Virus record (IMG/VR): IMGVR_UViG_3300034102_002786
Span: 18,413 to 82,412 of that record
Origin: a virus
Lineage: Duplodnaviria > Heunggongvirae > Uroviricota > Caudoviricetes
Strand: one strand, 5' to 3'
Length of the DNA stretch: 64,000 nucleotides
Part shown: positions 1-64,000 of the stretch, piece after piece
Position numbering within the stretch: position 1 is the stretch's first letter
Layout: each line of letters opens with the position of its first letter
The notes under the pieces: model-generated
What the model saw: the letters and a program-made list of their open reading frames with translations, nothing else
What the model was told of the DNA's origin: nothing
The model's database searches: none
Position numbers and translations under genes: made by a program

Positions 1-2
1 TC

Positions 3-671
3 CGTAGTTACGATTTAGAAAATCCTTATCCAGAGGAAGGTTACAGACAAATGATAGCACGCTTGGCAGATGTAAACTTTGCGCCAACACAACTTTCCGC
101 TGAAAACTTAGATGCGGAAAGAGTAAAAGGAGATATTCATATAGTTGGAAATACTGTATTGGATAATCTCCTAAAGTATGACAAAGGTAGTTATGGTGAT
201 ACTATCTTAGTAACAATGCATCGTAGAGAAAACTTTTATTGGATGGATGAATGGTTTAAGCAGATTAATCAGTTAGCAATTGATTATCCACAGTATAAAT
301 TTATACTACCAATGCATCCAAATCCAAACGTTCAAAAGCATAAGGGGTTATTGACAAACATAAATGTTGTTGAACCCCTTACGCACGATGAAACTATTAA
401 CATTCTAAAGGATTCTAAGTTAGTAATAACTGATAGTGGTGGATTGCAAGAGGAAGGGGCTTTCTTTAACAAAAAAGTAATAGTTTGTAGAAAAGTAACA
501 GAAAGACCAGAGGGGAAAGGTTCTGGGCATTTATTTGTTTGCGAAACCCCAGAAAAACTATCCGATTTATTTTGTGAATTAGAAAAAAATCCGTATATTT
601 GTAAACCTTGTCCATATGGAGATGGGAAAGCATCGGAAAAAATTTATAAAATATTAAAAGATGAATTATAA
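3..671 (+). CDS. UDP-N-acetylglucosamine 2-epimerase (non-hydrolysing), C-terminal ~220 aa; the gene continues upstream of the window
   Basis: Reading frame is open to the window edge. Motifs HRRENF and DSGGLQEE are typical of the WecB/epimerase_2 family. Confidence 0.7.
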   Translation, partial: RSYDLENPYPEEGYRQMIARLADVNFAPTQLSAENLDAERVKGDIHIVGNTVLDNLLKYDKGSYGDTILVTMHRRENFYWMDEWFKQINQLAIDYPQYKFILPMHPNPNVQKHKGLLTNINVVEPLTHDETINILKDSKLVITDSGGLQEEGAFFNKKVIVCRKVTERPEGKGSGHLFVCETPEKLSDLFCELEKNPYICKPCPYGDGKASEKIYKILKDEL

Positions 672-1848
672 AGTTACGTTTTTAAATCATGCATCGTTTT
701 CAATTGAAACAGACAATTCAATTACATTAGTTGACCCTTGGTATTTTGGTAGAATATTCAATAATAGTTGGTCTTTACTTAAAGATACTGATGATAGTAA
801 AATTGATTATTCAAAAGTAAAATATATTTCGGTATCACATGAACACCCAGACCATTTACATTGGCCTACATTAAAATACATTAAAACAAAAACTGATAAC
901 GAAATTACAATTATATTTCCTCGTAGAACTAATCCAAATGTAATGGATGAATGTAAAAAGCTTGGATACAGTTTTGCATACATTGACCATTATATTGAAA
1001 CTGAAATAGAAGAAGGGTTTACAATAACAGCATTTCCTGAAGGACATGATAGCGCATTGGTTTATAGAATTGGTGATGATGTGATTTGTAATCAGAATGA
1101 TGCTTATTTAGATGATGAAGTTCTTCCTCGAATGAAACAAATGTTTCCTAAAATTGATTTATGGTTATTCCAATTTAGTTTAGCTGGTTATTATGGTAAT
1201 AGTACCGAACCAAATGCAATTATTGAAAAAGGTACAAAATTTCATATAGATAAATTTATTAGATACCAAAATTATCTTCAACCAAAAATGAGTGTACCAT
1301 TTGCTAGTTATGTTTATTTTTGTAAGCAATACAATGACTACATAAATGATTACGCTGTTAGTTTGAATGACTTACTTCCACTTACAAAATATAAAACTCA
1401 AATACCATTTTACAATGAAGAAATATCATTAACATCAAATGAAAATAATGATACCAATATTGTTAAATGGAATGATGTTATAGCAAATTGTAGAAAAGAA
1501 ATAACTACTGTTAGTGATTTCCCAAGCGAAGATTCTATTATAAATGAACTTAATAAATTATATGATTCGGGTTATAGAATAGAAGGTCCTGGTATGGTAA
1601 TACTTGAATTTTTTGATTATAGTAAAAATTTACTTATTGATACAAAGAATAAACAATTTGTGTTTATAACTAAAGAAGAAACACCAACCCAATGGATAGC
1701 TGGTATTTTGCCCGGAGAAGAATTGATGGCTTATTTAAAAACTCCTTGGGGTGGTGATACACTAAACATAACCGGTGCTTTTATTAAAAAACATCAACAA
1801 TTATGGCACATTTTTTTAATGGCAAGAGAACATTTATACCATAGATAA
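661..1848 (+). CDS. MBL-fold metallo-hydrolase domain protein
   Basis: HEHPDH (HxHxDH) metal-binding motif near the N-terminus. Overlaps the upstream stop, as in a tightly packed operon. Confidence 0.5.
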   Translation: MNYKVTFLNHASFSIETDNSITLVDPWYFGRIFNNSWSLLKDTDDSKIDYSKVKYISVSHEHPDHLHWPTLKYIKTKTDNEITIIFPRRTNPNVMDECKKLGYSFAYIDHYIETEIEEGFTITAFPEGHDSALVYRIGDDVICNQNDAYLDDEVLPRMKQMFPKIDLWLFQFSLAGYYGNSTEPNAIIEKGTKFHIDKFIRYQNYLQPKMSVPFASYVYFCKQYNDYINDYAVSLNDLLPLTKYKTQIPFYNEEISLTSNENNDTNIVKWNDVIANCRKEITTVSDFPSEDSIINELNKLYDSGYRIEGPGMVILEFFDYSKNLLIDTKNKQFVFITKEETPTQWIAGILPGEELMAYLKTPWGGDTLNITGAFIKKHQQLWHIFLMAREHLYHR

Positions 1849-1849
1849 T

Positions 1850-2632
1850 ATGAGAAATAAACAATTTCAAAAAGAACTAACTTTTTTCTTAAATAAATTA
1901 AGAAATAACCAAAACTTTGCCTTCGTAAGATTTTCTGATGGTGAGCAATATATTCTTGATAACCAAGAATTAAAATTAGATGATAATCTTATTCAAATTG
2001 GTGAGCATAAGCAAGGTGGTTTATATAAATCGCAAGATTTTAAACACTTTGACCCAATAGAACATGCACATATTAGAGAATTATTATTAGAATCTGCGAA
2101 ACATAAACAATCAGAATACTATAAAGGAATCGGATGTGTTTGTTGTAATGGTAGAGAATATGTTGACAAACAAATTAAAATGTTTAATGGTGATTCTGAT
2201 GATTTAACTTGGGCAAATCTATGGGTTAATGGAAATTATCCAACATTTATAAGTTGGGTACTACCAGAACTTTATAATAAAAATTGTGTTATGGTTTGTC
2301 ATAAAGATGCCGATACATCCAAACTACCATTTGTTGTAAAAGATTTTAGAGTTGGTTACAATGCTATGGTAAATGATTTGCATGTAATTGATGAAATTGA
2401 TAATTGGATTACGGAAAATAAAATAGAAAATCACGTATTTCTTTTCTCAGCATCATCATTTACAAATATAGCTACTTATAAACTATATAAAAAACACCCA
2501 AATAACACCTTTATTGATATTGGTACTTGCTTAACACCATTAATGAAAATGCCAACAGAAAGAGATTATCTTCAAAGGTTTTGGTATTATAGAGGTGGTG
2601 GTGACCTTCAAAAAATATGTATATGGAATTAG
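1850..2632 (+). CDS. hypothetical protein in the glycan locus
   Basis: 260-aa ORF packed against its neighbours; no motif recognised. Confidence 0.5.
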   Translation: MRNKQFQKELTFFLNKLRNNQNFAFVRFSDGEQYILDNQELKLDDNLIQIGEHKQGGLYKSQDFKHFDPIEHAHIRELLLESAKHKQSEYYKGIGCVCCNGREYVDKQIKMFNGDSDDLTWANLWVNGNYPTFISWVLPELYNKNCVMVCHKDADTSKLPFVVKDFRVGYNAMVNDLHVIDEIDNWITENKIENHVFLFSASSFTNIATYKLYKKHPNNTFIDIGTCLTPLMKMPTERDYLQRFWYYRGGGDLQKICIWN

Positions 2633-3234
2633 TAGAATGTACGAAAGACTATTGGGAGTTTGTTAGAAAGCTTCGAATGGATGGTAGAGTAATTGATGGC
2701 TTTTTACAAACAACTCCAATTACCGAAGAACAACAGATAAAGTATATGACAGATAATTCACAACATTATCGTATTGCTTTATTAGATGGTAAGCCCGCAG
2801 GATATGTTGGTGTGATTGAAGATGATATTAGAGTATGTACCCATCCTGATTTTTTTGGAATGGGAGTTGGTAAGTTTATGATAAAATCAGCTATGGCTAT
2901 ATGGCCAACTGCATACGCTAAAGTAAAGCATGGTAATATTGCTAGTGATAAGTTATTCATTAGTTGTGGGTTTGAAGTAAGTGGTAGGGATGAAAACTTC
3001 ACATACTATAAACTAAAAAATAAAATGGTTAGCTTAAAAAGTTCAATTACACAAAAAGGAAAATATGTTTCTAAGATTCTACACTTTGTTGGTGGAGAAA
3101 AAAGAACATTTAATGGAGTTGATACTGATTCAATTAAGCAGGGACAGTTCACAAAGTTTGAAACAAAAGATGGTAGACTTGTTATGATAAATGATAAGAA
3201 TATCCTTTGTATAGAAATAATAAAAGAAGATTAA
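2617..3234 (+). CDS. GNAT-family N-acetyltransferase (putative)
   Basis: GMGVGK resembles the acetyl-CoA-binding motif A. Size and position in a sugar-modification operon fit. Confidence 0.45.
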   Translation: MYMELVECTKDYWEFVRKLRMDGRVIDGFLQTTPITEEQQIKYMTDNSQHYRIALLDGKPAGYVGVIEDDIRVCTHPDFFGMGVGKFMIKSAMAIWPTAYAKVKHGNIASDKLFISCGFEVSGRDENFTYYKLKNKMVSLKSSITQKGKYVSKILHFVGGEKRTFNGVDTDSIKQGQFTKFETKDGRLVMINDKNILCIEIIKED

Positions 3235-3235
3235 C

Positions 3236-3868
3236 ATGATTAAATTACACAACCCATACAAAATCGTAAAGATGTTTGAGGAAGAAGTGGCAGAGTACAC
3301 TGGAGCTCCTTTCGCTATTTCAATTGATAGTTGCACAAATGCACTATTCCTTATTTGTAAGTACTTAGAAGTTAAAGAGGTAACCATACCATCTAAAACT
3401 TATCTATCAGTACCACAATCAATCATCCACGCCGGTGGTGAAGTTATATTTGATAGGAGACCTGAAACAAATCATTGGGTTGGGGCTTATCAATTGAAAC
3501 CATATCCAATTTGGGATGCAGCTAAAAGATTTACTCAAGGTATGTATCAACCCGGAACTTATATGGGATTATCATTTCATATTAAAAAGTTACTTCCAAT
3601 TTGGAAAGGTGGTATGATTCTTACTGATGACCCTAAAGCAGCTGAATGGTTTAAGAGAGCAAGATATGAGGGTAGAAGTGAGAAGTATTATAAGGATGAT
3701 GATATTGAGTTCTTAGGTTGGAATATGTATATGACTCCACAACAAGCAGCACATGGATTGGCAATGATGCAAAACTTACCTTTACACAATTCGGACCAAG
3801 GTGAATTGAATGGCTATAGAGATTTAACCGAATTCACTGTTTTCAAAAATAATAAAGTTATACAATAA
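3236..3868 (+). CDS. DegT/DnrJ/EryC1/StrS-like sugar aminotransferase (short form)
   Basis: DSCTNALFL and WDAA...GGMILTDD segments resemble the PLP sugar-aminotransferase fold. The ORF is only 210 aa, so it may be truncated. Confidence 0.4.
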   Translation: MIKLHNPYKIVKMFEEEVAEYTGAPFAISIDSCTNALFLICKYLEVKEVTIPSKTYLSVPQSIIHAGGEVIFDRRPETNHWVGAYQLKPYPIWDAAKRFTQGMYQPGTYMGLSFHIKKLLPIWKGGMILTDDPKAAEWFKRARYEGRSEKYYKDDDIEFLGWNMYMTPQQAAHGLAMMQNLPLHNSDQGELNGYRDLTEFTVFKNNKVIQ

Positions 3869-4725
3869 TGATAACATTCCATAGATTAGGAGAAAATGGA
3901 AGATTAGGAAATCAATTATTTCAATATGCTGCTTTAAAGGGGTTGGCTACTAAGAATGGTTACCAAATGAAAATACCAAACCCACAAACTATGAGCTGGC
4001 ATGGTCAGATTTCTTTGTTGGATAAGTTTAATATTAATTGTGAATATTTGACTCAAGAAGATGCAAATAAATTACAAAACTTATATGAAGAACCAACTTG
4101 GCAAAAATATGACTCAAACTTCTTTAGTGTACCAGACAATACAACAATAGATGGGTATTATCAAAGTATATTTTACTTTGAACATATAGCTGAGGAAATT
4201 AAAAAAGAACTTACTCCAAAGAATGAATATTTGGATAAAGGAATGAACTATATTGATTTCTTAAAAGAGCAACATCAATGTGAAATTGTTAGTGTGCATG
4301 TTAGGAGAGGTGATAATATGACTAATGGGCAAACTGGATTGATTCAAGCGTATGAACCTGATGGAATGTATGAAACTTATTTCAAAGAAGCAAAGAAAGT
4401 ATTCGATGGAAAGAATGTAAAGTTCTTAGTATTCACCGGTGGGCAGAGATTCAATGAAGACAATAGTATTGATGTTGATTGGTGTAAACAATTCTTTGGC
4501 GAAGATGGATTTCTTTTTTCTGAAGGACAGGAACAAATTGATGATTATTGTAGAATAATGAGTTGTGACCATAATATACTATCACATGCAAGTAGTTTCG
4601 GATGGTGGGCAGCATATGTTAATCCAAACCCAAACAAAATAGTTGTAGCGCCAGAATGGTATCACCCCGATGAACCAACTTTAAAAAGGGAAAAATTTTA
4701 CCCAAAAGAATACATTTTAAAATAA
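3868..4725 (+). CDS. glycosyltransferase family 11 (alpha-1,2-fucosyltransferase-like)
   Basis: N-terminal GRLGNQLFQYA and internal HVRRGD are the GT11 signature motifs. Confidence 0.75.
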   Translation: MITFHRLGENGRLGNQLFQYAALKGLATKNGYQMKIPNPQTMSWHGQISLLDKFNINCEYLTQEDANKLQNLYEEPTWQKYDSNFFSVPDNTTIDGYYQSIFYFEHIAEEIKKELTPKNEYLDKGMNYIDFLKEQHQCEIVSVHVRRGDNMTNGQTGLIQAYEPDGMYETYFKEAKKVFDGKNVKFLVFTGGQRFNEDNSIDVDWCKQFFGEDGFLFSEGQEQIDDYCRIMSCDHNILSHASSFGWWAAYVNPNPNKIVVAPEWYHPDEPTLKREKFYPKEYILK

Positions 4726-4730
4726 AAACA

Positions 4731-5432
4731 ATGGAATTAATATTTGATATAGGATTTAACGTTGGTGAATTTACACAAACATGCTTTAACAAATTCCCAA
4801 ATTGCTCAGTAGTGGCAGTTGAAGCTAATCCGGATTTAGCGGCTAGAGTTTCAAATCATTTTTATACAAACTACAATTTTACACTTTTAAACAATTTAGT
4901 TTCCAATAAGGAAGGAGACATGGTTGATTTTTACATATCAAAATATGCAACAGGTGTATCAACGGCTTCAACAACCTTTATGGAGAATTCTAGATTTACA
5001 AAAGGAAGTAAAAATGTTGAAGCAAATTCAATTAAATGGGAAGCTCCTATTAAAATAGAATCTATAAGTTTGGATAGTATGCTTGAAAGATTTGGTATAC
5101 CCGATTTAATAAAAATTGATGTTGAGGGATATGAATTAAATGTGTTGCAGGGACTAACACAAAAAGCAAATGATATTTGTTTTGAGTGGCATGAAGAAGA
5201 AGCAGAACAATTATATAAAATATTAGACCATTTGGAAAGTTTGGGTTATGACCAATTTGGTGTCATTGGCTGGTTTGATGAAGGTGACGTATTTCCTAAA
5301 GCAACATTTTCAGATAAGGGAGACCCATATTTGGAATACCCAAAAAACTTTTACAAAAGAAGTGAATTGGAATTGGAAAAAATAATTAATTCAGAAAGAC
5401 GTATAAATTATGGTATGTTTTTCGTAAAATAA
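4731..5432 (+). CDS. FkbM-family methyltransferase
   Basis: DIGFNVGEF and IKIDVEGYELNVLQG are FkbM-domain motifs. Confidence 0.6.
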   Translation: MELIFDIGFNVGEFTQTCFNKFPNCSVVAVEANPDLAARVSNHFYTNYNFTLLNNLVSNKEGDMVDFYISKYATGVSTASTTFMENSRFTKGSKNVEANSIKWEAPIKIESISLDSMLERFGIPDLIKIDVEGYELNVLQGLTQKANDICFEWHEEEAEQLYKILDHLESLGYDQFGVIGWFDEGDVFPKATFSDKGDPYLEYPKNFYKRSELELEKIINSERRINYGMFFVK

Positions 5433-5439
5433 TAAATGA

Positions 5440-6366
5440 ATGAAAATAGTAGCAGAACATAGTGGAGAATATGGCGATGTCATAAATAGTTTTTATAATT
5501 TAGAAAGATTTGATGATAACTCTGAAACAGAAGTATTATTTCAAGGATATGCAACATCAATTAATTCAGAACTAAAAGAAAAATATAAAAACTTTAATAA
5601 ACGTACATATCTTAATTTAGAAGCACCTTGTGCATATTGTAGTACAACTAATTGTAATGATGAGCAAGAGTATTTTACACATGTATATACGTTATGTCCA
5701 TATACATGTGATTGGATGAATAAAAAAAGTTCTACAAAATTTATACCAATACCATTCCCATATGCTAAAGAATCTTTTGAATCAATTGATTACACTGCCG
5801 AAAAAACATATGATGTAATTTATATGGGTCATTTATTAGGACAGGAGCATTTTAAAATAATTGATATAATGAAAAATTACAATTATGTTCATGCATCCAT
5901 AAGCGGCTATCAGGCACCATATACACCAACCCATATTAATATTCAAAGTAAATTGAAATGGGATATACTTTCCAAAAGTAAAGTTTCAATAGCAATGAAC
6001 TTAGCACCAATTAATAATGGACATTCTGGTTTTATAACCAAATATGATGGTTGGCAAAACAACCAAGCATTTAAAGATTTGGAAAGTGGATATATACCAC
6101 AATTTAAACCAAGAGTGATAGAATCTATGGTTTGTAAAACTTTGGTTTTGGTAAAATATGACCAATGGAATGTTATAGAAAATTGGTTCACGCCAAACGA
6201 ACATTTTATATATTGGTATAACTTAGAAGACCTTTTTTATAAATTATATCACATTATTCATAACTATAAATCATATCAACCAATTGTAGATGCTGCATAT
6301 GAAAAAGTAAAGGAATACGAGATTGAAAAAATATATCAAAAAATGAAAAATTATGAATCACTTTAA
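5440..6366 (+). CDS. hypothetical protein in the glycan locus (possible glycosyltransferase)
   Basis: 308-aa ORF in operon context; no motif recognised. Confidence 0.45.
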   Translation: MKIVAEHSGEYGDVINSFYNLERFDDNSETEVLFQGYATSINSELKEKYKNFNKRTYLNLEAPCAYCSTTNCNDEQEYFTHVYTLCPYTCDWMNKKSSTKFIPIPFPYAKESFESIDYTAEKTYDVIYMGHLLGQEHFKIIDIMKNYNYVHASISGYQAPYTPTHINIQSKLKWDILSKSKVSIAMNLAPINNGHSGFITKYDGWQNNQAFKDLESGYIPQFKPRVIESMVCKTLVLVKYDQWNVIENWFTPNEHFIYWYNLEDLFYKLYHIIHNYKSYQPIVDAAYEKVKEYEIEKIYQKMKNYESL

Positions 6367-7081
6367 ATCAAAGTTTTTAGGAAATGAAATTTTACTATCA
6401 GATAAATGTAACTCTATATGGGGTGCTTCTCGTGGTGGTGAAATTTATGATGAGCAATTAATAGCAACTTTTTATAATAATATAATCTTTAACAGAGATA
6501 CCATTAATTTTTTTGATATAGGTGCTAATACTGGTAGTTTTATATTTTTACCAATACTTAATAAATCAATTAAATGCTATGCATTCGAACCAAATCCATT
6601 GGCATTTGAAGCATTAGAAGAAAATATTAAACTTAATGGTTTAGAAGATAATGTAAAACCATTCAACTTAGGAATGTGGTCAGAAAAAAAAGAATTGGAA
6701 TTAAAAGTTCCTTTAGATATGACAGATAGTGGTTTGGCAACGTTAGGAGATAACCCATCAAGATTTCAGTATGATAATAAATCTGGTGAATACAAAAACT
6801 TTAAAGTAAATTGTGAAACAATAGATGATTTAATGGAATCTTTACAATTAGAAAGTTTAGACCTTTTAAAAATTGATACGGAAGGTGCTGAACTTAACAT
6901 CTTAAAAGGTGCAGAAAAAACTTTAAGAGAATATCAACCATCAATTCTTTTGGAATATGATGACAAAAATACAACACAATTTGGATATAAAAAAGATGAT
7001 ATAGTTGAATTATTAAAATCATATGGATACTCAACATTCAAACTTATGGCATCTTCCGATTTATACGCAAGTGTTCTTTAA
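6353..7081 (+). CDS. FkbM-family methyltransferase
   Basis: FFDIGANTGSF, CYAFEPNP and LLKIDTEGAELNILKG are FkbM-domain motifs. Confidence 0.65.
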   Translation: MNHFKSKFLGNEILLSDKCNSIWGASRGGEIYDEQLIATFYNNIIFNRDTINFFDIGANTGSFIFLPILNKSIKCYAFEPNPLAFEALEENIKLNGLEDNVKPFNLGMWSEKKELELKVPLDMTDSGLATLGDNPSRFQYDNKSGEYKNFKVNCETIDDLMESLQLESLDLLKIDTEGAELNILKGAEKTLREYQPSILLEYDDKNTTQFGYKKDDIVELLKSYGYSTFKLMASSDLYASVL

Positions 7082-7092
7082 AAACAAAAATT

Positions 7093-8046
7093 ATGAATAT
7101 AGAACAATTTAAAAACAAAACAATTTTAGTTACTGGAGCTAGCGGCTTCGTAGGTAAAAATTTAGTAGAGGAACTACAAAGACAGGGTTTTACAAATCTT
7201 TTAACACCATCTTCATCCGAAGTGGATTTTACGAGAGAAAACGATGTAAGAGGATATTTTCAATTACATCAACCACAAATAGTGTTACATATAGCAGGTT
7301 TAGTTGGTGGTATTGCTGCAAACAAAGCAAGACCAGCTGAGTTCTTTTATAAGAACGCAATGATGAGTGTGTTGATTAATCATTATTCTTATGTTAATGG
7401 TGTTGAGAAGTTGGTATCATTAGCAGCCGGTTGTGGGTATCCAAAAGAAATACCTGTACCATTTTCAGAAGATGATTTTTGGAATGGATTACCTGATATG
7501 AATTCGTATGGTTATTCATTGGCTAAGAAAAACTTAGTAATTGGTGGGTGGGCATATAGAGAACAATATGGTTTCAATACAACGGTATTACTACCAGCTA
7601 ATCTTTACGGACCTTATGATAACTTCCATTTAGAAAATTCGCATGTAATTCCTGCATTGATTAGAAAGTTCATCGCAGCTAAAGAATCAAATTCACCTAC
7701 CGTTGAAGTATGGGGAACTGGTGTAGCAACAAGAGAATTCTTATATGTTGGTGATACTGTTAAAGCAATCATTGACGCTATGGCTTGTAATGAAACAGGT
7801 CCTTTCAATTTAGGAACTGGTGTTGAAACATCTATTAAAGAATTAAACGAAACTATCGCTAAGTTAGTAGGATACGAAGGTGAGATTGTTTGGGATACAA
7901 CTAGACCAGATGGGCAACCAAAGAGATTCTATGATATGAGTAAGTTCAAAGAAACATTTGGATATGTACCAAATACAACTTTGGAGGATGGTTTAAAACA
8001 AACTATTGAGTGGTATTCAAACAACAAAGAAAACGCAAGATTATAA
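7093..8046 (+). CDS. fcl: GDP-L-fucose synthase (GDP-4-keto-6-deoxymannose 3,5-epimerase/4-reductase)
   Basis: Matches Fcl/WcaG along the whole length: TGASGFVG NAD-binding motif, NLYGPYDNFHLENSHVIPALIRKF, VWGTG..REFLYVGD and RPDGQPKR. Confidence 0.9.
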   Translation: MNIEQFKNKTILVTGASGFVGKNLVEELQRQGFTNLLTPSSSEVDFTRENDVRGYFQLHQPQIVLHIAGLVGGIAANKARPAEFFYKNAMMSVLINHYSYVNGVEKLVSLAAGCGYPKEIPVPFSEDDFWNGLPDMNSYGYSLAKKNLVIGGWAYREQYGFNTTVLLPANLYGPYDNFHLENSHVIPALIRKFIAAKESNSPTVEVWGTGVATREFLYVGDTVKAIIDAMACNETGPFNLGTGVETSIKELNETIAKLVGYEGEIVWDTTRPDGQPKRFYDMSKFKETFGYVPNTTLEDGLKQTIEWYSNNKENARL

Positions 8047-8762
8047 TGTTAGAAAGATTTTTAAATGAAAACGGAAAATTCGATATTCCATCGGATGTAG
8101 AAAGCATCAGATTTGATATAGGATTGAGCTATTGTGCACCAAATTCATCATATTGGTTAAATAAAAATAAAAATACTTTTGTTATTGGAATTGAAGCTAA
8201 TAAATACGCTGTAGATTCTATTATAAGGAATGGTTTATATACTAATCAATATGGTATTGGTGTTTCGTTTCCAAATGATAACTTTTTATTATTAAATCTT
8301 GCACTTGATAACGTTGCCGAAAAAACAACAAAACCATTTTATCATATGTCTAATGATGTTGGTGTTTCATCTCTTTTGAAACCAACAAATCAATTAGATG
8401 ATTCGGTTAGAGAATTAAGTGATGTTGATGTTTATCCATTTTTTGAATTACTTGATAGAATAGATTGGGAAAGATTTGACCATATTGACATTGTTAAAAT
8501 AGATACTCAAGGAAAAGATTTAGATATAATCAAAAGTGCTGGAAAATATTTAGATAAAATAGTTTATTTAAATTGTGAAGTAAATACTTTTAATTATTAT
8601 GAAAATAACCCCAAACCAATTGAATTTGACGAATTTTTATTAGCAAATAATTTTGAAAAAATAGTAAATAATTCTTATGTTAATGGTGAGGTTGTTGATT
8701 CAACATATTTTAATAAAAAATATGAAACATTAAGAAATAAAATTGATTCATTCGTATTATGA
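8046..8762 (+). CDS. FkbM-like methyltransferase (putative)
   Basis: IDIVKIDTQGKDLDIIKSAG resembles the FkbM catalytic segment. Start set at the internal ATG, just past the fcl stop. Confidence 0.45.
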   Translation: MLERFLNENGKFDIPSDVESIRFDIGLSYCAPNSSYWLNKNKNTFVIGIEANKYAVDSIIRNGLYTNQYGIGVSFPNDNFLLLNLALDNVAEKTTKPFYHMSNDVGVSSLLKPTNQLDDSVRELSDVDVYPFFELLDRIDWERFDHIDIVKIDTQGKDLDIIKSAGKYLDKIVYLNCEVNTFNYYENNPKPIEFDEFLLANNFEKIVNNSYVNGEVVDSTYFNKKYETLRNKIDSFVL

Positions 8763-9730
8763 AAAAAATATTAGTTACGGGCGGAGCGGGATTTATAGGT
8801 TCTCATTTAGTTAAGAGATTAGTTGAAAGAGGACATGAAGTTACTGCTATTGATAATTTGGAAAGAGGTAAAGTTGATTTCGTTGAAAACATTAAACGAT
8901 TAAAATTGGTTGTATGTGATTTGACAGATTACGAAACAATGCAGCAATTCTTTGAAGATAAAGATGTGGTTATACATTTGGCATCTAAAGTTGGTGGTAT
9001 TGGTGTTTATTTGGATAATCCATATGGTGTTATGAAAACAAATATGGAGATGGATGCAAATGTTTTGAAAGCAATATTGCATTACAAAATAGATACATAT
9101 TTTTACGCATCATCGGCACACATTTATCCAAAGGAGTTACAAATGATTGCAGACTCTCCAATGATTAAAGAATCAGATGCATATCCAGCTAATCCCGAAC
9201 TAACATATGGTTGGGCAAAACTAATTGGTGAAAAATCAATTGAATCGGCAATAGTTGAAAACGATTGGTTAAAAGCAGCAATAGCAAGATTCATTGGTAT
9301 CTACGGACCAAATCAAGACTTTGGATTGGAAACTGGTTCAGTAATTCCTGTATTCTCACATAGAGCAATCAAATATCCTGAAGTACCATTTAGAGTATGG
9401 GGTACTGGTAAAGAAACTCGTTCTTATTGTTACATTGATGATGCTTTGGATTGTATTGAAAAGATGATTGAAGCAATGGATACTAAGCAATTAGTAGGTC
9501 CATACAATGTTGGTAAAGGTGAAAGATGTACGGTAGAAGATATAGCAAATACGGCTGTTGAAATAAGTGGAAAGGATATTGAAATAGAATGGGATACTGA
9601 TAAGAAAACAGTAATATGGGGACAGTGGTGTGATGTATCTAAAGCAAAAGAAGAATTAGATTGGGAAGCACAAACATCTCTGAGAGATGGGATGATAAAA
9701 GTATATAACGATATAAAACAAAGATTATGA
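8759..9730 (+). CDS. NAD-dependent sugar-nucleotide epimerase/dehydratase (SDR family)
   Basis: N-terminal VTGGAGFIGSHLV Rossmann motif and an SDR-type YxxxK region. 323 aa. Confidence 0.8.
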   Translation: MKKILVTGGAGFIGSHLVKRLVERGHEVTAIDNLERGKVDFVENIKRLKLVVCDLTDYETMQQFFEDKDVVIHLASKVGGIGVYLDNPYGVMKTNMEMDANVLKAILHYKIDTYFYASSAHIYPKELQMIADSPMIKESDAYPANPELTYGWAKLIGEKSIESAIVENDWLKAAIARFIGIYGPNQDFGLETGSVIPVFSHRAIKYPEVPFRVWGTGKETRSYCYIDDALDCIEKMIEAMDTKQLVGPYNVGKGERCTVEDIANTAVEISGKDIEIEWDTDKKTVIWGQWCDVSKAKEELDWEAQTSLRDGMIKVYNDIKQRL

Positions 9731-10662
9731 AAGTATTAATTACAGGTGGTGGGGGTTATTTAGGTTCAACCCTTACTAAACATTTATTAGAAGCAGGTTA
9801 CACTGTTACTGTGTTGGATAATTTGATGTATGGTCAATTATCACTATTACATTTATTTGGAAATCCTAAATTCCATTTTGAATTGGGGGATGTTAGAGAT
9901 AAAAAACTTTTGCAAGAATTAGTATCATTGAACGATGTTATTATTCCATTAGCAGCAATTGTAGGTATGCCGGCATGTAAAGCTAATCCAGAATTAACGG
10001 TAGCTGTGAACTATCAACAGATAGCAGATGTATTAGAAGTATTAAGAGATGACCAAAAGTTAATCTTACCAAATACCAATTCACAATATGGTTCATCGGA
10101 TTCAATCATTACTGAAGAATCGCCATTCAAACCATTATCATTATATGCAACAACTAAGTGTGATGCTGAAAACGCAATGTTAGCAAAAGGAAATGGTGTA
10201 TCGTTGAGATTGGCAACTGTGTTTGGTGTATCACCTCGTATGAGAACTGACCTTTTAGTAAATGACTTTACATATAAGAGTGTGGTAGATGGTTACTTAG
10301 TGTTATTTGAAGGACACTTTAAAAGAAACTACATACACGTTCAGGACATAGCTCGTACATTCCAATTTGTTATTGAAAATTATGAGAAGTGTAAGGGGCA
10401 AGCATTTAATGTTGGATTATCAACCGCTAACTTATCTAAATTAGAATTAGCAGAAAAAATTAAATCACATATCCCATCATTAGTAATTAAGCAAGATGAT
10501 TTCAAAGAAGATTTTGATAAAAGAAACTATATCGTATCAAATGAGAAATTAGAAGCGTTAGGATGGAAACCAATTTATGATTTGGATTATGGAATCAAAC
10601 AATTGATACAGGCTTACAAATTGGTAGTTAAGAAAAATAATCAAAATTTTACAAATTTATAA
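9727..10662 (+). CDS. NAD-dependent sugar-nucleotide epimerase/reductase (SDR family)
   Basis: ITGGGGYLGSTLT Rossmann motif. 311 aa. Confidence 0.7.
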   Translation: MKVLITGGGGYLGSTLTKHLLEAGYTVTVLDNLMYGQLSLLHLFGNPKFHFELGDVRDKKLLQELVSLNDVIIPLAAIVGMPACKANPELTVAVNYQQIADVLEVLRDDQKLILPNTNSQYGSSDSIITEESPFKPLSLYATTKCDAENAMLAKGNGVSLRLATVFGVSPRMRTDLLVNDFTYKSVVDGYLVLFEGHFKRNYIHVQDIARTFQFVIENYEKCKGQAFNVGLSTANLSKLELAEKIKSHIPSLVIKQDDFKEDFDKRNYIVSNEKLEALGWKPIYDLDYGIKQLIQAYKLVVKKNNQNFTNL

Positions 10663-10663
10663 T

Positions 10664-11068
10664 ATGACAGAAAGAAAGTATTTACCTACATTAAGTGAAT
10701 TAGTTGACCGTTTAAGTATCGTTCAATTAAAAGAAGTATTCATTACCGAACATAAAGAAGAATACGCGGAAGAAATAAAAGCAATTGTGCATGATATTCA
10801 ATTGTATTTGGATGAAAGTAAAGAACCAATTACAGCTGAAACAATCAGAGCGATTATAGTTTTATCACAAATGAACTTACATATTTGGCATAACGAATCA
10901 AATTATCGTAAGGGAATTAAAGATGGTAATAATTTAGAATTAACACATGGATTAAATGGAATCCGTAATGTTGCTAAAAACAAAATTCAAGAAGTAATGG
11001 GTGGTAGAAAAGATTATAAGATTGATTGCTTAGCAGCAGAATTTAAAGATTGGGAAATTAGTTGGTAG
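10664..11068 (+). CDS. hypothetical protein
   Basis: 134-aa ORF in operon context. Confidence 0.5.
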   Translation: MTERKYLPTLSELVDRLSIVQLKEVFITEHKEEYAEEIKAIVHDIQLYLDESKEPITAETIRAIIVLSQMNLHIWHNESNYRKGIKDGNNLELTHGLNGIRNVAKNKIQEVMGGRKDYKIDCLAAEFKDWEISW

Positions 11069-11069
11069 T

Positions 11070-11828
11070 ATGAAAATATTAGTTATAGGAGATAGTTGTA
11101 AAGATGTATTCATTTATGGTAAAGCAAATAGACTTTGCCCTGAAGCTCCTGTACCTGTATTCATTCCACAAAGAAAGACTGAAACAGGTGGTATGGCAGC
11201 TAACGTATATGAAAATATAGAATCATTGGGTGTTGAAGTTGATTTAGTTACGAATTCGGAAGTTATTACTAAAACAAGATATGTTGAGGAAAAAACAAAC
11301 CATCAAATCATTAGAGTAGATTCTGATTCGGCCAAATCAAAAAGAGTAGAAGGACTAGAATATATTCCTTTTGAAAATTATTGCGCAGTTATTATATCAG
11401 ATTACAATAAAGGATTTTTAGAGTATGATGATATTGAGTATATTTGTTCAAAGCATGATATTGTATTCATTGATACTAAAAAGATTATTAATGAAAAAAT
11501 GTTAGGAGCTAGGTTCATTAAAATAAATGAGCATGAGTATGAAAACAATATCGCAGCTGGACAATACTTCAAAGAATTCTACGATAAATTAATTGTAACT
11601 ATGAGTGGAAAGGGATGTAAGTATATGGATAAAGAATACAATGTGGCAGAAGTTGAAGTTAGAGATAATAGTGGCGCCGGAGATTCATTTATTTCTGCAT
11701 TGGTAATTCAATATTGTAGAACAAATGATATTCAAAGTGCAATAATTTATGGTAATGAATGTGCCACAATAGCAGTTCAACATAAAGGAGTTACTAAAGT
11801 TGGTAAACATTTAAAAGCACTTCCATGA
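11070..11828 (+). CDS. PfkB-family sugar kinase resembling HldE domain I (heptose-7-phosphate kinase-like)
   Basis: ILVIGDSCKDVFIYGKANRLCPEAPVPVF and TGGMAANV match the RfaE/HldE kinase-domain pattern. A C-terminal GAGD anion-hole motif is present. Confidence 0.6.
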   Translation: MKILVIGDSCKDVFIYGKANRLCPEAPVPVFIPQRKTETGGMAANVYENIESLGVEVDLVTNSEVITKTRYVEEKTNHQIIRVDSDSAKSKRVEGLEYIPFENYCAVIISDYNKGFLEYDDIEYICSKHDIVFIDTKKIINEKMLGARFIKINEHEYENNIAAGQYFKEFYDKLIVTMSGKGCKYMDKEYNVAEVEVRDNSGAGDSFISALVIQYCRTNDIQSAIIYGNECATIAVQHKGVTKVGKHLKALP

Positions 11829-13201
11829 CAAAATTAATAATATTTGATTTGGATGGTGTATTGGTTGAAGCAAAACAAATACATTACGATACGCTTAATC
11901 AGGCTCTTAGAGAAACTGAAATCGTAACAGGTAATGAATATGTTATTACCGAAGCTGAGCATCTTTCAATTTATGATGGATTAAAGACAACCCAAAAATT
12001 AGAACTACTTACAAAAAATAAAGGACTACATCCTGAGTTTTATGACAATATTTGGTTTAGAAAACAACACCTAACAATTCAGGCAATATCACAATTGCAA
12101 ACAAATCATATATTGGTTTATCTATTTAATGAGTTGAGGGAAAGGGGGTATCAGCTCGCATGTTGCTCAAACTCAATTAGGCGCTCGGTATTGGTAATGC
12201 TTTCAAAGATAGGTCTTATTGAGTATATGGACTTAATCCTCTCCAATGAGGATGTAAAGAACTCTAAACCGCATCCTGAAATGTATTGGAAGGCTATGAG
12301 TATGATGGGTGTATTGCCGGAAGAAACCCTAATTGTAGAAGATTCTCCACATGGGTTATTGGCAGCAAGTAGAAGTAGAGCAAGTGTATTAAGAGTAGAT
12401 AACCCGCATGATTTGACATTGGAAAAAATAACAAACAAATTAAACGAAAAGAAAAGTATGAGTACACCAAAATGGCAAGGTGGTAAGATGAATGTATTAA
12501 TTCCAATGGCAGGAGCAGGAAGTAGATTTCAACAGGCAGGTTATACATTTCCAAAACCACTAATTGATGTGGAAGGTAAACCAATGATTCAGGTTGTAGT
12601 GGATAACTTAAATATAGAAGCTACATACATTTATGTAGTACAAAAAGAACATAGAGAAAAGTATAATTTAGATACTCTCCTAAACTTAATCACTCCTAAT
12701 TGTAAGATTGTAGAAGTTGATGGTTTGACTGAGGGAGCTGCTTGTACAACCCTATTAGCAAAAGAATATATTGATAACGATGCTCCATTGGTTATGGCAA
12801 ACTCTGACCAATTTGTAGAGTGGGATTCAAATGAGTTTATGTATAAGATGATTGAACAAAAAGTTGATGGTGGTATTGTTACTTTTAAAGCAACACATCC
12901 AAAATGGTCATTCGCTAAAGTAGATGACTATGGATATGTAACAGAAGTTGCGGAGAAGAATCCAATTTCAGATATAGCAACTGTTGGTGTTTATTATTGG
13001 GCTAAAGGTTCTGACTATGTTAAATATGCGGAACAAATGATTGATAAGAACATCAGAACTAACAACGAATTTTATACTTGTCCAACATTTAATGAAGCAA
13101 TTGAAGATGGTAAGAAAGTAAAAACATTTAACATTGAAAAAATGTGGGGATTGGGAACACCTGAGGATTTAAAATATTACTTAGAAAATTATAACAAATA
13201 A
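11825..13201 (+). CDS. bifunctional protein: HAD-family phosphatase/mutase domain fused to a sugar-1-phosphate nucleotidylyltransferase domain
   Basis: N-terminal IIFDLDGVLVEA is the HAD motif I. The C-terminal half begins MNVLIPMAGAGSRFQ..PKPLIDVEGKPMIQ, a nucleotidyltransferase G-x-G-x-R signature. Confidence 0.6.
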   Translation: MTKLIIFDLDGVLVEAKQIHYDTLNQALRETEIVTGNEYVITEAEHLSIYDGLKTTQKLELLTKNKGLHPEFYDNIWFRKQHLTIQAISQLQTNHILVYLFNELRERGYQLACCSNSIRRSVLVMLSKIGLIEYMDLILSNEDVKNSKPHPEMYWKAMSMMGVLPEETLIVEDSPHGLLAASRSRASVLRVDNPHDLTLEKITNKLNEKKSMSTPKWQGGKMNVLIPMAGAGSRFQQAGYTFPKPLIDVEGKPMIQVVVDNLNIEATYIYVVQKEHREKYNLDTLLNLITPNCKIVEVDGLTEGAACTTLLAKEYIDNDAPLVMANSDQFVEWDSNEFMYKMIEQKVDGGIVTFKATHPKWSFAKVDDYGYVTEVAEKNPISDIATVGVYYWAKGSDYVKYAEQMIDKNIRTNNEFYTCPTFNEAIEDGKKVKTFNIEKMWGLGTPEDLKYYLENYNK

Positions 13202-14427
13202 TGGCACAATATCAACGTATAACATTTATTATACCTTGCCGAAATAATTTAAAATATTTAAAGCAAGCAGTTAATAGTATTGAAGATTGTTATGGGGATA
13301 CTCATAACATAGTAATATTAGATGATGCTTCTAATGATGGAACTTGGGAATGGGTAAACAACCTAAATAAACCATACATTAAAACATATAGGAATGGTTC
13401 TGATAATAGAGTAGGACATACTGTACTTTATGATATTGGTATTAGATTAGCCGAAACTCCGGTAGTAACTATATTACATTCGGATATGATTGTAACTCAA
13501 AACTATGTTGGGAATATGCTAAAACATTTAAAACCAATGAGCGTAGTTTCAGCAACTCGTATTGAACCACCATTACATCCACCTGGTCCTGAAAAGTATG
13601 TAATGGATTTTGGTATGGAGCCGGAATCATTTGATAATGGTGCATTCCAAAAGTTCGTTTATGAAACCGAATATGTGATGGAAGATAAAACAACAAAAGG
13701 TATCTTTGCACCTTGGATGTTATATAAAGAAGATTTTGTTTGTATTGGTGGACATGACCTTTTATTCGCACCAATGGAGTTGGAAGATTCTGATATATTC
13801 AATAGATTTCATTTACAGCAATATGAGTTAATACAAAGTAGAGATGCTTTTGTATATCATATGACTTGTAGAGGTTCACGTTTCAAAGATGGCATTGAAA
13901 TAGAAAAGGTAATTGATTTACCAGATGGAACAAAATGGTATAAACCAAAAGATTCTGAAGAATATACAAAACTTCGTCAAAACAAATTTAGAGAATGGTG
14001 GAGAAAATGGCATACTGATGTTTTACATGATGAACTTATGATGCCAATTGTACCAAACAGATACGATACCTCATTTGTAGTTCATAATTGTACACCTTAT
14101 TTGTTAGGTGTTTTAGAACCTTGGTGTGACCATATTTACGTTGATTGTGATTTTTCTGCTTATATAGCAAACGAAGAAAATCAATCAATGTTCAAAATAT
14201 CAGAAAAGGTTCATAACATAGGAGATTTGATGAGAGGTGATGTACAAATATTGTTTGATGGCTCTAAATTAAAAAATGAACACTATGGGCAGTTTATAAA
14301 AAACATACCATTTATAATTCAACAAACGGATTCAATTGGTAGTTTTGAATGGGATATATTCCAAATACATATACTTAATTTAAGGACAAAAGATATGGTC
14401 CCACCATTTTTCAAAAACGTATTTTAA
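13201..14427 (+). CDS. glycosyltransferase family 2
   Basis: ITFIIPCRNN...ILDDASNDGT is the GT-A fold signature. Confidence 0.65.
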   Translation: MAQYQRITFIIPCRNNLKYLKQAVNSIEDCYGDTHNIVILDDASNDGTWEWVNNLNKPYIKTYRNGSDNRVGHTVLYDIGIRLAETPVVTILHSDMIVTQNYVGNMLKHLKPMSVVSATRIEPPLHPPGPEKYVMDFGMEPESFDNGAFQKFVYETEYVMEDKTTKGIFAPWMLYKEDFVCIGGHDLLFAPMELEDSDIFNRFHLQQYELIQSRDAFVYHMTCRGSRFKDGIEIEKVIDLPDGTKWYKPKDSEEYTKLRQNKFREWWRKWHTDVLHDELMMPIVPNRYDTSFVVHNCTPYLLGVLEPWCDHIYVDCDFSAYIANEENQSMFKISEKVHNIGDLMRGDVQILFDGSKLKNEHYGQFIKNIPFIIQQTDSIGSFEWDIFQIHILNLRTKDMVPPFFKNVF

Positions 14428-14428
14428 T

Positions 14429-15277
14429 ATGAATATAATTGTAACAGGAGGAGTTGGTTTTGTTGGAACTAATTTAGTAAAAAGGTTAAAAGAAGAAGGG
14501 CACAAAGTAATTGTAATAGATGATTATTCTGTTGGAGTGGTTGATAATCAAATTGAAGGAGTAAGATACCTTCCTATGAATGTAGAGCAAATTGATTTTA
14601 TCAAAGGCGATGAAGTTGATTTATGCTTTCACTTAGCAGCATTAAGTAGAATACAACCATCATTTGAAACTCCATCGGATTTCTTTAGAGTAAACGTAAG
14701 TGGTACTGAAGCTGTATGTGATTGGGCTAGAAAGTGGAATGTAAAAGTAGTATATAGTGGTTCATCTTCACAATGGCATGACCCATTTCAATCACCTTAC
14801 GCAATGTATAAAAAGTTAGGTGAGGATGTATGTAAGATGTATCGTAAAGTATTTGGAACTAACATTGAGATTGCAAGATTTTATAATGTGTATGGTCCAT
14901 ACGAAATTACTGATGGTAAGTGGGCAGCTGTAATTGGTAAGTGGAGAGGTCAATGTATAACACAAAAAGCAATAACTATTGTTGGTGACGGTAAACAACG
15001 TAGAGATTTCACTCATATTGATGATATTGTTGATGGATTAATTAAAATAGGATTTGGAACTGAAACACATGAAGATGCATGGGAGTTGGGAACTGGTTTT
15101 AACTATTCACTTAATGAGGTTGCTGATATGTTTGTTAAAAAGTTTGGCGTTGATAAAGTTTATATGCCTAACCAAAAAGGTAATTATAGAGAAACTTGTA
15201 GAGAAAATAACGATGCTTTGGAGAGATTAAATTGGAAACCAACCGATAAATTAAAAGATTATATAAATTCATTATGA
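14429..15277 (+). CDS. NAD-dependent epimerase/dehydratase (short SDR)
   Basis: IVTGGVGFVGTNLV Rossmann motif. Confidence 0.7.
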   Translation: MNIIVTGGVGFVGTNLVKRLKEEGHKVIVIDDYSVGVVDNQIEGVRYLPMNVEQIDFIKGDEVDLCFHLAALSRIQPSFETPSDFFRVNVSGTEAVCDWARKWNVKVVYSGSSSQWHDPFQSPYAMYKKLGEDVCKMYRKVFGTNIEIARFYNVYGPYEITDGKWAAVIGKWRGQCITQKAITIVGDGKQRRDFTHIDDIVDGLIKIGFGTETHEDAWELGTGFNYSLNEVADMFVKKFGVDKVYMPNQKGNYRETCRENNDALERLNWKPTDKLKDYINSL

Positions 15278-16176
15278 AAAAAAGAACCCTAATTTGTATC
15301 CATGTAATGCCATCCGAAATGGAAATGTTTGAAAGACTTATGATTCAAATGCATAAAGCCTTTAAATATCTTAATAACGATGATGATGTTACAATTAAAG
15401 CCACACTAAACCTAAATCCAAAATTAACAGATTGGGATAATAGCGAATACAAACAATCATATTTTGTAGCCAGATTTGGTGTTCTTTTTAATGGATTAAA
15501 AAATATAAATGAAATTATATTAGATACATCTTGTTGGGGAACTACACAACAAAAGAGAGAAAGTTATAAATTGGATTATGACCAATTTATATTTTGTGAT
15601 ACTGATATTCTGTTTCACGAACATATGTTACGATACCAATTGGATGTATCTTACAAATTAGATGGTATTTATTTATTATCTCCATCTTTACCAAAATGGT
15701 GGGATACTAGTTGGGACTACTTAACACATTCTGAATATTTAGATAAACCATTTGGATATGCAATAGATTCAAAAGAAGTTATTGAAAATACATACAATCA
15801 AAAAATTAATTTTATAAGTGCAAAGCAAATTCCAACACTTAAATTTGGATGTGGAATGCATACTTTATATTCTAAATCATTTTGGGAATTAGTAGATATT
15901 CCGGAATCATTTGGGGGATATGGGCCTGAAGATACATATGGGATGGAAGCCGGAAAGATAGCAATAAAATTAGGATACAATGTACAACAATTTGTATTAG
16001 ATGGGGTTTATATAACAGAGGATTATATTAATAGGGTACCTGAATTTGCTGATAAAATAAAACCAATAGATAAGAAAAAGGAGTTTTATGATAGGGCCTA
16101 TGATATAGCAAGACAAGAAATTTCAACATTCGCTACAAAATTAATTCAAAAAAATCAACCTAATCTTCAAATCTAA
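15274..16176 (+). CDS. hypothetical protein (last gene of the glycan operon)
   Basis: 300-aa ORF; no motif recognised. Confidence 0.5.
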   Translation: MKKRTLICIHVMPSEMEMFERLMIQMHKAFKYLNNDDDVTIKATLNLNPKLTDWDNSEYKQSYFVARFGVLFNGLKNINEIILDTSCWGTTQQKRESYKLDYDQFIFCDTDILFHEHMLRYQLDVSYKLDGIYLLSPSLPKWWDTSWDYLTHSEYLDKPFGYAIDSKEVIENTYNQKINFISAKQIPTLKFGCGMHTLYSKSFWELVDIPESFGGYGPEDTYGMEAGKIAIKLGYNVQQFVLDGVYITEDYINRVPEFADKIKPIDKKKEFYDRAYDIARQEISTFATKLIQKNQPNLQI

Positions 16177-16202
16177 TATTTATTATCGTAAAATTAGATG
16201 AA

Positions 16203-16529
16203 ATGAATATAAAAGAGCAAATTAGAGCTATAATAAGAGAAAACTTCATAAAAGAGATGGGTATTAACGATACTCACCTTAAAGCTATTATGAAATACTA
16301 TGATAGAGGTACTCCATCTACAAAGAAGCAAGTAGCTATTGTAGTAACTGGAAAGAAAACATCAAATAGAGGTCAGATTCTAAATGACCTTATGGATATG
16401 GACTACCATGAAATTTTGGATACCGAAAAGAGATTGAAGTATGTAAAAGAATACTTCGATAAGAAAGGACAAGAAAGAGTTGCAGCAGCGTTACCTCAAA
16501 CTGAAGAAGAACCACAAAAAGACATCTAA
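16203..16529 (+). CDS. hypothetical protein
   Basis: 108-aa ORF. Confidence 0.45.
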   Translation: MNIKEQIRAIIRENFIKEMGINDTHLKAIMKYYDRGTPSTKKQVAIVVTGKKTSNRGQILNDLMDMDYHEILDTEKRLKYVKEYFDKKGQERVAAALPQTEEEPQKDI

Positions 16530-16841
16530 ATGGAAAACATATATTCGGTATTAATAACGGCAATCACAGTATTAAGTGGAACAACCGCATTTCGTTACTA
16601 TGAAAAGAGAGCAATGCGTAAGGAGAAAGATGATGAGTTTATCAGACATGATTGCAAAGACCGTATTACTAAATTAGAAGCACTTCTCGCCGCATCTTCC
16701 AGAGAGAAGGATGAATTACGAAAGATGGTTTTGGATATGACAGCTAAAGTAGCTGAATTGAGTGTTAAAGTGGAATTCCTTACCAAAGAGAATGATAAAT
16801 TAGTAAAGACTCCAAGAAACAAAAAATTATTAAACGGATAA
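16530..16841 (+). CDS. hypothetical protein with N-terminal transmembrane helix and coiled coil
   Basis: 103-aa ORF; hydrophobic N-terminus followed by a heptad-like region. Confidence 0.45.
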   Translation: MENIYSVLITAITVLSGTTAFRYYEKRAMRKEKDDEFIRHDCKDRITKLEALLAASSREKDELRKMVLDMTAKVAELSVKVEFLTKENDKLVKTPRNKKLLNG

Positions 16842-16844
16842 GAA

Positions 16845-17135
16845 ATGGCAAATGTATCACTTAAATCATTATTAGTAGAAGTATCTAATCCTAAATTGGA
16901 AAAGATAGTAAAACAAACTTTAGGTAGTAAAGTTCGTCTTGAGCACTTTAAGGATAAAATGTGGATTGTAGCTCCGGGTGATTTTTATTCTAAGACCAGA
17001 TTAAATCAAATGGTAGATGATTTAATTGAAGCTATACCAGCAGCAATGTTAGCAGCTCCCGTTGGTGATAGAGGACCTATACGATTAGGTACTGGTGGAG
17101 CTACTGAAGGATTTATTGTAATTAAATTAAAATAA
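16845..17135 (+). CDS. hypothetical protein
   Basis: 96-aa ORF. Confidence 0.45.
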   Translation: MANVSLKSLLVEVSNPKLEKIVKQTLGSKVRLEHFKDKMWIVAPGDFYSKTRLNQMVDDLIEAIPAAMLAAPVGDRGPIRLGTGGATEGFIVIKLK

Positions 17136-17144
17136 TAGGTTTTA

Positions 17145-17876
17145 ATGCCAATCTCAAGAACTTTATTTACTGAAGATAAGAAGTTAAGGGTATTTGATTT
17201 TGATGATACACTTGTCAAAACATCTTCTTTTATATATGTAACTCATAAAGATGGTAAGAAATCAAAATTAAGTCCTGGTCAATATGCTGTTTACAAAGAA
17301 AGACCTGGTGATGTATTTGATTATGCCGATTTTCAAAAGGTATCAAATCCAAAGTTAATTAAAGGGTATTTTGAATTATTAAAAAGAATGTCTGCATCTG
17401 ATAGCGGTAGAACTATTTACATTCTTACTGCTAGGAGTGCATATAAACCTGTTTATGACTTTATTAGAGATTTAGGAATTCGTAATTTAAATGTTGTTGC
17501 TTTAGGTGATGCTGATCCTGAAAAGAAAGCAGACTGGATTGAAGCAAAAGTAAGGGATGAGAAGTATGATGATGTTTTCTTTGTAGATGATTCAATTAAA
17601 AATGTTGAGGCAGTACGAAAAAGATTAAAAAAGTACCCAAACATAAAACAAAAGATTCAGCATGTAAAATCAAAAGAAGAATCTCAACCTAAAGTATTTA
17701 ATCCAATATCACAAAATTGGCATTCTTTTATGCAGAAATCACAAAAAGAAAAAGATACGATTTTAAATAAAAGAATTAAAAATCCTGAAACAAACAAAGA
17801 TATAAAAATTGCATCTGCTTTACGTTATGATAAAGACTCCAAAGTTTATAAAGCAGCTATACAACAAATTAAATAA
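17145..17876 (+). CDS. HAD-like phosphatase (putative, PNK-phosphatase-like)
   Basis: VFDFDDTLV is a DxDxT HAD motif I near the N-terminus. Confidence 0.4.
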   Translation: MPISRTLFTEDKKLRVFDFDDTLVKTSSFIYVTHKDGKKSKLSPGQYAVYKERPGDVFDYADFQKVSNPKLIKGYFELLKRMSASDSGRTIYILTARSAYKPVYDFIRDLGIRNLNVVALGDADPEKKADWIEAKVRDEKYDDVFFVDDSIKNVEAVRKRLKKYPNIKQKIQHVKSKEESQPKVFNPISQNWHSFMQKSQKEKDTILNKRIKNPETNKDIKIASALRYDKDSKVYKAAIQQIK

Positions 17877-17879
17877 TAT

Positions 17880-18152
17880 ATGGGAGTATCAATAGTTATA
17901 GTGGACTGTACAAAGCAGGACATAAATAAGGCTCTTAAAGAATTCAAAAGAAAGGTTATTAAGTCTGGGCATATAATAGAATTAAAAAACCGAAAGGAAT
18001 ACACTAAGCCCACAACTCAAAAGAGAGAAGAAAAACAAAAGGCTATTCGTAGAAATCAAAGAGAAGTAATTTTGGACAAAATTGCTATCGGAACACTTTC
18101 TGAATCAGCATTGGGAACTAAGAAGAAGAAAAGGGGATTTTCTCAAGATTAA
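17880..18152 (+). CDS. hypothetical protein
   Basis: 90-aa basic ORF. Confidence 0.45.
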   Translation: MGVSIVIVDCTKQDINKALKEFKRKVIKSGHIIELKNRKEYTKPTTQKREEKQKAIRRNQREVILDKIAIGTLSESALGTKKKKRGFSQD

Positions 18153-18218
18153 AATCATTTCTTTTAGTATTTGAATATATTTACTGTTATAACATTACAA
18201 AAATAACATAAAAGAACC

Positions 18219-20609
18219 ATGTCATTAATATTAAGAATTCCTAAAGGCTCTCCACTTACAGCTTCCGAAATGGATGCCAACTTTTCTTATCTTGAAAATT
18301 TGATAAATATTGGAACATCCGGTACTGGCGGTTCTGCTGGCTCAGGTGGCTCATCTGGTTCAAGCGGAAGTAGTGGTACAAGTGGGTCAAACGGAAGTAG
18401 TGGCTCAAGTGGCTCTAGCGGTACTAATGCAAGTGCAGGTTCATCTGGTTCATCTGGTAGTAGTGGTTTATCACAAAATGGTACTGATGGTTCAAGCGGT
18501 TCAAGCGGCTCATCGGGTAGTTCAGGAGAAAGTGGTAGTAGTGGTTCAAGCGGCTCAAGTGGTTCATCCGGTCAAAGTGGGACATCTGGTGTAAATGGAG
18601 AAAATGGTACATTCTTTGGAACTTCGGGAAGTTCTGGTTCATCTGGAGTGAATGGTGTACAAGGTTCACCTGGTTCTTCTGGTTCAAGCGGCTCAAGTGG
18701 AGAAAGTAGTTCAAGCGGTTCAAGCGGTTCAAGCGGTTCAAGCGGAATTTCGGGAGATTCTGGTACAAGTGGTGTAAATGGTACATCTGGTTCTTCTGGT
18801 AGTAGTGGATTACCTGGTTCATCAGGTTCTAGCGGCTCATCGGGTACAAATGGTTCACAAGGAAGTGATGGCTCAAGTGGGTCATCAGGTTCTAGCGGTG
18901 GTCCGGGATTGCCTGGTACTGATGGTTCAAGCGGAAGTAGTGGCTCAAGCGGTACAAGCGGCTCAAGCGGAAGTAGTGGGTCATCGGGTAGTAGCGGTAC
19001 TGATGGTGCTGGTACATCTGGCTCGAGCGGCTCAAGCGGTACAAGCGGAACTTCCGGTAATGGTTCGCCAGGAACTTCTGGCACAAGCGGTACATCTGGC
19101 ACAAGCGGCTCATCTGGTGAAAATGGTACAAGTGGCTCAAGCGGTAGTAGTGGTTCATCGGGTACAAGTTTACTTCCATTATCAGGCAGTACAAATAATG
19201 GTCTAATAACTTATTTACCGGCTGGAAGTGGAAGTGTTGAAACTAATCTTACATTTGATGCAGTAACAAATACTTTATCCGTTTATGGTAAAGCACATAT
19301 TAGTGAATTTGTAAGTGCATCTGGGGTTTATTTATCACAATCAGCAAATCCTGAAATTGTTTCTCCATCATCGTTAAGTTTGACAGCAGCAACTGTAGTA
19401 TTAATTTCATCATCATCACTTAGGTTGGCATCTTTTACAAACGCTCAAACCAATAGTTTAGTATTAGGTGAGGGACAGTTGATTTATAATTCAAGTGAAG
19501 CAAAAATTATGGGTTATACGGATTCTAAATGGAGACCGATAGCTTATGATGAAATAGTAACAGCTATTAATACATTTACAGGTTCAGCTAGAATTGAATT
19601 AAATAATATAGAATCTTACACTGCTTCATTAAAAGCAGTAGCTATTGTTTCATCATCAACTCAAATACAAAACTATGATGTATTTGCTTTAAACTCAAAT
19701 TTATATGAATCAACTGGTTCTATAAAAGGAGAAATTTCGGCAATAGAATTATATACTGCTTCATTAAAAGCAGTAGATATTGTATCTTCATCAACCCAAA
19801 TATCAAACTATTATAAATTTGCAGAAACCGCATCGGCAAACACTTTTTATGGTACTCAAACAATTAGTGGTTCATTTAACTTAACCGGTTCAATGATACA
19901 AAGTGGATTAAGCACACTAATTGGTAACACTATATTAAGTGGTAGTATTCAAATGAGTGGGTCAACCGTTCAAACTGGAGACAACACGCTAATTGGTAAT
20001 ACTGTATTAAGTGGTTCTGTTTTTGTAAGTGGTAGCACGCACTTCCAAAATTCAATAATGACCGTAACGGGTTCATCATACTTTACTGGTTCAATGTATG
20101 TTGATGGTGATTTTTACAAAAATAGACAGAAGCAGTTTAATTTCCTATCATTGGTAAATACGGGTTCGTTATTACTAACACAAAACCAATTGTATTCCGC
20201 ATCTTTTGTTAATGGAGTATCACCATTATATGTAAAAAGTGGTATGTATTTAAGTGGAAGCGCTGGCGCGAATACTTATACGAAAATAGTTTTTGAACAT
20301 ACTGGTATTTACAACTTCCAATATAGTATTCAAATGGATACTAACGATAATCAGATTGCAACCCTTCATACTTGGTTTGCAAAAAATGGAACTGATGTTG
20401 AGTATTCTAACTCCGTATTTGGTGTAGCTAATAACGGATATAGTATTGGTTCAATGAATTTAATATATACTATGGAATCTGGTAGTTATATGGAGTTACG
20501 ATATGCAACTTCGGATACTAATTTAGAATTAGCAAGTGTTAGTAGTTCATTGGTTCCTGTTAGACCTATAGCGCCAGCCATCATAGCAACTGTAACACAA
20601 GTAGCATAA
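18219..20609 (+). CDS. collagen-like repeat fibre protein (putative tail or virion fibre), with an N-terminal attachment-like domain, ~300 aa of G-S/T-S triplets and a C-terminal globular domain
   Basis: 796-aa ORF. The N-terminus SLILRIPKGSPLTASEMDANFSYLENL resembles conserved phage fibre N-termini. Residues ~30-310 are uninterrupted Gly-X-Y triplets in which X and Y are almost only Ser, Thr, Asn, Asp or Glu. Confidence 0.75.
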   Translation: MSLILRIPKGSPLTASEMDANFSYLENLINIGTSGTGGSAGSGGSSGSSGSSGTSGSNGSSGSSGSSGTNASAGSSGSSGSSGLSQNGTDGSSGSSGSSGSSGESGSSGSSGSSGSSGQSGTSGVNGENGTFFGTSGSSGSSGVNGVQGSPGSSGSSGSSGESSSSGSSGSSGSSGISGDSGTSGVNGTSGSSGSSGLPGSSGSSGSSGTNGSQGSDGSSGSSGSSGGPGLPGTDGSSGSSGSSGTSGSSGSSGSSGSSGTDGAGTSGSSGSSGTSGTSGNGSPGTSGTSGTSGTSGSSGENGTSGSSGSSGSSGTSLLPLSGSTNNGLITYLPAGSGSVETNLTFDAVTNTLSVYGKAHISEFVSASGVYLSQSANPEIVSPSSLSLTAATVVLISSSSLRLASFTNAQTNSLVLGEGQLIYNSSEAKIMGYTDSKWRPIAYDEIVTAINTFTGSARIELNNIESYTASLKAVAIVSSSTQIQNYDVFALNSNLYESTGSIKGEISAIELYTASLKAVDIVSSSTQISNYYKFAETASANTFYGTQTISGSFNLTGSMIQSGLSTLIGNTILSGSIQMSGSTVQTGDNTLIGNTVLSGSVFVSGSTHFQNSIMTVTGSSYFTGSMYVDGDFYKNRQKQFNFLSLVNTGSLLLTQNQLYSASFVNGVSPLYVKSGMYLSGSAGANTYTKIVFEHTGIYNFQYSIQMDTNDNQIATLHTWFAKNGTDVEYSNSVFGVANNGYSIGSMNLIYTMESGSYMELRYATSDTNLELASVSSSLVPVRPIAPAIIATVTQVA
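18300..19200 (+). repeat. coding low-complexity repeat (GGN-AGY-AGY)n encoding (Gly-Ser-Ser)n
   Basis: Repeated ggttcaagcggctcaagtgg-type units. The repeat creates spurious ORFs in all six frames of the track. Confidence 0.85.
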
Positions 20610-20656
20610 TTTATTTTAAATTATTTTAAAATAAAATACTTATGTAAAACAAAGTT

Positions 20657-21073
20657 ATGATATATTGGTTTACGGGGCAGCCGGGTACGGGCAAAACAAT
20701 ACAAGCAAACAAACTTAAAGAACTTCTCCAAACGGAAAAACGTAATTGGAGAAAGGATGTCTTTCATATTGATAACGATACGTTTGATATAAATGAAGCA
20801 CAAATAATTTCAGCCTTTTTAAATAATAATAATTGTGATGTTGTAGTTTCTATCACATCGCCTGATTTAAAACAAAGAGAGGAATTCAAAAATAAATGCG
20901 GTGATGGTATAGTAGAGATATATGTACATGCTAATAAGAAAAAATTGAAAGATAGAATGTGCGAATACGAACAACCGCAAGAAAACTTTTTTGATATGGA
21001 TACAACATCAGATAATGCAGTACAATCATTTACTAAATTAGTTCATTATTTGAGAGAAAACCAAAAGATATGA
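20657..21073 (+). CDS. P-loop NTPase, putative nucleotide/nucleoside kinase
   Basis: Walker A GQPGTGKT at the N-terminus; 138 aa. Confidence 0.5.
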   Translation: MIYWFTGQPGTGKTIQANKLKELLQTEKRNWRKDVFHIDNDTFDINEAQIISAFLNNNNCDVVVSITSPDLKQREEFKNKCGDGIVEIYVHANKKKLKDRMCEYEQPQENFFDMDTTSDNAVQSFTKLVHYLRENQKI

Positions 21074-21330
21074 ACAAAATAGAAGAAATATTTAGGGCTT
21101 GGAAAATATCATATAATCCAAATGAATGGGAAAGCGGATTGGCTATTGCTAGAATGGAAATTTGTGATAAATGCGATTCTAAAAAAGATAATCCATATAT
21201 TCATTGTGGAGAGTGTGGGTGTATGCTAAGTAAAAAAATATATACGCCTGTTATGGGTGGTTGTCCAAGAGGAAAATGGATTTCGGTAGAAATTGAATTT
21301 GAAAATAAAAAAAATAATCCGAAAAAATAA
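21070..21330 (+). CDS. Cys-rich small protein (putative zinc-binding)
   Basis: CDKCDS...CGECGC...GGCPRG cysteine clusters. Confidence 0.45.
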   Translation: MNKIEEIFRAWKISYNPNEWESGLAIARMEICDKCDSKKDNPYIHCGECGCMLSKKIYTPVMGGCPRGKWISVEIEFENKKNNPKK

Positions 21331-21378
21331 AATTGATATACTTATATAAAGAAAGCAAATAAGTCTATCAAAATTGTT

Positions 21379-21942
21379 ATGGAAGAGCAAAAAGAATTTA
21401 GGGAATTTCCTAACTTTGACCCTACAAAGAATTTATCATTGGCACCCCAACGAAGAACAAAGAGGGGATTGGGTGCTAGACCTTTATTAGAAAGTGAAAT
21501 AAAGGATATACAAAAAAAAGCCCGTTCGGCGGCTGAAGCAGCAAAATTATTAGGGGTATCATATAATACCTATAAAAAATACGCAAGAGAATATGGTGTA
21601 TTTGAGGACCTTAAAAATCCACACGGATTGGGTATAAGAAAAGGAACTCAAACCCAGGGTGGATTTCATGCATTGGACGATATTATAGCTGGTAAGTATC
21701 CAAAGTATCCTGTATGGAAACTTAAAAAAAGATTACTACTTAGTGGCTATGTTGAAGAAAAATGTTCAAATTGTGGATTTGAAGAAAGGAGAATAACAGA
21801 CCATAGAGTTCCATTAGTTTTAGACTTTTTAGATGGTAACAAAAAGAATCATCAATACGATAATTTAAGAATGTTGTGTTTCAATTGTTCGTTCTTAATA
21901 AATGGAAACCTTTCTGGACCTAAAAAAGAATATGAATATTAA
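21379..21942 (+). CDS. HNH homing-endonuclease-like protein with N-terminal helix-turn-helix
   Basis: C-terminal CSNCG...DHRVPLVL...NHQYDNLRMLCFNC is an HNH motif; AAKLLGVSYNTYKKYAREYG is HTH-like. Confidence 0.6.
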   Translation: MEEQKEFREFPNFDPTKNLSLAPQRRTKRGLGARPLLESEIKDIQKKARSAAEAAKLLGVSYNTYKKYAREYGVFEDLKNPHGLGIRKGTQTQGGFHALDDIIAGKYPKYPVWKLKKRLLLSGYVEEKCSNCGFEERRITDHRVPLVLDFLDGNKKNHQYDNLRMLCFNCSFLINGNLSGPKKEYEY

Positions 21943-21974
21943 TTTGGAAAATTCAGAAAAAAGTAGTATATTTG
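21943..21974 (+). promoter_or_regulatory. Bacteroidetes-type promoter (-33 TTTG, 20-nt spacer, -7 TATATTTG)
   Basis: aaTTTGgaaaattcagaaaaaagtagTATATTTGtaat, ~30 nt upstream of the ATG at 22001. Confidence 0.55.
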
Positions 21975-22000
21975 TAATTAAACATTAAAAACATAAAATT

Positions 22001-22222
22001 ATGGCAAAGTATTTTGAAGTTACAGTAACAGTACAACATGAGGTAGATGGCGGTAAAGGTGGTACAAAAATCAAAAAAGTGAAAGAAAACTATTTGGTTG
22101 ATGCTATGACCGTTACGGAAGCTGAAGCTAGGGTAGTTAAAGAATTCGAAAAAGCAGGTATTCAATTAGACTATGAAGTATCTGCGGCTAAAGAATCTAA
22201 AATCTTACAAGTTATTAAATAA
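22001..22222 (+). CDS. hypothetical protein
   Basis: 73-aa ORF downstream of a promoter motif. Confidence 0.45.
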   Translation: MAKYFEVTVTVQHEVDGGKGGTKIKKVKENYLVDAMTVTEAEARVVKEFEKAGIQLDYEVSAAKESKILQVIK

Positions 22223-22479
22223 TGGCTTTTGAAACTAAAATAGAAGAAGTTAAAGAAGTAGTATTAAGGAGAGTACCACCGGGTGATAGATGGCAGCCGG
22301 TAGACTCTCCTTCTACCATTTTAGAATCTCTAACCGATGGGTTGGAGTATCATTTTCAACAAACCGGACAAACGGATTTCTTCCTATCAGCTCGTAAAGG
22401 GACGGTAGAAGTAATCTATAAAGAGGAAATAAAGGTTGAGAAACCTGTTAAAAGATACTCTTTATACGATGAGGATTAA
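22222..22479 (+). CDS. hypothetical protein
   Basis: 85-aa ORF. Confidence 0.45.
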   Translation: MAFETKIEEVKEVVLRRVPPGDRWQPVDSPSTILESLTDGLEYHFQQTGQTDFFLSARKGTVEVIYKEEIKVEKPVKRYSLYDED

Positions 22480-22531
22480 GTTTGTTTACAAAAAAACTAT
22501 ATATTTATAGATAAACCTTAAAACAAAAATT

Positions 22532-22780
22532 ATGGGAACATTTTTAATTATTTTGGCAGTTCTTGCAATCGGTGGTACATTCGCATACTTCGGTATGAAG
22601 TCTGGAAAGATTGAAGATAAGAACAACAATAACATTCCAGATACTATCGAAGAAAAAATCGAAGAAGTTAAGGAAGTTGCAGTTAAAGTAAAGAAAGTAG
22701 CTGATAAGGCTAAAAAAGTTGCTAAGACTATTGTTGTTGAAAAGAAAAAGCCAGCAGCAAAGAAGAAGACTAGTAAGTAA
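22532..22780 (+). CDS. small membrane-anchored Lys-rich protein
   Basis: N-terminal TM helix followed by a KK-rich tail. Confidence 0.45.
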   Translation: MGTFLIILAVLAIGGTFAYFGMKSGKIEDKNNNNIPDTIEEKIEEVKEVAVKVKKVADKAKKVAKTIVVEKKKPAAKKKTSK

Positions 22781-22783
22781 TCA

Positions 22784-23578
22784 ATGAAAAAGCTTATATC
22801 CGAACTATCTACTATCCAAAAAGAGCTAAAGGAAATCAGAACAAACTTATTCGTAGATATTATCACCGAAGGAGTTGATGATCCTGGTATCCTTAAATGT
22901 ATCTTTTTGGCTGGTGGACCGGGTAGCGGTAAATCCTACACGGCAAAGGAAATCTTTGGTGTTGGTAGGGGAGAAATGGATTCGGTATCGGCAGGTGGAT
23001 TGAAGATAATCAATTCAGACACCGCATTTGAACAAGCTCTCAAAAAAAGAGGAATCAATCCAAAAGATTTAGCAGACATCGAAAAGAATGACCCTAACTT
23101 CTGGGCTTTTATAGCTGGGGAGACTGGTGATTCTATTCGTAATAAGGCTAAAGAGGTTACTAAGAAACAACAAGAATTTTACGAAGCAGGACGTTTAGGA
23201 ATGATAATTGACGGAACGGGAGATGAAGTTCTTAAAATCCGTAACAAAAAAGACAAAGCCGAAAAGCTTGGATATGATTGTTATATGGTATTCGTAAACA
23301 CTTCGTTGGAAGTTGCATTAAAAAGAAATGCTGAAAGAAGCAGAAGCCTACCTGAATCGTTGGTAAAAGACGTTTGGAGAAAGTGCCAAGAGAATATGGG
23401 TAAGTTTCAGGGAATATTCCACAACAATTTTATCATAGTAGATAATACGGAATACCATCCAGTTTCTAAATCAGTACAAAAGCAAGTTGATTCTTTCCTT
23501 AGAAAACCAATTGAAAACCCAATAGGAAAAAAATGGATATTGGGTGCAAGAGCTCTAAAGAAAGTTAGAAGCAAATAA
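22784..23578 (+). CDS. polynucleotide-kinase-like P-loop kinase (T4 Pnk kinase-domain-like)
   Basis: CIFLAGGPGSGKSYTAKEIFG...IINSDTAFEQ parallels T4 Pnk IILTIGCPGSGKSTWAREF...IISDTNLNPE. No fused phosphatase domain. Confidence 0.5.
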   Translation: MKKLISELSTIQKELKEIRTNLFVDIITEGVDDPGILKCIFLAGGPGSGKSYTAKEIFGVGRGEMDSVSAGGLKIINSDTAFEQALKKRGINPKDLADIEKNDPNFWAFIAGETGDSIRNKAKEVTKKQQEFYEAGRLGMIIDGTGDEVLKIRNKKDKAEKLGYDCYMVFVNTSLEVALKRNAERSRSLPESLVKDVWRKCQENMGKFQGIFHNNFIIVDNTEYHPVSKSVQKQVDSFLRKPIENPIGKKWILGARALKKVRSK

Positions 23579-23618
23579 TAGGTTACGTTACAAATTTACG
23601 TTAAAATTGTAACAACAA

Positions 23619-23744
23619 ATGGCTAAATCAGTAGGTTCGGCAAACAAAGTATCTTTTGGTAAAAGAAAGAGTAATCCAAAAGGAAAAAAATCGTATGGTC
23701 CTAAAGCACAAGCACCTAAAAAGTATAGAGGACAGGGTAGATAA
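23619..23744 (+). CDS. small basic protein (41 aa)
   Basis: Hand-translated ORF MAKSVGSANKVSFGKRKSNPKGKKSYGPKAQAPKKYRGQGR; below the ORF-track cutoff. Confidence 0.3.
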   Translation: MAKSVGSANKVSFGKRKSNPKGKKSYGPKAQAPKKYRGQGR

Positions 23745-23753
23745 AATGGGTTT

Positions 23754-23915
23754 ATGAAAAACGGAAAAGCTTACTTGAAAAAGTTTGTGTATAACGAAAT
23801 TGATGAAGAAGAATTATACATAAAAGATAAAAGCAAAGTTAAGAAACAAAAACCAAAGAAGAAGGACTCAAAACCAATTAAAGGTAAAAAGAGTTATTCT
23901 GATGATTGGGATTAA
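23754..23915 (+). CDS. small Lys-rich protein (53 aa)
   Basis: Hand-translated ORF MKNGKAYLKKFVYNEIDEEELYIKDKSKVKKQKPKKKDSKPIKGKKSYSDDWD. Confidence 0.3.
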   Translation: MKNGKAYLKKFVYNEIDEEELYIKDKSKVKKQKPKKKDSKPIKGKKSYSDDWD

Positions 23916-24337
23916 TATATAGAGTTATGAATAAATGGTTATGGAGAGCGCTCGGCTTACTTTTTGTAGGTTGTGCATACATAGGAGCTATTGTACCAGG
24001 CGTACCTATGACAACTTTTGTGGTACTAGCTGCATGGGCATTCGCTAAAAGTTCGCCAGCATTAAATCATTGGTTGCATACGCACCCAACATTCTCACCA
24101 CATCTTATCAGATGGGAAACTAAAAGAATATATCCAACAAAGGTTAAGTATATTATGCTTCTTTGTTGTTTGGTGAGCTATACATTTCTATTATTTACAT
24201 TACATAAAGTGGGAGCACTGATTGGGATAGCATTATTTATGTTATTTTGGTTAGTATGGGCTTGGAGATTTCCCGGTTCAGAAGAAGAATATGAGCGTAG
24301 AGTAAAAGCCGGTAAAAAAATTGGCTGGACAAAATAA
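23906..24337 (+). CDS. DUF454/YbaN-like inner-membrane protein
   Basis: Pattern W..LG..FVGCAYIGAIVPGVPMTTFVVLAAWAFAKSSP is typical of the YbaN family; 3-4 TM helices. Confidence 0.55.
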   Translation: MGLIYRVMNKWLWRALGLLFVGCAYIGAIVPGVPMTTFVVLAAWAFAKSSPALNHWLHTHPTFSPHLIRWETKRIYPTKVKYIMLLCCLVSYTFLLFTLHKVGALIGIALFMLFWLVWAWRFPGSEEEYERRVKAGKKIGWTK

Positions 24338-24357
24338 CATAATGTATAGTTATACGA

Positions 24358-25125
24358 ATGGAAGATGTTACTATTATTGTTCAAGGTAGAATTTCACAAG
24401 AAGCCTATGATTTTTGGTTAGAAAATTATAAGCAATATAAAGTTATTATTTCTACATGGGTTGATAATCAAATTAATTTTTTGAACATTCACGATAACTT
24501 TAGAATAATTTTATCACAAATACCATTACTATCTGGTGACCAAAATTTGAATTATCAATTAATATCCACAATTAATGCCTTAGAGTGTGTTACAACAAAA
24601 TATGTAATAAAAATAAGGGGTGATGAATATTGGTCAAATTTAGAAAATATTGTAAATACCATAAAGAAAAATGAAGATAAGATATATACATCATCCGTAT
24701 TTTTTAGACATTGGTCATTTGCAGAATATCACGTATCGGACCATTTGATGGCGGGAACAAAAGAAAATATGTCATTAATGTTTAAAGAAACTAAACATAA
24801 TTTTGATAATGGTAAGTTAAATGTTTCCAAATGGATAATAGATGGTAAATTTTGGAAGTGGGGTAATACGCATTCTCCTGAAGAGCGATTAACAAAATCT
24901 TATTTAAATGCAAAACACCCTAATAAATTTGAAAAAATTGATGGTAGAATTTTAATGAAAGAAAATTTTGATATTCTAAATATTGATGTATTAAAACCAT
25001 ATAAGATAAAAGCAAATTGTTTCAAAGTAGAATGGAGAGATAATTTTATACCAGAAAGAAATTATAGTATTTCCACAATTGACCAACTATTTAGTGATGA
25101 GCCTTATAAAATTCCAAATAAATGA
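24358..25125 (+). CDS. member 1 of a three-gene paralog family (with 25571 and 34483), function unknown
   Basis: Shares N-terminal IIVQG...ISTW and internal NYQLISTIN motifs with the proteins at 34483 and 25571. Confidence 0.5.
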   Translation: MEDVTIIVQGRISQEAYDFWLENYKQYKVIISTWVDNQINFLNIHDNFRIILSQIPLLSGDQNLNYQLISTINALECVTTKYVIKIRGDEYWSNLENIVNTIKKNEDKIYTSSVFFRHWSFAEYHVSDHLMAGTKENMSLMFKETKHNFDNGKLNVSKWIIDGKFWKWGNTHSPEERLTKSYLNAKHPNKFEKIDGRILMKENFDILNIDVLKPYKIKANCFKVEWRDNFIPERNYSISTIDQLFSDEPYKIPNK

Positions 25126-25574
25126 TATACATATCACATAGAGGAAATGTAAACGGAAGGGTAACAGATGCCGAAAATAAACCTGAATATATAGATGAAG
25201 CAATTACATTAGGATATGATGTTGAAATTGATGTTTGGTATGTTGATGGTAAATGGTCGTTAGGACACGATGAGCCACAATACGAAATAGATTTTGATTG
25301 GATGGATGATAGAAGTGATAGGTTGTGGATTCATTGTAAGAATAAACACGCAGTTGAATATTTTGCAGAAAATGATTATGAAGCCGCTAATATCAATTGG
25401 TTTTGGCATGAAGAAGATACAATGACATTGACATCATTTAATTATGTTTGGGTATATCCTGGTAAACAGCCAATTAAAAAAAGTATAGCAGTAATGCCCG
25501 AAATAAATAATGATGATGTTTCAAAGTGTAGTGGAATATGTTCAGATTACATTCAAAAATATAAAGAGCAATGA
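25122..25574 (+). CDS. hypothetical protein
   Basis: 150-aa ORF. Confidence 0.45.
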   Translation: MIYISHRGNVNGRVTDAENKPEYIDEAITLGYDVEIDVWYVDGKWSLGHDEPQYEIDFDWMDDRSDRLWIHCKNKHAVEYFAENDYEAANINWFWHEEDTMTLTSFNYVWVYPGKQPIKKSIAVMPEINNDDVSKCSGICSDYIQKYKEQ

Positions 25575-26386
25575 AAATAGCATTATGTTTTTCGGGTCAT
25601 ATGAGAGACCTAAATGAAACAAAAACTTTTTGGACTGAACTTATTGAAAAATATAAGATGGATGTATATGCTTCATTTTGGGATGAAGAAAATGAAGATA
25701 AAGGTGATACTATAAATAATTTTCTAAAAATATATACACCAAAAAAATGGGAAGTTGAAAGATATGATGTTTTTAAAGAAACAACATTAGATATTGCTTC
25801 TATGTATGTCGACCCACCATCCTTTTTCAATGATGGTTTAAAAAAAGCAGCAAAAGAATTTAGACAAATATCAATGTACTATAAAATATGGAGAGCTAAT
25901 ATGCTATCCAAACATATAGGAATTGAATATGATTTGGTAATAAGAGCAAGAACAGACATTGTATTGGATGATAATTTTGAAATTAGATATAATCAAATGC
26001 TGAATATCCCTATGGGTAGAATTAAAGCACAAATGTGGCCCGATTCGGCAAGTATTACTGATATATTTGCGTATGGTACACCAAAAATTATGGATTACTA
26101 CGCATTTGTATTTTTAAAAGCAATGGAATATCAGCAGGCTGGACATTATATGATTCCTGCAGAACATTTACTACACGTTCACTTTAAAAAGATTCATATT
26201 CAAATAAGAAGCTTTCCAAATTATCTATTGATTACAAGAGTTTGGAAAGATTCACCACATGAATATTATAACAACTACGTTTCCCCAGCGGAAGAAACTA
26301 TTGAATGTAGTGATGAAAAGGAACTAAATGTTAATCCAGCCGGCACATTTGTAAAAGATGTAAAAAAAGAGTTCAAAGTAGATTAG
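25571..26386 (+). CDS. member 2 of the paralog family
   Basis: MKIALCFSGHMRD...ASFWDEENE parallels VTIIVQGRIS...ISTWVDNQ and VVIQGTYEN...WSTWNY. Confidence 0.45.
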   Translation: MKIALCFSGHMRDLNETKTFWTELIEKYKMDVYASFWDEENEDKGDTINNFLKIYTPKKWEVERYDVFKETTLDIASMYVDPPSFFNDGLKKAAKEFRQISMYYKIWRANMLSKHIGIEYDLVIRARTDIVLDDNFEIRYNQMLNIPMGRIKAQMWPDSASITDIFAYGTPKIMDYYAFVFLKAMEYQQAGHYMIPAEHLLHVHFKKIHIQIRSFPNYLLITRVWKDSPHEYYNNYVSPAEETIECSDEKELNVNPAGTFVKDVKKEFKVD

Positions 26387-26418
26387 TTTTTCGTTTAGTT
26401 TAATATCATTATATTTAA

Positions 26419-26604
26419 ATGAAAAATATTAGCACTATGAATATTGAAAATAAAGTAAAACAGGTGATTGATATGCTAGAAGATGCTATGTCCTTTGAAG
26501 ATTGGCGTAGGGTAGAAGATGCCCACAAAGAACTGACATTCCTTTTTGAAGAAATTGAGTCATCTTTTCCTATGGATGGGTATGATGATGAGGAATTGGA
26601 TTAA
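26419..26604 (+). CDS. hypothetical acidic protein
   Basis: 61-aa ORF. Confidence 0.4.
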   Translation: MKNISTMNIENKVKQVIDMLEDAMSFEDWRRVEDAHKELTFLFEEIESSFPMDGYDDEELD

Positions 26605-26624
26605 GCATAACTGGTTGATTTTCA

Positions 26625-26635
26625 ATCACTTATAA
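26625..26635. promoter_or_regulatory. operator-like inverted repeat TTGAtttTCAA
   Basis: One of at least 11 intergenic copies of TTGA-N3-TCAA. Confidence 0.4.
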
Positions 26636-26651
26636 AAAAGATTAAAAAAGA

Positions 26652-26690
26652 TTTTGCTATATCAGGAAATCTTCGTATATTTGGGTATAA
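26652..26690 (+). promoter_or_regulatory. Bacteroidetes-type promoter (-7 TATATTTG at 26675-26682)
   Basis: gaTTTTGctatatcaggaaatcttcgTATATTTGggtat, upstream of the ATG at 26714. Confidence 0.55.
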
Positions 26691-26713
26691 TTAATCAACA
26701 AAACCCCTTTTAT

Positions 26714-28930
26714 ATGAGTTGGTATTCCGATTTTAAGACAGGTACAAAAGACCACTTAGTTAGTGGCAAATCCAAAAAAAGTAAATCATATAGTTCTTAT
26801 GGTAAATCCTCTTGGTGGATGGACGATTGGGATGTGGATTACCACTCTCCAGTTTATAGTACATACACTACAAAAGAGATTGCTACTAAGAACCTATATA
26901 AGTTGGCAGCTCATCGTAGAGCAATCGCTAACTTCGTATCTATTGTAACAGGTCAATCTATTCCTGTTAAGTTTTCAACTAAAGGCGATTCCTATACTGA
27001 TGGTAAGGTAGTAACTATTTCGGCTAACATAGCTGAACCGAAGGAGTTTGACCCGGCCGTAGGTTTGGCATTGCATGAAGGTTCACACATCAAACTTTCC
27101 AATTTCCAATTATTGAGAGATTTGGATTCGGCAATACATCGTATTGTTGGTAGTGAAGAATACAAACGATTGGATGAAGTTTCTAAAGCTAAAGGTATTC
27201 AATACTTTACAGGTATTGTGAAAGACTTACTTAACTATGTAGAAGATAGAAGGATTGATAACTTCATCTACAAATCAGCACCCGGTTATAGAGATTATTA
27301 TCGTTCAATGTATGATAAGTTTTTCAATGACCCTGCTATTGATAAGGGTATGAAATCTGATGAGTTCACCGAAGAAACGTTTGAGGCTTATATGTTCCGA
27401 TTGATTAACCTACATTCTAAATTCAGTAGGTTAGATGCCCTTAAACAATTACGTTCTATCGCTTCGGTAATTCAACTTAATCAAATCAGTAGGTTGAGAA
27501 CAACTGAAGATGCACTTAAAGTTGCTATTGAAGTTTACTCAATAATTGTGGAAGCTATTGAACCACTTAATCAGCAACAACAACAAAACGGAATTGGACA
27601 AGGTAGTGGTAATGGGCAAGCAGGTGAGGGTGAGCAAGAAGCGGGTGAAGATGATATTGATGTTCAAATGAGTGATGATGATGGTGATGATAAAAGTGGT
27701 GATACCAATGGTGATTCGGATATGAGTGGTGATTCTAATGAACCTGCTGAAGATGGTAAAGGTATGACCGGTAAGATTAGTGTTAAAGTTGGTAAAGGTG
27801 GTAAACCTTCCGATAAACCTGCTGATGGTAGATTATCACAAAGACAGATGGACATCATTCGTAAGAAGATTGAGAAACAAAAAGAGTTCTTACGTGGTAA
27901 CATTAAGAAATCTAAAATGTCTCAATCTGAATCCAAACAACTTCAATCAATTGAGGAAGCTGGCGCAGAGATGAAAGTAGTAGCACAGGATTATTATGGT
28001 ACTTCTTCTTCGTTCAAAGGTATTGAATGTGTTGTGGTTAAGAAGATGACTCGTAGCTTAATGGAGCAAGATAACTTCCCACTTACAACCAAAAGATGGA
28101 GTAGTACCGAAGATACTATGTATGAGCAGCACGCTAAAGAAGTGTTAGAAGGTATTCGTATTGGTACTTTATTGGGTAAGAAAATGCAAGTTAGAGGTGA
28201 GAGTAGAGAAACGATTTTCAATCGCCAGCTTGTAGGTAAGATGGATAAACGAATGGTATCTTCTTTGGGGTATGGTAATGAGCATGTGTTCTTTACTAGA
28301 GAGATTGATATGTTCAAAAAAGCTAACCTACATATTTCAGTAGATGCCTCTGGTTCAATGAGTGGTTCTAAGTGGAATAAAACTATGACTAATATTGTGG
28401 CATTGGCTAAGGCAGTTGATATGATTCCTAACCTTAACATTCAAATTAGTTTCCGTACAACAACTGGTGAGTTACCTTATATTGTATTGGCTTATGATAG
28501 TAGAGTGGATAAGTTTATGAAGGTTAAGCAGTTGTTTGGTTATTTACATCCAAACGGAACTACGCCTGAAGGTTTGTGTTTCGAAGCAATTTCAAAACAA
28601 ATGGTAGGTAGTAATGGCGAAGTTGATTCATACTTCTTAAACATATCAGATGGTGAACCTTACTTCCATGGCAAGGGTATGAGTTATAGTGGTAGTAATG
28701 CAGCTAAACACACTCGTAAGATGATGAAATCTATTGAGAGTATGGGTATCAAAGTATTGAGTTACTTTGTGGCAGATAATGGTTACGATATGGATGAAAC
28801 CACAAATAGTTCAGCTCGTATATTCAAAGAGTGTTATGGACCTTCAGCTAGTTATATTAATGTAACTAATGTAAACGAAGTGGCCCGTACAATGAACAAA
28901 TTGTTTATGAGTAAACCACAAAATTCATAA
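26714..28930 (+). CDS. CobT-like protein with C-terminal von Willebrand factor A (vWA) domain
   Basis: MIDAS motif DASGSMSGSKW in the C-terminal third. Start moved to the ATG downstream of the promoter, because the track's TTG start lies inside it. Paired with the downstream AAA_5 ATPase. Confidence 0.65.
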   Translation: MSWYSDFKTGTKDHLVSGKSKKSKSYSSYGKSSWWMDDWDVDYHSPVYSTYTTKEIATKNLYKLAAHRRAIANFVSIVTGQSIPVKFSTKGDSYTDGKVVTISANIAEPKEFDPAVGLALHEGSHIKLSNFQLLRDLDSAIHRIVGSEEYKRLDEVSKAKGIQYFTGIVKDLLNYVEDRRIDNFIYKSAPGYRDYYRSMYDKFFNDPAIDKGMKSDEFTEETFEAYMFRLINLHSKFSRLDALKQLRSIASVIQLNQISRLRTTEDALKVAIEVYSIIVEAIEPLNQQQQQNGIGQGSGNGQAGEGEQEAGEDDIDVQMSDDDGDDKSGDTNGDSDMSGDSNEPAEDGKGMTGKISVKVGKGGKPSDKPADGRLSQRQMDIIRKKIEKQKEFLRGNIKKSKMSQSESKQLQSIEEAGAEMKVVAQDYYGTSSSFKGIECVVVKKMTRSLMEQDNFPLTTKRWSSTEDTMYEQHAKEVLEGIRIGTLLGKKMQVRGESRETIFNRQLVGKMDKRMVSSLGYGNEHVFFTREIDMFKKANLHISVDASGSMSGSKWNKTMTNIVALAKAVDMIPNLNIQISFRTTTGELPYIVLAYDSRVDKFMKVKQLFGYLHPNGTTPEGLCFEAISKQMVGSNGEVDSYFLNISDGEPYFHGKGMSYSGSNAAKHTRKMMKSIESMGIKVLSYFVADNGYDMDETTNSSARIFKECYGPSASYINVTNVNEVARTMNKLFMSKPQNS

Positions 28931-28934
28931 CTAA

Positions 28935-28983
28935 TTGATTATCAATGAGTTAGCAAAAATACAGCTAACTCATTGATTTTCAA
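28935..28983. promoter_or_regulatory. two operator-like sites (TTGAttaTCAA at 28935-28945 and TTGAtttTCAA at 28973-28983)
   Basis: Same TTGA-N3-TCAA motif; the sites flank a 14-bp perfect hairpin. Confidence 0.4.
28941..28980 (+). terminator. hairpin terminator candidate after the vWA gene
   Basis: ATCAATGAGTTAGC-aaaaataca-GCTAACTCATTGAT is a perfect 14-bp stem followed by TTTT. Confidence 0.45.
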
Positions 28984-29014
28984 CCATTTGTAATCTCAAA
29001 AAATAATTAAAAAA

Positions 29015-29055
29015 ACATTTGGTAGTTTCAGGTATTTTTCGTATCTTTACGAAGT
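29015..29055 (+). promoter_or_regulatory. Bacteroidetes-type promoter (-33 TTTG at 29018-29021, -7 TATCTTTA at 29042-29049)
   Basis: aaacaTTTGgtagtttcaggtatttttcgTATCTTTAcgaag is nearly identical to the tRNA-array promoters. Confidence 0.55.
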
Positions 29056-29105
29056 AAGATTGATAAGAAATAACAATTATTATTTATATTTAAAACCCCT
29101 TAATT

Positions 29106-30311
29106 ATGGCAAAGTCTAATGTAGACAAAGTGAGTAAAGTAATCTTCAAAGTAGTGAAGGTAGGCTCACATTTCAAACTAGCAAATACTGCTGGTAAAAT
29201 TGTAGGTACTAACGGAATTAGTACTGGTACTCGTAAGAAAGCTTTCGAAGCTGGTAAAGCACTTCGTAAAGTAGTTGGTAGTGGTGGTAAGATTCAATAC
29301 CGCTTAACCGATATGGCTGAATTTGATAACTTAGTTGCTCCATTGAAAAGCAACGCCGAAGTTAATGTTGAGAAATTGGATAATCATAAAGAGATTACCG
29401 ATTTTATCCATAACGAATCGGTTAAACTTAAACCTGAAGGATTGGTTATTTCAGACCTTAAATGGAAATACCTTATTCGTTCAGCTGTGAGAGCTAAAAA
29501 TATTATGATGACTGGACCTGCTGGTTGTGGTAAGACATTAGCAGCTAAAGCATTAACTAAAGGTTTAAAGAGACCTGATTTCTATTTCAACTTAGGTGCT
29601 ACGCAAGATGCTAGAGCAACGTTGATTGGTAACACGCACTTTGATTCTAAGAAAGGTACTTTCTTCGCTGAATCCGCTTTCGTAAAAGCAATCACCACTC
29701 CAAACGCTGTTATCCTATTGGATGAGTTGAGTAGAGCACATCCTGATGCTTGGAATATTCTTATGACAGTGTTGGATTTGGGACAACGTTACCTTCGTTT
29801 GGATGAAGCTGTTGATTCACCAATTGTAAATGTGGCTGAAGGTGTTACCTTTATCGCTACGGCTAACATTGGTGGTGAATATACATCAACGCGTGTTCTT
29901 GACCGTGCTATCTTAGACCGTTTCACTACAATTGAAATGGATGTATTGAACGATACGCAGGAGTTTGACTTGTTAAAGTATATGTATCCAGCTGTTAATG
30001 ATGATGATTTGAAAGCAGTAGCTGAAATCGCTCACCATACTAGAGAAATAGCTAAAGGTGGTGATGGTAAATTATCAACTGGTGTATCAACTCGTGCTAG
30101 TGTAGAAACTGCTGGACTTATCTATGATGGATTCAGTTTGTTCGAAGCAGCTGAGATTAGTATGTTCCCCTTCTTCAGTAATGATGGTGGTGTGGATAGT
30201 GAACGTACCTATGTTAAGCAGTTGGTACAAAAGTATGTAAAGGATGAGAAAGCTGATGAGGCTTTATTCACCGAACCAACCGAAGATGATAGTGAAAAAA
30301 TTGTTTGGTAA
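29106..30311 (+). CDS. CobS-like AAA+ ATPase (MoxR/CbbQ/AAA_5 family)
   Basis: Walker A MMTGPAGCGKT and Walker B VILLDELSRAHPD...NILMTVLD. Confidence 0.75.
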   Translation: MAKSNVDKVSKVIFKVVKVGSHFKLANTAGKIVGTNGISTGTRKKAFEAGKALRKVVGSGGKIQYRLTDMAEFDNLVAPLKSNAEVNVEKLDNHKEITDFIHNESVKLKPEGLVISDLKWKYLIRSAVRAKNIMMTGPAGCGKTLAAKALTKGLKRPDFYFNLGATQDARATLIGNTHFDSKKGTFFAESAFVKAITTPNAVILLDELSRAHPDAWNILMTVLDLGQRYLRLDEAVDSPIVNVAEGVTFIATANIGGEYTSTRVLDRAILDRFTTIEMDVLNDTQEFDLLKYMYPAVNDDDLKAVAEIAHHTREIAKGGDGKLSTGVSTRASVETAGLIYDGFSLFEAAEISMFPFFSNDGGVDSERTYVKQLVQKYVKDEKADEALFTEPTEDDSEKIVW

Positions 30312-30403
30312 TTTAAGGGGTTAAATCCAAACATAAGGTGGGTGACTTCGGTCATCCACCATTTTTTGTAAACAAACATTTTTTTAATGGTCATTCATAG
30401 TAT

Positions 30404-31030
30404 ATGTTAAAGAAAGCAAACGAAAACGAAGTAATTGATTCCTTTGAGAAGAAGAAAAGGATTAGAGATGCGGCTAAATACTATGGCCTGTTTTTAGAAT
30501 CATTAGGATTTGATTATGAGGCTGACCCACAAACGGTAGAAACTCCTTTGAGGGTAGCTAAAGCTTGGGTAGAGGATTTGGTTAAAGGGAGTATGACACA
30601 TGCACCAAATATAACTGTATTTCCAAATGAGGAAGGTTATGATGGTATAGTAATTCAGACTGGTATTAAGGTGAACTCAATGTGCGCTCACCATAACTTA
30701 CCTTTCTATGGATATGCAGCTGTAGCTTATCTGCCCGAAAAGAATGTAATAGGATTGAGTAAGTTGAATAGAGTTGTAGATTGGTTTAGTAGAAGGCCAC
30801 AAATGCAGGAATCGCTTACACAACAAATACACAAATACCTTAGTGATAAATTGGAATGTGAGCATGTGGCGGTATCAATCAGCGGACATCACCTTTGTTG
30901 TGGTATGAGAGGTGTACAACATCCTGATTCCTTAATGACTACCAATAAATTTAGTGGTAGGTTTTTGGAAAAGGATAATTTGGTGAGAGAAGAATTTATG
31001 AACGCTATAAAAATGAATAAACTTAATTAA
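30404..31030 (+). CDS. folE: GTP cyclohydrolase I
   Basis: SMCAHHNLPFYG catalytic motif (CEHH-type) and GLSKLNRVVDWFSRRPQMQE. Confidence 0.85.
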   Translation: MLKKANENEVIDSFEKKKRIRDAAKYYGLFLESLGFDYEADPQTVETPLRVAKAWVEDLVKGSMTHAPNITVFPNEEGYDGIVIQTGIKVNSMCAHHNLPFYGYAAVAYLPEKNVIGLSKLNRVVDWFSRRPQMQESLTQQIHKYLSDKLECEHVAVSISGHHLCCGMRGVQHPDSLMTTNKFSGRFLEKDNLVREEFMNAIKMNKLN

Positions 31031-31031
31031 T

Positions 31032-31202
31032 ATGAGTAAGGATACAACAAAAGACTGGATGGATAAGTTAGTGAAGAACTATCGCATACCAGAGGAAGCA
31101 CCAAAGGAAAATAAAGAACCTGCAAGGTTATTAAAAGAGTCCCAACTTCGTATCATTATGGAGAGGGATAAAAAAGATTTAGTAAACAAAAAAAATAAAT
31201 AA
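31032..31202 (+). CDS. small hypothetical protein (56 aa)
   Basis: Hand-translated MSKDTTKDWMDKLVKNYRIPEE...; packed between folE and the next gene. Confidence 0.3.
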   Translation: MSKDTTKDWMDKLVKNYRIPEEAPKENKEPARLLKESQLRIIMERDKKDLVNKKNK

Positions 31203-31203
31203 A

Positions 31204-31548
31204 ATGATAAATTTTTTAAAAAAGTACAAAGAACAAATCTTTAATGTGATTACCATATTTTTGATTTTAGAATTCGCAATTTATCCCGGTCTTACAACTG
31301 CTAATACATTTTCAAATATAATGGCAGGTATTGGATTATTGCTATTAATTATTTGGGGTGGTTTGGCACTTTATTCTTATGTAACATCTGATAAAGGTGG
31401 GATAGTTGATAAAGAGGAATTGAAGGAAGCTGAACAAATGGTTAAAGAAAACCCAAAGAAAAGAAATCCTAAACAATTTGATGGTGTTAAGAGTGATGAA
31501 CCTTTTGTAAAGACTAGAAAAAAATCAGTAACTAAAAAAACAAAGTAA
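31204..31548 (+). CDS. membrane protein (two TM helices)
   Basis: Hydrophobic N-terminal half. Confidence 0.45.
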   Translation: MINFLKKYKEQIFNVITIFLILEFAIYPGLTTANTFSNIMAGIGLLLLIIWGGLALYSYVTSDKGGIVDKEELKEAEQMVKENPKKRNPKQFDGVKSDEPFVKTRKKSVTKKTK

Positions 31549-31549
31549 T

Positions 31550-32473
31550 ATGGAATCAATGAGTGAAAGATTTGCACGTTTGGAAAGAGAACGTGACGAA
31601 GAACTTAAACAATATAAATTAGAACAACAATTAAAAATTAAAAAGATGACAAAAATTATTGGTGGTAGTGTTATAGGATTATTCCTAATGGTATTCCTTT
31701 TCAAATCTTGTGAAAGAATTGATGCAGGACATGTGGGTGTTAAAGTAAACCTTTATGGTGATAACAAAGGTGTAAGTGATGTGACTGAAGTAACTGGTAT
31801 GGTATTCTATAATCCAATTACGCATAGCATCTATGAGTTCCCAACGTTTATTCAACACAAAGAATATACAGGTGATAATTCATTCGTAGTAAATAGTAAA
31901 GATGGTAGTGAGTTCCATGTATCACCAATCATTAACTATTCAGTAAAGAGAGAGAAAGTTCCGGCAATCTTCGCTAAATATCGTAGAAGTTTGGACCAAA
32001 TAGAAGAAGGTTTTTTAAAGACAGCTGTATTTGATGCCTTCCGTTTGGCAACTAACGTTTATACTGCTGATGAATTAATTAGTAATAGACAGAAGTTTGA
32101 AATAGAAGTTCGTAGAATATTAGAAGGACAGTTATTAGCAGAAGGATTTGTAGTTAATCAATTCACATCTAACTTAGTATATCCCGAAACATTCAAAACA
32201 GCTATTGAAGCTAAGAATAACGCAGTACAATCGGCATTGATGGCTGAGAATAAAGTTAAGCAAGCAGAAGCTGAAGCTAAGATTAAAGTAGCAACTGCAG
32301 AAGGTAATGCACAGGCACTAATTACTTCCGCTAAAGCTGAAGCTGAAGCAAATAGGATGAAACAGCAAACATTGACACCGTTACTTATTCAATTGGAATA
32401 TGTACAAAAATGGGATGGTAAATTGCCGGTATATGGCGAAGTTCCACAATTGTTCAGAAACATCCAAAAATAA
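31550..32473 (+). CDS. SPFH/band-7 (prohibitin/HflKC-like) domain protein
   Basis: N-terminal TM helix, an SPFH-like core (HVGVKVNLYG...) and a C-terminal Ala/Glu-rich coiled coil. Confidence 0.55.
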   Translation: MESMSERFARLERERDEELKQYKLEQQLKIKKMTKIIGGSVIGLFLMVFLFKSCERIDAGHVGVKVNLYGDNKGVSDVTEVTGMVFYNPITHSIYEFPTFIQHKEYTGDNSFVVNSKDGSEFHVSPIINYSVKREKVPAIFAKYRRSLDQIEEGFLKTAVFDAFRLATNVYTADELISNRQKFEIEVRRILEGQLLAEGFVVNQFTSNLVYPETFKTAIEAKNNAVQSALMAENKVKQAEAEAKIKVATAEGNAQALITSAKAEAEANRMKQQTLTPLLIQLEYVQKWDGKLPVYGEVPQLFRNIQK

Positions 32474-32483
32474 ATTTTTAGAG

Positions 32484-32510
32484 AAAGTCTTGGTAATTCC
32501 AAGACTTTTT
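32484..32510 (+). terminator. rho-independent terminator overlapping the next promoter
   Basis: AAGTCTTGG-taatt-CCAAGACTT is a 9-bp perfect stem followed by TTTTT. Confidence 0.6.
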
Positions 32511-32522
32511 CGTATATTTGTA
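32489..32522 (+). promoter_or_regulatory. Bacteroidetes-type promoter (-7 TATATTTG at 32513-32520)
   Basis: The -33 TTGG lies in the terminator stem, 20 nt upstream of TATATTTG. Confidence 0.5.
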
Positions 32523-32533
32523 TAGTTAATTAA

Positions 32534-32830
32534 TTGTTCAACCTTAAAAGGCATAAAATGAAAACCTTTAAAGATTTAGATTTTAAACCACACCCAAATA
32601 CAGGGCATCTTGGTGGGGTTCAGGCTCGTATCACATTTGATAATGGATATGGTGCATCAATTGTTCAAACCGAATTTAGTTATGGTGGTAAGGATGGTTT
32701 GTATGAGTTAGCAGTGTTCGGTAAGAATGGACATATTACATACGATACTCCAATTACAAATGATGTGTTGGGTTATCTGAAAGCAGAAGAAGTATCTAAA
32801 ATTATGGAACAAATTCAATTGTTGAAATAA
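32534..32830 (+). CDS. hypothetical protein
   Basis: 98-aa ORF downstream of the promoter. Confidence 0.5.
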   Translation: MFNLKRHKMKTFKDLDFKPHPNTGHLGGVQARITFDNGYGASIVQTEFSYGGKDGLYELAVFGKNGHITYDTPITNDVLGYLKAEEVSKIMEQIQLLK

Positions 32831-33255
32831 TGCAACCAACAAAGTATCCCGAAGCAGCAGCATTTGTACCCGGTAGAAGAAAATATTGTAGACGAAAAGT
32901 AAAGGATATGCGATTTGAAATGGCTACACGTAAATCCGGCAGAGATGGTATAAGTGATTCTCAATTCCAACACATATTAGGTAAGTTGCAGGCAGCTGGT
33001 CACTTAAAGATTGAAGGGTTTACTAACTTCAATGTTACTAAAGAAGTTTTTGAACCTATGGCGAATGTGCCGGGTAGTGGTGGACATGTTGATAAATACA
33101 CAATCAGTTTTAAGAGTAGTATGGGTGAGAATATGAAAGGTAATAGACCTCATTTAAAAGGATACTTAACTTCGGCATCTGATAATGATAAAGAGTATAA
33201 GTTAAAGGGATGGTTCAATGAAGATGGGACTATTCGATTGTTAATAACAAATTAA
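32830..33255 (+). CDS. hypothetical protein
   Basis: 141-aa ORF. Confidence 0.5.
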   Translation: MQPTKYPEAAAFVPGRRKYCRRKVKDMRFEMATRKSGRDGISDSQFQHILGKLQAAGHLKIEGFTNFNVTKEVFEPMANVPGSGGHVDKYTISFKSSMGENMKGNRPHLKGYLTSASDNDKEYKLKGWFNEDGTIRLLITN

Positions 33256-33259
33256 TTAT

Positions 33260-33751
33260 ATGGGATATAATCCATTTAGATGGTGGACTAAAGGTAGACC
33301 AAACAAACCACTTAAAGCAGATACTCCATTGTTGTTAAAGATAAGGAATGGTGACTTTGATTATTCGTATATGTTCAATGAAGCTAAAGGGATGAGAGAA
33401 ACTGCTACCAAAGCTTATGAACAAACATATAAGAACTATGGTGGAACTGACCAAAAGAATAGGGAACAGGCTGCATTGGAAGCCAGTAGAATGAAAAGAG
33501 TGAAAGCTATTAAGTTGGAGTTGGAAGCAGCTAGAGATGAGGAAATCATATTATGGAAGTTGAGGACGGAATTAAAGAAGGAATTTGGAAAGGATTTGTG
33601 GGATAAAGCTATGGAAAGACAAAGAGGAAAAGGTACATTAGAGGATTTGTATGAATGGTATAGGAAAAACAGCAAAGTGAAAAATCCGCAATCTATACAG
33701 GATATTCAGTTGAGGAAACCGAATACCAAAGGGTTGGAATATTTATTCTAA
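33260..33751 (+). CDS. hypothetical protein
   Basis: 163-aa ORF. Confidence 0.5.
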   Translation: MGYNPFRWWTKGRPNKPLKADTPLLLKIRNGDFDYSYMFNEAKGMRETATKAYEQTYKNYGGTDQKNREQAALEASRMKRVKAIKLELEAARDEEIILWKLRTELKKEFGKDLWDKAMERQRGKGTLEDLYEWYRKNSKVKNPQSIQDIQLRKPNTKGLEYLF

Positions 33752-33767
33752 CAAAAGATACCGTACT

Positions 33768-33962
33768 ATGAACAACTTAATCAAATTACAGTCCTTAAAT
33801 GTATGGGCTGACGAAACTGGAGTTTATCAATCAAATGATGATGGAACGCCAAATGTAGAAGATAAAAAATTATATAGTGATATAAATCCGGAGTGGTTTC
33901 AAAACTTATCTTCGGAAGATAAAGAGCAAATTTCAATTATTATTAAAAACAAAAACAACTAA
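33768..33962 (+). CDS. hypothetical protein
   Basis: 64-aa ORF. Confidence 0.4.
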   Translation: MNNLIKLQSLNVWADETGVYQSNDDGTPNVEDKKLYSDINPEWFQNLSSEDKEQISIIIKNKNN

Positions 33963-33971
33963 AAAACAGTT

Positions 33972-34247
33972 ATGGAAATCGTAAAGAGCAGATTCGGACA
34001 TGAGAGAAGTATTGAAAGAATCAATCTAAACAAAGTTAGAGTGTTAGGAGAATCGCAGTTTGTTCGTAAATCTCAAAATAAGAATGGGGATATGACCCTA
34101 TTTGATTTTGAAGGTGGACCGGCTTACACTTTAGGTGGTAAGTTAAACTTCGAAAAAATGTTGTGGAAGATTAGAGGCATTGAACCAAAGGATAGTGGGT
34201 ACAAAGACCTTTATGAGGTTATACTATATATAGACCCAATTTATTAA
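33972..34247 (+). CDS. hypothetical protein
   Basis: 91-aa ORF. Confidence 0.45.
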   Translation: MEIVKSRFGHERSIERINLNKVRVLGESQFVRKSQNKNGDMTLFDFEGGPAYTLGGKLNFEKMLWKIRGIEPKDSGYKDLYEVILYIDPIY

Positions 34248-34249
34248 TT

Positions 34250-34438
34250 ATGGAATTAGAACCATTACAACAAATTCAGATAGATAAGTTAAATGAACTT
34301 ATAGCATCTCAATCATTACAACCAACGCCGGAGCAATTAGGAAGAAAAGTATTTAATGCCCAAACAGGTGAATTACAATTATATGTAGATAATGGTAATG
34401 GTGGTGTAAGATTGGCATCGGTGAATTTGTTCGAATAA
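34250..34438 (+). CDS. hypothetical protein
   Basis: 62-aa ORF. Confidence 0.4.
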   Translation: MELEPLQQIQIDKLNELIASQSLQPTPEQLGRKVFNAQTGELQLYVDNGNGGVRLASVNLFE

Positions 34439-34482
34439 CGAATCCGAAGGATGAGTCGTTATGGAAAATTTCTTGATAGTTT

Positions 34483-35139
34483 ATGCCAAGACCAAATAAA
34501 TGTGTTGTTATCCAAGGAACGTATGAAAATAAAGAATCCGTAAAGAAAATAAGGAATTCTTTTTTACTATCCGGTGATTACCAAATCATTTGGTCAACTT
34601 GGAATTATATACCTAAAGATTGGTTTTATCCAAGTGAGATTGTAATTCAAAATAATCCACCATCTCACTCCGGACACGCCAACTACAATTACCAAAAGAT
34701 TTCTACAATCAATGGTATGATGAAAGCAATGGAGTTGGGATATAAAAGGGCTATAAAGTGGAGAAGTGATATGATACCAACCAATCCATTTAAATTATAT
34801 GAATTGTTTGGTGATGGGTTAAACATATATTTTTGGGTTAATTCTGAAATGGGATATGTGGCTGATTTTGTATTTGAGGGTGAATGTGAAGATATTATAA
34901 AAATATTTTCGCCGGAAGACGGACATAAAGAGAAATTAATTTTTCCGGAACATTCTATAACCCGTCAAATTTATAGGAATGAATTAAATTTTAAAACACA
35001 AACGTTTGGGCAGAATTTAACAAATGAAAATGATATATTTTGGATAAAACGAAATTATCATTTATCAGAGAATAAAAACCACCCATCTTTGTATTTTACT
35101 AGGATACCATTAAATTGGAAAGCGTATCCATTAATTTAA
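34483..35139 (+). CDS. member 3 of the paralog family (with 24358 and 25571)
   Basis: VVIQGTYENKE...IIWSTWNY and NYNYQKISTINGM match IIVQGRISQE...ISTWVDNQ and NLNYQLISTINAL of the 24358 protein. Confidence 0.5.
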   Translation: MPRPNKCVVIQGTYENKESVKKIRNSFLLSGDYQIIWSTWNYIPKDWFYPSEIVIQNNPPSHSGHANYNYQKISTINGMMKAMELGYKRAIKWRSDMIPTNPFKLYELFGDGLNIYFWVNSEMGYVADFVFEGECEDIIKIFSPEDGHKEKLIFPEHSITRQIYRNELNFKTQTFGQNLTNENDIFWIKRNYHLSENKNHPSLYFTRIPLNWKAYPLI

Positions 35140-35261
35140 ACTTTCCAATATTTAAGGGTATGAAACTTATACTCTTAAAATTAGAAGCAACATTCATAGC
35201 ATTCGGCCTTGCTATGTATGAGTATTGGAAAAATCAAAGGCCGTATTAAAAACTAAAAATT

Positions 35262-35660
35262 ATGGCATACGGAGAAAAGGTCATTGACCATTATCAAAAC
35301 CCCCGTAATGTTGGTACGTTGGATAAGAGTAAACCAACGGTGGGGACTGGGTTAGTTGGGGCGCCCGAATGTGGTGATGTAATGAGGCTCCAAATCCAAA
35401 TCGAAGATGGTATCATAACGGATGCCAAATTCAAAACTTTCGGATGTGGCTCGGCAATCGCAGCCAGTTCCTTAGCAACTGAATGGTTAAAGGGAAAGAG
35501 TGTAGATGAGGCGGCTAAGTTGGATAATATGGATTTAGTTGAGGAATTATCTCTACCACCTGTAAAGATACATTGTTCGGTATTGGCGCAGGATGCAGTT
35601 CAAGCCGCTATCAATGATTACCGAACAAAAAACGGATTAGAACCAATTAAATTTGATTAA
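35262..35660 (+). CDS. iscU: Fe-S cluster assembly scaffold IscU/NifU-like
   Basis: Full-length match to IscU: NPRNVG, GAPECGDVMRLQI, FKTFGCGSAIASSS and LPPVKIHCSVLA. Confidence 0.9.
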   Translation: MAYGEKVIDHYQNPRNVGTLDKSKPTVGTGLVGAPECGDVMRLQIQIEDGIITDAKFKTFGCGSAIAASSLATEWLKGKSVDEAAKLDNMDLVEELSLPPVKIHCSVLAQDAVQAAINDYRTKNGLEPIKFD

Positions 35661-35970
35661 TATGAAAAAGTTATTGAACTGGTTAAGGAGTATATTCGGC
35701 CAAAAAGTAGGTGCTGAGTTACACATTTATTCTATTAAGTGGGAGAAACCTTTGGATGGAACGCAGATTAGGGCGGTTATTAATACGATGATAAATTATT
35801 TCCCACCTAATTGTAAACCGAGTAGTATAACCACAACATCATCATCTACATCTTTTAATTTTTATTCAACCTGCCTAAGTGGACAGCAATTAAAAGATAT
35901 TGGTGAAAAGGCTGTAAGTGGGGCTAAGGTTCAATCGGTTTGGTTAGATGGAACTCAAATTTTACCATAA
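35653..35970 (+). CDS. hypothetical protein
   Basis: 105-aa ORF. Confidence 0.45.
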   Translation: MINMKKLLNWLRSIFGQKVGAELHIYSIKWEKPLDGTQIRAVINTMINYFPPNCKPSSITTTSSSTSFNFYSTCLSGQQLKDIGEKAVSGAKVQSVWLDGTQILP

Positions 35971-36167
35971 TGGAAGATAAGATAGAAATAAACGATGGAC
36001 ACTATTTGGAGTTATTAGATAGATTACACGTTATAATGTGTAACTTAAATGACCATTGTTTGGAACACCCATTGGCTCAATCTGATGAAGAAATAAAATT
36101 CAAAATAGAATACGCATTAGGACAAGTCTGGGATGCGTATCAAATGGTTGGAAGTAAAACAAAATAA
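35970..36167 (+). CDS. hypothetical protein
   Basis: Start moved to the internal ATG after the upstream stop. Confidence 0.4.
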   Translation: MEDKIEINDGHYLELLDRLHVIMCNLNDHCLEHPLAQSDEEIKFKIEYALGQVWDAYQMVGSKTK

Positions 36168-36168
36168 T

Positions 36169-36348
36169 ATGAAAAAATTATTTAGAAGTACAACAGATAG
36201 TAGAATAGGTGGAGTGTGTGGTGGTATCGCCGAATATACAAATAGTGACCCAACAATTTGGAGATTACTTTTTTTGGCATTAATATGTGCTCCATTCCCT
36301 ATGATTTTTATGTACTGTTTGGCGTGGATTATTATACCTAAAAAATAA
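36169..36348 (+). CDS. PspC-domain membrane protein
   Basis: RSTTDSRIGGVCGGIAEYTNSDPTIWRLLF followed by a TM helix is the PspC domain signature. Start at the internal ATG. Confidence 0.7.
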   Translation: MKKLFRSTTDSRIGGVCGGIAEYTNSDPTIWRLLFLALICAPFPMIFMYCLAWIIIPKK

Positions 36349-36352
36349 AATT

Positions 36353-36622
36353 ATGAAAGAGTTTATTGCAAAGTATCAGAAAGCAATTGTAGGAACGGGA
36401 GCCGTATCGGTACTCCTTATATGTTTCTTACAACAAAAGGAATTAAGTAAGTTAAGAGCTGAAGTTAAAGTACAAACAGCAGCTGCTGACTCACTTCATA
36501 ATGAAAACTTCCCTTGCCAAATTGAGTTAGGTAGATACCAAATTGCGTATCAAATCCTATTGGAAAGAAATCCAAAAGCGGCCAAAGAGTATGGTGATAT
36601 AATATCTGAAGAAACTGAATAA
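36353..36622 (+). CDS. hypothetical membrane-anchored protein
   Basis: 89-aa ORF with an N-terminal TM helix. Confidence 0.45.
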
Positions 36623-36624
36623 TT

Positions 36625-36954
36625 ATGGTAACACTACAACCTAAAGCATTAGAACACATAATCCAATTAATGAAGGAAGGTGGTTTAACGTCTGATACTC
36701 ATAACTTACGAGTTGGTATCAAAGGTGGTGGATGTAGTGGGTTATCTTATACAATGGATTTCGATGATAAGATAGAACCTACTGATGAAGTGGTAGAGGC
36801 TGATGGATTGAAAGTAGTAATTGATAGAAAGAGTTTACTATATCTTTATGGTACTCAATTGACATATTCAGATGGATTAAATGGTAAAGGATTTCAATGG
36901 GAGAATCCAAACGCATCTCGAACTTGTGGATGTGGTGAATCGTTTTCACTATGA
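36625..36954 (+). CDS. iscA: Fe-S cluster insertion/carrier protein, IscA/ErpA/HesB family
   Basis: GGGCSGLSY and the C-terminal [14 protein letters not shown] are the HesB signatures. Confidence 0.9.
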
Positions 36955-37315
36955 TGAAGTTCTTTCTCAAATTAGCAACTATACTTTTGTTATTGGGAGT
37001 TATAATTTTTGTAATACCATTGGCTATATTTATTAATATAGTAATGCTATTGGATTCATATATTACCCAAATATATCGTTATTATAAAAGAAAAAGATAA
37101 TTATTAGTAAAAATTTTAATATGTCATTAACTAAGAAACAAAAGAAAGTAAGAAGGCGTAATCAGTTAGCAAAAAAGACCCGTAAAATGTTGTTTAAAAA
37201 GGGGTTATTTGGAAAAAAATGCTAATCTAATATAAGAATACTCAAAGACTTGCATGCCATGCGGGAGACACCCTTAAAATTGCTCTAAAAGCGTTTTAAG
37301 ACCCACTTTAACCCA

Positions 37316-37351
37316 TTGAAAATCAACTGATTATAACTCGTTGAAAATCAA
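37316..37351. promoter_or_regulatory. two operator-like sites (TTGAaaaTCAA at 37316-37326 and 37341-37351) in a larger inverted repeat
   Basis: aacCCATTGAAAATCAActgattataactcgTTGAAAATCAATGGGtt. Confidence 0.45.
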
Positions 37352-37359
37352 TGGGTTAT

Positions 37360-37400
37360 TTATTTGATTTATTCCAAAAAAATTCGTATATTTGTATATT
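37360..37400 (+). promoter_or_regulatory. Bacteroidetes-type promoter (-33 TTTG at 37363-37366, -7 TATATTTG at 37387-37394)
   Basis: 20-nt spacer; sits immediately downstream of the operator pair. Confidence 0.55.
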
Positions 37401-37410
37401 ATAAAAAGTT

Positions 37411-37935
37411 ATGAGACGTAAAATTATATTCATAGATGTAGATGGCCCATTGGCTTGGGCAACTTGGAATGATGGCAAGGTTACTATCAAAGGTGGACCG
37501 GAAGACTTTACAATACCATACCCTTGGGTTAAAGAAGATTGTGAAGCACTACAAAAAATATGCGATGAAACAAACGCTGAGTTAGTACTTAGTTCAGATT
37601 GGAAAAAACATTTCACATTCAATCAGATGAAACACATTTTCTGGCACTATGGAATTACCGCACATTTGGTTGATATAACCACACATCAGGACTTATGGCA
37701 CAAAATGAGTAGACCATCCATAGACCACGAAAGAGCATTAGAAGTTGCTAAGTGGGCTAAAGATAATAAGATAACAAATTGGATTGCTATTGATGACCTT
37801 CGTTTAGGTGAGCAATTCAAATGGTTATCACCCAAAGTTCCAATGTGGAGGCATGTGGCAGTTGATGGTGATTGGGGGCAAGGTGGTAGATTGCGAGATA
37901 AGGTAGAAGAATGTATAACAAAACTAAACCGATAA
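37411..37935 (+). CDS. HAD-like hydrolase (putative nucleotidase/phosphatase)
   Basis: IIFIDVDGPLA is HAD motif I. Confidence 0.4.
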   Translation: MRRKIIFIDVDGPLAWATWNDGKVTIKGGPEDFTIPYPWVKEDCEALQKICDETNAELVLSSDWKKHFTFNQMKHIFWHYGITAHLVDITTHQDLWHKMSRPSIDHERALEVAKWAKDNKITNWIAIDDLRLGEQFKWLSPKVPMWRHVAVDGDWGQGGRLRDKVEECITKLNR

Positions 37936-37937
37936 AA

Positions 37938-39209
37938 ATGAGTAAAAGAGAACAAATATTAGAAAAGGAAAGACAACTTATTAAACTGTTGGAAAGTGAT
38001 ATTATGGTTGATGATGATACACCAGAAGAACTATTAGAAGCAATTAGAGAAGCTTATGATAATGATGAAATTGTAAGTGAGAGAGGCACCAGTCTTGGTG
38101 ATGTAACAACTGGACAACCATATCGTTTGAGTGATGTAGATGATTTTCCATTTGGTACATATATTCAAAACCAAACGGGAAAGATTATCACAAAGCACTT
38201 CCGAATCAGCGATGATTATCAGATTAAGCAAGCACCATTCTTTACGGCAGTTAAAGAAATGGGGTTCACTAGAATTTATGTTAGAGAATTCTATGGACAT
38301 AATAACTATGGTGCTAGTGAAGTATGGGAAAAGAGAAATGGTGGGGTAACTACTCTAATCAATATCTCAAATGTAATTCGTAAATGGAATGGTAAGGTTA
38401 AGAAATCATTCAAAGATAGTATTGGAGTAGATGTTCAGGTATATTCGAATGATGAATCGGAAATATATACCAAATTAGTTGAAAGAATTATCGGATTGGG
38501 TAAGAAACGAAAGCATGAAAGTAATAACATTGCTTTAGTTATTCAAACCCCAAGAGGATATGATACAACTTCGTTTGAATTACCTGACCAAAAGTTAGAT
38601 ATTGAATTGGGATATGGAAAAGGATTCAAACCAATTCACGAAAAGATTATCAACACACTTAACCAAAAGAATGGTAAAGGATTGGTACTCTTACACGGTA
38701 CGCCGGGTACGGGAAAGACTCACTACCTAAAGTATATAGCAAGTAAGATTAAGGATAAGAGAGTTTTATTCATCCCACCTTATTTAGCAGACTTCATTAC
38801 ATCACCTGAGATGACACCATTCCTAATTCAGAATAGTAATTCAATCCTATTCATTGAAGATGCGGAGAGAGTAATTACGGATAGAAACAATGGTGGGGCA
38901 AATGGGGTATCTAATATCCTTAATATTACCGATGGTATCCTAAGTGATATTCTAAAGATTCAGATTGTTGCAACATTCAATATGGATAAAGCTAAGATTG
39001 ATTCGGCATTACTTCGTAAAGGTAGATTGATTGCAGAACATAAGTTCGATGCATTACCTATTGATGATGCTAACAATCTATTGAAACACTTAGGTAAAGA
39101 TTATGTGACAACCAAACCAATGACACTAACTGAAATATATAACATAGGAGAGGAAGAATACAAATCAGAAGATAAGTATTCACCAATCGGATTCAATAAT
39201 AGATATTAA
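37938..39209 (+). CDS. AAA+ family ATPase
   Basis: Walker A LHGTPGTGKTH and Walker B ILFIEDAE. Start set at the ATG after the upstream stop. Confidence 0.7.
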   Translation: MSKREQILEKERQLIKLLESDIMVDDDTPEELLEAIREAYDNDEIVSERGTSLGDVTTGQPYRLSDVDDFPFGTYIQNQTGKIITKHFRISDDYQIKQAPFFTAVKEMGFTRIYVREFYGHNNYGASEVWEKRNGGVTTLINISNVIRKWNGKVKKSFKDSIGVDVQVYSNDESEIYTKLVERIIGLGKKRKHESNNIALVIQTPRGYDTTSFELPDQKLDIELGYGKGFKPIHEKIINTLNQKNGKGLVLLHGTPGTGKTHYLKYIASKIKDKRVLFIPPYLADFITSPEMTPFLIQNSNSILFIEDAERVITDRNNGGANGVSNILNITDGILSDILKIQIVATFNMDKAKIDSALLRKGRLIAEHKFDALPIDDANNLLKHLGKDYVTTKPMTLTEIYNIGEEEYKSEDKYSPIGFNNRY

Positions 39210-39210
39210 T

Positions 39211-39420
39211 ATGAAAGGTTATTACGCTATATATAATCATCGTTCAAACCAATGGCTTTCTCAAGGTGGTACTTGGATGGAAGATACCGATACCTACAAA
39301 GACGTAAATAATGTAAGAAAATTTTCAACACTATCTGATGCGGAATTCTATTTGGTAGGTGGTAGTGTGTATAAGAATGATTATAAAGATTTTTTCACAA
39401 TTCGTAAAATATATTTTTAA
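39211..39420 (+). CDS. hypothetical protein
   Basis: 69-aa ORF. Confidence 0.4.
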   Translation: MKGYYAIYNHRSNQWLSQGGTWMEDTDTYKDVNNVRKFSTLSDAEFYLVGGSVYKNDYKDFFTIRKIYF

Positions 39421-40163
39421 TGTTTGATAAATCAAAACTAATAATATTGGTTACTGGTACAAATATAGAACCTTACGATAAAAATTGGAAGGAATCTGAA
39501 AGAACTTGGATACCCGAATTAAGAAAATTAGGATATAACATAAAGATTTCGATTGGTGTCCCTAGTTTATCAAATTATTATCTTTTAGATAACGATAAAA
39601 TTTATTTTAAAACATATGATACTAAGGATGGTTTGGTTGATAAAAGTATTAAGCTGCCAATAAAATGGATACTTGCAGAAACAAAATATCAATACTATAT
39701 GAGAATTGATTCAGATTCTTTTGTAGCCCCATTAAGATTTGAAAAAATGTTAAATGAAAATTTTATCAAATATGGTGATGTTGATTATATGGGATGTTCT
39801 ATTCCGGTAGATATGTGGTGGGATAAACCACCTATGAGATTCCATATAATGAAAAAAGGAATTTATGCAAGTGGAGCTGCATATTTTCTTTCTAAAAAAG
39901 CTATGATATTGGCAGATAGGGATATGAGAATAGATGATGATAAGGAATTACAATGGGATGATTTGGTTTTGGGGAGAGCTATGTGGGAAAACAATATACC
40001 ACTTTTGCATGATGGTAGAATTTTACTACACTCAAAATATTATATGGGATTTCAATACCCTAACAACGAAGTACCCGATATATCAATACCAAATTCATAT
40101 TTAGCAATTCAACACTATATGAACGGGCATATGGATGAGGCAAAAAATAAATTAGGATTTTAA
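39420..40163 (+). CDS. DxD-motif glycosyltransferase-like protein, paralog A (fringe/beta3GalT-like?)
   Basis: About 50 percent identical to the 41043 product: LVTGTNIEPYDKNWKE vs MVTGTTIEPWDQNWKE, RIDSDSFVAP in both, and the C-terminal LAIQHYMNGHMDEA in both. Confidence 0.45.
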   Translation: MFDKSKLIILVTGTNIEPYDKNWKESERTWIPELRKLGYNIKISIGVPSLSNYYLLDNDKIYFKTYDTKDGLVDKSIKLPIKWILAETKYQYYMRIDSDSFVAPLRFEKMLNENFIKYGDVDYMGCSIPVDMWWDKPPMRFHIMKKGIYASGAAYFLSKKAMILADRDMRIDDDKELQWDDLVLGRAMWENNIPLLHDGRILLHSKYYMGFQYPNNEVPDISIPNSYLAIQHYMNGHMDEAKNKLGF

Positions 40164-40173
40164 AACAAAAAAT

Positions 40174-40545
40174 ATGAACACAATTAAACAATATGGATTA
40201 GCAATACTTTGCGTTATATTTGGAACTATTGCTTTCCTAAACTATGCCCGATTCAAAGGTAGAGAATTGGAGATAGAACAATTAAGTAGAGATAATGAAA
40301 ATCTAAGACAACATATAATTACCTTAGATGAAAAAATAACCTTATTGGATAGTTATCCATACGAACATTCAGAAATAAAAAAAGAAAACAATGACAGAGT
40401 TACTGATTTTCCTAAACATAATGATTTTGGAAATTGTACTAAGTATAGACAATGCGGCTGTACTTGCGGCGATGGTAAAGGAGTTACCAAAAGACCAGCA
40501 AAAAAAGGCGCTGACTTACGGGATAGCGGGAGCATACCTTTTTAG
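40174..40545 (+). CDS. hypothetical small membrane protein; its 3' part overlaps terC in another frame
   Basis: N-terminal TM helix plus coiled coil up to ~40390; the remainder is probably frame-overlap read-through. Confidence 0.25.
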   Translation: MNTIKQYGLAILCVIFGTIAFLNYARFKGRELEIEQLSRDNENLRQHIITLDEKITLLDSYPYEHSEIKKENNDRVTDFPKHNDFGNCTKYRQCGCTCGDGKGVTKRPAKKGADLRDSGSIPF

Positions 40546-41041
40546 AGGATTAGCTTTACTATTCGCATCCGTTCTTATCAAATTGGTATGGTTGAAAGTA
40601 GCAGGTGGATTGTATCTTATGTACTTAGCATATAAAGCCCTATCTTCAAAAGTTGAGCAGGGTGGTGAGAGTAAGATGACAATTAAGATACCATTTCTAT
40701 CAGCACTTTGGTCTACTATCGTAGCAATTGAGATGATGGATTTAGTATTCAGTATTGATAATGTATTTGCCGCTGTAGCATTCACACCTAACTTATGGTT
40801 GATATGTGGTGGGGTATTCATTGGTATCCTTGCTATGAGATTTGCAACAACAAAGTTTGTGAAAGTGTTAGAGAAAAATCCTATATTGGAGAGAGTAGCA
40901 TATTGGGTAATTGGAGCATTGGGATTGAAGTTAGTATCATCATATTGGTTGCATGATTTGAATACTGAAAGCATAGATGCAGTATTCTCAATCTTAACTT
41001 TATTAGCGTTTATTATACCTTTAATTTTGAAGAAAAAATAA
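40391..41041 (+). CDS. TerC-family integral membrane protein
   Basis: LEIVLSIDNAAVLA and a second SIDNVFAAVA repeat are the TerC signature; multiple TM helices. Confidence 0.7.
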   Translation: MTELLIFLNIMILEIVLSIDNAAVLAAMVKELPKDQQKKALTYGIAGAYLFRGLALLFASVLIKLVWLKVAGGLYLMYLAYKALSSKVEQGGESKMTIKIPFLSALWSTIVAIEMMDLVFSIDNVFAAVAFTPNLWLICGGVFIGILAMRFATTKFVKVLEKNPILERVAYWVIGALGLKLVSSYWLHDLNTESIDAVFSILTLLAFIIPLILKKK

Positions 41042-41042
41042 T

Positions 41043-41801
41043 ATGGCTTTTGATATATCTAAAATGGTAATTATGGTAACCGGCACAACAATTGAGCCGT
41101 GGGACCAAAATTGGAAAGAATGTAGAAGGACTTGGGTAACTTCTTTGAGAAATATGGGATACCATGTTTACATAGCAATTGGTAACCCTGATTTGGAACA
41201 TTACTATAAAATAGAAGAAGATATAATTTGGTTTAAAGCAGATGATACAAAGTTGGGCTTATATGATAAATCAATTAGGTTACCAATAAAATGGATATTA
41301 GAAGAAACAGGATATGAATACTATTTCAGAATTGATTCAGATTCATTCGTTGCTCCTAAGAGATTTCATAATATGCTTATTCAAAATTTTAATGAAATAT
41401 CAAATATTGATTATATGGGTTGTTGTCATCCGAATGATGGTTGGAATCCATTTCATATTAATAGATACTATGTGTTAAAAAGCGGATATATAGCTAGTGG
41501 GTGTGGATATTTGGTTAGTAAAAAAGCAATGGAAATTGCACAAAGAGATATGAGAATAGTTGAAGACCCTTTGGATTGTACAATTGATGATTGGGTTTTG
41601 GGTAGAGCGATGTATGAAAACGGAATTTATCTATTGCATGATTCAAGAATATTATTTGAATCAAAGTATAAATCATTGGCATTAGACCCATATAACATAG
41701 GATTACCAGATATAGCTGAGCCGGAATCGCATTTGGCAATACAACATTATATGAATGGTCATATGGATGAAGCATTTGAAAAATTAGGATATAAAATATA
41801 A
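41043..41801 (+). CDS. DxD-motif glycosyltransferase-like protein, paralog B
   Basis: See 39420; the two paralogs flank terC. Confidence 0.45.
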   Translation: MAFDISKMVIMVTGTTIEPWDQNWKECRRTWVTSLRNMGYHVYIAIGNPDLEHYYKIEEDIIWFKADDTKLGLYDKSIRLPIKWILEETGYEYYFRIDSDSFVAPKRFHNMLIQNFNEISNIDYMGCCHPNDGWNPFHINRYYVLKSGYIASGCGYLVSKKAMEIAQRDMRIVEDPLDCTIDDWVLGRAMYENGIYLLHDSRILFESKYKSLALDPYNIGLPDIAEPESHLAIQHYMNGHMDEAFEKLGYKI

Positions 41802-41804
41802 GTT

Positions 41805-42050
41805 ATGCACAACCCCTTTTGTTACATCGGTTGCCACAACTGGGAATACCGAAAAGAAAAACATCCAGTTACAAATCACCCAATGGGTCTACCAACTATT
41901 AGAGTAGTAGTAAGAGAATGTAAATGGTGTGGGCATAGAGAGCATCATTCCCTTCCTAGAGTTGGAAAGAAATTTACTCTATGGAAATCATTTGATGATA
42001 TAAAGAGGGATGAATGTATAGATATTAAAAGAGTTAGAGATGAAATTTAG
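41805..42050 (+). CDS. small Cys/His-rich protein
   Basis: CYIGCHNW...CKWCGHREHH. Confidence 0.4.
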   Translation: MHNPFCYIGCHNWEYRKEKHPVTNHPMGLPTIRVVVRECKWCGHREHHSLPRVGKKFTLWKSFDDIKRDECIDIKRVRDEI

Positions 42051-42399
42051 AACGAGAAAATTAATAAAGCCCGGTGACCTAAATGCTAGAGGCACACTAT
42101 TTGGCGGACAGGTATTGAAGTGGATAGATGAAGAAGCATCCATATTTACAATATGCCAATTAGGTGAGCGAAGTATTGTTACAAAGGCAATGAGTGAAAT
42201 CAACTTTGTGGCATCTGCAAAAACTGGTGACATTATTGAGATAGGATGCGAGTTAGTACAATTTGGTACAACATCAGTTACAATTTCATGCGAAGTTCGA
42301 AATAAAGATACTAAGCAAACTATCATTAAAATTGATAAGATTGTATTTGTTGCGGTAGATGAAAACGGAAGACCAAAACCACATGGTATAATAAAATGA
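42040..42399 (+). CDS. hotdog-fold acyl-CoA thioesterase (YciA-like)
   Basis: GDLNARGTLFGGQVLKWIDEEASI matches the hotdog thioesterase core. Confidence 0.8.
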   Translation: MKFRTRKLIKPGDLNARGTLFGGQVLKWIDEEASIFTICQLGERSIVTKAMSEINFVASAKTGDIIEIGCELVQFGTTSVTISCEVRNKDTKQTIIKIDKIVFVAVDENGRPKPHGIIK

Positions 42400-42941
42400 G
42401 TAAATGGATTTGCCAATACTGCGGACAAGATACATCTGATGTAGATTATGATTACTTAGTTGGTAATAATCATTTAGCATGTATATTACTGGCTAATGAT
42501 GATAAAGGTGTGAAGATAGAAAATTGGAATAAGTTAGATAATAAAGTATTTGAGATAGCTGGAGTTCCTATGAGAGTATCCGGAACTCAAATATTAGAAT
42601 CACGTTATACCATTGATGTATATGAAATGGTGGATGGTGACCAGTTTGTGAGAGTAGATTTGTGGGCTGATAATATGGAACTGAGCGTTAAGATATTTCC
42701 GCCTAAACAATTTACAACAATACCAATTCATTTGGAAAGGTATGTAGTAAAGGAACACCTAAAAGACCCAACCATTTTTTTAAGTACTGTTGAGAGTTTA
42801 GTAATAACTGATACAGAGGTGAAGAATTTTCTAACATTTCTTAGGGATAGGCTTAATTCCAAAAATGGTAAAACCGGTATTGTAAGTCATGTCATTAATA
42901 ATGGTAGTACAATGACATTTGGTTCAGCAAGTCTTTGGTAA
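42396..42941 (+). CDS. hypothetical protein
   Basis: 181-aa ORF. Confidence 0.5.
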   Translation: MSKWICQYCGQDTSDVDYDYLVGNNHLACILLANDDKGVKIENWNKLDNKVFEIAGVPMRVSGTQILESRYTIDVYEMVDGDQFVRVDLWADNMELSVKIFPPKQFTTIPIHLERYVVKEHLKDPTIFLSTVESLVITDTEVKNFLTFLRDRLNSKNGKTGIVSHVINNGSTMTFGSASLW

Positions 42942-42968
42942 TCTCAGGAATTTTTCGTATATTTGTAA
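42931..42968 (+). promoter_or_regulatory. Bacteroidetes-type promoter (-33 TTTG at 42934-42937, -7 TATATTTG at 42958-42965)
   Basis: gtcTTTGgtaatctcaggaatttttcgTATATTTGtaaaATG. Confidence 0.55.
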
Positions 42969-42969
42969 A

Positions 42970-43320
42970 ATGAATTTTATAGTTGAATTTTGTAAGGGTG
43001 CGTTATATGGATTGGTGGCCCAAATTATTACTTTTGTACAATTACAAGGTAATATTAAATGGGGATTATTATCCAAATATCCAATATTGACGCTTTTAAC
43101 ATCAATACCAATGGCTTACCTATTTATGAAATCGGTAGAGCATTTTGTTGTTGCTTATAATGGTGAAATATGGCCTAGTAGATTAATAGGATTTGCAATA
43201 GGTATAATTGTATTTGCTATAATGAGTATCTTAATGTTTAAAGAACCAATAACTATGAAAACGTTTGTGTGTTTGATGTTGGCATGTTGCATATTGGGAG
43301 TTCAAATTTTTTGGAAATGA
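42970..43320 (+). CDS. membrane protein (3-4 TM helices)
   Basis: Start moved to the ATG at 42970 just downstream of the promoter; hydrophobic throughout. Confidence 0.45.
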   Translation: MNFIVEFCKGALYGLVAQIITFVQLQGNIKWGLLSKYPILTLLTSIPMAYLFMKSVEHFVVAYNGEIWPSRLIGFAIGIIVFAIMSILMFKEPITMKTFVCLMLACCILGVQIFWK

Positions 43321-43559
43321 TAATTAATATCTTACCGGATGAGTTAGAGCCGGAATTTGTAAATAGTTGGAAGATGGGACTCTTAAGAGAACCCTCTATT
43401 GATTATGCTACAAATGCCATACATTGTTTGTTTGAAGGTAATGATGTAATCGTTTTTAGATTTGATAAATATGGTTGGATAAATGATAATAGATACAACA
43501 CATATTTTGTATCAGCTGGAAATGCTGGTATAACAATACGAATAGAAAAAACTTTATAA
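43317..43559 (+). CDS. hypothetical protein
   Basis: Start at the internal ATG, with ATGA overlap on the upstream stop. Confidence 0.35.
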   Translation: MIINILPDELEPEFVNSWKMGLLREPSIDYATNAIHCLFEGNDVIVFRFDKYGWINDNRYNTYFVSAGNAGITIRIEKTL

Positions 43560-43591
43560 AAACCCAACTTTTTTAATTAAAATTAATATAT

Positions 43592-43753
43592 ATGAGTGGA
43601 TATACAATTTTCGGAATCATTTTAGTGGTAGTATCACTTTGGATGGCCTATGAAATTTGGAGAGCACCTTTAATGCAAGAGACAGAAGATGGTGGACTTC
43701 GAACAATAAGACCAACAAAGAAGTTAAGTGACTTATTTAAAAAGAAAAAGTAA
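43592..43753 (+). CDS. small membrane protein (53 aa)
   Basis: Hand-translated MSGYTIFGIILVVVSLWMAYEIW... Confidence 0.3.
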   Translation: MSGYTIFGIILVVVSLWMAYEIWRAPLMQETEDGGLRTIRPTKKLSDLFKKKK

Positions 43754-43754
43754 T

Positions 43755-44321
43755 ATGAAAGTACAAATTACAGATTCTTTTACTAAATCACTTAAAAGAC
43801 TAATATGGCATCAGCATTGGTTATACCGAACCTATGCCACCTTCCGATATGATATTCCACTCTTTGTAAAGAATGTGTGGAGATTCAGAAGGGAGTTATG
43901 GGACCATCAATGGTGGGATTATCGTTACACTTTGAATATGATGGAACGTTCTCTTATCATAATGGAAAAGGGAATGGGTACGAAGGGAATGGAAGTGAGC
44001 GAGACTAGAGAACCAAAAGTGAAATCTATGAGAAGGGCTTTGGAGTTACTTCGTAATAATAGAGAAGATAACTTTGTAGAAAGAGCTGAAGCTGAATTAG
44101 GTCCTATTACTAGATGGGATTGGGAATTGGATGAGGAAGGTGTAATGATTGATAGAGATACACCGGAACAAAAAGAACATAATCGTAACGTATTCAAAAG
44201 AGCACGTGAGATTGAAGATAGTGAGTGGAAAGAATTGTGGGAAATTTTTAAAGGCACTAAGAACTCAAAGAAGTACGGTAAAAATTATGATGGTACTGAT
44301 ATGAGAGCTTGGTGGGATTAA
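43755..44321 (+). CDS. hypothetical protein (Trp-rich)
   Basis: Start at the ATG after the upstream stop. Confidence 0.5.
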   Translation: MKVQITDSFTKSLKRLIWHQHWLYRTYATFRYDIPLFVKNVWRFRRELWDHQWWDYRYTLNMMERSLIIMEKGMGTKGMEVSETREPKVKSMRRALELLRNNREDNFVERAEAELGPITRWDWELDEEGVMIDRDTPEQKEHNRNVFKRAREIEDSEWKELWEIFKGTKNSKKYGKNYDGTDMRAWWD

Positions 44322-44348
44322 GCAAGGAAAAAACAAAAACAATAATAT

Positions 44349-44558
44349 ATGGTAACTTTGGGCTTAGTTACATTTATTGTTCTTTCTTGCGGTTTGTTAG
44401 CGTGGAGATGGGTAAGGGGTATTGACTACATGAAAGAAAATCATCCTGATTACAAAGGAGAAGATTTTCTGAATTGGGACAATGATGCTGATGTAACCAA
44501 AATTGCTGGTAGGGATGGATGGGATGATAATCTCGTTCACACCGAAGGTGATTTCTAA
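44349..44558 (+). CDS. hypothetical protein
   Basis: 69-aa ORF with an N-terminal TM helix. Confidence 0.4.
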   Translation: MVTLGLVTFIVLSCGLLAWRWVRGIDYMKENHPDYKGEDFLNWDNDADVTKIAGRDGWDDNLVHTEGDF

Positions 44559-44569
44559 GAGTAGACAGT

Positions 44570-44845
44570 ATGATGGAAACAATCGGATTTATTGGTAGCA
44601 TACTTTTAGCAGTATGTGGTATTCCAGAAGTGGTTCGCACTATTAAAGATAACAAATGTCATTTAGGATGGAACTTTTTGTTACTTTGGTTTGGTGGCGA
44701 ACTTTTCATGCTTACATATATTATACCAATGAAAGACCTTCCATTATTATTAAACTATGTATTCAATACGGCATTAGTAGGAATAATGCTATTTTATAAA
44801 ATCAAAAACACAAAATATGTTACCATTAAAAGAAGCAATCGCTGA
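44570..44845 (+). CDS. membrane protein
   Basis: 91-aa ORF with 2-3 TM helices. Confidence 0.45.
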   Translation: MMETIGFIGSILLAVCGIPEVVRTIKDNKCHLGWNFLLLWFGGELFMLTYIIPMKDLPLLLNYVFNTALVGIMLFYKIKNTKYVTIKRSNR

Positions 44846-45362
44846 GAAGCATTCGTTAGCAGAAAAAATGACATTCAATCAAAGAATGTTAAACGGAGAA
44901 TTGAGTAAAGAAGAATATATCGCATATCTTTGCCAACAATTAGGAATATTCGATGCGATAGAAAGAGGTAGAACACTACCACACCCATCCCTTAACAGAG
45001 TTGATAATATCTTAAAAGATATTCAAGAACTGATGGAAATTGGCGATGATGCTGGGTTGGAAATTGACCTTTTAGATTCAACTGAAAAATATTTTTTATA
45101 TATTAAATCATTATCGGATGAAGAAATACTTCCGCACATTTATCTTAACTACTTAGCCCTAATGTTTGGTGGGCAGATGATGAAATCAAAAGTTCCTGGT
45201 AATGGTAAGATGTATGAGTTCGATGGTGATATGAGGGAAGTTGCTGGAAGTATTAGAGCAATTCAAAAAGATGAATGGGCAGACGAAGCAAACAAAGCAT
45301 TAGATTACAATATAGCTATTTTTGATGAACTACAACGAATATCTGAATCAGCTGGCGAATAA
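44817..45362 (+). CDS. heme oxygenase
   Basis: LKEAIAEKHSLAEKMTFNQRMLNGELSKEEYIAYLCQQLGIFDAIE follows the heme-oxygenase proximal-helix pattern (K.H...E....L.G.....Y...L.Q.Y.I..A.E). Confidence 0.7.
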   Translation: MLPLKEAIAEKHSLAEKMTFNQRMLNGELSKEEYIAYLCQQLGIFDAIERGRTLPHPSLNRVDNILKDIQELMEIGDDAGLEIDLLDSTEKYFLYIKSLSDEEILPHIYLNYLALMFGGQMMKSKVPGNGKMYEFDGDMREVAGSIRAIQKDEWADEANKALDYNIAIFDELQRISESAGE

Positions 45363-45954
45363 GTTTCAACAAATGGTGTTAGCTGCACCTAAAGTTGGGA
45401 CTGTATTTACCGAAGACTTTGGATGGGTTAATCATCGTTACGAATCTTCCACATTTCGTTTGGCCCATATCGAAAGGTATTGGGATAAGAATATAGAAGT
45501 ACTTCACTTTACTACCTTTCCACACAAATGGAGTCCAGAACCTATATTTGGGTTTGATGTAATTTGTACTGAAAACAAAGTAACAGGATGTTATATGGAT
45601 TTGAGTCCGGGTCTGAAGGATTACCCATTTGATAATGGTATTGATTTTAAGGATAGGAAACCATTACCTGAATGGGCTACTGTATTTTCTGATAAGTTTA
45701 TAATGTTGAAGCCGGAAAGTAATGAAGAATTTATTCGTTTTTGTGATTGGGTGTTGGACAGATATGATTGGTATCTTAATTCTATCTTATGGATGGAAAA
45801 GAAAGTAGAAGATATTAATAGTGTAATAGAGAAGCAGAATATTTATTGTCAAATACAGGCAACAAACCCTCGAACATTTTCAGCATTAAAAGCTAAGATT
45901 GGTGAGGAAAAAGCTCGTTATTTTATGGAAAACATACTATTCCCAAAAATATGA
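45322..45954 (+). CDS. ferredoxin-dependent bilin reductase (PcyA/PebS/PcyX-like)
   Basis: LAHIERYWDKNIEVLHFTTFPHKWSPEPIFGFDVICTENKVTGCYMDLSP matches the FDBR core (AHVERY..K.DVLH.V.FP....LPIFG.D.V......S.AI.DLSP). Overlaps the heme-oxygenase gene by 41 nt; alternative start ATG at 45373. Confidence 0.7.
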   Translation: MMNYNEYLNQLANKFQQMVLAAPKVGTVFTEDFGWVNHRYESSTFRLAHIERYWDKNIEVLHFTTFPHKWSPEPIFGFDVICTENKVTGCYMDLSPGLKDYPFDNGIDFKDRKPLPEWATVFSDKFIMLKPESNEEFIRFCDWVLDRYDWYLNSILWMEKKVEDINSVIEKQNIYCQIQATNPRTFSALKAKIGEEKARYFMENILFPKI

Positions 45955-46316
45955 CACCAAAAAAAATATACATAGATTTTGGAACTCCCATAGAAGAATG
46001 GGCTGATAATAACAAAGGAGTAATTATGGATTCCATATATTCCAATGTATTTGATTTTGTAGAATCCGAAGAAGATGATAGAGTAGTACTTCAGGTATCA
46101 CCAAAGATACCACAAAGAAGAAGACCGGCGGCACTTAAAGAACCACCTATTAATGTGGATTTTATCATATCGAAGGACGATATTGATTTAACACTACGAA
46201 AGATGATGGAATATTATATTGAGGTGGAAGAATATGAAAGGTGTGCTGAAATCCAAAAGCTACAAAACGGAGAAAAAAAACCCAAAAAGAAAAGTAAAAA
46301 AGAGGCTTACTGGTAA
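45951..46316 (+). CDS. hypothetical protein
   Basis: 121-aa ORF with a Lys-rich C-terminus. Confidence 0.45.
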   Translation: MTPKKIYIDFGTPIEEWADNNKGVIMDSIYSNVFDFVESEEDDRVVLQVSPKIPQRRRPAALKEPPINVDFIISKDDIDLTLRKMMEYYIEVEEYERCAEIQKLQNGEKKPKKKSKKEAYW

Positions 46317-46343
46317 AAACTATATTTATACAAAAAATAAATA

Positions 46344-46799
46344 ATGTTCGTACCAAATCATTTGCATCTATTGGTAAAGGGATACTTAAAATCCCCACCA
46401 CAAACAGAAAAAGTGTTAAACATATGGTTTACACAATTGGTTGACAACGTAGGAATGAAAGTTGTTGCAGGTCCTACATCGGTTTATGTTAATGAACCGG
46501 GCAACGAAGGGATAACGGGAACGGTAACATTAGCAACATCGCATGCATCTATTCACGTTTGGGATAACGAAAATCCGGCTATGTTTCAATTTGATATTTA
46601 TAGTTGTTCGGATTTTAAACCAAAAGATGTACTAAACCATATAGATGATTGGTTTGGATTAACTGAAGCACATTGGCAGTTTATAGATAGAAACGGTAAA
46701 GATTTTAAAGTGATTGATTCGGGTCATTTTAAAAAGAGTGTTGTAAGAAAAATTACCGATGTATTTAAAACGAAAAAAGTAGTTGATGAACTTGGATGA
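46344..46799 (+). CDS. speD: S-adenosylmethionine decarboxylase proenzyme (SpeH/class 1 AdoMetDC)
   Basis: GPTSVYVNEPGNEGITGTVTLATSHASIHVWDNE carries the pyruvoyl-forming Ser region typical of small AdoMetDC. Confidence 0.7.
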   Translation: MFVPNHLHLLVKGYLKSPPQTEKVLNIWFTQLVDNVGMKVVAGPTSVYVNEPGNEGITGTVTLATSHASIHVWDNENPAMFQFDIYSCSDFKPKDVLNHIDDWFGLTEAHWQFIDRNGKDFKVIDSGHFKKSVVRKITDVFKTKKVVDELG

Positions 46800-47430
46800 T
46801 ATTAAATATGGTAATACAACTAAAGAACAGGAGCAGAAGGTAAGAGAAGACCGTTCCGGTATCATCAAAGACTGCGAAGAAACTGGTATCATCAAAGATG
46901 TATTAGAAAATCATCCATTTCCCAAAAATTCATCCGAAGAAACTAAAAACGAGTTAGATTATTTGTTAAGAATTACAAAAGAAGCATCCGAAGAAGATTT
47001 AAAATTTTGTAAGTTAATAGAAACCAATCACTATGATTTCTTTGTTATAGTTGGAAAAAAGCTGGGATTAGATGTTAGCAAGGAAGAAATACTAAAATGG
47101 GTTGGTGATGTGGACCCGATTCTATTTTACCTTAAAGATAAGTTCAATAGACCAAGGCCATATCAATTGGCAAAGGAACTAAACTTACCACTTTATCCAA
47201 TAACCGCATCTGATGCAAATTCAGCAGCATATCCATCTGGTCATACTTTAGATTTTTTAGTAATATTATATCATTTTGGAAAAATGAAGCCGGAAATTGC
47301 GGATGAAGTAGATGACTTTTATCATCAAATAAAAAGAGTAAGAGAATTGAGTGGATTACATTATCCATCTGATAGAAAAGTATCTGAATATTTATTTAAG
47401 CAGTTAGTTAAGAATAAATTAATAAAATAA
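46783..47430 (+). CDS. PAP2-superfamily phosphatase
   Basis: KDKFNRPRP, PSGH and SGLHYPSD are PAP2 motifs 1-3. Confidence 0.7.
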   Translation: MMNLDDIKYGNTTKEQEQKVREDRSGIIKDCEETGIIKDVLENHPFPKNSSEETKNELDYLLRITKEASEEDLKFCKLIETNHYDFFVIVGKKLGLDVSKEEILKWVGDVDPILFYLKDKFNRPRPYQLAKELNLPLYPITASDANSAAYPSGHTLDFLVILYHFGKMKPEIADEVDDFYHQIKRVRELSGLHYPSDRKVSEYLFKQLVKNKLIK

Positions 47431-47469
47431 GTTACAAACCTTAACGAAAGAAACCATATATGGACGACG

Positions 47470-47718
47470 GTGACAGTGAAAAAAACAATCAAAAAATTAG
47501 AAAACAAAGAGAGCAGATTGATGCTCTATCGCGATACATCATTGATGCTGGCAATGTTTTTTCTACCTTTGGGGTACGATGCACTGTTCAAGCTATTGAT
47601 GGATATAACAGGCTCATATTGGGGAGCAGACGTGGTCTTTTACTCAATTTCAGGCTGCTTTTGGTTGGCATATATATTGTTTACCAAACGTTTAAATAAA
47701 TTTGGAAAATCCGAATAA
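47470..47718 (+). CDS. small membrane protein
   Basis: 82-aa ORF; an alternative-frame ORF at 47460..47699 also exists. Confidence 0.35.
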   Translation: MTVKKTIKKLENKESRLMLYRDTSLMLAMFFLPLGYDALFKLLMDITGSYWGADVVFYSISGCFWLAYILFTKRLNKFGKSE

Positions 47719-47735
47719 ATTTAGTATCTTTGTAT
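47701..47735 (+). promoter_or_regulatory. Bacteroidetes-type promoter (-33 TTTG at 47701-47704, -7 TATCTTTG at 47725-47732)
   Basis: TTTGgaaaatccgaataaatttagTATCTTTGtatag. Confidence 0.55.
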
Positions 47736-47737
47736 AG

Positions 47738-47971
47738 ATGGAAATCAACGAAAACATATTAAAACTTAAACTTAAAGAATCCGAATTAAAGGAAGAATTA
47801 GCAAGTGCTGAAGCTCACATACCTGTAAATAATATGGGTAAATGGGCTCGTCAAACTAAAATTGACCGTATTTCGGAAAGACTAAAGAAGGTGCAAGAAA
47901 AAATCCATTTTCACGATTCTATATATTTATCTAATGAAATATACAATGAATGGAAAAAGGATGTAAAGTAG
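47738..47971 (+). CDS. hypothetical coiled-coil protein
   Basis: 77-aa ORF. Confidence 0.4.
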   Translation: MEINENILKLKLKESELKEELASAEAHIPVNNMGKWARQTKIDRISERLKKVQEKIHFHDSIYLSNEIYNEWKKDVK

Positions 47972-48636
47972 TACGTTTGGATGAAGCTTCTTTAGGTAGA
48001 GTTCTCCAACACATTCAGGGCAAAAAGAGTGTGAAAAATTGGGGTATGCTTACCGCATATAGATATTCTAATACTCCAAACCAAAATAAAAAACTTAATA
48101 AAGAATTAGAAGCTGAATTAAGGCAGATGGGGCATGGATTCTTTAAAGTAGAAGGTCATTGGGTTGAGTGCCAGGATGGTAACCTATCATACGAAGATTG
48201 TCCGAAGAACTTACTAAAAGATGCTATCGAAGAATCACTTTTCGTTCCAAATATTTCAGCAAAAGATATTCACAACTTAGGTAAAAAATACGGACAGGAT
48301 GCGGTTATCTTTGGTGGTGAACAAACTAAAGGAAACGCAACTCTTATATTCAAAGATGGTAAGGTAGAAAATATTGGTAAGTTTTCTCCTGATAAAATAC
48401 AACAAGCTTATTCAAAACTAAAAGGCGGAAAAACTTTTGTATTTAAGCCAGAAGAACCTAAAGTTTCTGATGATGAAACAAAGTTAATGCATTTATTACC
48501 AAAAGATATTTTAGACAAAACTATTAAAAATCCAGCAACAGGAAATATGATTAAAGTTAAATCAGCTTTAGCATACGATGAGAAACACCCTGTATTTAAG
48601 GCAGCTCAAACATTTGTTGCACAATCTAAAAAATAA
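47950..48636 (+). CDS. hypothetical protein
   Basis: 228-aa ORF. Confidence 0.5.
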   Translation: MEKGCKVVRLDEASLGRVLQHIQGKKSVKNWGMLTAYRYSNTPNQNKKLNKELEAELRQMGHGFFKVEGHWVECQDGNLSYEDCPKNLLKDAIEESLFVPNISAKDIHNLGKKYGQDAVIFGGEQTKGNATLIFKDGKVENIGKFSPDKIQQAYSKLKGGKTFVFKPEEPKVSDDETKLMHLLPKDILDKTIKNPATGNMIKVKSALAYDEKHPVFKAAQTFVAQSKK

Positions 48637-48637
48637 A

Positions 48638-48672
48638 TTTGGCGGATTCGTATCTTTTTAGTATATTTGTAT
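48638..48672 (+). promoter_or_regulatory. Bacteroidetes-type promoter (-7 TATATTTG at 48662-48669)
   Basis: aaTTTGgcggattcgtatctttttagTATATTTGtat. Confidence 0.45.
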
Positions 48673-48748
48673 ATACTTATTAATTCTATGTGTATAACTC
48701 ATTGATTCTGAGGCATTTATGAAAGTTATCCACATTTAGAAAAAAAGA

Positions 48749-48782
48749 TTTGGTAGTTTGAAAAATTATTTGTATCTTTACA
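48749..48782 (+). promoter_or_regulatory. tandem promoter copy P1 (-33 TTTG at 48749-48752, -7 TATCTTTA at 48773-48780), immediately upstream of the first tRNA
   Basis: aaaaaagaTTTGgtagtttgaaaaattatttgTATCTTTAcaaagtt. Confidence 0.6.
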
Positions 48783-48806
48783 AAGTTCTTTTAAATAATA
48801 TAATAT

Positions 48807-48878
48807 TGTGGGGTAGAGCAGAGGTAGCTCGCAAGGCTCATAACCTTGAGGCCGTTGGTTCGAATCCTTCCCCCGCAA
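48807..48878 (+). tRNA. tRNA-Met-like (anticodon CAT), copy 1; the T-stem has two T-T mismatches
   Basis: Acceptor TGTGGGG/CCCCGCA, D-stem GAGC/GCTC, anticodon stem CAAGG/CCTTG with loop CTCATAA, T-loop TTCGAAT. The acceptor is identical to the tRNA at 52002. Confidence 0.55.
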
Positions 48879-48887
48879 CAAAAAAGA

Positions 48888-48921
48888 TTTGGTAGTTTGA
48901 AAAAATTATCGTATCTTTACA
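48888..48921 (+). promoter_or_regulatory. tandem promoter copy P2
   Basis: aaaaagaTTTGgtagtttgaaaaaattatcgTATCTTTAcaaagtt. Confidence 0.55.
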
Positions 48922-49040
48922 AAGTTAAGGTTGAAGCCATCAACTAATAAAACCGATTGAGTGACTCGTTAAACATTAGTTTCGTTAGAGTGAAAAGAAA
49001 CTACAAAGCCGGATACTTTAACTAACTAATTAAAAAAAGA

Positions 49041-49074
49041 TTTGGTAGTTTGAAAAAATTATCGTATCTTTACT
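49041..49074 (+). promoter_or_regulatory. tandem promoter copy P3
   Basis: aaaaagaTTTGgtagtttgaaaaaattatcgTATCTTTActaagatt. Confidence 0.55.
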
Positions 49075-49140
49075 AAGATTCAAAAATAAAGTAGTTGATT
49101 GGTTCGCCAGAAAACAAAATTGAGAATCTTTAAAAAAAGT

Positions 49141-49174
49141 TTTGGAAAATTGAAAAAGATTTCGTATCTTTACT
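49141..49174 (+). promoter_or_regulatory. tandem promoter copy P4
   Basis: TTTGgaaaattgaaaaagatttcgTATCTTTActctgttc. Confidence 0.5.
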
Positions 49175-50368
49175 CTGTTCTTAAAACAAAAGTTCTTTAA
49201 CATATTGAAGATACTACACATAGTAACCTTGTGTTACATAGTGTACGATGGCCGCCTATGGTCATTAAATAAACTACGAAAGTAGGATAAAGTGAATCAT
49301 TTGGTTAAATGATTTGCGGTTTGTAATCCGTTTAGGGTTATGAGCTTGAGTAGGCAAGTGAGATATTACTTGGGCTTTGTATGTGAGGGTAACACTGTAG
49401 CAGAAGAGTTTGGGTAACTGGGGGTATGTAGAACCTTCGGTTGAGTTCGGAAGAACAATAAGAATAACTCATAGAATTATTGTAAGACATAGAAAGCTAA
49501 TCCCTTTTTACTATTGCGTGATTCAATACCAAAGTGGTCTTGATAATCAAGCTATCCGAAAGGACGTAAGATAAGACTGTGTACGCGTGGTGGCGTTACT
49601 ATCCTTTAATGTGGGACACCAATCCCTATTAATGAAGATGACTTGAAGTATGGCGTTGAGATAACGCATTGGGTAGTTTAGTATTCTCTCGTTCAAAAGA
49701 TGGGGGAGCTGGTGATGGACCGCTACCTGAATCAATCTACAAACCAAAACTTTATATTTTCAATTTAGGTTTGAAAAACTATAATTAAACATAAAGCATA
49801 AGTGTCCATCAGTTGTGACCGAAAGGTGCATACATAGTTGGGAGTTGTTCCCAGCCATAAACGCCCGCAAGGTGGTTATGATTTTTACGAAAAGCTTATA
49901 GACCCGCAAGGTTGAATCAGTTCGGCAGGATTGAATAAGGGGAGTAGTAAGAGAGTAAGTTACAACTTTAAGAGTGGTTATACTTTACTAACCTGCATTG
50001 ACTGGTACATCTCAAAAGGGTGTGGAAACGAAAGGAATCAAAATAATCTTTCTAAAGCTAGTTATCCCAACGTGTATTCTCAACGTTTTTACTTTCTCAA
50101 TGGTTGTATATTGGTTCGATTCCAATAGAGAGAGCAAATTCATCCTGTAAGATGAATTATCGTGGTCTTTCTTTTACATAATGTTCACCTATTGAGAATA
50201 AAGAGTTATGTAGACCTAAAAGAACAAAACTAATGTAGACAGTATAGGCTGGTTTTTGTAAGTTTGACTGTTAATCCCTTATCAAATAGGGCTAAACGAA
50301 AATGGTTGACACGATAGATACCTGTGGTTAGGCAAGCGCTCGGAAAGTTCCCACCTTACAAAAAAACT

Positions 50369-50440
50369 TTCCATTTATGCGGTGTAAGTGTTACGGTAGC
50401 ACATTTCACATTCCAGTGAAAAGGAGAGGTTCAATTCCTT
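50369..50440 (+). ncRNA. tRNA-like element (pseudo-tRNA) with a 6-nt anticodon loop
   Basis: Acceptor TGCGGTG/CACCGCT (6 of 7 bp), T-arm AGAGG-TTCAATT-CCTTT, anticodon stem TTCAC/GTGAA with loop ATTCCA. Confidence 0.2.
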
Positions 50441-50505
50441 TCACCGCTCTACTAACAACTGAAAAGTTGTTCGTTTCATATCTTAATTTTTATTACAACT
50501 TAGAT

Positions 50506-50530
50506 GGGGGTGCTTCGGCATCCCCTATTT
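50506..50530 (+). terminator. rho-independent terminator with a UUCG tetraloop
   Basis: GGGGGTGC-TTCG-GCATCCCC is an 8-bp stem followed by TATTT. Confidence 0.55.
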
Positions 50531-50776
50531 AAGCCTGATGAAACTAACAACAATTCGGAAAAAATTATTTATATATACTTATTAATATAACAAAGTGATG
50601 AAAACTTTAACACTACATACAAATTGTTCGCAACCTACATTGAGAAATGAGTGGGCAGGCATTCGTATGTTTAGTACGATTAGTAATCCGGCAAACTTAG
50701 GCAAGGTGGATTATATTTGTACACAGTTAGAGGAAGCATCAGGTTGGTAATAGATTATACTTAAAACAACATAGAA

Positions 50777-50816
50777 AGACCTCTAACTGAATCAAATCGG
50801 TTAGAGGTTTTTTCGT
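50777..50816 (+). terminator. rho-independent terminator
   Basis: AGACCTCTAAC-(12-nt loop)-GTTAGAGGTTT followed by TTTTT; ends 6 nt before tRNA-Asn. Confidence 0.6.
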
Positions 50817-50821
50817 TTTAA

Positions 50822-50893
50822 GCTCCTTTGGCGCAGCGGTAGCGCAGCAGACTGTTAATCTGTTGGTCCTTGGTTCGAATCCAAGAGGGAGCG
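50822..50893 (+). tRNA. tRNA-Asn (GTT)
   Basis: Acceptor GCTCCTT/AGGGAGC, D GCGC/GCGC, anticodon loop CTGTTAA, T-arm CTTGG-TTCGAAT-CCAAG. Confidence 0.85.
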
Positions 50894-50926
50894 CAGTATA
50901 TGTTCTTTGACATATTGGGATAAGTT

Positions 50927-51001
50927 GGAAGTTTAGCTCAGCTGGTTTAGAGCATCACGTTTACACCGTGAGGGTCATAGGTTCGAATCCTGTAACTTCC
51001 A
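50927..51001 (+). tRNA. tRNA-Val (TAC)
   Basis: Acceptor GGAAGTT/AACTTCC, D GCTC/GAGC, anticodon arm TCACG-TTTACAC-CGTGA, T-loop TTCGAAT. Confidence 0.85.
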
Positions 51002-51106
51002 CAACATGTTCCATACACATTCCTACAATCTCTCAGTTGAAAGCTGTTGTAGGATTGAGTGAGTAGCACGATAGGGCTATCAAATGTGAGTTATATGGAA
51101 CGCCAT

Positions 51107-51188
51107 TGGGGTATCGCATAGTGGCAATTGCGGCTGACTGTAAATCAGCTCTCATTTGAGTTCGGCGGTTCGAGTCCGTCTACCCCAA
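51107..51188 (+). tRNA. tRNA-Tyr (GTA), class II with a long variable arm
   Basis: Acceptor TGGGGTA/TACCCCA, anticodon arm GCTGA-CTGTAAA-TCAGC, 14-nt variable arm, T-arm GGCGG-TTCGAGT-CCGTC. Confidence 0.8.
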
Positions 51189-51192
51189 CACC

Positions 51193-51265
51193 GGTGATGA
51201 AGCTAACTAGGTAGAAGCGAAAGACTGAAAATCTTTAGGAAGTGGTTCGATACCACTCATTACCA
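51193..51265 (+). tRNA. tRNA-Phe (GAA)
   Basis: Acceptor GGTGATG/CATTACC, anticodon arm AAAGA-CTGAAAA-TCTTT, T-arm AGTGG-TTCGATA-CCACT. Confidence 0.8.
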
Positions 51266-51287
51266 CTTAACAATTAAAAAAACAATT

Positions 51288-51497
51288 ATGGCAGATTTTA
51301 ATCATGGAGTTGGTACATTAATAAAAGAGTTGGTGACACCAAAAGGAAAAATTGAAATGGGTAGTAAAGGAATAGTAACTGCGTATCTACCAGAAGATGG
51401 TAAGTTCGCAGTAGATTTTGGAAATGGACAATGGATAACATTTGATAAAATATCATTGGACGAATATTGTAAAATAGAATTAGAAGATAACAATTAA
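51288..51497 (+). CDS. hypothetical protein embedded in the tRNA array
   Basis: 69-aa ORF between tRNA-Phe and tRNA-Lys. Confidence 0.4.
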   Translation: MADFNHGVGTLIKELVTPKGKIEMGSKGIVTAYLPEDGKFAVDFGNGQWITFDKISLDEYCKIELEDNN

Positions 51498-51537
51498 AAA
51501 CAAATACTATGGAAAGTGACAAGTATGACAAAAGTCA

Positions 51538-51611
51538 GACCTCTTAGCTCAGTTGGTTAGAGCACTATACTTTTAATATAGGAGTCAATGGTTCGAATCC
51601 ATTAGGGGTCA
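51538..51611 (+). tRNA. tRNA-Lys (TTT)
   Basis: Acceptor GACCTCT/AGGGGTC, D GCTC/GAGC, anticodon arm CTATA-CTTTTAA-TATAG, T-arm AATGG-TTCGAAT-CCATT. Confidence 0.85.
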
Positions 51612-51686
51612 CAAAAAGTTCCGAACTTAATATTGAGTTAAAATAATGATGTACACATTATACGATAGGATGGAAACCTATCACAT

Positions 51687-51760
51687 TGGAGTATAGCTCA
51701 GTTGGTTAGAGCGCTAATCTGATACGTTAGATGCCGCAGGTTCGAATCCCGCTACTCCAA
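51687..51760 (+). tRNA. tRNA-Ile (GAT)
   Basis: Acceptor TGGAGTA/TACTCCA, D GCTC/GAGC, anticodon arm CTAAT-CTGATAC-GTTAG, T-loop TTCGAAT (one A-C mismatch in the T-stem). Confidence 0.75.
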
Positions 51761-51765
51761 CACAC

Positions 51766-51836
51766 ATGGGTATAGTGAAATGGTATCATGCCGGTCTCCA
51801 AAACCGTTGTTGTGGGTTCGAATCCTACTACCCGTG
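51766..51836 (+). tRNA. tRNA-Trp (CCA)
   Basis: Acceptor ATGGGTA/TACCCGT, D GTGA/TCAT, anticodon loop CTCCAAA, T-arm GTGGG-TTCGAAT-CCTAC. Confidence 0.7.
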
Positions 51837-51841
51837 CAATT

Positions 51842-51914
51842 GGCTCTTTAGTGAAATGGATTATCACACAACGCTACGGACGTTGGGTTAAAGGTTCGAA
51901 TCCTTTAGGGGCTA
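51842..51914 (+). tRNA. tRNA-Arg (ACG)
   Basis: Acceptor GGCTCTT/AGGGGCT (three G-U pairs), D GTGA/TCAC, anticodon arm CAACG-CTACGGA-CGTTG, T-arm AAAGG-TTCGAAT-CCTTT. Confidence 0.7.
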
Positions 51915-51922
51915 CATAATAA

Positions 51923-51993
51923 GGCGAGTTGTTAGAGTGGTGATATGAAGTTCTGCAAAAACTTTTACACAGGTTCGAATCCTGTACTCGCCT
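51923..51993 (+). tRNA. tRNA-Cys (GCA)
   Basis: Acceptor GGCGAGT/ACTCGCC, anticodon arm AAGTT-CTGCAAA-AACTT, T-arm ACAGG-TTCGAAT-CCTGT; the D-arm pairs weakly. Confidence 0.75.
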
Positions 51994-52001
51994 CTTGATA
52001 T

Positions 52002-52073
52002 TGTGGGGAGATTAGGTAATCCGTTTGGTCTCATAAGCCAGATATTCAGGTTCAATTCCTGGCCCCGCAACCA
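52002..52073 (+). tRNA. tRNA-Met-like (CAT), copy 2, with a reduced D-arm and an encoded 3' CCA
   Basis: Acceptor TGTGGGG/CCCCGCA, anticodon loop CTCATAA, T-arm TCAGG-TTCAATT-CCTGG, ends A-CCA. Candidate initiator or Ile-lysidine tRNA. Confidence 0.55.
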
Positions 52074-52076
52074 AAT

Positions 52077-52151
52077 GGTGTTTGAAGCATTAAGGTGATG
52101 CGCTAGTTTGTGGAGCTAGATAAGACGGTTCGATACCGTCCTTACACCCCA
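52077..52151 (+). tRNA. tRNA-His (GTG) with the extra 5' G(-1) and an encoded CCA
   Basis: G-1 plus acceptor GTGTTTG/CTTACAC (two T-T mismatches), D GCAT/ATGC, anticodon arm CTAGT-TTGTGGA-GCTAG, T-arm GACGG-TTCGATA-CCGTC, discriminator C. Confidence 0.65.
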
Positions 52152-52153
52152 AC

Positions 52154-52243
52154 GGAGAGTTGCCTGAGTGGCCGAAAGGGCCGGTTTGCTAAACCGTTGT
52201 ACGGAGTTAATCTGTACCGAGAGTTCGAATCTCTCACTCTCCG
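52154..52243 (+). tRNA. tRNA-Ser (GCT), class II
   Basis: Acceptor GGAGAGT/ACTCTCC, anticodon loop TTGCTAA, long variable arm TGTACGGAGTTAATCTGTACC, T-arm GAGAG-TTCGAAT-CTCTC. Confidence 0.8.
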
Positions 52244-52252
52244 CATAAATAA

Positions 52253-52286
52253 TTTGGATAATTGAAAAATTATTCGTATATTTGTA
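52253..52286 (+). promoter_or_regulatory. Bacteroidetes-type promoter inside the array (-33 TTTG at 52253-52256, -7 TATATTTG at 52277-52284)
   Basis: aaTTTGgataattgaaaaattattcgTATATTTGtataac. Confidence 0.55.
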
Positions 52287-52306
52287 TAACTTAAAACATA
52301 AAAGAG

Positions 52307-52735
52307 ATGAACGTAAAACAGGCTTTAAAAGCAAAGAACAAACTTACCACTCAAATCAAAGCGTTATATGAAATCGCTAAGAATCATAACTCAATTGAGG
52401 AAGGTAACCTGCGTAGATATTCCGTAAATGGAGTATTGAATGAAGCAGAAGAATTGACCAAAGAGTTGGTTGATTTAAAAACTAAAATCCATCAGGCTAA
52501 CCAACCTGTATATGGTAAGATTTTCCTAATGGCAGAGCTAAAAGGAAAGGTAAAGCAACTTAAAGGAATGAGTTGTGAAGAAGGTAAAGTAACCGAAAGA
52601 TTTGGTTCAATCCAATCGGTGAAAGAAGTAGAAATTAATATCGCTCAAAAAGACCAAATGATAAAAGATTTGGAAAATCAAATTGAGGGATTGCAGGATG
52701 AGTTGGATGTGTATAACGCAACTACAACCATCTAA
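52307..52735 (+). CDS. hypothetical coiled-coil protein embedded in the tRNA array
   Basis: 142-aa ORF downstream of the internal promoter. Confidence 0.5.
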   Translation: MNVKQALKAKNKLTTQIKALYEIAKNHNSIEEGNLRRYSVNGVLNEAEELTKELVDLKTKIHQANQPVYGKIFLMAELKGKVKQLKGMSCEEGKVTERFGSIQSVKEVEINIAQKDQMIKDLENQIEGLQDELDVYNATTTI

Positions 52736-52947
52736 TAAAAAATTGGGAAGATGTGAGTGATGAAATTTGTTTTTATTATTATCTTGCAAATCTGACGCAT
52801 TGCCAATCAGTATTAAACGATGATGATTAAATAATTTCAACTCTCAAATCTTGATAGAGTCAACATTCGCGCAATGTCAACACACTCAAAACTCTTATTA
52901 ATTGGTAATCATATTAACTTATTGATTCACCACATCAACCCATCTAT

Positions 52948-53019
52948 GCTCGGTTCGTCTAACGGTTAGGACACCACCCTTTCACGGTGGTGATACGGGT
53001 TCGATTCCCGTACCGAGTA
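52948..53019 (+). tRNA. tRNA-Glu (TTC)
   Basis: Acceptor GCTCGGT/ACCGAGT, D GTCT/GGAC, anticodon arm CCACC-CTTTCAC-GGTGG, T-arm ACGGG-TTCGATT-CCCGT; resembles bacterial tRNA-Glu throughout. Confidence 0.85.
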
Positions 53020-53113
53020 CAATAGCATACATCACAATCAGTCAAGCCGTATTTAGCTGTTAGTGTATGTTAGATAAGAGAAAGAAACGGCTGGGACATT
53101 CTCTTATCAAAAC

Positions 53114-53185
53114 GCTTCCAAAGCATTGCAGGCGATGCGCTTGACTTGTAATCAAGATAATTCGGTTCGATTCCGGATGGAAGCT
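53114..53185 (+). tRNA. tRNA-Thr (TGT)
   Basis: Acceptor GCTTCCA/TGGAAGC, D GCAT/ATGC, anticodon arm CTTGA-CTTGTAA-TCAAG, T-arm TTCGG-TTCGATT-CCGGA. Confidence 0.85.
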
Positions 53186-53260
53186 CAAACTAATTCATTG
53201 AGGTGTTTGTCAACCAGTGCATGACATGGATGGTGCGGATAAAGGTGAATTAGTGATTAA

Positions 53261-53334
53261 GGATTGTTGGTGAAGTTGGTTATCATGCCACCCTGTCACG
53301 GTGGAGTTCACGGGTTCGAGTCCCGTACAATCCG
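53261..53334 (+). tRNA. tRNA-Asp (GTC)
   Basis: Acceptor GGATTGT/ACAATCC, D GTGA/TCAT, anticodon arm CCACC-CTGTCAC-GGTGG, T-arm ACGGG-TTCGAGT-CCCGT. Confidence 0.85.
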
Positions 53335-53582
53335 CAAAAGGTATAATTAGATTGTATATGCAATTAGCTCGGCAATCTTTAACACCTGCAGATGTGAGGT
53401 GATTATACTTTTAAGTTGTTTCATACACTTAACACACCTAGTAACAAGGTAAGGCACATAGAGTTACATAGAGGCATGGAGTAATTACCCAACGCCACAT
53501 TCGGACTACAAATGTAGATTAGGTTCAGACGTTGTAGAGAAAGAGATGTTAAGAGTAAACTTGCAAGTTGAAACAACTGTTT

Positions 53583-53659
53583 GGTTCGGTAGCTCAGTTG
53601 GATAGAGCAACAGCCTTCTAAGCTGTGGGTCAAAGGTTCGAATCCTTTCCGAATCACCA
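53583..53659 (+). tRNA. tRNA-Arg (TCT) with an encoded CCA
   Basis: Acceptor GGTTCGG/CCGAATC, D GCTC/GAGC, anticodon arm ACAGC-CTTCTAA-GCTGT, T-arm AAAGG-TTCGAAT-CCTTT, then A-CCA. Confidence 0.85.
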
Positions 53660-53674
53660 AATAAAAAGTAAGAC

Positions 53675-54121
53675 ATGAAAAATGTAACTTTAGTAACATG
53701 CTTCTTTTTGTTATTCATTCCGCATAATATAAATAACTCTGAAAGGAGTGAGGAAGAAGTTGTGGATGAAATAATAGAAAAGAAAAAGTTACCTTATGAT
53801 TTAGTGACCGTAACAACGTACACTGTATCTAAAGGTGAAACCGATTCAACTCCATTAATTACCGCAAGTGGTTACAAATTGGATAGCCTTAATCCAAAGA
53901 AACAAAAGGTAATAGCAATAAGCAGAGACCTGAAACGAAAGTATAAGTTTGGACAAAAAGTAAGAGTGAAGGGTGCTGGTAAATTAGATGGTGTATATAC
54001 CGTCAGAGATTTAATGGCGAAGAGATGGACAAAAAAGATTGATATATTAATTAACCCAGATGATAAAGGAACAAAAATCAGAAAGGTTAAGTTATATAAT
54101 GTAGCAAACATAGGGAATTAG
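53675..54121 (+). CDS. secreted 3D-domain protein (MltA/YocH-like cell-wall-binding or lytic fold)
   Basis: N-terminal signal-like segment, then VTVTTYTVSKGETDSTPLITASGYKL...VRVKGAGKLDGVYTVRD, which follows the 3D-domain pattern (TAYT..E.D..P.TASG). Its 3' end overlaps tRNA-Pro by 10 nt. Confidence 0.6.
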   Translation: MKNVTLVTCFFLLFIPHNINNSERSEEEVVDEIIEKKKLPYDLVTVTTYTVSKGETDSTPLITASGYKLDSLNPKKQKVIAISRDLKRKYKFGQKVRVKGAGKLDGVYTVRDLMAKRWTKKIDILINPDDKGTKIRKVKLYNVANIGN

Positions 54122-54185
54122 CGTAGCCCGGTATCGCGCTTGGTTTGGGACCAAGAGGTCGTCAGTTCGAATCTGGCATTCCCTA
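54112..54185 (+). tRNA. tRNA-Pro (TGG)
   Basis: Acceptor AGGGAAT/ATTCCCT, anticodon arm CTTGG-TTTGGGA-CCAAG, T-arm GTCAG-TTCGAAT-CTGGC. Confidence 0.8.
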
Positions 54186-54218
54186 CGAAAAGATTTGGAT
54201 AAGTGAAATATAAAATAA

Positions 54219-54446
54219 ATGGCAAAGTATATTAAAACCGCATTCATACGAGATTTAGAAATCAAATTGCAAAATGAAGAAATTTCATATGGTAAAGCGA
54301 TTGAACTTATTCAAGAAGAAGTTATTGAAAATTATAAAAAAGATAATACCTTATTGAAAAAAATAAAAAGATTATTAGGTGAGGTTTGGCTAGGATTTAA
54401 GATAGCTGAAGGAAACCGAAATAAATCTCAATGGGGTAAATTTTAA
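54219..54446 (+). CDS. hypothetical protein embedded in the tRNA array
   Basis: 75-aa ORF. Confidence 0.4.
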   Translation: MAKYIKTAFIRDLEIKLQNEEISYGKAIELIQEEVIENYKKDNTLLKKIKRLLGEVWLGFKIAEGNRNKSQWGKF

Positions 54447-54447
54447 A

Positions 54448-54482
54448 TTAGGATAATTAAAATATTATTCGTATCTTTGTAT
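54448..54482 (+). promoter_or_regulatory. promoter inside the array (-7 TATCTTTG at 54472-54479; degenerate -33)
   Basis: ggataattaaaatattattcgTATCTTTGtatag. Confidence 0.45.
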
Positions 54483-54504
54483 AGTTATTTGAAATAGTAT
54501 CGCC

Positions 54505-54590
54505 GCCGAGGTGATGGAATGGTAGACATGAAAGACTTAAAATCTTTTGAGCAGAAATAGCTCGTGTGGGTTCGACTCCCATCCTCGGTA
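54505..54590 (+). tRNA. tRNA-Leu (TAA), class II
   Basis: Acceptor GCCGAGG/CCTCGGT, D-arm TG-ATGG-AATGGTAG-ACAT, anticodon arm AAAGA-CTTAAAA-TCTTT, 18-nt variable arm, T-arm GTGGG-TTCGACT-CCCAT. Confidence 0.8.
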
Positions 54591-54600
54591 CGTTCAATTA

Positions 54601-54674
54601 GGGGAAGTAGCTCAGTTGGCTAGAGCATCTGCCTTGCACGCAGAGGGTCATGGGTTCGACTCCCTTCTTCTCCA
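54601..54674 (+). tRNA. tRNA-Ala (TGC) with the G3:U70 identity pair
   Basis: Acceptor GGGGAAG/CTTCTCC (G3-T70 wobble), D GCTC/GAGC, anticodon arm TCTGC-CTTGCAC-GCAGA, T-loop TTCGACT. Confidence 0.8.
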
Positions 54675-54678
54675 CATC

Positions 54679-54752
54679 GGACCTATAGCTCATTCGGTTA
54701 GAGCAACTGACTCATAATCAGTAGGTGCTTGGTTCGATTCCAAGTGGGTCCA
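54679..54752 (+). tRNA. tRNA-Met (CAT), copy 3, canonical elongator-like
   Basis: Acceptor GGACCTA/TGGGTCC, D GCTC/GAGC, anticodon arm ACTGA-CTCATAA-TCAGT, T-arm CTTGG-TTCGATT-CCAAG. Confidence 0.85.
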
Positions 54753-54760
54753 CAAAAATT

Positions 54761-54833
54761 GCGGAAGTAGCTCATTCGGTAGAGCACAACCTTGCCAAGG
54801 TTGGGGTGGCCAGTTCGAGCCTGGTCTTCCGCT
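54761..54833 (+). tRNA. tRNA-Gly (GCC)
   Basis: Acceptor GCGGAAG/CTTCCGC, D GCTC/GAGC, anticodon arm CAACC-TTGCCAA-GGTTG, T-arm GCCAG-TTCGAGC-CTGGT. Confidence 0.85.
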
Positions 54834-54893
54834 CAAAAGGACTTTAATGGTTGAAGTACAAAACCGAAGTAGGTTAGTCCCACCTACACAAAA

Positions 54894-54966
54894 GCGAGAG
54901 TAGCTCATTTGGTAGAGCGGTAGCCTTCCAAGCTTCAGGTGGCCAGTTCGAGCCTGGTCTCTCGCT
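54894..54966 (+). tRNA. tRNA-Gly (TCC)
   Basis: Acceptor GCGAGAG/CTCTCGC, D GCTC/GAGC, anticodon loop CTTCCAA (one mismatch in the stem), T-arm GCCAG-TTCGAGC-CTGGT. Confidence 0.75.
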
Positions 54967-55025
54967 CAAGTGGGCCTGTTAGTATTAGGCCGCAAGAAGA
55001 ATAGATGTTTTTCAATTACTACAAA

Positions 55026-55053
55026 CTCAAGCATTAATTTGCTTGGGTTTTAT
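55026..55053 (+). terminator. hairpin plus T-tract (weak terminator or attenuator) before tRNA-Gln
   Basis: CTCAAGCA-ttaatt-TGCTTGGG followed by TTTTATT. Confidence 0.35.
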
Positions 55054-55125
55054 TGCCCGATGATGTAATGGTTAGCATCACAGATTTTGATTCTGTTCGT
55101 ATTGGTTCGAGTCCAGTTCGGGTAA
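55054..55125 (+). tRNA. tRNA-Gln (TTG)
   Basis: Acceptor TGCCCGA/TCGGGTA, anticodon arm ACAGA-TTTTGAT-TCTGT, T-arm ATTGG-TTCGAGT-CCAGT. The track's TTG-start ORF at 55053 overlaps this tRNA and is rejected. Confidence 0.75.
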
Positions 55126-55136
55126 CAAAAAATATT

Positions 55137-55598
55137 ATGAAATATAAAATTTCATTTGAAGATATAAATAAAATAAAAGAGGTTTACAAAAATGGTAATG
55201 ATACTAGATATGTACCTAGCAATTCAGATGATATAAATAGTCCATATTTCATAAAAAGTGAAAGATTTTTTTGTGATTTAAAAAATGATGAATTACTAGA
55301 TATTATAAAAAATAATATACCAATAGATGATGTTAATGAATGTATAACATCAATTCATTATATAAATTACAAAAAAGGTGAAGGGGCAAAAGAACATAGT
55401 GATATTGGTGCATCTAATAAAACTTTTATTTTCATTCTAAACGATGAATTTGAAGGTGGTGAATTTCATTTGGATAAAAATTATGTTCCATTAGTGAAAG
55501 GAGATATAATAGCTTTTAATGGAAATCAGCTACACTTAGTTAAACCAATTAAAAAAGGAAATAGAGAGGTTTTAGTTGTCTTTCTAAAAAATAAATAA
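55137..55598 (+). CDS. 2OG-Fe(II) oxygenase superfamily protein (prolyl-4-hydroxylase/PKHD-like)
   Basis: HSD...H facial triad candidates (EHSDIG, then LHLVKP) and a C-terminal RE.LVVF strand. Start set at the ATG after tRNA-Gln. Confidence 0.65.
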   Translation: MKYKISFEDINKIKEVYKNGNDTRYVPSNSDDINSPYFIKSERFFCDLKNDELLDIIKNNIPIDDVNECITSIHYINYKKGEGAKEHSDIGASNKTFIFILNDEFEGGEFHLDKNYVPLVKGDIIAFNGNQLHLVKPIKKGNREVLVVFLKNK

Positions 55599-55625
55599 AA
55601 ATTTTAATAATTAAAAACAAATGTT

Positions 55626-55889
55626 ATGGGATTATTTTGGACGTATTATGTAATTTGTTTCATCTATTGTCTTGTAATGTCAATACGAAAATGGAATAGA
55701 GATGTAAGAGCAGGTGGTTTAGGTATATCACCTGGTTTAGATTCTTTGGCTCTATTGATTATGTGTTGGATATTAGCACCAGTAGATATATTCTTAACTT
55801 GGGTTAGGGTATATAAAGAAGCAGAAGAAGCAAGAAGAAATCAAAGTACTTTAGATACTAAAGACTTTAAAGATGAAAAAGTATTCTAA
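55626..55889 (+). CDS. small membrane protein
   Basis: 87-aa ORF with two TM helices. Confidence 0.45.
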   Translation: MGLFWTYYVICFIYCLVMSIRKWNRDVRAGGLGISPGLDSLALLIMCWILAPVDIFLTWVRVYKEAEEARRNQSTLDTKDFKDEKVF

Positions 55890-55906
55890 TTATTAGAGTA
55901 CTAAAC

Positions 55907-55991
55907 AGAGAGTTGGCCGAGTGGTTGATGGCGGCAGTCTTGAAAACTGTTTTACTGAAAGGTAACGGGGGTTCGAATCCCTCACTCTCTG
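55907..55991 (+). tRNA. tRNA-Ser (TGA), class II
   Basis: Acceptor AGAGAGT/ACTCTCT, 3-bp D-stem GCC/GGC, anticodon arm GCAGT-CTTGAAA-ACTGT, 16-nt variable arm, T-arm GGGGG-TTCGAAT-CCCTC. Confidence 0.8.
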
Positions 55992-55996
55992 CACAT

Positions 55997-56143
55997 TGTA
56001 AGGTGTTGGAATTGGCAGACAAGCCCTCCTGTCTCGGGGGTGGTGAGCACGAAATAGGTTAGTAATATGGGGTAGACCACCATCCTGCAGGAATGTGTTA
56101 CTAACTGAATCGCACTATGGTGGTTCGAATCCATCTCTTACAG
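55997..56143 (+). tRNA. 147-nt tRNA-like gene (Leu-like D-arm) carrying a ~78-nt insertion between the anticodon-arm region and the T-arm; anticodon unresolved; possibly intron-containing or disrupted
   Basis: Acceptor TGTAAGG/TCTTACA (7 bp), D-arm TG-TTGG-AATTGGCAG-ACAA is almost identical to the adjacent tRNA-Leu genes, candidate anticodon arm CCCTC-CTGTCTC-GGGGG, T-arm GGTGG-TTCGAAT-CCATC. The insert 56041-56118 contains a 9-bp hairpin GGTTAGTAA...TTACTAACT and the palindrome TCCTGCAGGA. Confidence 0.4.
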
Positions 56144-56148
56144 CAAAG

Positions 56149-56230
56149 GCCCCGTTGATGGAATTGGTAGACATGCCAGACTTAGGATCTGGTGCTGAGA
56201 AGCATAAGAGTTCGAGTCTCTTATGGGGCA
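56149..56230 (+). tRNA. tRNA-Leu (TAG), class II
   Basis: Acceptor GCCCCGT/ATGGGGC, D-arm TG-ATGG-AATTGGTAG-ACAT, anticodon arm CCAGA-CTTAGGA-TCTGG, 13-nt variable arm, T-arm AAGAG-TTCGAGT-CTCTT. Confidence 0.8.
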
Positions 56231-56246
56231 CTCAAAAACAAAATTT

Positions 56247-56702
56247 ATGAAGTACAAAAAGCTTTATGGTAGAGAAGAATTTGAACTTATCCCTTATGTT
56301 AAAAACTATTTTGAAAACAATGAAAATATTGAACTTCTTATCGGATGTGATTCGCAAAACTTTGCCGATAAAACAATATATGCCGTTGTTGTGGCTTTGT
56401 ACCATAACGGAAAAGGAGCTCATGTACTTTATAGAAGATGGAAAGCAGATAGAGAACCAACCCGTTCAGTAAGATTATTAAACGAAGTTTGGTATGCAAT
56501 TGAAGCAGCTGAATATTTAAGAGAAGCTGGTATTCCAAAACCAAAGTGGATTGATATTGATTTGAATCCAGATCCACGCTTTAAATCAAATGAAGTGTTC
56601 AGACAAGCAGTTGGTATGGTAGAAGGTATGGGGTATGAAGTACGATATAAAACATTAGGTCCAATTGCAACTTATGCAGCTGACCACTTAGTAAAAATAT
56701 AA
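56247..56702 (+). CDS. hypothetical protein
   Basis: Start moved to the ATG at 56247, because the track start at 56223 lies inside tRNA-Leu. Confidence 0.5.
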   Translation: MKYKKLYGREEFELIPYVKNYFENNENIELLIGCDSQNFADKTIYAVVVALYHNGKGAHVLYRRWKADREPTRSVRLLNEVWYAIEAAEYLREAGIPKPKWIDIDLNPDPRFKSNEVFRQAVGMVEGMGYEVRYKTLGPIATYAADHLVKI

Positions 56703-56703
56703 T

Positions 56704-57303
56704 ATGAGTTACTCATCTGTTCAAGACTTATTTATTAGTATTCCTCAAAAAGTATTACTTGTTGGAAACGGTGATATTAAAAATATGGGAAGTATAATAG
56801 ATAGTTATGAATATGTAATTCGTTTCAATGATTTCCAATTGGATGGACATGAAGAAAATGCAGGTACTAAAATATCTGCATTATCTTTGCATTGCAGTGA
56901 CTTTTCTCACAAACATACAAAGTATTTAGAAAAAAATTATATAAAGTATAGTGGTAGTGTTCCTATATTTACAACATCACCAAAGTATCCAAACAGCAAA
57001 GATGATATAATACATATACAATCTGGAACTAAACTATTGGATGTATCACTTCCTTTGATGATTAGCCCAACATTTAGACTTTCATCGGGAGGAACTTTAG
57101 CATTAAATTTATCTTTGTTCTTTAATAAAGAAGTACATTTAGTTGGGTTTAATTTTTTCTTAAAATCAGGTCATTACTACGATAAAGATTTTACAAACGA
57201 AGAATTTTGGAAAAAAATTATGGGAACTGATGTTGTTGAACATGATGGTGAGTTTGAAAAAAGAATACTAACTAATTTTAAGAACATTCACATAATTGAT
57301 TAA
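56704..57303 (+). CDS. sialyltransferase-like glycosyltransferase (GT29/GT42-like sialyl-motif L)
   Basis: VLLVGNGDIKNMGSIIDSYEYVIRFNDFQLDGHEENAGTKIS follows the sialyl-motif L pattern (V.GNG..L.....ID..D.V.R.N...). Confidence 0.5.
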   Translation: MSYSSVQDLFISIPQKVLLVGNGDIKNMGSIIDSYEYVIRFNDFQLDGHEENAGTKISALSLHCSDFSHKHTKYLEKNYIKYSGSVPIFTTSPKYPNSKDDIIHIQSGTKLLDVSLPLMISPTFRLSSGGTLALNLSLFFNKEVHLVGFNFFLKSGHYYDKDFTNEEFWKKIMGTDVVEHDGEFEKRILTNFKNIHIID

Positions 57304-58597
57304 TATGAAAATAGTTGCGTTTTTACCTGTAAAGGGAACAAGTTCAAGAATAGAAAACAAAAATATAAAATTGTTGGATGGTAAACCACTATTCTTACAT
57401 ACATTAGAAAAACTTTTACAATGTGATATTATAGACGAAGTTTATTTAGATACTGAATCCAATGAGGTAATTGGTATGGCATCTCATTTAAATCATTTTG
57501 TATTAAAGAGAGACCATTCTTTGGCTGATAATAAAACCGATGGTAATAAATTATTTATGAATGAAGTTAGGCAAGTGGATGCCGATATATACATTCAGAT
57601 TTTATGTACATCACCTTTTATAGAAACCAATACAATTAAATTAGCAATAAATCAAATAGTACATTCCAAATATGATTCGGCTGTTTTAGTTAGAGATGAA
57701 AAATTATATACGTGGACAGATGGTAAGCCTGTGTATGATATAAACAATATACCTAACAGTGTTGATTTGGAAAGTACAACAATTGAAACTATGGGATTAT
57801 ACATAGTAAAAAAAGAATGTGCTATACAAACTCAAAGAAGAATAGGTGATAATCCATTTTTAGTTAAAGCAAGTATAATCGAAGCCATTGATGTTAATTG
57901 GCCTGAAGATTTTGAATTGGCAAATCTTATAGCAGCTGGTTTGAGAGAGAAAGATAGAATCTTATTGGATAACCTAAAAAGTCAATTGAATAGTTCGATG
58001 CTATCGGATTTGTTAGATGATTTGGGATATTCAACTATAATAAACGGATTACAACCAAACATAATTGATGCTAAGATTTTTGGTAGAGCTAAAACTTTGA
58101 AGATACGAAAGTTAAAAGAAGGTGATAGTTACAAAGGAATATACAATGCATTACATAGTTATAATACAATAGTACCAAATGATGTTATAATTGTTGAAAA
58201 CGAAATATCAGATTACGCATACTTTGGTGAACTAAATGCTAACTTAGGAATACGTTCTGGTGCGGTTGGTGCAATTGTTGGTGGGGTTACTAGAGATTCA
58301 GCTGATGTAAAGAAATTAGGGTTTCCTGTATTTGCTAAAGGTAATAAATGTATTGATGTTAGAAGGCGTGCAACTTTGGATGGAATAAATGTTCCAATAC
58401 AAATAGAAGGTGTTAGGATACTACCCGGTGATTTAGTATTTGCTGATAACGAAGGTATTGTTGTTATACCAAAAGAAATTGAGAAAAAATTATTGGCTAT
58501 GGCTATGGAAGTTTGTATGAAAGAAAAAAGTGTATTGTTGGATATAGCTAATGGTATAGGAGTTGATGAACTTGTAAAACGAAATGGAGAATTCTAA
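57296..58597 (+). CDS. fusion of a CMP-N-acylneuraminate (or CMP-nonulosonate/KDO) cytidylyltransferase domain with a C-terminal RraA-family domain
   Basis: The N-terminal KIVAFLPVKGTSSRIENKNIKLLDGKPLF is the NeuA/KdsB signature. The C-terminal GIRSGAVGAIVGGVTRDSADVKKLGFPVFAKG...GDLVFADNEGIVVIPKE is the RraA/MenG-like fold. Confidence 0.7.
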   Translation: MINMKIVAFLPVKGTSSRIENKNIKLLDGKPLFLHTLEKLLQCDIIDEVYLDTESNEVIGMASHLNHFVLKRDHSLADNKTDGNKLFMNEVRQVDADIYIQILCTSPFIETNTIKLAINQIVHSKYDSAVLVRDEKLYTWTDGKPVYDINNIPNSVDLESTTIETMGLYIVKKECAIQTQRRIGDNPFLVKASIIEAIDVNWPEDFELANLIAAGLREKDRILLDNLKSQLNSSMLSDLLDDLGYSTIINGLQPNIIDAKIFGRAKTLKIRKLKEGDSYKGIYNALHSYNTIVPNDVIIVENEISDYAYFGELNANLGIRSGAVGAIVGGVTRDSADVKKLGFPVFAKGNKCIDVRRRATLDGINVPIQIEGVRILPGDLVFADNEGIVVIPKEIEKKLLAMAMEVCMKEKSVLLDIANGIGVDELVKRNGEF

Positions 58598-59020
58598 ATG
58601 GATATTACTAAAGAAGTTATAAATCATTTGGCTAATAATATAAAAACCGAAATAGCAGTTTCACCTTTAGACGGTGTTGGTGTATTTGCCATCAAAGATA
58701 TTAAGAAAGGTGAAGATGTGTTTCCAATTTGGGAAGGTGAAACTGGAATTTATGTTGTACCTAATAGTGATTTGGATAAAATACCAAAATCGGTGCAACA
58801 TTTACTTCACAAATATTTTATCAACGAAGAATGTGGATATAAGATAATACGATTATTCAAAGGATTAAATTTCTTATTCCACGGATTCAGTTATTGTAAT
58901 TCAGCACACCCTAATATAGAAAATGTAAACATTGATATAAATGGGATAGCACTACGAGATATAAAAGCAGGCGAAGAAATTTTAGAATGGTACACAGAGA
59001 ATATAAACTTAGAAAATTAA
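58598..59020 (+). CDS. SET-domain protein (putative protein-lysine methyltransferase)
   Basis: HGFSYCNSAHPN (resembling NHSC.PN) followed by IALRDIKAGEEILEWY is the SET C-terminal signature. Confidence 0.5.
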   Translation: MDITKEVINHLANNIKTEIAVSPLDGVGVFAIKDIKKGEDVFPIWEGETGIYVVPNSDLDKIPKSVQHLLHKYFINEECGYKIIRLFKGLNFLFHGFSYCNSAHPNIENVNIDINGIALRDIKAGEEILEWYTENINLEN

Positions 59021-59061
59021 AAATTAAGATATGTATATATAAACATTAAAACTTAAAAGTT

Positions 59062-59406
59062 ATGGGAACACAACATGTGCCGTTACAAATTGATGAAAAC
59101 AACAATGTAACAAAAGTAGGACACGATATGGGTGGTTCGTATGAATACACCACAATTAAAGATAACGAACAATTTGATAATTGCGTAATTTGTGGAAAAA
59201 CTACGGTGTATAGAACACAGCAACATATTGATACTAGAATCGGATATGTTGAAGGCGTTGGACAACTTTGTGGAAATTGTTATACGGGTGGTTCACCTTC
59301 AGGCAGAGAAATGATTACAATACCAAAACATTGGGTATTGGGGACACCAAATGACCAAGAATTGGGTAAAAAAGTTAGGGCCTATTATTGGGAAAATTAC
59401 GGATAA
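59062..59406 (+). CDS. hypothetical Cys-rich protein
   Basis: CVICG...CGNCYTGG. Confidence 0.45.
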   Translation: MGTQHVPLQIDENNNVTKVGHDMGGSYEYTTIKDNEQFDNCVICGKTTVYRTQQHIDTRIGYVEGVGQLCGNCYTGGSPSGREMITIPKHWVLGTPNDQELGKKVRAYYWENYG

Positions 59407-59585
59407 TCATAACTCATTGATTTTCAACAACTTATAACTCATTGATTTTCAATGGGTTATTTTTTGTCAAAAACTTTTTTATTGATAATCAACACGTTAG
59501 AATTTGTGAGACAAAAATAATCACTAAAATATTTGTTTAATTCAAATACAATTACTACCTTTACTATGTAATAAAACTTAAAAAT
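59407..59585 (+). repeat. duplicated ~180-bp intergenic regulatory module, copy A (three TTGA-N3-TCAA sites plus a conserved promoter-proximal block)
   Basis: Roughly 80-85 percent identical by eye to 63781-63972: cattgattttcaa (twice), ttattgaNaatcaacacgttag, ctaaaatatttg, tttactatgtaataaaacttaaaaat(t)atg. Confidence 0.7.
59417..59492. promoter_or_regulatory. three operator-like sites (59417-59427, 59442-59452, 59482-59492)
   Basis: TTGAtttTCAA twice and TTGAtaaTCAA; the first two extend to CATTGA-N3-TCAA(tg). Confidence 0.5.
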
Positions 59586-60062
59586 ATGAAGGTCAATTTA
59601 GGAATTGTGGTAGCATCCCACTTAAACGATGCGATGATTGAAGTAAATTTCAATACGGAATTGGCAACCAAACGTATGAAGTTTGTAAAAGCTCTTACTT
59701 TCCATAATCAGAATTTGGAATTGGGTGTAACCGATGAGTATTTGAATTGGTTATGGTCTGAATTGGATAACGGTAATTGGGGTGGTGAATATGATAATTC
59801 AACTAATTATTCAATTGTAAAAAACGAAGGTAATATCAGAAACTATTATTTAGAAGCTTTCCCAACCGATGAATTGGGTATTGAAATTAATCCTGAAGCT
59901 ACCTTTGCTGGTTTACAAAAAGTTTTGGATAACTTTGAAGATGTTTATGAATACATTGGCGTTGGTGATAGTTTGGTAAGAGAGCGTGTATTCGATAAAT
60001 TGGCAATAACAATGGGTGTAGAATATGATGTAATTTATTCACAATGGTTATTGTCCGCTTAA
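59586..60062 (+). CDS. hypothetical protein
   Basis: 158-aa ORF downstream of module A. Confidence 0.5.
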   Translation: MKVNLGIVVASHLNDAMIEVNFNTELATKRMKFVKALTFHNQNLELGVTDEYLNWLWSELDNGNWGGEYDNSTNYSIVKNEGNIRNYYLEAFPTDELGIEINPEATFAGLQKVLDNFEDVYEYIGVGDSLVRERVFDKLAITMGVEYDVIYSQWLLSA

Positions 60063-60086
60063 TTAATCAATTAAATAAAAATAAAT

Positions 60087-60365
60087 ATGAACAAGTTAGT
60101 TTTTAAAGTTAATGAGAAGGCTTGTATAGCTTTCCTTAAAAAGTATCCTTTGGTATGTAACCTTATGGAGAATTCCAATGGTAAAGATTTAATGTCCGCT
60201 TATAAGAAGTTCTTAAAGTTAAAGGAAATGAATGAATCTAAGTTGGGTGGTAGAGCTGAATGTATAGGTTCGGTTTCATTTGGTACTAAGACATTCTATA
60301 AATACGATTGGGATGCTTGTAGTGGATGGGCTGAAGTTTTTCAATTTTATAAAAATAAAAAATAA
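60087..60365 (+). CDS. hypothetical protein
   Basis: 92-aa ORF. Confidence 0.45.
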   Translation: MNKLVFKVNEKACIAFLKKYPLVCNLMENSNGKDLMSAYKKFLKLKEMNESKLGGRAECIGSVSFGTKTFYKYDWDACSGWAEVFQFYKNKK

Positions 60366-60369
60366 GAAT

Positions 60370-60582
60370 ATGAATAAAGTAAATGATTTAAAACAAGTTA
60401 TTGGGAAAGATGTTTCTCAAAACTTTTCACCAACTTGTAGAGCAAGATTGGTTAAAGTAAATAAAGTGAATTCAACATTTGAATCAGTTCCATCGCCATA
60501 CGATAAGTTCCCTAAGCCGGAGTTTGTTGGAGTTAAGTACAAAGTACCTAATTGGATTGCATGGAATAGTTTCTTTTATTAA
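60370..60582 (+). CDS. hypothetical protein
   Basis: Start at the internal ATG after the upstream stop. Confidence 0.4.
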   Translation: MNKVNDLKQVIGKDVSQNFSPTCRARLVKVNKVNSTFESVPSPYDKFPKPEFVGVKYKVPNWIAWNSFFY

Positions 60583-60602
60583 TAAAATTAAAAATTAAGT
60601 AT

Positions 60603-61244
60603 ATGATTTATAAAACAAATCAGCCGGCTATATTTACGGCACAAACGTATGGTACTAAAACTACCGTAGAGATTGACCATTGTGACTTGGACTTGGATGA
60701 AGTTATGGATGCTTTCCAAACACTTATCAAAGGTATGGGGTATCACAACGATGCTTTCAAACAATGGATATTGGAAAGAGCAGAAGAGTATAGAGAAGAT
60801 GAAACGCCCCAATATGATAGTGCCGGATTTTCTTATAACAATAGATTAGATTCTACATTGAAAAATGTATTAGGTGATGCCAATCCATTGGTAGATGAAA
60901 TTCGTTCACACTATGTAAGTAACGAAGAAGCTGATGAAGATTATCGTTCAACATTGTTGCAGGATTCTCAAAGATATGAAGATTCAAAAAAATTCAATGG
61001 TATTACACAAAAGTTATTGGATTATGTAGATAGGAGAGGTGCAGTATCTTATACTGAATTACATACTTATTACAAAATTCATTCTGGTTCGAATAGTTTC
61101 TCACACATATTGGCTAATTTGAGAATACCTTATAAGAATCGTAAAACACAAAGGTACTTAGCTAAAGAGGGTAAACGTTATTCAGATGCTAAGTATGTGA
61201 TTAAGGTAGCTAATCCATCAAATTGGGTAGAAGTAGATTATTAA
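60603..61244 (+). CDS. hypothetical protein
   Basis: 213-aa ORF. Confidence 0.5.
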   Translation: MIYKTNQPAIFTAQTYGTKTTVEIDHCDLDLDEVMDAFQTLIKGMGYHNDAFKQWILERAEEYREDETPQYDSAGFSYNNRLDSTLKNVLGDANPLVDEIRSHYVSNEEADEDYRSTLLQDSQRYEDSKKFNGITQKLLDYVDRRGAVSYTELHTYYKIHSGSNSFSHILANLRIPYKNRKTQRYLAKEGKRYSDAKYVIKVANPSNWVEVDY

Positions 61245-61262
61245 TAAATAAAAATTAAAGTT

Positions 61263-61517
61263 ATGGATATTAGAGAAAAATATAGAGAGCGAGCTATTCA
61301 ATTCGCTAAAGAGTGGAATGAAGAAAATGTAAGTGACCATATTTTTGATATTATGGTTTCTATTATGGCCACAAGAGATAAATCATCTTACGCAGGTGGT
61401 GGATTTGTTGAAGCAGTTGTAGCTAACAATTTGTATTTGGCTATGAGTAGAGCCGATTCCGATTGTAGAAAGAACATATTCTTATTAACAATGTGTAACG
61501 CTAATTGTTACGCTTAA
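61263..61517 (+). CDS. hypothetical protein
   Basis: 84-aa ORF. Confidence 0.45.
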   Translation: MDIREKYRERAIQFAKEWNEENVSDHIFDIMVSIMATRDKSSYAGGGFVEAVVANNLYLAMSRADSDCRKNIFLLTMCNANCYA

Positions 61518-61547
61518 AAACTAATTGTAAAACCTAAAAATTAAATT

Positions 61548-61790
61548 ATGGCAAGTATTGACATTGATATTGAAGAAATCATATATTCGATGACTAGTTG
61601 GGAAAAACAGGAATTAGCAGATGAACTTTATGATGATGGGTATGTTCCAAAACAAATGGGTGGAGTGCATCCTGATGATGTACCAACAGGTGACTTTGAT
61701 AAAGAAGTGAGTAAACTTATTGGTAATAGTTGGAGATTATCAAAAGAAGATGAAGAAACGATTTTACGAATCGCAAATAAATTAATCTAA
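61548..61790 (+). CDS. hypothetical protein
   Basis: 80-aa ORF. Confidence 0.45.
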   Translation: MASIDIDIEEIIYSMTSWEKQELADELYDDGYVPKQMGGVHPDDVPTGDFDKEVSKLIGNSWRLSKEDEETILRIANKLI

Positions 61791-62006
61791 ATGAAAGCAA
61801 TAGAAGCATTTTTAATTGTAATTGGATTGTTGTTATTATCAGCAATCATTTTGGCGTTTCCAACAATGTTCCTTTGGAATTGGTTAATGCCTAGAATTTT
61901 TGGTGTAACACAAATTACCTTATACGAAGCTATGGGTATTAATTTTCTTACACACATTCTTTTCAAATCAAACGTAACTATTAAAAGAGATGGCAATGAA
62001 AACTAA
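61791..62006 (+). CDS. small membrane protein
   Basis: 71-aa ORF with two TM helices. Confidence 0.4.
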   Translation: MKAIEAFLIVIGLLLLSAIILAFPTMFLWNWLMPRIFGVTQITLYEAMGINFLTHILFKSNVTIKRDGNEN

Positions 62007-62169
62007 TATTACAATAGAAGAACAAATGGATATTGAATTGATATTGGAAGAAGCAGGTGCTTGGGGACTTCGTTATGAAGTTGAAGAAACTGCTAAAAAA
62101 TATCACCATGAAGATGGACATCCTATTGTAGATGCGTATCATTTCGCTTACGAAGATTGGATTAAATAA
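61990..62169 (+). CDS. small acidic hypothetical protein (59 aa)
   Basis: Hand-translated MAMKTNITIEEQMDIELILEEAGAWGLRYEVEE... Confidence 0.3.
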   Translation: MAMKTNITIEEQMDIELILEEAGAWGLRYEVEETAKKYHHEDGHPIVDAYHFAYEDWIK

Positions 62170-62175
62170 TAAACT

Positions 62176-62484
62176 ATGTTAGTAGAAAATTGGGATAAAC
62201 TTTATGGTGAGAATTTATTCACACCTGATACAATGTATGGATTTGATAAAGATACAATGACTATAGCACCCGATGCACAAGTTGTTCGTATAGCTCCGAT
62301 GAGTGGTAAGGGTAATACTCCTTTCACTATTGTTGTAACCAAAGCCCAAAATCGTATCAAATGCGGAATCTACATTGATAGGCAATGGAATCCAATTGAG
62401 ATATTTGAAATGAGCAAATTGGATTTGAAAACAATAGATACGTTCAAAAAATTATTATCCTACAAAATAGCAAATCATGAATAA
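62176..62484 (+). CDS. hypothetical protein
   Basis: 102-aa ORF. Confidence 0.45.
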   Translation: MLVENWDKLYGENLFTPDTMYGFDKDTMTIAPDAQVVRIAPMSGKGNTPFTIVVTKAQNRIKCGIYIDRQWNPIEIFEMSKLDLKTIDTFKKLLSYKIANHE

Positions 62485-62845
62485 AAAAGAAGTAGAGAGA
62501 TTGGCTGAAATCTATTTAGATAGAACAATAGAACTTTTGGGTGAAAGTAAATACCATCCACATGCACCGTATTTAGTTGTAGAATACAGTCCGAATTCGG
62601 AAGGTATTGATAACGATTGGCATGGTGAATATGATGATGAAGAAAACGAAATTATAATCTATTCAAAAAATATAACATCAAAGAGTGATTTGGCAAAAAC
62701 AATAGTACACGAATACACTCATTATTTACAAGACCCAAAATGGATGGCACGATATTATAGTATGGGATATAAGTATCATAATCACCCATACGAAAAACAG
62801 GCATTTATAATGGAAGAACTAAATTGGTTTAAGATATGCAAATAG
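62477..62845 (+). CDS. hypothetical protein with an HExxH motif (possible SprT/WLM-like metallopeptidase)
   Basis: IVHEYTHYLQ. Confidence 0.3.
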   Translation: MNKKEVERLAEIYLDRTIELLGESKYHPHAPYLVVEYSPNSEGIDNDWHGEYDDEENEIIIYSKNITSKSDLAKTIVHEYTHYLQDPKWMARYYSMGYKYHNHPYEKQAFIMEELNWFKICK

Positions 62846-63054
62846 AAATGATAAATGCAAATAATAGTGTGTGGGTAATAAAAAGAAAATTTAAAGCAGA
62901 TAGTTGGTTTGTTCAGGGATTATTCTCTAATAAATTTACAGCTCAAGAAGCTTGTGAAGCATATCACGTTGAAAAACTATTGAGAGGACCGGATGATACA
63001 CACTATTTAGTAAACGAAGTACCTGAAGCTGAAATTGTAAACGATACTATTTAG
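62836..63054 (+). CDS. hypothetical protein
   Basis: 72-aa ORF. Confidence 0.4.
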   Translation: MQIEMINANNSVWVIKRKFKADSWFVQGLFSNKFTAQEACEAYHVEKLLRGPDDTHYLVNEVPEAEIVNDTI

Positions 63055-63058
63055 AACT

Positions 63059-63385
63059 ATGAAGTATGACCCACAAAATGAGTTGACTGATGAACAACTG
63101 AAAGAATTATCCGAAGATGATTTCTTTGAGTATTTGGATACCAAAGCAGCTTACTTAAAAGAGTTCACAGTTCCATTAGACCAATACCACACTAAGAAAT
63201 ATGCATCTGTGGCAGCCGGTGGTAATCTTTCAACTAAACAATTGAGAGAGGCTAAGAAGATTGGTAGGGAAGGTGAATGGGTTCGTAACGAGAAGATAAG
63301 AGATGCTGCTAAAAACATTACTGCCAAAGTTCCTGATTTGTATGTTAAACATCACAAAACTGACCGCTCACAATGGTTTGAATAA
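63059..63385 (+). CDS. hypothetical protein
   Basis: 108-aa ORF. Confidence 0.45.
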   Translation: MKYDPQNELTDEQLKELSEDDFFEYLDTKAAYLKEFTVPLDQYHTKKYASVAAGGNLSTKQLREAKKIGREGEWVRNEKIRDAAKNITAKVPDLYVKHHKTDRSQWFE

Positions 63386-63395
63386 TTAATAAGTT

Positions 63396-63626
63396 ATGAA
63401 AGAATTAGACCTTCACGGATTATTACATCACCAAGTTAGAGATGAAGTTGAGAACTTTGTTTTACTTAACGCCAAAGAACTACCTATCAGAATCATAATA
63501 GGTAATTCTATCCGAATGAAAAACCTTACTGAAAACATTTTATATAAACATAAATTTGAATGGTATATCCCAGCGCATAACGCCGGTGAAATTATTGTTA
63601 CCTTTGATAAAGATTATAAACTATAA
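63396..63626 (+). CDS. Smr-domain protein (small MutS-related nuclease domain)
   Basis: ELDLHGLLHHQVRDEVENFVL...IRIIIGNS follows the Smr pattern (LDLHG...A...FL.....IIHGKG). Confidence 0.6.
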   Translation: MKELDLHGLLHHQVRDEVENFVLLNAKELPIRIIIGNSIRMKNLTENILYKHKFEWYIPAHNAGEIIVTFDKDYKL

Positions 63627-63629
63627 CCT

Positions 63630-63797
63630 ATGGGCAAGTTTTATGAAAATTTGGATGACCTTAATAAGTTAATTAAGAAGCTTGAAAAAAGAGATGAAGT
63701 ATCTATATTCTTATTAAGAGCAATAGCTTACGCTAAGGATAACCCAAACTTATCAGTTCACGAAATAATAAAGAACACTAAGGACGAAAGATTCTAA
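63630..63797 (+). CDS. small hypothetical protein (55 aa)
   Basis: Hand-translated MGKFYENLDDLNKLIKKLEKRDEVSIFLLRAIAYAKDNPNLSVHEIIKNTKDERF. Confidence 0.3.
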   Translation: MGKFYENLDDLNKLIKKLEKRDEVSIFLLRAIAYAKDNPNLSVHEIIKNTKDERF

Positions 63798-63972
63798 CCC
63801 ATTGATTTTCAATGACTTATGTAACTTATTGATTTTCAATGAATTATATTAGTTAAAAAATTCTTTATTGAGAATCAACACGTTAGCATTTAGACCCCAA
63901 AAATAACCCCTAAAATATTTGGATATATCGTGCCGTTTTTGTACATTTACTATGTAATAAAACTTAAAAATT
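63781..63972 (+). repeat. duplicated ~180-bp intergenic regulatory module, copy B
   Basis: See copy A at 59407-59585. Confidence 0.7.
63802..63878. promoter_or_regulatory. three operator-like sites (63802-63812, 63829-63839, 63868-63878)
   Basis: TTGAtttTCAA twice and TTGAgaaTCAA. Confidence 0.5.
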
Positions 63973-64000
63973 ATGGCTACGAGCAATTTCCACAACGTAA
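63973..64000 (+). CDS. 5' end of a gene continuing past the window (MATSNFHNV...)
   Basis: ATG immediately after module B in the aaaattATGG context; open to the window end. Confidence 0.3.

Follow-up and report, generated by a model that had tools for sequence, protein, structure and literature searches.

Large glycan gene sets situated beside tail fibre genes are already known from pelagimyophages, whose 'host recognition clusters' combine tail fibres with LPS-type genes (PMC7029224), and from cyanomyophages, among which cyanomyovirus S-SCSM2R carries 13 glycosyltransferases and 22 cell-wall genes (PMC12801897); both have been read as means of changing the host surface. Glycosylation of the virion itself is described for mycobacteriophages, PMC12619734 giving in summary capsid and tail-tube subunits (C-termini) as the targets. 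With the collagen-like spore glycoprotein BclA3, Thr/Ser residues of the collagen repeats are O-GlcNAcylated by a soluble GT-A enzyme whose gene lies alongside (PMC7157674).

The stretch of DNA analysed here (the window; 64,000 nucleotides, positions 18,413 to 82,412 of IMG/VR record IMGVR_UViG_3300034102_002786) comes from a huge (>200 kb) uncultured freshwater phage with an apparently lytic lifestyle; no integrase was found among the ~70 window ORFs scanned and no lysogeny genes were seen within the window, in agreement with a first-pass annotation made from the sequence. The explanation preferred below, to which we would give about an even chance, is that the glycan specified by an island of sugar genes would be built on Ser/Thr residues of virion fibres, with a collagen-like stalk as the main candidate acceptor.

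Composition and extent of the island

Pfam and NCBIfam profile searches of positions 1-16176 established the presence of 19 contiguous + strand genes, nearly all of them coding for sugar enzymes:

1-671 (ORF 51-671), +, UDP-GlcNAc 2-epimerase (WecB/NeuC-type), 3' two-thirds (Pfam Epimerase_2, 1.6e-40)
661-1848, +, metallo-beta-lactamase-fold protein, 395 aa (Pfam Lactamase_B_3, 1.5e-9)
1850-2632, +, GT-D-fold (DUF1792-like) glycosyltransferase by predicted structure, D30-G-E32 motif
2617-3234, +, GNAT N-acetyltransferase, probable amino-sugar N-acylation (Pfam Acetyltransf_1, 5e-6)
3236-3868, +, DegT/DnrJ/EryC1-like sugar aminotransferase, short at 210 aa (Pfam DegT, 8.7e-23; partial NCBIfam PseC, LegC)
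3868-4725, +, GT11 (alpha-1,2-fucosyltransferase family), full length (Pfam Glyco_transf_11, 9.3e-23)
4731-5432, +, FkbM-family methyltransferase 1 (Pfam Methyltransf_21, 2e-18)
5440-6366, +, possible GT-B-type glycosyltransferase, a weak call (Pfam Glyco_trans_1_2, 1.7e-5, barely over cutoff)
6353-7081, +, FkbM-family methyltransferase 2 (Pfam Methyltransf_21, 3e-25)
7093-8046, +, GDP-L-fucose synthase-like SDR (NCBIfam GDPFucSynFcl, 5.7e-84); role type, GDP-4-keto-6-deoxyhexose or heptose 3,5-epimerase/4-reductase
8046-8762, +, FkbM-family methyltransferase 3 (Pfam Methyltransf_21, 2.4e-8)
8759-9730, +, SDR nucleotide-sugar epimerase/dehydratase (Pfam Epimerase, 6.6e-49)
9727-10662, +, SDR nucleotide-sugar epimerase/dehydratase (Pfam Epimerase, 7.5e-33)
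10664-11068, +, 134-aa protein, no Pfam match
11070-11828, +, PfkB kinase, RfaE/HldE domain I-like (heptose-7-phosphate kinase; NCBIfam rfaE_dom_I, 2.6e-37)
11825-13201, +, HAD (beta-phosphoglucomutase-like) and sugar-1-phosphate nucleotidylyltransferase (NTP) fusion (Pfam HAD_2, 2.7e-29; NTP_transferase, 5.7e-12)
13201-14427, +, GT2 glycosyltransferase (Pfam Glycos_transf_2, 5.3e-16, aa 9-112); C-terminal extension of ~190 aa without assigned function
14429-15277, +, third SDR epimerase/dehydratase (Pfam Epimerase, 2.5e-41)
15274-16176, +, 300-aa conserved island protein with a DxD motif (motif conservation)

The run of about 19 consecutive + strand sugar genes proposed in the first-pass annotation was thereby borne out, together with its SDR, PfkB, HAD-NTP, DegT-like, GNAT, GT11 and GT2 assignments; its GDP-L-fucose synthase-like gene also stood, the NCBIfam match being full-length though its 282 bits lay below the 500-bit cutoff. 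The extent of ~16 kb given there was correct for the window and too small for the island itself, the true start of which, as located on same-strain contigs, lies ~6.6 kb upstream of the window, giving ~25 genes over 22.7 kb; the six extra genes code for a GT4, a 435-aa protein, a 160-aa protein, a GT2, a 333-aa protein and a second GT2. The epimerase was likewise of the family proposed and no gene fragment: it is partial here because the window edge cuts it, and the 335-aa gene is complete on the same-strain contigs L001 (5797-6804) and L009 (9004-10011).

The short DegT-like protein retains the 'SFHIKK' lysine motif and has the same length in 13 related loci (~87% identity). FkbM 3 is called from ATG 8046, as in the 238-aa call in L001 and L009, the mechanical ORF running from GTG 8010. 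No NCBIfam equivalog was reached by the SDRs at 8759-9730 and 9727-10662. Across 80 related loci the 134-aa protein was present in eight (94% identity) and the PfkB gene in six. The HAD-NTP fusion is the most conserved gene of the island, with 435 IMG/VR relatives, PDB matches to 4EVW and the HddC-type 5XHW/6JQ8, and 58-62% identity to cyanomyovirus genes. The 15274-16176 gene, present in 42-46 of the 80 loci, has a product with neither a Pfam nor a PDB sequence match, in which D109 and D111 are invariant among 29 homologues; it is probably a GT-A-type glycosyltransferase.

The GT-D enzyme that has been characterised elongates the O-glycan carried by a serine-rich repeat adhesin. The product of 1850-2632 gave no Pfam match and no PDB match by sequence; its AF2 model (pLDDT 92.5), when searched with Foldseek against the PDB, returned as the only significant matches the DUF1792 structures 4PHR and 4PFX (E 5e-6, TM 0.55), and its D-G-E motif is invariant across 40 homologues. 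On the strength of this model the protein is a GT-D-fold glycosyltransferase, and the FkbM identity previously assigned to it is ruled out, leaving three FkbM genes instead of the four counted earlier.

Judged by enzyme type, the island encodes what activates sugars of four kinds, a 2-epimerised HexNAc, a fucose-type GDP-6-deoxyhexose, an NDP-heptose or similar sugar, and an N-acylated 4-amino-deoxy sugar; it also encodes, besides the three FkbM methyltransferases, ~ten soluble glycosyltransferases (GT2, GT4-like, GT11, GT-D and the DxD protein). The PfkB kinase and the HAD-NTP fusion would constitute the route to the NDP-heptose or similar sugar.

A cytoplasmic assembly line and the host envelope

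Transmembrane segments were detected in none of the 19 window island ORFs, and none of the 1752 ORFs of 80 related islands had five or more hydrophobic segments, from which it follows that Wzx, Wzy, WaaL and polytopic initiating transferases are all missing. By this measure nothing resembling an initiating phosphoglycosyltransferase, a flippase, a polymerase, a ligase or an ABC exporter is encoded in those 80 islands. The view of the island as a cytoplasmic glycan assembly line with sugar-nucleotide and tailoring enzymes plus ~10 soluble glycosyltransferases is supported, and with it the earlier claim of a self-contained glycan factory.

The main rival to fibre glycosylation, possible though on balance improbable, is that these soluble glycosyltransferases modify lipid-linked intermediates of host LPS, O-antigen, capsule or S-layer at the cytoplasmic face, the altered glycan then being exported by the host flippase and ligase so that superinfection is blocked or progeny are kept off debris. 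Similar islands are conventionally interpreted in this way. The missing phosphoglycosyltransferase, flippase, polymerase, ligase and exporter genes, and the lack of visible lysogeny genes in the window, count against it, but peripheral glycosyltransferases of O-antigen pathways are likewise without transmembrane segments, so the absence of such segments from the island is not decisive. Envelope remodelling also leaves the GT-D fold enzyme unexplained.

The collagen-like fibre and its surroundings

The downstream flank, the fibre and the sugar-related genes elsewhere in the window are as follows:

16203-18152, +, downstream flank: three small ORFs, a HAD-like protein (17145-17876) and a ribosomal protein S21 homologue (17880-18152) (Pfam)
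18219-20609, +, 796-aa fibre (Pfam Collagen, 2e-32; PHROG tail-fibre families)
aa 1-31 of the fibre, N-terminal anchor motif
aa 32-317 (nt 18312-19169), proline-poor collagen-like stalk, 93 G-X-Y triplets counted
between stalk and head, Ser/Thr-rich repeat shaft
~last 165 aa (nt ~20112-20606), C-terminal TNF/C1q-like head
20657-21073, +, APS-kinase-like P-loop kinase (Pfam APS_kinase, 3.4e-6)
24358-25125, +, WavE-like (LPS-core-type) putative glycosyltransferase, outside the island (Pfam WavE, 9e-7)
39420-40163 and 41043-41801, +, GT31-like (Galactosyl_T) pair (Pfam, 1.2e-4 and 5.4e-5, near cutoff), a TerC membrane protein gene lying between them
56704-57303, +, GT29-like (sialyltransferase family) protein, 199 aa (Pfam Glyco_transf_29, 4e-12)
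57296-58597, +, cytidylyltransferase (CMP-ulosonic-acid synthetase type) and RraA/aldolase-like fusion (CTP_transf_3, 1.2e-17; RraA-like, 1.8e-27)

The last two entries uphold the sialyltransferase-like gene and CMP-sialate-synthetase fusion placed by the first-pass annotation at 56.7-58.6 kb. Its ~95 Ser/Thr triplets without proline proved to be 93, mostly Ser/Thr as described (X = S53/T23, Y = S68), with six Pro in the region. The best matches of the head model were the BclA C-terminal domain, BxpB, the phage 1358 RBP and C1q/TNF, and the head is accordingly modelled as a TNF/C1q jelly roll; with its anchor, its collagen stalk and its C1q-like head the fibre is laid out as BclA is. The N-terminal motif recurs on unrelated phage contigs in fibre-like ORFs, which lie there beside other candidate virion genes as judged by ORF order and composition.

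GT11, WavE and GT31 are classic LPS/polysaccharide families, which tells against the fibre as acceptor and, with the RfaE-like kinase, in favour of envelope remodelling.

Island and fibre in related loci

The order of the flank genes is kept in related loci, where the APS-kinase-like gene also directly follows the S21/fibre slot. A sister collagen-like fibre gene lay within the island in all 18 lineage loci retrieved with the sister fibre, these embedded fibres having the same N-terminal motif and a (G-T/S-S)n stalk and having the 160-aa gene on one side and a subtilase/GT2 on the other, an arrangement of fibre genes set between glycosyltransferase genes that envelope remodelling leaves unexplained. 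When loci were retrieved with the HAD-NTP gene, such a fibre occupied the internal slot in five of 54; there was none at that slot in the other 49, nor at the downstream slot in 16 of 23. Most related islands having no adjoining fibre, the island is independent of an adjacent collagen-like fibre, and the adjacency seen here is not a conserved rule. The proposed tie between factory and fibre is thus supported indirectly, by the sister-fibre loci, the GT-D fold of one island enzyme, the BclA-like head of the fibre and the enrichment described below, and weakened by the empty slots, which favour both envelope remodelling and a different virion acceptor. Envelope remodelling also gains, and fibre glycosylation loses, from cultured cyanomyoviruses, in which the HAD-NTP fusion is found in small clusters of glycosyltransferase and epimerase genes that are surrounded by genes of metabolism and do not adjoin fibre genes.

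Another virion acceptor, be it capsid, decoration protein, sheath or other Ser/Thr-rich fibres from elsewhere in the genome, with the 796-aa fibre a mere neighbour in a plastic region, is rather unlikely. The mycobacteriophage precedent speaks for it, as do the non-collagen Ser/Thr-rich fibres that likewise border the island (L012, 921 aa; L019, L020, L021, L048, L075) and, in relative L081, a TibC-like gene beside a 729-aa Ser-rich fibre without collagen repeats; against it, the structural module lies outside the window, and collagen-like Ser/Thr repeats were the specific feature for which the statistical association was measured.

The island is hypervariable among close relatives, as would fit a surface-exposed product that is being diversified by selection jointly with the fibres. 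Shared location in a hypervariable region can, however, mean shared plasticity and not shared function, and under envelope remodelling island and fibres would co-vary because both follow the same host surface glycans.

Survey of Ser/Thr collagen-like genes in IMG/VR

Viral contigs, many of them of 20-60 kb, commonly carry proline-free Ser/Thr collagen repeats, which are therefore unremarkable by themselves. Among 149 nearest neighbours (two per Ser/Thr collagen-like gene) the commonest were glycosyltransferases (GT1, five; GT25, three; GT9, three) and PfkB (three), while no glycosyltransferase family recurred among 149 neighbours at random loci. BLAST probes scored 21 hits out of 488 at collagen-like loci (four being self hits of probes drawn from the collagen set) versus none out of 734 at random ones; island-only probes gave eight hits versus none. 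A nearby glycan gene was present at only 15 of 97 sampled loci, and phage-encoded glycosylation is therefore no general requirement for such stalks.

One collagen-gene neighbour was a true TibC homologue (4RAP, E 2.5e-54), the N-terminal GT-B domain of which is a homologue of the 435-aa gene in the island. Conversely, a Ser/Thr collagen-like ORF lay within 6 kb at 17 of 80 TibC-like viral loci versus none of 120 random loci (Fisher 5.5e-8; all enrichment statistics are raw, ignoring kinship and habitat), the co-occurrence involving 11 of the 18 clusters formed at 70% identity, and homologues of the window PfkB (36-44% identity) occurred in 38 of the 80. TibC-like protein heptosyltransferases are thus among the glycosyltransferases enriched beside Ser/Thr collagen-like genes relative to random loci, and this two-way enrichment is left unexplained by envelope remodelling. 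Against glycosylation of the fibre, no TibC-like gene is present in the window or 10 kb upstream, the 5440-6366 product has no similarity to a TibC-like profile, and no window enzyme can be named as a Ser/Thr-initiating transferase.

Proposed glycosylation of the fibre

Sugars on hydroxymethylated phage DNA bases, evading restriction, are a very improbable destination: phage glycosyltransferases can attach diverse glycans to DNA (Pyle et al. 2024, as cited in PMC12619734) and replication/nucleotide genes (dUTPase, clamp loader, PD-(D/E)XK nuclease) adjoin the island, but known DNA-glycosylation modules are far smaller than a set of ~25 genes that codes for three O-methyltransferases, one aminotransferase, one acetyltransferase and ~ten glycosyltransferases. 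The scan of ~70 window ORFs revealed neither a hydroxymethylase nor a thymidylate-synthase-like gene, a GTP cyclohydrolase I gene in the window may point to another base modification, and hypervariability better matches a surface antigen.

If the fibre is the acceptor, the glycan would be assembled straight onto its Ser/Thr side chains, chiefly those of the (Gly-Ser/Thr-Ser)n stalk, during folding in the infected cell. Dense O-glycans would in that case lend stability or stiffness to a triple helix without proline or hydroxyproline, and could also protect the fibre against proteases and tune adhesion, in the manner of the collagen-like spore glycoproteins BclA and BclA3. Comparison with hundreds of viral contigs suggests that such phages may sugar-coat their own fibres.

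Gene content and extent of the sugar-gene island

HMM searches agreed with the first-pass annotation on the sugar-enzyme family of nearly every ORF from 51 to 16176, and likewise upheld the GT29-like gene and the cytidylyltransferase–RraA fusion that it had placed at 56.7–58.6 kb. Two of its details required revision: three FkbM methyltransferases were found in place of the four described, the ORF at 1850–2632 matching DUF1792 structures (GT-D fold) instead, and the supposed UDP-GlcNAc 2-epimerase 'fragment' proved to be a full 335-aa gene interrupted only by the edge of the window.

Principal features of the island and its right flank (window positions)
1–16176, + strand: sugar-gene island, the part within the window
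1850–2632, + strand: island ORF with a predicted GT-D fold
11070–11828, + strand: PfkB-family kinase, RfaE-domain-I-like
11825–13201, + strand: HAD–NTP fusion (HAD plus sugar-1-phosphate nucleotidylyltransferase)
15274–16176, + strand: island ORF with a DxD motif
17880–18152: ribosomal protein S21 homologue
18219–20609: 796-aa fibre protein
20657–21073: APS-kinase-like small P-loop kinase

On same-strain contigs the island starts ~6.6 kb further upstream and includes six more genes, in the order GT4-like (460 aa), GT-B-like (435 aa), a 160-aa gene, GT2, a 333-aa gene and GT2, the full island amounting to about 25 genes in 22.7 kb. Its left flank on these contigs consists of a dUTPase, a clamp loader and a PD-(D/E)XK nuclease, and its right flank of a HAD protein, S21, the APS-kinase-like gene and an HNH gene. 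The GT4-like first gene is intact on two contigs and split into ORFs of 72 aa and ~390 aa on another, otherwise near-identical contig (L001 248–1613 versus L009 3438–4820); the split stems either from a frameshift segregating in the population or from a fault in the assembly.

The glycosyltransferases of the island (GT2, GT11, GT-D, GT4-like and others) are soluble, no transmembrane segment being predicted in any of the window's island proteins, and Pfam searches of the island proteins detected no initiating phosphoglycosyltransferase, flippase, polymerase, ligase or ABC exporter family. As judged from gene families, the presence of pathway enzymes together with the absence of export genes is thus established for the island, whereas the sugars in its product can be assigned at family level only. 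The RfaE-domain-I-like kinase (2.6e-37, below cutoff) and a HAD/HddC-like nucleotidylyltransferase are present and might serve a supply of activated heptose; no GmhA isomerase was seen.

Two island ORFs, 1850–2632 and 15274–16176, had no Pfam match, and PDB sequence and profile searches with both were equally negative. The latter carries a DxD motif that is invariant across 29 homologues, and is probably a GT-A enzyme.

Two further genes outside the island may bear on glycan chemistry. The product of 57296–58597 joins a cytidylyltransferase (CMP-ulosonic-acid synthetase type) to an RraA/aldolase-like domain, an unusual-looking pairing of domains that might couple the making and activation of a keto-deoxy sugar acid, and its gene adjoins that of a short GT29-like protein (56704–57303). 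The APS-kinase-like gene is kept directly after the S21/fibre slot in many relatives, and sulfation of the glycan by its product is conceivable.

A phage clade with a predicted GT-D fold

The AlphaFold model of the 1850–2632 product (pLDDT 92.5) yielded only two significant PDB structure matches, 4PHR and 4PFX, both DUF1792 (Foldseek probability 1.00; TM 0.55 and 0.53, respectively). The DUF1792 sequence model gave no Pfam match at E <= 0.01, so that the fold was seen by structure prediction alone, sequence searches being blank. The predicted protein shares with the GT-D/DUF1792 structures both the fold and an acidic D-x-E motif in the same position, D30-G31-E32 being invariant across 40 homologues, but differs in having only 14% sequence identity to them and in belonging to a phage-specific clade, of which at least 308 metagenomic proteins, all without annotation, were recovered.

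The collagen-like fibre

The fibre gene begins 2 kb downstream of the 3' end of the island. The periodicity reported for its product, ~95 G-X-Y triplets with X and Y almost only Ser or Thr, was borne out by direct inspection, with 93 triplets (aa 32–317) in which X is Ser in 53 and Thr in 23 (76 of 93) and Y is Ser in 68; proline is nearly absent, with six residues in the region. Pfam recognises the stalk as Collagen (2e-32), and its synonymous codons are mixed, the repeat being kept at the protein level.

The protein matches phage tail-fibre PHROGs, and the 372 metagenomic homologues of its non-collagen part are modular fibres in which stalks and heads are swapped, most of them without a collagen region. 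The N-terminal ~30 residues consist of the motif MSLILRIPKGSPLTASEMDANFSYLENL, which also opens fibre-like ORFs adjoining other large candidate virion genes, as judged by ORF order and composition, in unrelated phage contigs, a neighbourhood that would correspond to a structural module. When the N-terminus and collagen region served as the query, only two unrelated phages were returned, the common part being the 26-aa anchor motif.

For the C-terminal 287 residues, an AF2 model whose pLDDT exceeds 90 across the head predicted a jelly roll of the TNF/C1q type, for which the best PDB matches were BxpB/ExsFA, the BclA C-terminal domain (3TYJ, 2R6Q, 1WCK), F-BclA, the receptor-binding protein of lactococcal phage 1358, and C1q-like and TNF ligands; those to the BclA C-terminal domain, BxpB, F-BclA and C1q-like proteins had E values of about 1e-6 and TMt of 0.64–0.74. 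On this model the fibre has the layout of BclA, namely an anchor, a collagen stalk and a C1q-like head, and by virtue of that layout and the head matches it very probably serves in the virion as a fibre that binds the receptor.

The island and its fibres in related loci

IMG/VR holds 435 relatives of the HAD–NTP fusion, the best 80 of which (72–92% identical) were used. Gene content around the fusion is hypervariable in these best 80 of 435, with GT11 present in 6–7, FkbM1 in four and PfkB in six of the 80 loci, while a core composed of the GT4-like gene, the 435-aa gene, the 160-aa gene, GT2, the DxD protein and downstream small genes with a HAD-like protein recurs. Not one of the 1752 ORFs across the 80 related islands has five or more hydrophobic segments, which, taken with the lack of transmembrane segments in the window's island, indicates that in this lineage the island is always without a flippase, a polymerase, a ligase and a polytopic initiating transferase.

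Fibre genes occupy two slots, one internal (bounded by the 160-aa gene and a subtilase/GT2) and one downstream, just past HAD/S21, where the window fibre lies. Collagen-like fibres in the related loci were counted by direct G-X-Y triplet counting. With the HAD–NTP fusion as seed, the internal slot held a collagen-like fibre at 5 of 54 loci and the downstream slot held a fibre at 7 of 23, collagen-like in one. When a sister collagen-like fibre (locus L015) was used as seed, it lay in the internal slot in all 18 lineage loci retrieved, co-oriented and with glycosyltransferase genes on both sides. The sister fibres have 60–160 G-T/S-S triplets and an N-terminal motif common to the window fibre. 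The link between collagen-like fibre and island is consequently recurrent and sometimes intimate, but not universal.

Wherever the fibre lies inside the island, it is followed by a subtilisin-family gene (Peptidase_S8, 3.9e-36) of 520–620 aa, absent from the window, whose product could be a fibre maturation protease.

Subtilisin-family genes following collagen-like fibres in related contigs
L015: 3384–4949
L012: 3531–5120
L107: 6759–8633
L114: 7573–9132

Among cultured phages, genes 58–62% identical to the HAD–NTP fusion occur in the Synechococcus phages S-8S55, S-PRM1, S-CAM9 and B3; no collagen-like ORF was present at the B3 and S-CAM9 loci.

Collagen-like genes and glycosyltransferases across IMG/VR

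A scan of IMG/VR for runs of eight G-[S/T]-[S/T] triplets, made at the DNA level with a degenerate pattern, returned at least 120 loci, and 97 of the 120 matches listed contained a collagen-like ORF. Among the matches listed, the medians of these 97 ORFs were 97 triplets, with Ser/Thr at 87% of X and 85% of Y positions and 0% proline. By this pattern scan, Ser/Thr collagen-like stalks are common in viral contigs of all sizes and not special to the window phage.

Glycan-related families predominated among the two ORFs nearest to each collagen-like gene (149 ORFs from 80 loci), the commonest in Pfam being Glycos_transf_1 (5), Glyco_trans_1_4 (5), 2OG-Fe(II) oxygenase (4), GT25 (3), PfkB (3) and GT9 (3), whereas among 149 control neighbours, from 120 loci sampled by means of a random 14-mer, each glycosyltransferase family appeared at most once. 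BLAST probes gave 21 matches among 488 near collagen-like genes as against none among 734 in the control, four of the 21 being self matches of probes from the collagen set; with island-only probes the count was 8 versus 0. A glycan gene lay nearby in 15 of the 97 sampled collagen-like loci. These association statistics, like those for TibC-like genes, ignore phylogeny and habitat and are indicative only.

The 2OG-Fe(II) oxygenase (PF13640), of the prolyl/lysyl-hydroxylase-type superfamily, ranks third in frequency among the families next to viral collagen-like genes (4 of 149), although the repeats are without proline; the window has one such gene, at 55053–55598 among the tRNAs. Very long stalks occur in small phage contigs, with Ser/Thr collagen-like proteins of 2825 and 2537 aa (408 and 204 triplets) in 41-kb contigs (L116–L120) and of 1531 aa (314 triplets) in one of 35 kb (L122). 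Island homologues were absent within 10 kb in these contigs, so that such stalks also occur without a detected phage glycan gene nearby.

One 781-aa neighbour of a collagen-like gene (L126) combines a GT-B domain with a clear homologue of TibC (PDB 4RAP, E 2.5e-54, residues 24–379 of 406); the GT-B domain shares homology with the 435-aa gene of the island (E about 1e-13). TibC and AAH are bacterial autotransporter heptosyltransferases of the BAHT family, which O-heptosylate numerous serines of a repetitive surface adhesin in the cytoplasm with ADP-heptose as donor. Viral TibC-like genes were found in more than 576 stretches of IMG/VR, either stand-alone (~380 aa) or with an N-terminal GT-B domain (~700–780 aa). 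A Ser/Thr collagen-like ORF lay 36 bp to 5.8 kb from the TibC-like gene at 17 of 80 loci (80 of >576) versus 0 of 120 in the control (Fisher 5.5e-8), the collagen-positive loci falling into 11 of the 18 clusters formed at 70% identity, and homologues of the window's PfkB kinase were near the TibC-like gene at 38 of the 80. Often the TibC-like gene is directly upstream of a giant Ser/Thr collagen-like ORF of up to 2567 aa and more than 300 triplets (L126, L151, L171, L363–L441).

TibC-like gene, then collagen-like ORF, in two such contigs
L380: 7005–9083, then 9184–14103
L399: 1127–3214, then 3247–10950

Among the lineage relatives, a TibC-like gene was found at L081 only. There an 813-aa protein (8713–11154, minus strand), TibC-like in its C-terminal part (48% identity) and methyltransferase-like by eye at its N-terminus, adjoins a 729-aa Ser-rich fibre without collagen repeats (6464–8653, minus strand). 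A TibC-like enzyme was also sought in the window's own island and rejected: three phage TibC-like domains gave no tblastn match at E <= 1 in the window plus 10 kb of same-strain upstream sequence, and hhalign comparisons with the 5440–6366 product and the 333-aa protein were negative.

Genome setting and host

The 64-kb window has a G+C content of 30–38%, with nearly all genes on the + strand and stop and start codons often overlapping. It encodes an S21 homologue, an HNH endonuclease and 27 tRNA genes at 48.8–56.2 kb; this array (48807–56231) spans nearly all amino acids, one ARAGORN call (50378–50449) having an abnormal two-base anticodon. The auxiliary genes (heme oxygenase, bilin reductase, SAM decarboxylase, a CobS-like ATPase by PHROG match, GTP cyclohydrolase I, TerC and NifU) form a set typical of large aquatic phages.

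Further genes of the window, together a rich auxiliary complement
35262–35660: NifU-like scaffold
40391–41041: TerC membrane protein
46344–46799: SAM decarboxylase
47950–48636: SAM lyase
58598–59020: SET-domain protein

The heme oxygenase gene overlaps that of the ferredoxin-dependent bilin reductase (44817–45954), the latter being 31–33% identical to pcyA-like genes of cyanophages and one pelagiphage. GTP cyclohydrolase I (30404–31030, 5e-52) might serve 7-deazaguanine-type DNA modification or folate/queuosine metabolism; no further que or dpd genes were present among the window ORFs scanned.

No INPHARED phage gave a megablast match to 21 kb of the window, which therefore has no cultured close relative. 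The clamp loader just upstream is 38–44% identical to those of LR756508 (an uncultured 484-kb phage), Microcystis phage Mel-JY01, Ralstonia RsoM2USA and PA5oct-type jumbo phages, and window proteins are present as exact copies on many JGI and ENA metagenome contigs, including some indexed as 0.2–1 Mb (144 kb being the greatest length among those listed); the phage is abundant in the lakes of JGI samples 3300036398 and 3300042516. The source is a huge, abundant, uncultured tailed phage with a genome of more than 200 kb. A Bacteroidetes host, previously proposed, is not established: the S21 query gave just two weak Maribacter matches (42% over 43 aa), while the other markers are cyanophage-, pelagiphage- or jumbo-phage-like, several non-S21 genes having their nearest cultured relatives in cyanophages and pelagiphages. 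The position of the S21 gene directly upstream of the fibre gene is kept in several relatives. Scans for sigma-70 promoters and terminators over 15–24.5 kb, and a search for the T4-late TATAAATA, gave counts at or below chance.

Comparison with known systems

The closest proven mechanism, by analogy, is that of SgtA from C. difficile, a soluble GT-A enzyme encoded beside bclA3 which in vitro adds O-GlcNAc to Thr and Ser of collagen repeats (PMC7157674). Like BclA and BclA3, the predicted fibre has a short N-terminal anchor, a long Thr/Ser-rich G-X-Y stalk and a C-terminal TNF/C1q-like trimeric head (TM about 0.66 to the BclA head), and, as with BclA3/SgtA, a soluble glycosyltransferase gene adjoins a collagen-like gene. 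The present system differs in being viral, in its far larger island, and in that no SgtA-type GT-A plus TPR enzyme was identified. The glycan of Bacillus anthracis BclA contains a methylated 4-amino-4,6-dideoxy sugar whose synthesis needs an aminotransferase, an acyltransferase and a methyltransferase, and all three enzyme types are present in the island; the Gly-Pro-Thr repeats of BclA contrast with a stalk having 6 Pro in 93 triplets.

Phage-encoded soluble glycosyltransferases without lipid-carrier or export genes are also a feature of mycobacteriophages, in which, as Freeman and colleagues are said to have reported in 2023, they modify virion proteins in the host cytoplasm. Those siphoviruses of Gram-positive-type hosts reportedly deploy two to four glycosyltransferases on the C-termini of capsid and tail-tube subunits, whereas here a huge aquatic phage has a 25-gene island with its own sugar-nucleotide synthesis and a collagen-like fibre as the candidate acceptor.

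Chloroviruses, for the capsid, and Mimivirus and Megavirus, for the fibrils, possess their own clusters for rare bacterial-type sugars (deoxy, amino, methylated) together with glycosyltransferases, and the island is likewise an autonomous cluster of such enzyme types. An origin in a giant eukaryotic virus was ruled out by gene organisation and phage hallmarks: unlike those eukaryote-infecting Nucleocytoviricota, the window belongs to a tailed phage, with dense same-strand operons, the 27 tRNA genes, an HNH endonuclease, tail-fibre modules and a jumbo-phage-like clamp loader.

With the BAHT/TibC systems the resemblance is that phage TibC homologues adjoin Ser/Thr collagen-like genes in many viral contigs and are accompanied by the window's PfkB family; the difference is that the window and its upstream 10 kb are without a TibC-like gene.

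Candidate acceptor of the glycan

The most economical reading of these data, to which we give about an even chance, is that the island serves fibre glycosylation. Working in the cytoplasm, its enzymes would assemble deoxy, amino and perhaps heptose sugars into a complex glycan that is methylated in part, and this would be placed on Ser/Thr of virion fibres, the prime candidate being the collagen-like stalk. Four observations lead us to infer a virion fibre as acceptor: the fibre architecture, the synteny, the GT-D fold, and the association of collagen-like with glycosyltransferase genes across viral contigs. Since glycosylated threonine can stabilise a triple helix lacking hydroxyproline, as in worm cuticle collagen, a structural role for the glycan may be envisaged. 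Counting against fibre glycosylation are the facts that the window and its upstream 10 kb are without a TibC-like gene, that most related islands are without a neighbouring fibre and that just 15 of the 97 collagen-like loci have a glycan gene nearby.

The strongest alternative, remodelling of the host envelope, we rate as less likely. In its favour, and against fibre glycosylation, GT11, WavE, GT31 and RfaE-like proteins are classic LPS families, and the HAD–NTP fusion of cultured cyanomyoviruses belongs to small clusters surrounded by genes of metabolism. Pelagimyophage and cyanomyophage host recognition clusters, and the LPS/cell-wall genes of large cyanomyoviruses, combine tail fibres with glycosyltransferases and deoxy-sugar/heptose enzymes, and have been interpreted as altering the host O-chain or host surface, comparable islands thus being read in the literature as host-surface changes (PMC7029224, PMC12801897). 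The island resembles these clusters in its hypervariability between close relatives and its mixture of tail fibres and glycan genes, but it lies between replication genes and S21 in a different jumbo lineage instead of in a T4-like structural region (VrlC to gp14), and the host recognition cluster literature draws no tie to collagen-like stalks, GT-D or TibC-like enzymes. Nor does it have the make-up of the loci that build host surface polymers: in contrast to O-antigen/capsule loci of the Wzx-Wzy or ABC-dependent kind it has no export, polymerisation or ligation genes, and, as distinct from seroconverting prophages of the gtrABC/Oac type, the ~70 window ORFs scanned (64 kb of a genome of >200 kb) include no integrase and no GtrA/GtrB-type membrane protein, in keeping with the earlier statement that a lysogeny module is lacking.

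Transfer of the glycan to another virion acceptor, as in the capsid and tail-tube subunits of the mycobacteriophages, is improbable. Glycosylation of DNA is rated as highly improbable. Systems of that kind pair a base hydroxymethylase (thymidylate-synthase-like) with one to three DNA glycosyltransferases, and no such hydroxymethylase was found among the window ORFs scanned (64 kb of a genome of >200 kb).

Novelty and biological meaning

Phage-encoded virion glycosylation, giant-virus glycan factories, BclA-type glycoproteins and islands of fibres plus glycosyltransferases are already known. The apparent novelty lies in their coming together: an autonomous island of 25 genes in which fibres are embedded, a phage GT-D family, a BclA-like fibre, and a two-way association, across viral contigs, of Ser/Thr collagen-like genes with glycosyltransferase and TibC-like genes. 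No description of glycosylated collagen-like tail fibres or of phage TibC-type enzymes was found by full-text search of a literature that excludes most subscription journals.

A more general proposal, advanced tentatively and with doubt slightly outweighing conviction, is that proline-free (Gly-Ser/Thr-Ser/Thr)n fibres constitute a widespread class of phage glycoproteins with dedicated, phage-encoded cytoplasmic O-glycosylation, the machinery ranging from a single TibC-like enzyme plus heptose kinase to a 25-gene island, and the glycan replacing hydroxyproline as helix stabiliser and diversifying with host range. The hypothesis is testable and potentially general, and the objects for such tests are now defined, namely the fibre-plus-island pair, the GT-D family (at least 308 members) and the more than 576 viral TibC-like genes, 17 of the 80 loci analysed for the latter having a candidate substrate gene within 6 kb.

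To our knowledge, the glycan gene sets of large aquatic phages have been catalogued for twenty years and routinely called host-altering 'LPS genes' without test. If such islands instead decorate the phage's own fibres, then host-range prediction from fibre sequence alone would miss a layer of specificity, the hypervariable islands would be to phages what O-antigen loci are to bacteria, and (G-S-S)n stalks would offer a way to form collagen triple helices without hydroxyproline, which is of interest for biomaterials. Were the general proposal true, glycosylation of virion fibres would be a common and so far undescribed layer of phage–host recognition in aquatic systems.

Follow-up and report, generated by a model that had tools for sequence, protein, structure and literature searches.

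The question raised by this locus is what kind of protein is encoded by a phage gene in which a long series of Gly-Ser/Thr-Ser triplets, nearly devoid of proline, separates a short N-terminus from a modular C-terminal part. Analysis of the window (the whole stretch of DNA analysed, 64,000 nucleotides) supports a collagen-like fibre protein whose N-terminus is short and anchor-like and whose C-terminus ends in a globular head of the trimer type. The anchor is followed by the collagen-like stalk and by about 480 aa of C-terminal modules that end in a globular head of about 150 aa:

18219..20609, + strand: fibre ORF, ATG start, 796 aa
18219..18311, + strand: N-terminal 31 aa, putative anchor motif MSLILRIPKGSPLTASEMDANFSYLENLINI, recurring at the starts of fibre-like ORFs
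18312..19169, + strand: aa 32-317, the collagen-like region with 91 Gly-Ser/Thr-Ser triplets, 5 Pro and no Lys or Arg
19170..19289, + strand: conserved junction, ~aa 318-357, LLPLSGSTNNGLITY...VETNLTFD..LSVYG, shared with other ORFs
19290..19550, + strand: orphan 'neck', ~aa 358-444, without homologues, pLDDT <50
19551..19898, + strand: two copies of the repeat IE.YTASLKA..IVSSSTQI.NY, ~aa 445-560, covered by 46-94 of 120 homologues
19899..20135, + strand: short SGS/TGS repeats, shaft-like, ~aa 561-639, with Gly/Asn columns nearly invariant in the alignment
20136..20609, + strand: aa 640-796 and stop codon, the globular head, a TNF/C1q-type jelly roll by structure model and Foldseek

The repeat region of about 300 aa noted in the preliminary description is real and corresponds to residues 32-317 (286 aa). 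The concern that it could be a collapsed assembly artefact does not hold: the coding DNA is identical across three independent assemblies, the exact 796-aa protein is present on at least 14 contigs, and the coding DNA contains no exact repeats of 30 nt or longer. The contig occurs in samples JGI 3300044971 and JGI 3300044970 and in ENA ERZ27272090. Long spurious ORFs had been reported in all other frames over the repeat; they occur in four of the five, on both strands, measure 94-176 aa and are explained by the G+C content of the repeat stretch, 51% compared with 33% in the rest of the gene. A scan for promoters and terminators around the gene yielded nothing exceeding the shuffled expectation.

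With the complete protein as the query, the metagenome scan produced no relatives, and the scan of viral contigs produced just two matches, both to the N-terminal motif (L133 and L134). The sole INPHARED nucleotide match was to the repeat, at 63%, in two 735-kb uncultured phage records. Eighteen PHROG families match the protein, 11 of them annotated as tail proteins, mostly via the low-complexity repeat; two tail-fibre families reach past it, phrog_5073 covering aa 208-413 and phrog_819 covering aa 137-616.

The 91 triplets fall into seven unbroken runs of 4-33 triplets each, and the region contains two in-register replacements of Gly (ASA and SSS) and four register-shifting breaks (GLSQNG, GTFFG, G-A-G and G-N-G). 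In 10,000 residue shuffles, 21.3 +/- 5.6 triplets were obtained, with a maximum of 46. The Pfam Collagen profile (PF01391) matches with 111.2 bits against a cut-off of 27.2, and the NCBIfam profiles of streptococcal Scl and Legionella Lcl remain below their cut-offs (116.9 vs 325, 71.9 vs 500 and 68.7 vs 400 bits), matching the repeat only. A PDB hit, 8zxl_X ('spindlefibril/axialfibril'), was discarded as a generic collagen match because it has a (GAPGSQGAPGLQ)n repeat; a name-based literature search found nothing relevant.

Position X is occupied by Ser in 52 triplets and by Thr in 22, and position Y by Ser in 67, Asn in 8, Asp in 4 and Pro in 4. All 22 Thr are at X and none at Y, and Pro is never found at X. 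Altogether, Ser and Thr account for 148 of the 286 residues and Gly for 33.6%, with Gly at only 5 of the 182 X and Y positions. Asp and Glu together contribute nine residues; Lys, Arg, His, Cys, Met, Trp and Tyr are absent. The label 'proline-free' is thus nearly right, given the 5 Pro among 286 residues (1.7%).

Such a composition raises the possibility that the segment is a disordered, hydrated tether, similar to engineered Gly-Ser linkers, between the anchor and a trimeric adhesin, with its periodicity a by-product of 9-nt repeat expansion. The lack of Pro and of charge pairs resembles flexible linkers, and the DNA does contain nucleotide arrays with periods of 9, 18, 27 and 36 (69-83% matches, indel-free in all but one). 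The AF2 monomer of aa 1-354 has a pLDDT of ~30 and no compact fold, which agrees with a tether but is uninformative, and (Gly-Pro-Thr)10 adopts a random coil when it carries no glycans (PMC11923368). However, the units have diverged, with 46 GSS triplets encoded by 20 different 9-mers, and yet Gly rarely intrudes into X or Y and is replaced in register only twice. Neutral drift of a linker would be expected to mix Gly and Ser through AGY<->GGY changes, and 56 Ser codons are AGY, a single transition from Gly; that strict Gly periodicity persists despite these codons and the diverged nucleotide units was counted in favour of a collagen. Against a tether also stand the pairing of the same head family with proline-containing collagen segments and the conserved junction motif that follows proline-free ones (see below). 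We consider a mere tether unlikely and retain the collagen-type stalk.

How such a stalk could be stabilised is less obvious. As pointed out previously, proline is not available for this purpose, and in addition Lys/Arg-acid salt bridges are missing; a segment without imino acids and without Lys/Arg-Asp/Glu pairs makes a weaker case for a triple helix. Host-guest peptide work by Persikov and colleagues in 2000 reportedly found a low triple-helix propensity of Ser at both X and Y. One study makes the case that collagens in general rely on salt bridges to fold (PMC11923368).

The expectation that collagen-like phage fibres are rich in Gly-Pro-X holds for the E. coli prophage proteins (PMC3368898) but fails for environmental viruses. 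In a pattern scan of IMG/VR for Gly-X-Y (at least 120 stretches), the matches listed include more than 100 viral ORFs with strict periodicity, extending up to 793 triplets; 98 of the listed ORFs contain 30 triplets or more, and in 85 of these Pro is below 2%. Proline-free stalks are common in uncultivated viruses, and the protein studied here is therefore an ordinary member of a poorly studied class; as a gene annotation, a collagen-like fibre protein is routine. Gly-X-Y repeats containing Pro, Ser and Thr were noted in cyanomyophage P-SSM2 as early as 2005 (PMC1079782). It is conceivable, although we would rather doubt it than assume it, that Gly-(Ser/Thr)-Ser forms a third kind of collagen triple helix that depends on neither imino acids nor salt bridges, is held by hydroxyl/water networks and end clamps or by O-glycans, and serves aquatic phages as a widespread, cheap spacer of adjustable length. 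Collagens have been proposed to follow a general salt-bridge 'folding code' (PMC11923368), from which such a helix would depart. If Ser/Thr-only segments are truly triple helices, the sequence rules for collagens would be widened, and protein engineering would gain a simple trypsin-resistant rod free of proline and charge.

The preliminary description suggested instead that any triple helix would need glycosylation for its stability, or that the region may be a flexible, hyper-glycosylated stalk. Spelled out, a triple helix or an extended stalk would arise only after dense O-glycosylation of Ser and Thr by the phage's own glycan machinery, and the window contains a candidate source of the enzymes:

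51-16176: glycan island, ~16 kb, upstream of the fibre gene, identified by profile matches

The island encodes UDP-GlcNAc 2-epimerase, DegT aminotransferase, GNAT, GT11, GT2, a GT1-like enzyme, three FkbM methyltransferases, several SDR epimerases/dehydratases and a kinase-plus-nucleotidyltransferase pair. BclA and Riftia cuticle collagen depend on glycosylated Thr. Apart from this wealth of sugar-nucleotide and glycosyltransferase genes and the abundance of Ser and Thr in the stalk, glycosylation is favoured by the glycosyltransferase genes inside the fibre slot of one relative (L005) and by the glycosylation of BclA, which has a head of the same fold (PMC8968730). However, a synteny test found mosaic versions of the island in relatives that have other fibres and in L144, where the slot is empty; it is thus not specific to the fibre, and the parts retained with non-collagen slot fibres and in L144 include GT2 (13201-14427 in the window) and orf300 (15274-16176). 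The stabilising glycosyl-Thr that has been documented sits at Y, whereas Thr here is confined to X, and across the class, among the matches listed, Thr accounts for 45% of X and 8% of Y. No protein O-glycosyltransferase was identified, and the targets of phage glycosyltransferases may instead be DNA, glycans of the host surface or further virion proteins (PMC12619734). Stabilisation by the phage's own island accordingly strikes us as improbable.

The C-terminal part, previously described as globular, is so only in its final ~150 aa; the remainder of the ~480 aa consists of several other modules, which are mobile. The junction motif, which may act as a trimer-registration element, is shared at 49-55% identity with L082, L126 and L108, IMG/VR ORFs that are otherwise unrelated and have it directly C-terminal of a proline-free collagen domain. 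The neck that follows has no homologue at E <= 0.001 in 5.8 billion proteins (query aa 315-451) and none among IMG/VR ORFs by phmmer, and is reached by just 1-9 of the 120 C-terminal homologues. The two-repeat module, in contrast, is the most widely shared, being common to many metagenomic fibre-like proteins and present in several copies in many homologues. The SGS/TGS region (pLDDT 70-80, secondary structure unassigned in the monomer model) may form a beta-helical trimer shaft. The C-terminal half alone matches a single PHROG family of unknown function, phrog_5070, and nothing in PDB by sequence.

The head is modelled as a beta-sandwich, with pLDDT mostly 90-97 at aa 688-796 (model residues 371-479) and 74-90 just upstream. 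Foldseek comparison with PDB returned 4-1BBL, BxpB/ExsFA, the BclA C-terminal domain, F-BclA, APRIL and C1QL2, all with probability 1.0 and target-normalised TM of 0.60-0.73. The receptor-binding protein of lactococcal phage 1358 and a portal-tail chain of cyanophage A4 were also matched with probability 1.0, at TM ~0.3 on these longer chains. In BFVD, many of the top phage matches extend over ~160 columns with rmsd of 1.6-2.9 A. The model thus assigns the head to the TNF/C1q/BclA type, an obligate-trimer fold, and the protein is presumably a trimer. By tblastn, the C-terminal third was matched through the head alone, the matches coming from freshwater phages and from Acinetobacter phage phiAC-1, whose homologous gene directly follows the capsid gene.

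The head family comprises 3,105 representatives at E <= 1e-3. The closest 150 include 144 new representatives, and 51 of these have Gly-X-Y runs; in some, Pro makes up as much as 32% of the X and Y positions, and others are proline-free. Because one head family carries both kinds of segment, the proline-free ones occupy the same architectural place as conventional collagen.

The closest architectural parallel is BclA of the Bacillus anthracis/cereus exosporium, along with F-BclA: a short N-terminal anchor, a hydroxyl-rich collagen stalk of variable length and a C-terminal trimer of the TNF/C1q fold. The head matches the BclA structures 1wck, 2r6q, 2z5w and 3twi and F-BclA 9h38 (Foldseek probability 1.0, TM 0.65-0.69), but there is no sequence homology to BclA (15-16% identity), which comes from a spore, and in the phage fibre ~320 aa of additional shaft modules separate the head from the stalk. 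In BclA, most triplets read Gly-Pro-Thr, X being Pro and Y a glycosylated Thr, whereas the phage fibre has Ser or Thr at X, Ser at Y and 1.7% Pro; neither Pro at X nor Thr at Y was encountered in its 91 triplets. A collagen stalk followed by a jelly-roll trimeric head is likewise shared with the C1q/TNF superfamily (C1q, C1QL and adiponectin type), and C1QL2 (4qpy) and TNF ligands match the fold. However, the animal stalks are rich in Pro/Hyp and charged residues, and no Pfam profile, C1q (PF00386) included, matches aa 643-796 even at E <= 10. A true Pfam C1q domain terminates some proteins with the same shaft repeats (P0057 and P0079).

Among phages, EPclA/B of E. coli O157 prophages are also trimeric side-tail fibres in which a collagen domain links globular domains; for EPclA, the dumbbell shape and the triple helix have been demonstrated experimentally (PMC3368898). 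In their collagen, Pro takes up 48% of the X positions and Lys/Arg 31% of the Y positions, and the melting temperature is 42 C (PMC3368898); their PfN, PCoil and PfC domains are absent from the present fibre. Orf028 of P-SSM2 is similarly a predicted fibre with Ser/Thr-rich Gly-X-Y but, unlike the repeat described here, includes Pro (PMC1079782). Proteins of uncultured Caudovirales annotated as 'Collagen triple helix repeat' (BFVD A0A6J5MA04, A0A6J7X3T0 and A0A6J5Q2Q7, among others) match the head-containing model. The product of 18219-20609 differs from other Gly-X-Y ORFs of aquatic phages in its own combination of N-terminal motif and neck; no structural or biochemical characterisation of such proteins was found in the literature searched.

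The N-terminal 31 aa had been described as resembling a fibre attachment, and we concur that they are anchor-like. The motif R..KGSPLT..EMDANFSY also begins three other fibre-like ORFs, L053 (2299 aa, 625 proline-free triplets), L050 and L059, and is present in L133/L134 at 60% identity. The L134 gene matches a tail-fibre family of PHROG and is part of a fibre cluster beside the terminase gene. The first 34 residues weakly match phrog_38064, 'tail collar protein' (E 0.0018), and AF2 places a low-confidence helix at residues 15-32. Incorporation into the virion is favoured by the recurrence of the motif in this fibre cluster, by the matches to phrog_5073 and phrog_819 and by the lack of a signal-peptide-like hydrophobic stretch, and is weakened by the position of the gene outside any recognisable structural module. 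The gene resides in a slot with two borders:

17880..18152, + strand: gene for phage ribosomal protein S21, bounding the fibre slot on the left (Pfam Ribosomal_S21, E 3e-11)
20657..21073, + strand: gene for an APS-kinase-like P-loop protein, bounding the fibre slot on the right (profile matches)

The neighbours (S21, HAD phosphatase, kinase and HNH endonuclease) are non-structural, not a tail or baseplate module, and none of the ~40 window ORFs compared with Pfam or PHROGs was recognisable as a structural gene.

This slot between the S21 and P-loop kinase genes is hypervariable. The S21 gene is retained at 79-86% identity in relatives, but the slot is empty in four of them (L136, L137, L138 and L144), the kinase gene directly following S21 in the first three, and is filled with unrelated fibres in L135, L141 and L146-L157. 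The indel is clean, with the kinase leader sequence conserved across it. Such an empty or differently filled slot fits an accessory fibre. Two slot-mates bear proline-free collagen segments of their own, the collagen spacers in the slot span 43 to 91 triplets, and the slot-mate L158 joins a (GTS)n segment to a C-terminal sequence that we take to be an intramolecular chaperone of the S74 type, which belongs to trimeric fibres. P0040, a further proline-free collagen fibre, is also encoded directly 3' of an S21 gene.

These non-structural surroundings and the dispensability of the slot could also indicate a non-virion protein, either an adhesin displayed on the cell surface or released during infection, or one whose Gly-rich part is a compact polyglycine-II/polyproline-II bundle. 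Bundles of this kind, which can form from Gly-X-X repeats, occur in snow-flea antifreeze protein and the phage S16 gp38 adhesin and require Gly at about two of three positions. Here Gly occupies only one position in three (33.6%, with 5 Gly in 182 X/Y positions), and the AF2 monomer shows no compact fold. Neither a signal peptide nor a membrane segment can be read from the sequence, and the modules are common to proteins encoded in fibre and head-neck clusters. A non-virion protein is thus very unlikely. A neck whisker similar to T4 fibritin, which has a coiled-coil shaft, a foldon and a gene adjoining gp13, was rejected: the fibre has neither coiled coil nor foldon, and adjacency to T4-type gp23/gp13 head-neck genes is seen only for C-terminal-module homologues in other phages (P0024 and P0081). 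Other such homologues lie between a preQ0 cluster and the DNA polymerase gene.

The protein is probably, we propose, a homotrimeric virion adhesin with a collagen-type spacer, accessory to a large aquatic phage and exchanged horizontally. The TNF/C1q-like head and the repeat shaft would trimerise first, the junction motif would set the register, and the 286-residue segment would then zip from the C- to the N-terminus into a collagen-type triple helix, giving a stalk ~80 nm long and 1.5 nm wide. The 31-residue N-terminal motif would dock the fibre on the particle, at the tail or at the neck or head. Held far from the particle, the head might make the first, probably reversible contact with a ligand on the host surface, most likely a glycan.

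Related contigs reach 270-370 kb. In this jumbo-phage lineage, the locus is a clear example of a plug-in slot for varied fibres or none, and hence a natural place to seek host-range switching.

The ORF at 18219-20609 (+ strand) is confirmed as real and encodes a fibre protein of 796 aa, in which aa 32-317 hold seven unbroken Gly-X-Y runs of 4 to 33 triplets each, 91 triplets altogether. Gly is replaced in register at two further positions (ASA and SSS), and four short breaks (GLSQNG, GTFFG, G-A-G and G-N-G) shift the register. Position X holds 52 Ser and 22 Thr, and position Y holds 67 Ser, 8 Asn, 4 Asp and 4 Pro; Lys, Arg, His, Cys, Met, Trp and Tyr are all missing from the segment. With five Pro in total, the region is poor in proline rather than proline-free, as the preliminary description had it. 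The collagen-like Gly-Ser/Thr-Ser pattern itself is borne out, given that residue shuffles of the segment yielded 21.3 +/- 5.6 triplets (maximum 46 in 10,000 trials) and that the Pfam Collagen match, at 111 bits, exceeds its cut-off of 27.2. The repeat has a G+C of 51%, compared with 33% for the remainder of the gene, which accounts for stop-free spurious ORFs of 94-176 aa in four of its five other frames, on both strands, largely as had been remarked.

The preliminary description raised the possibility of a collapsed assembly artefact, which is very unlikely as the origin of the segment because three independent assemblies, two from JGI and one from ENA, have fibre coding DNA identical to that of the window, at least 14 contigs carry the exact 796-aa protein, the 46 GSS triplets are written with 20 different 9-mers, the repeat DNA contains no exact repeat of 30 nt or longer, and its tandem arrays show 69-83% matches with almost no indels. 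The same divergence bears on the main rival to a collagen-type structure, namely, that the segment is a disordered Gly-Ser tether. We consider this rather unlikely, because the register persists despite the nucleotide divergence, with 56 Ser codons one transition away from Gly. The sole nucleotide match in INPHARED is the collagen repeat (window 18759-19170), with 63% identity to LR756501.1 and LR756503.1, unannotated 735-kb uncultured phage records; these phages therefore carry a similar repeat.

In IMG/VR, a scan for Gly-[WSN]-[WSN] codon triplets, eight in a row, returned at least 120 stretches, and translation of those listed gave 131 ORFs, 98 of them with at least 30 triplets. Among the matches listed, 85 of the 98 have less than 2% Pro, 78 have less than 1% Lys+Arg, and single ORFs reach 793 triplets. 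Thus, the view that phage collagen-like fibres are rich in Gly-Pro-X fits the E. coli prophage protein EPclA (48% Pro at X; PMC3368898), but not most of these ORFs. In composition, this Ser/Thr-only class is unlike both EPclA and the viral collagens catalogued in UniProt, in which X is Pro in 22% and Y is Lys/Arg in 38% of cases on average (PMC3368898). Across the 98 listed ORFs (loci L010-L129; 16,501 triplets), Thr accounts for 45% of X but only 8% of Y, where Ser accounts for 75%, opposite to the collagen-like proteins of Gram-positive bacteria, for which a Thr-at-Y rule has been described (PMC3368898). No biophysical study of the class was found in the literature searched, and whether Gly-Ser/Thr-Ser repeats would make a stable triple helix without proline, charge pairs or glycans is a question for the whole widespread class, beyond one gene.

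Module borders come from placing 120 homologues of the C-terminal 479 aa along the window protein.

Modules of the fibre protein outside the collagen-like region (all + strand)
aa 1-31: N-terminus of 31 aa, MSLILRIPKGSPLTASEMDANFSYLENLINI, recurring at the start of other fibre-like ORFs
aa 318-357: junction motif (homologue mapping)
about aa 358-444: orphan neck (homologue mapping); nothing homologous at E <= 0.001
about aa 445-560: two copies of the repeat 'IE.YTASLKA..IVSSSTQI.NY', shared more widely than any other part
about aa 561-639: short SGS/TGS repeats (homologue mapping)
about aa 640-796: head (homologue mapping, AF2, Foldseek)

The N-terminal motif also opens L053, an ORF of 2299 aa that carries 625 proline-free triplets and lies on a 299-kb contig, the fibre-like ORFs of loci L050 and L059, and, at 60% identity, ORFs of L133 and L134. 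In L134, it begins a protein of 202 aa that has a match to a PHROG tail-fibre family and whose gene sits among small fibre-like genes, adjoining the terminase gene; the window N-terminus itself weakly matches a 'tail collar' PHROG (E 0.0018). This peptide can reasonably be regarded as a putative anchor, and the PHROG matches together with L134 favour attachment to the tail. A neck or capsid fibre is a live alternative, because homologues of the C-terminal modules adjoin T4-type gp23/gp13 genes in two contigs and one directly follows the capsid gene in phage phiAC-1. The module family also has another, non-structural location: the short fibre relatives P0120 (with the same N-terminal motif) and P0114, from loci L130/L131 and L168, are encoded between a preQ0-type 7-deazaguanine cluster and a family-B DNA polymerase gene in phages that also encode GroES/GroEL. 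Directly after the collagen-like segment comes the junction motif, G[LF]x[PL][LV][ST]G[ST]T[ND]NG[VL][IL]T...VE[TSA]NL[TR]F...L[SA][VL]xG, which recurs after the proline-free collagen segments of three IMG/VR ORFs that are unrelated in other respects (L082, L126 and L108) and might act in registration or nucleation.

From a 40-sequence alignment, AF2 gave a model whose only confident parts were the shaft repeats (pLDDT 70-80) and the head, a beta-sandwich with pLDDT mostly 90-97 across the last 110 residues. The globular C-terminus proposed earlier consists of several modules (junction, neck and repeats) that end in a globular head. Foldseek against the PDB matched the head to TNF/C1q jelly-rolls, including 4-1BB ligand, BxpB/ExsFA, the BclA C-terminal domain, F-BclA, APRIL and C1QL2 (probability 1.0, TM 0.60-0.73 normalised to targets); the longer chains of the lactococcal phage 1358 receptor-binding protein and the cyanophage A4 portal-tail protein matched with probability 1.0 and TM of about 0.3. 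The Pfam C1q profile does not match the window head. In the BFVD structure database, uncultured tailed-phage proteins make up most of the best matches, many aligning over ~160 columns at an rmsd of 1.6-2.9 A and many annotated as 'Collagen triple helix repeat', C1q, peptidase S74 or lambda Stf repeat. An exhaustive HMMER search collected 3,105 cluster representatives of the head at E <= 1e-3 (404 at E <= 1e-10); the best 150 of the 3,105 include 144 new representatives, of which 51 carry at least eight Gly-X-Y triplets. Pro occupies up to 32% of X + Y positions in some of these stalks; others are proline-free and Ser/Thr-rich. Judging from these homologues, the head is habitually joined to collagen-like stalks, conventional and proline-free alike; of the comparative evidence, this argues best for the same structural role in the proline-free segment.

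The fibre gene occupies a variable slot downstream of a glycan gene island.

Surroundings of the fibre gene (all + strand)
51-16176: sugar-nucleotide and glycosyltransferase island, 16 kb, upstream of the fibre gene
17880-18152: phage gene for ribosomal protein S21, left neighbour (Pfam E 3e-11)
20657-21073: APS-kinase-like P-loop gene, 138 aa, right neighbour, far below family cut-offs; an HNH endonuclease gene is next

Relatives retrieved via the S21 and GT2 proteins, on contigs of up to 274 kb (L137), 271 kb (L150) and 369 kb (L166), have in common the backbone GT2 - orf300 - ... - HAD - (S21) - [slot] - kinase - HNH, with S21 conserved at 79-86% identity. The P-loop kinase gene adjoins the slot in all relatives seen, preceded by a peptidase S8 gene in L005 and L007. 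Four loci lack a fibre gene in the slot: in L136-L138, the kinase gene directly follows S21, and in L144, where S21 was not detected, HAD and a 175-aa ORF precede the kinase gene. Non-collagen fibres of 705-1065 aa starting with 'MANKKISELP' fill the slot in L135, L141, L146-L157, L005 and L007. P0040 (L004) is a 602-aa fibre directly after S21 with 43 proline-free triplets, its C-terminal 320 aa being 41% identical to the window protein. The 865-aa slot fibre of L158 (13679-16276 of that locus) has many 'SSLRYFYQTTSSIHAFTASQIGKDGTLAEVT' repeats, then a proline-poor (GTS)n segment of ~59 triplets, and ends in '...SDIRFKNII...' and a coiled-coil tail, a C-terminal sequence that, we presume, resembles an S74-type intramolecular chaperone. 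Comparison with the four empty slots shows a clean indel of about 2.5 kb at the fibre gene (window 18153-20656), and the kinase gene leader is conserved with or without a preceding fibre (shown for L137). Together, the empty slots and the conserved leader mark the fibre as an apparently clean, dispensable cassette, and hence an accessory fibre. The long contigs L005 and L007 stop 1-3 kb upstream of their own fibre genes; assemblies may break in the variable island.

The glycan island encodes a UDP-GlcNAc 2-epimerase, DegT aminotransferase, GNAT, GT11, a GT1-like enzyme, GT2, three FkbM methyltransferases, four SDR epimerases/dehydratases, a PfkB kinase and a HAD-nucleotidyltransferase fusion. 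Its blocks (Epim2-u260-GNAT-DegT; GT11-FkbM; SDR1-3-PfkB-HAD/NTP-transferase; GT2-orf300) are shuffled among related jumbo-phage contigs (L140-L166), and the SDR gene at 14429-15277, inserted between GT2 and orf300, was seen only in the window. Glycosyltransferase genes lie inside the slot of one relative (L005). All close relatives have the island in mosaic form, among them the empty-slot L144 and those with non-collagen fibres, so it does not appear to be specifically coupled to the collagen fibre. Glycosylation of the fibre is possible but unsupported, since the island is not fibre-specific, no protein O-glycosyltransferase was recognised, and Thr is at X in 22 of 22 cases, not at Y, where stabilising glycosylated Thr is found in BclA, Riftia cuticle collagen and the (GPT)10 peptide (PMC8968730, PMC11923368).

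We consider it fairly probable that the protein is a homotrimeric accessory fibre, in which the N-terminal peptide would dock the fibre, the collagen-type spacer would extend for about 80 nm (286 residues at a rise of 0.29 nm per residue; PMC8968730), and a trimeric shaft would link it to a TNF/C1q-like head that might bind a host surface ligand. Of the earlier interpretation, the collagen-like phage fibre, now with a C1q/TNF-type head, is retained, and the glycosylation link is unsupported; such fibres are already known, and the window gene is another member.

All window ORFs lie on the + strand at a G+C of about 0.32. A Shine-Dalgarno-like 4-mer precedes only 4 of the 72 ORFs of at least 100 aa which, with the 32% G+C, may hint at a Bacteroidota-type host.

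Other features of the window (all + strand)
26654-28930: 758-aa ORF; no Pfam family, matches only phrog_1576 (function unannotated)
29106-30311: MoxR/CbbQ-type AAA ATPase gene, after the 758-aa ORF
30404-31030: ORF after the ATPase gene; its counterpart in locus L001 carries a GTP cyclohydrolase I domain
48807-56231: tRNA array of 26-27 genes covering all 20 amino acids (ARAGORN, Rfam)
49669-50086: full-length GOLLD RNA (Rfam RF02032, 295.9 bits, E 1e-83)

One gene, called by ARAGORN at 50378-50449 as 'tRNA-???' because its anticodon has an abnormal 2 bases, lacks an Rfam tRNA match. The array lies in a 6.4-kb stretch without an ORF of 150 aa or more, and the GOLLD RNA is located near its upstream end, just after the first tRNA-Met.
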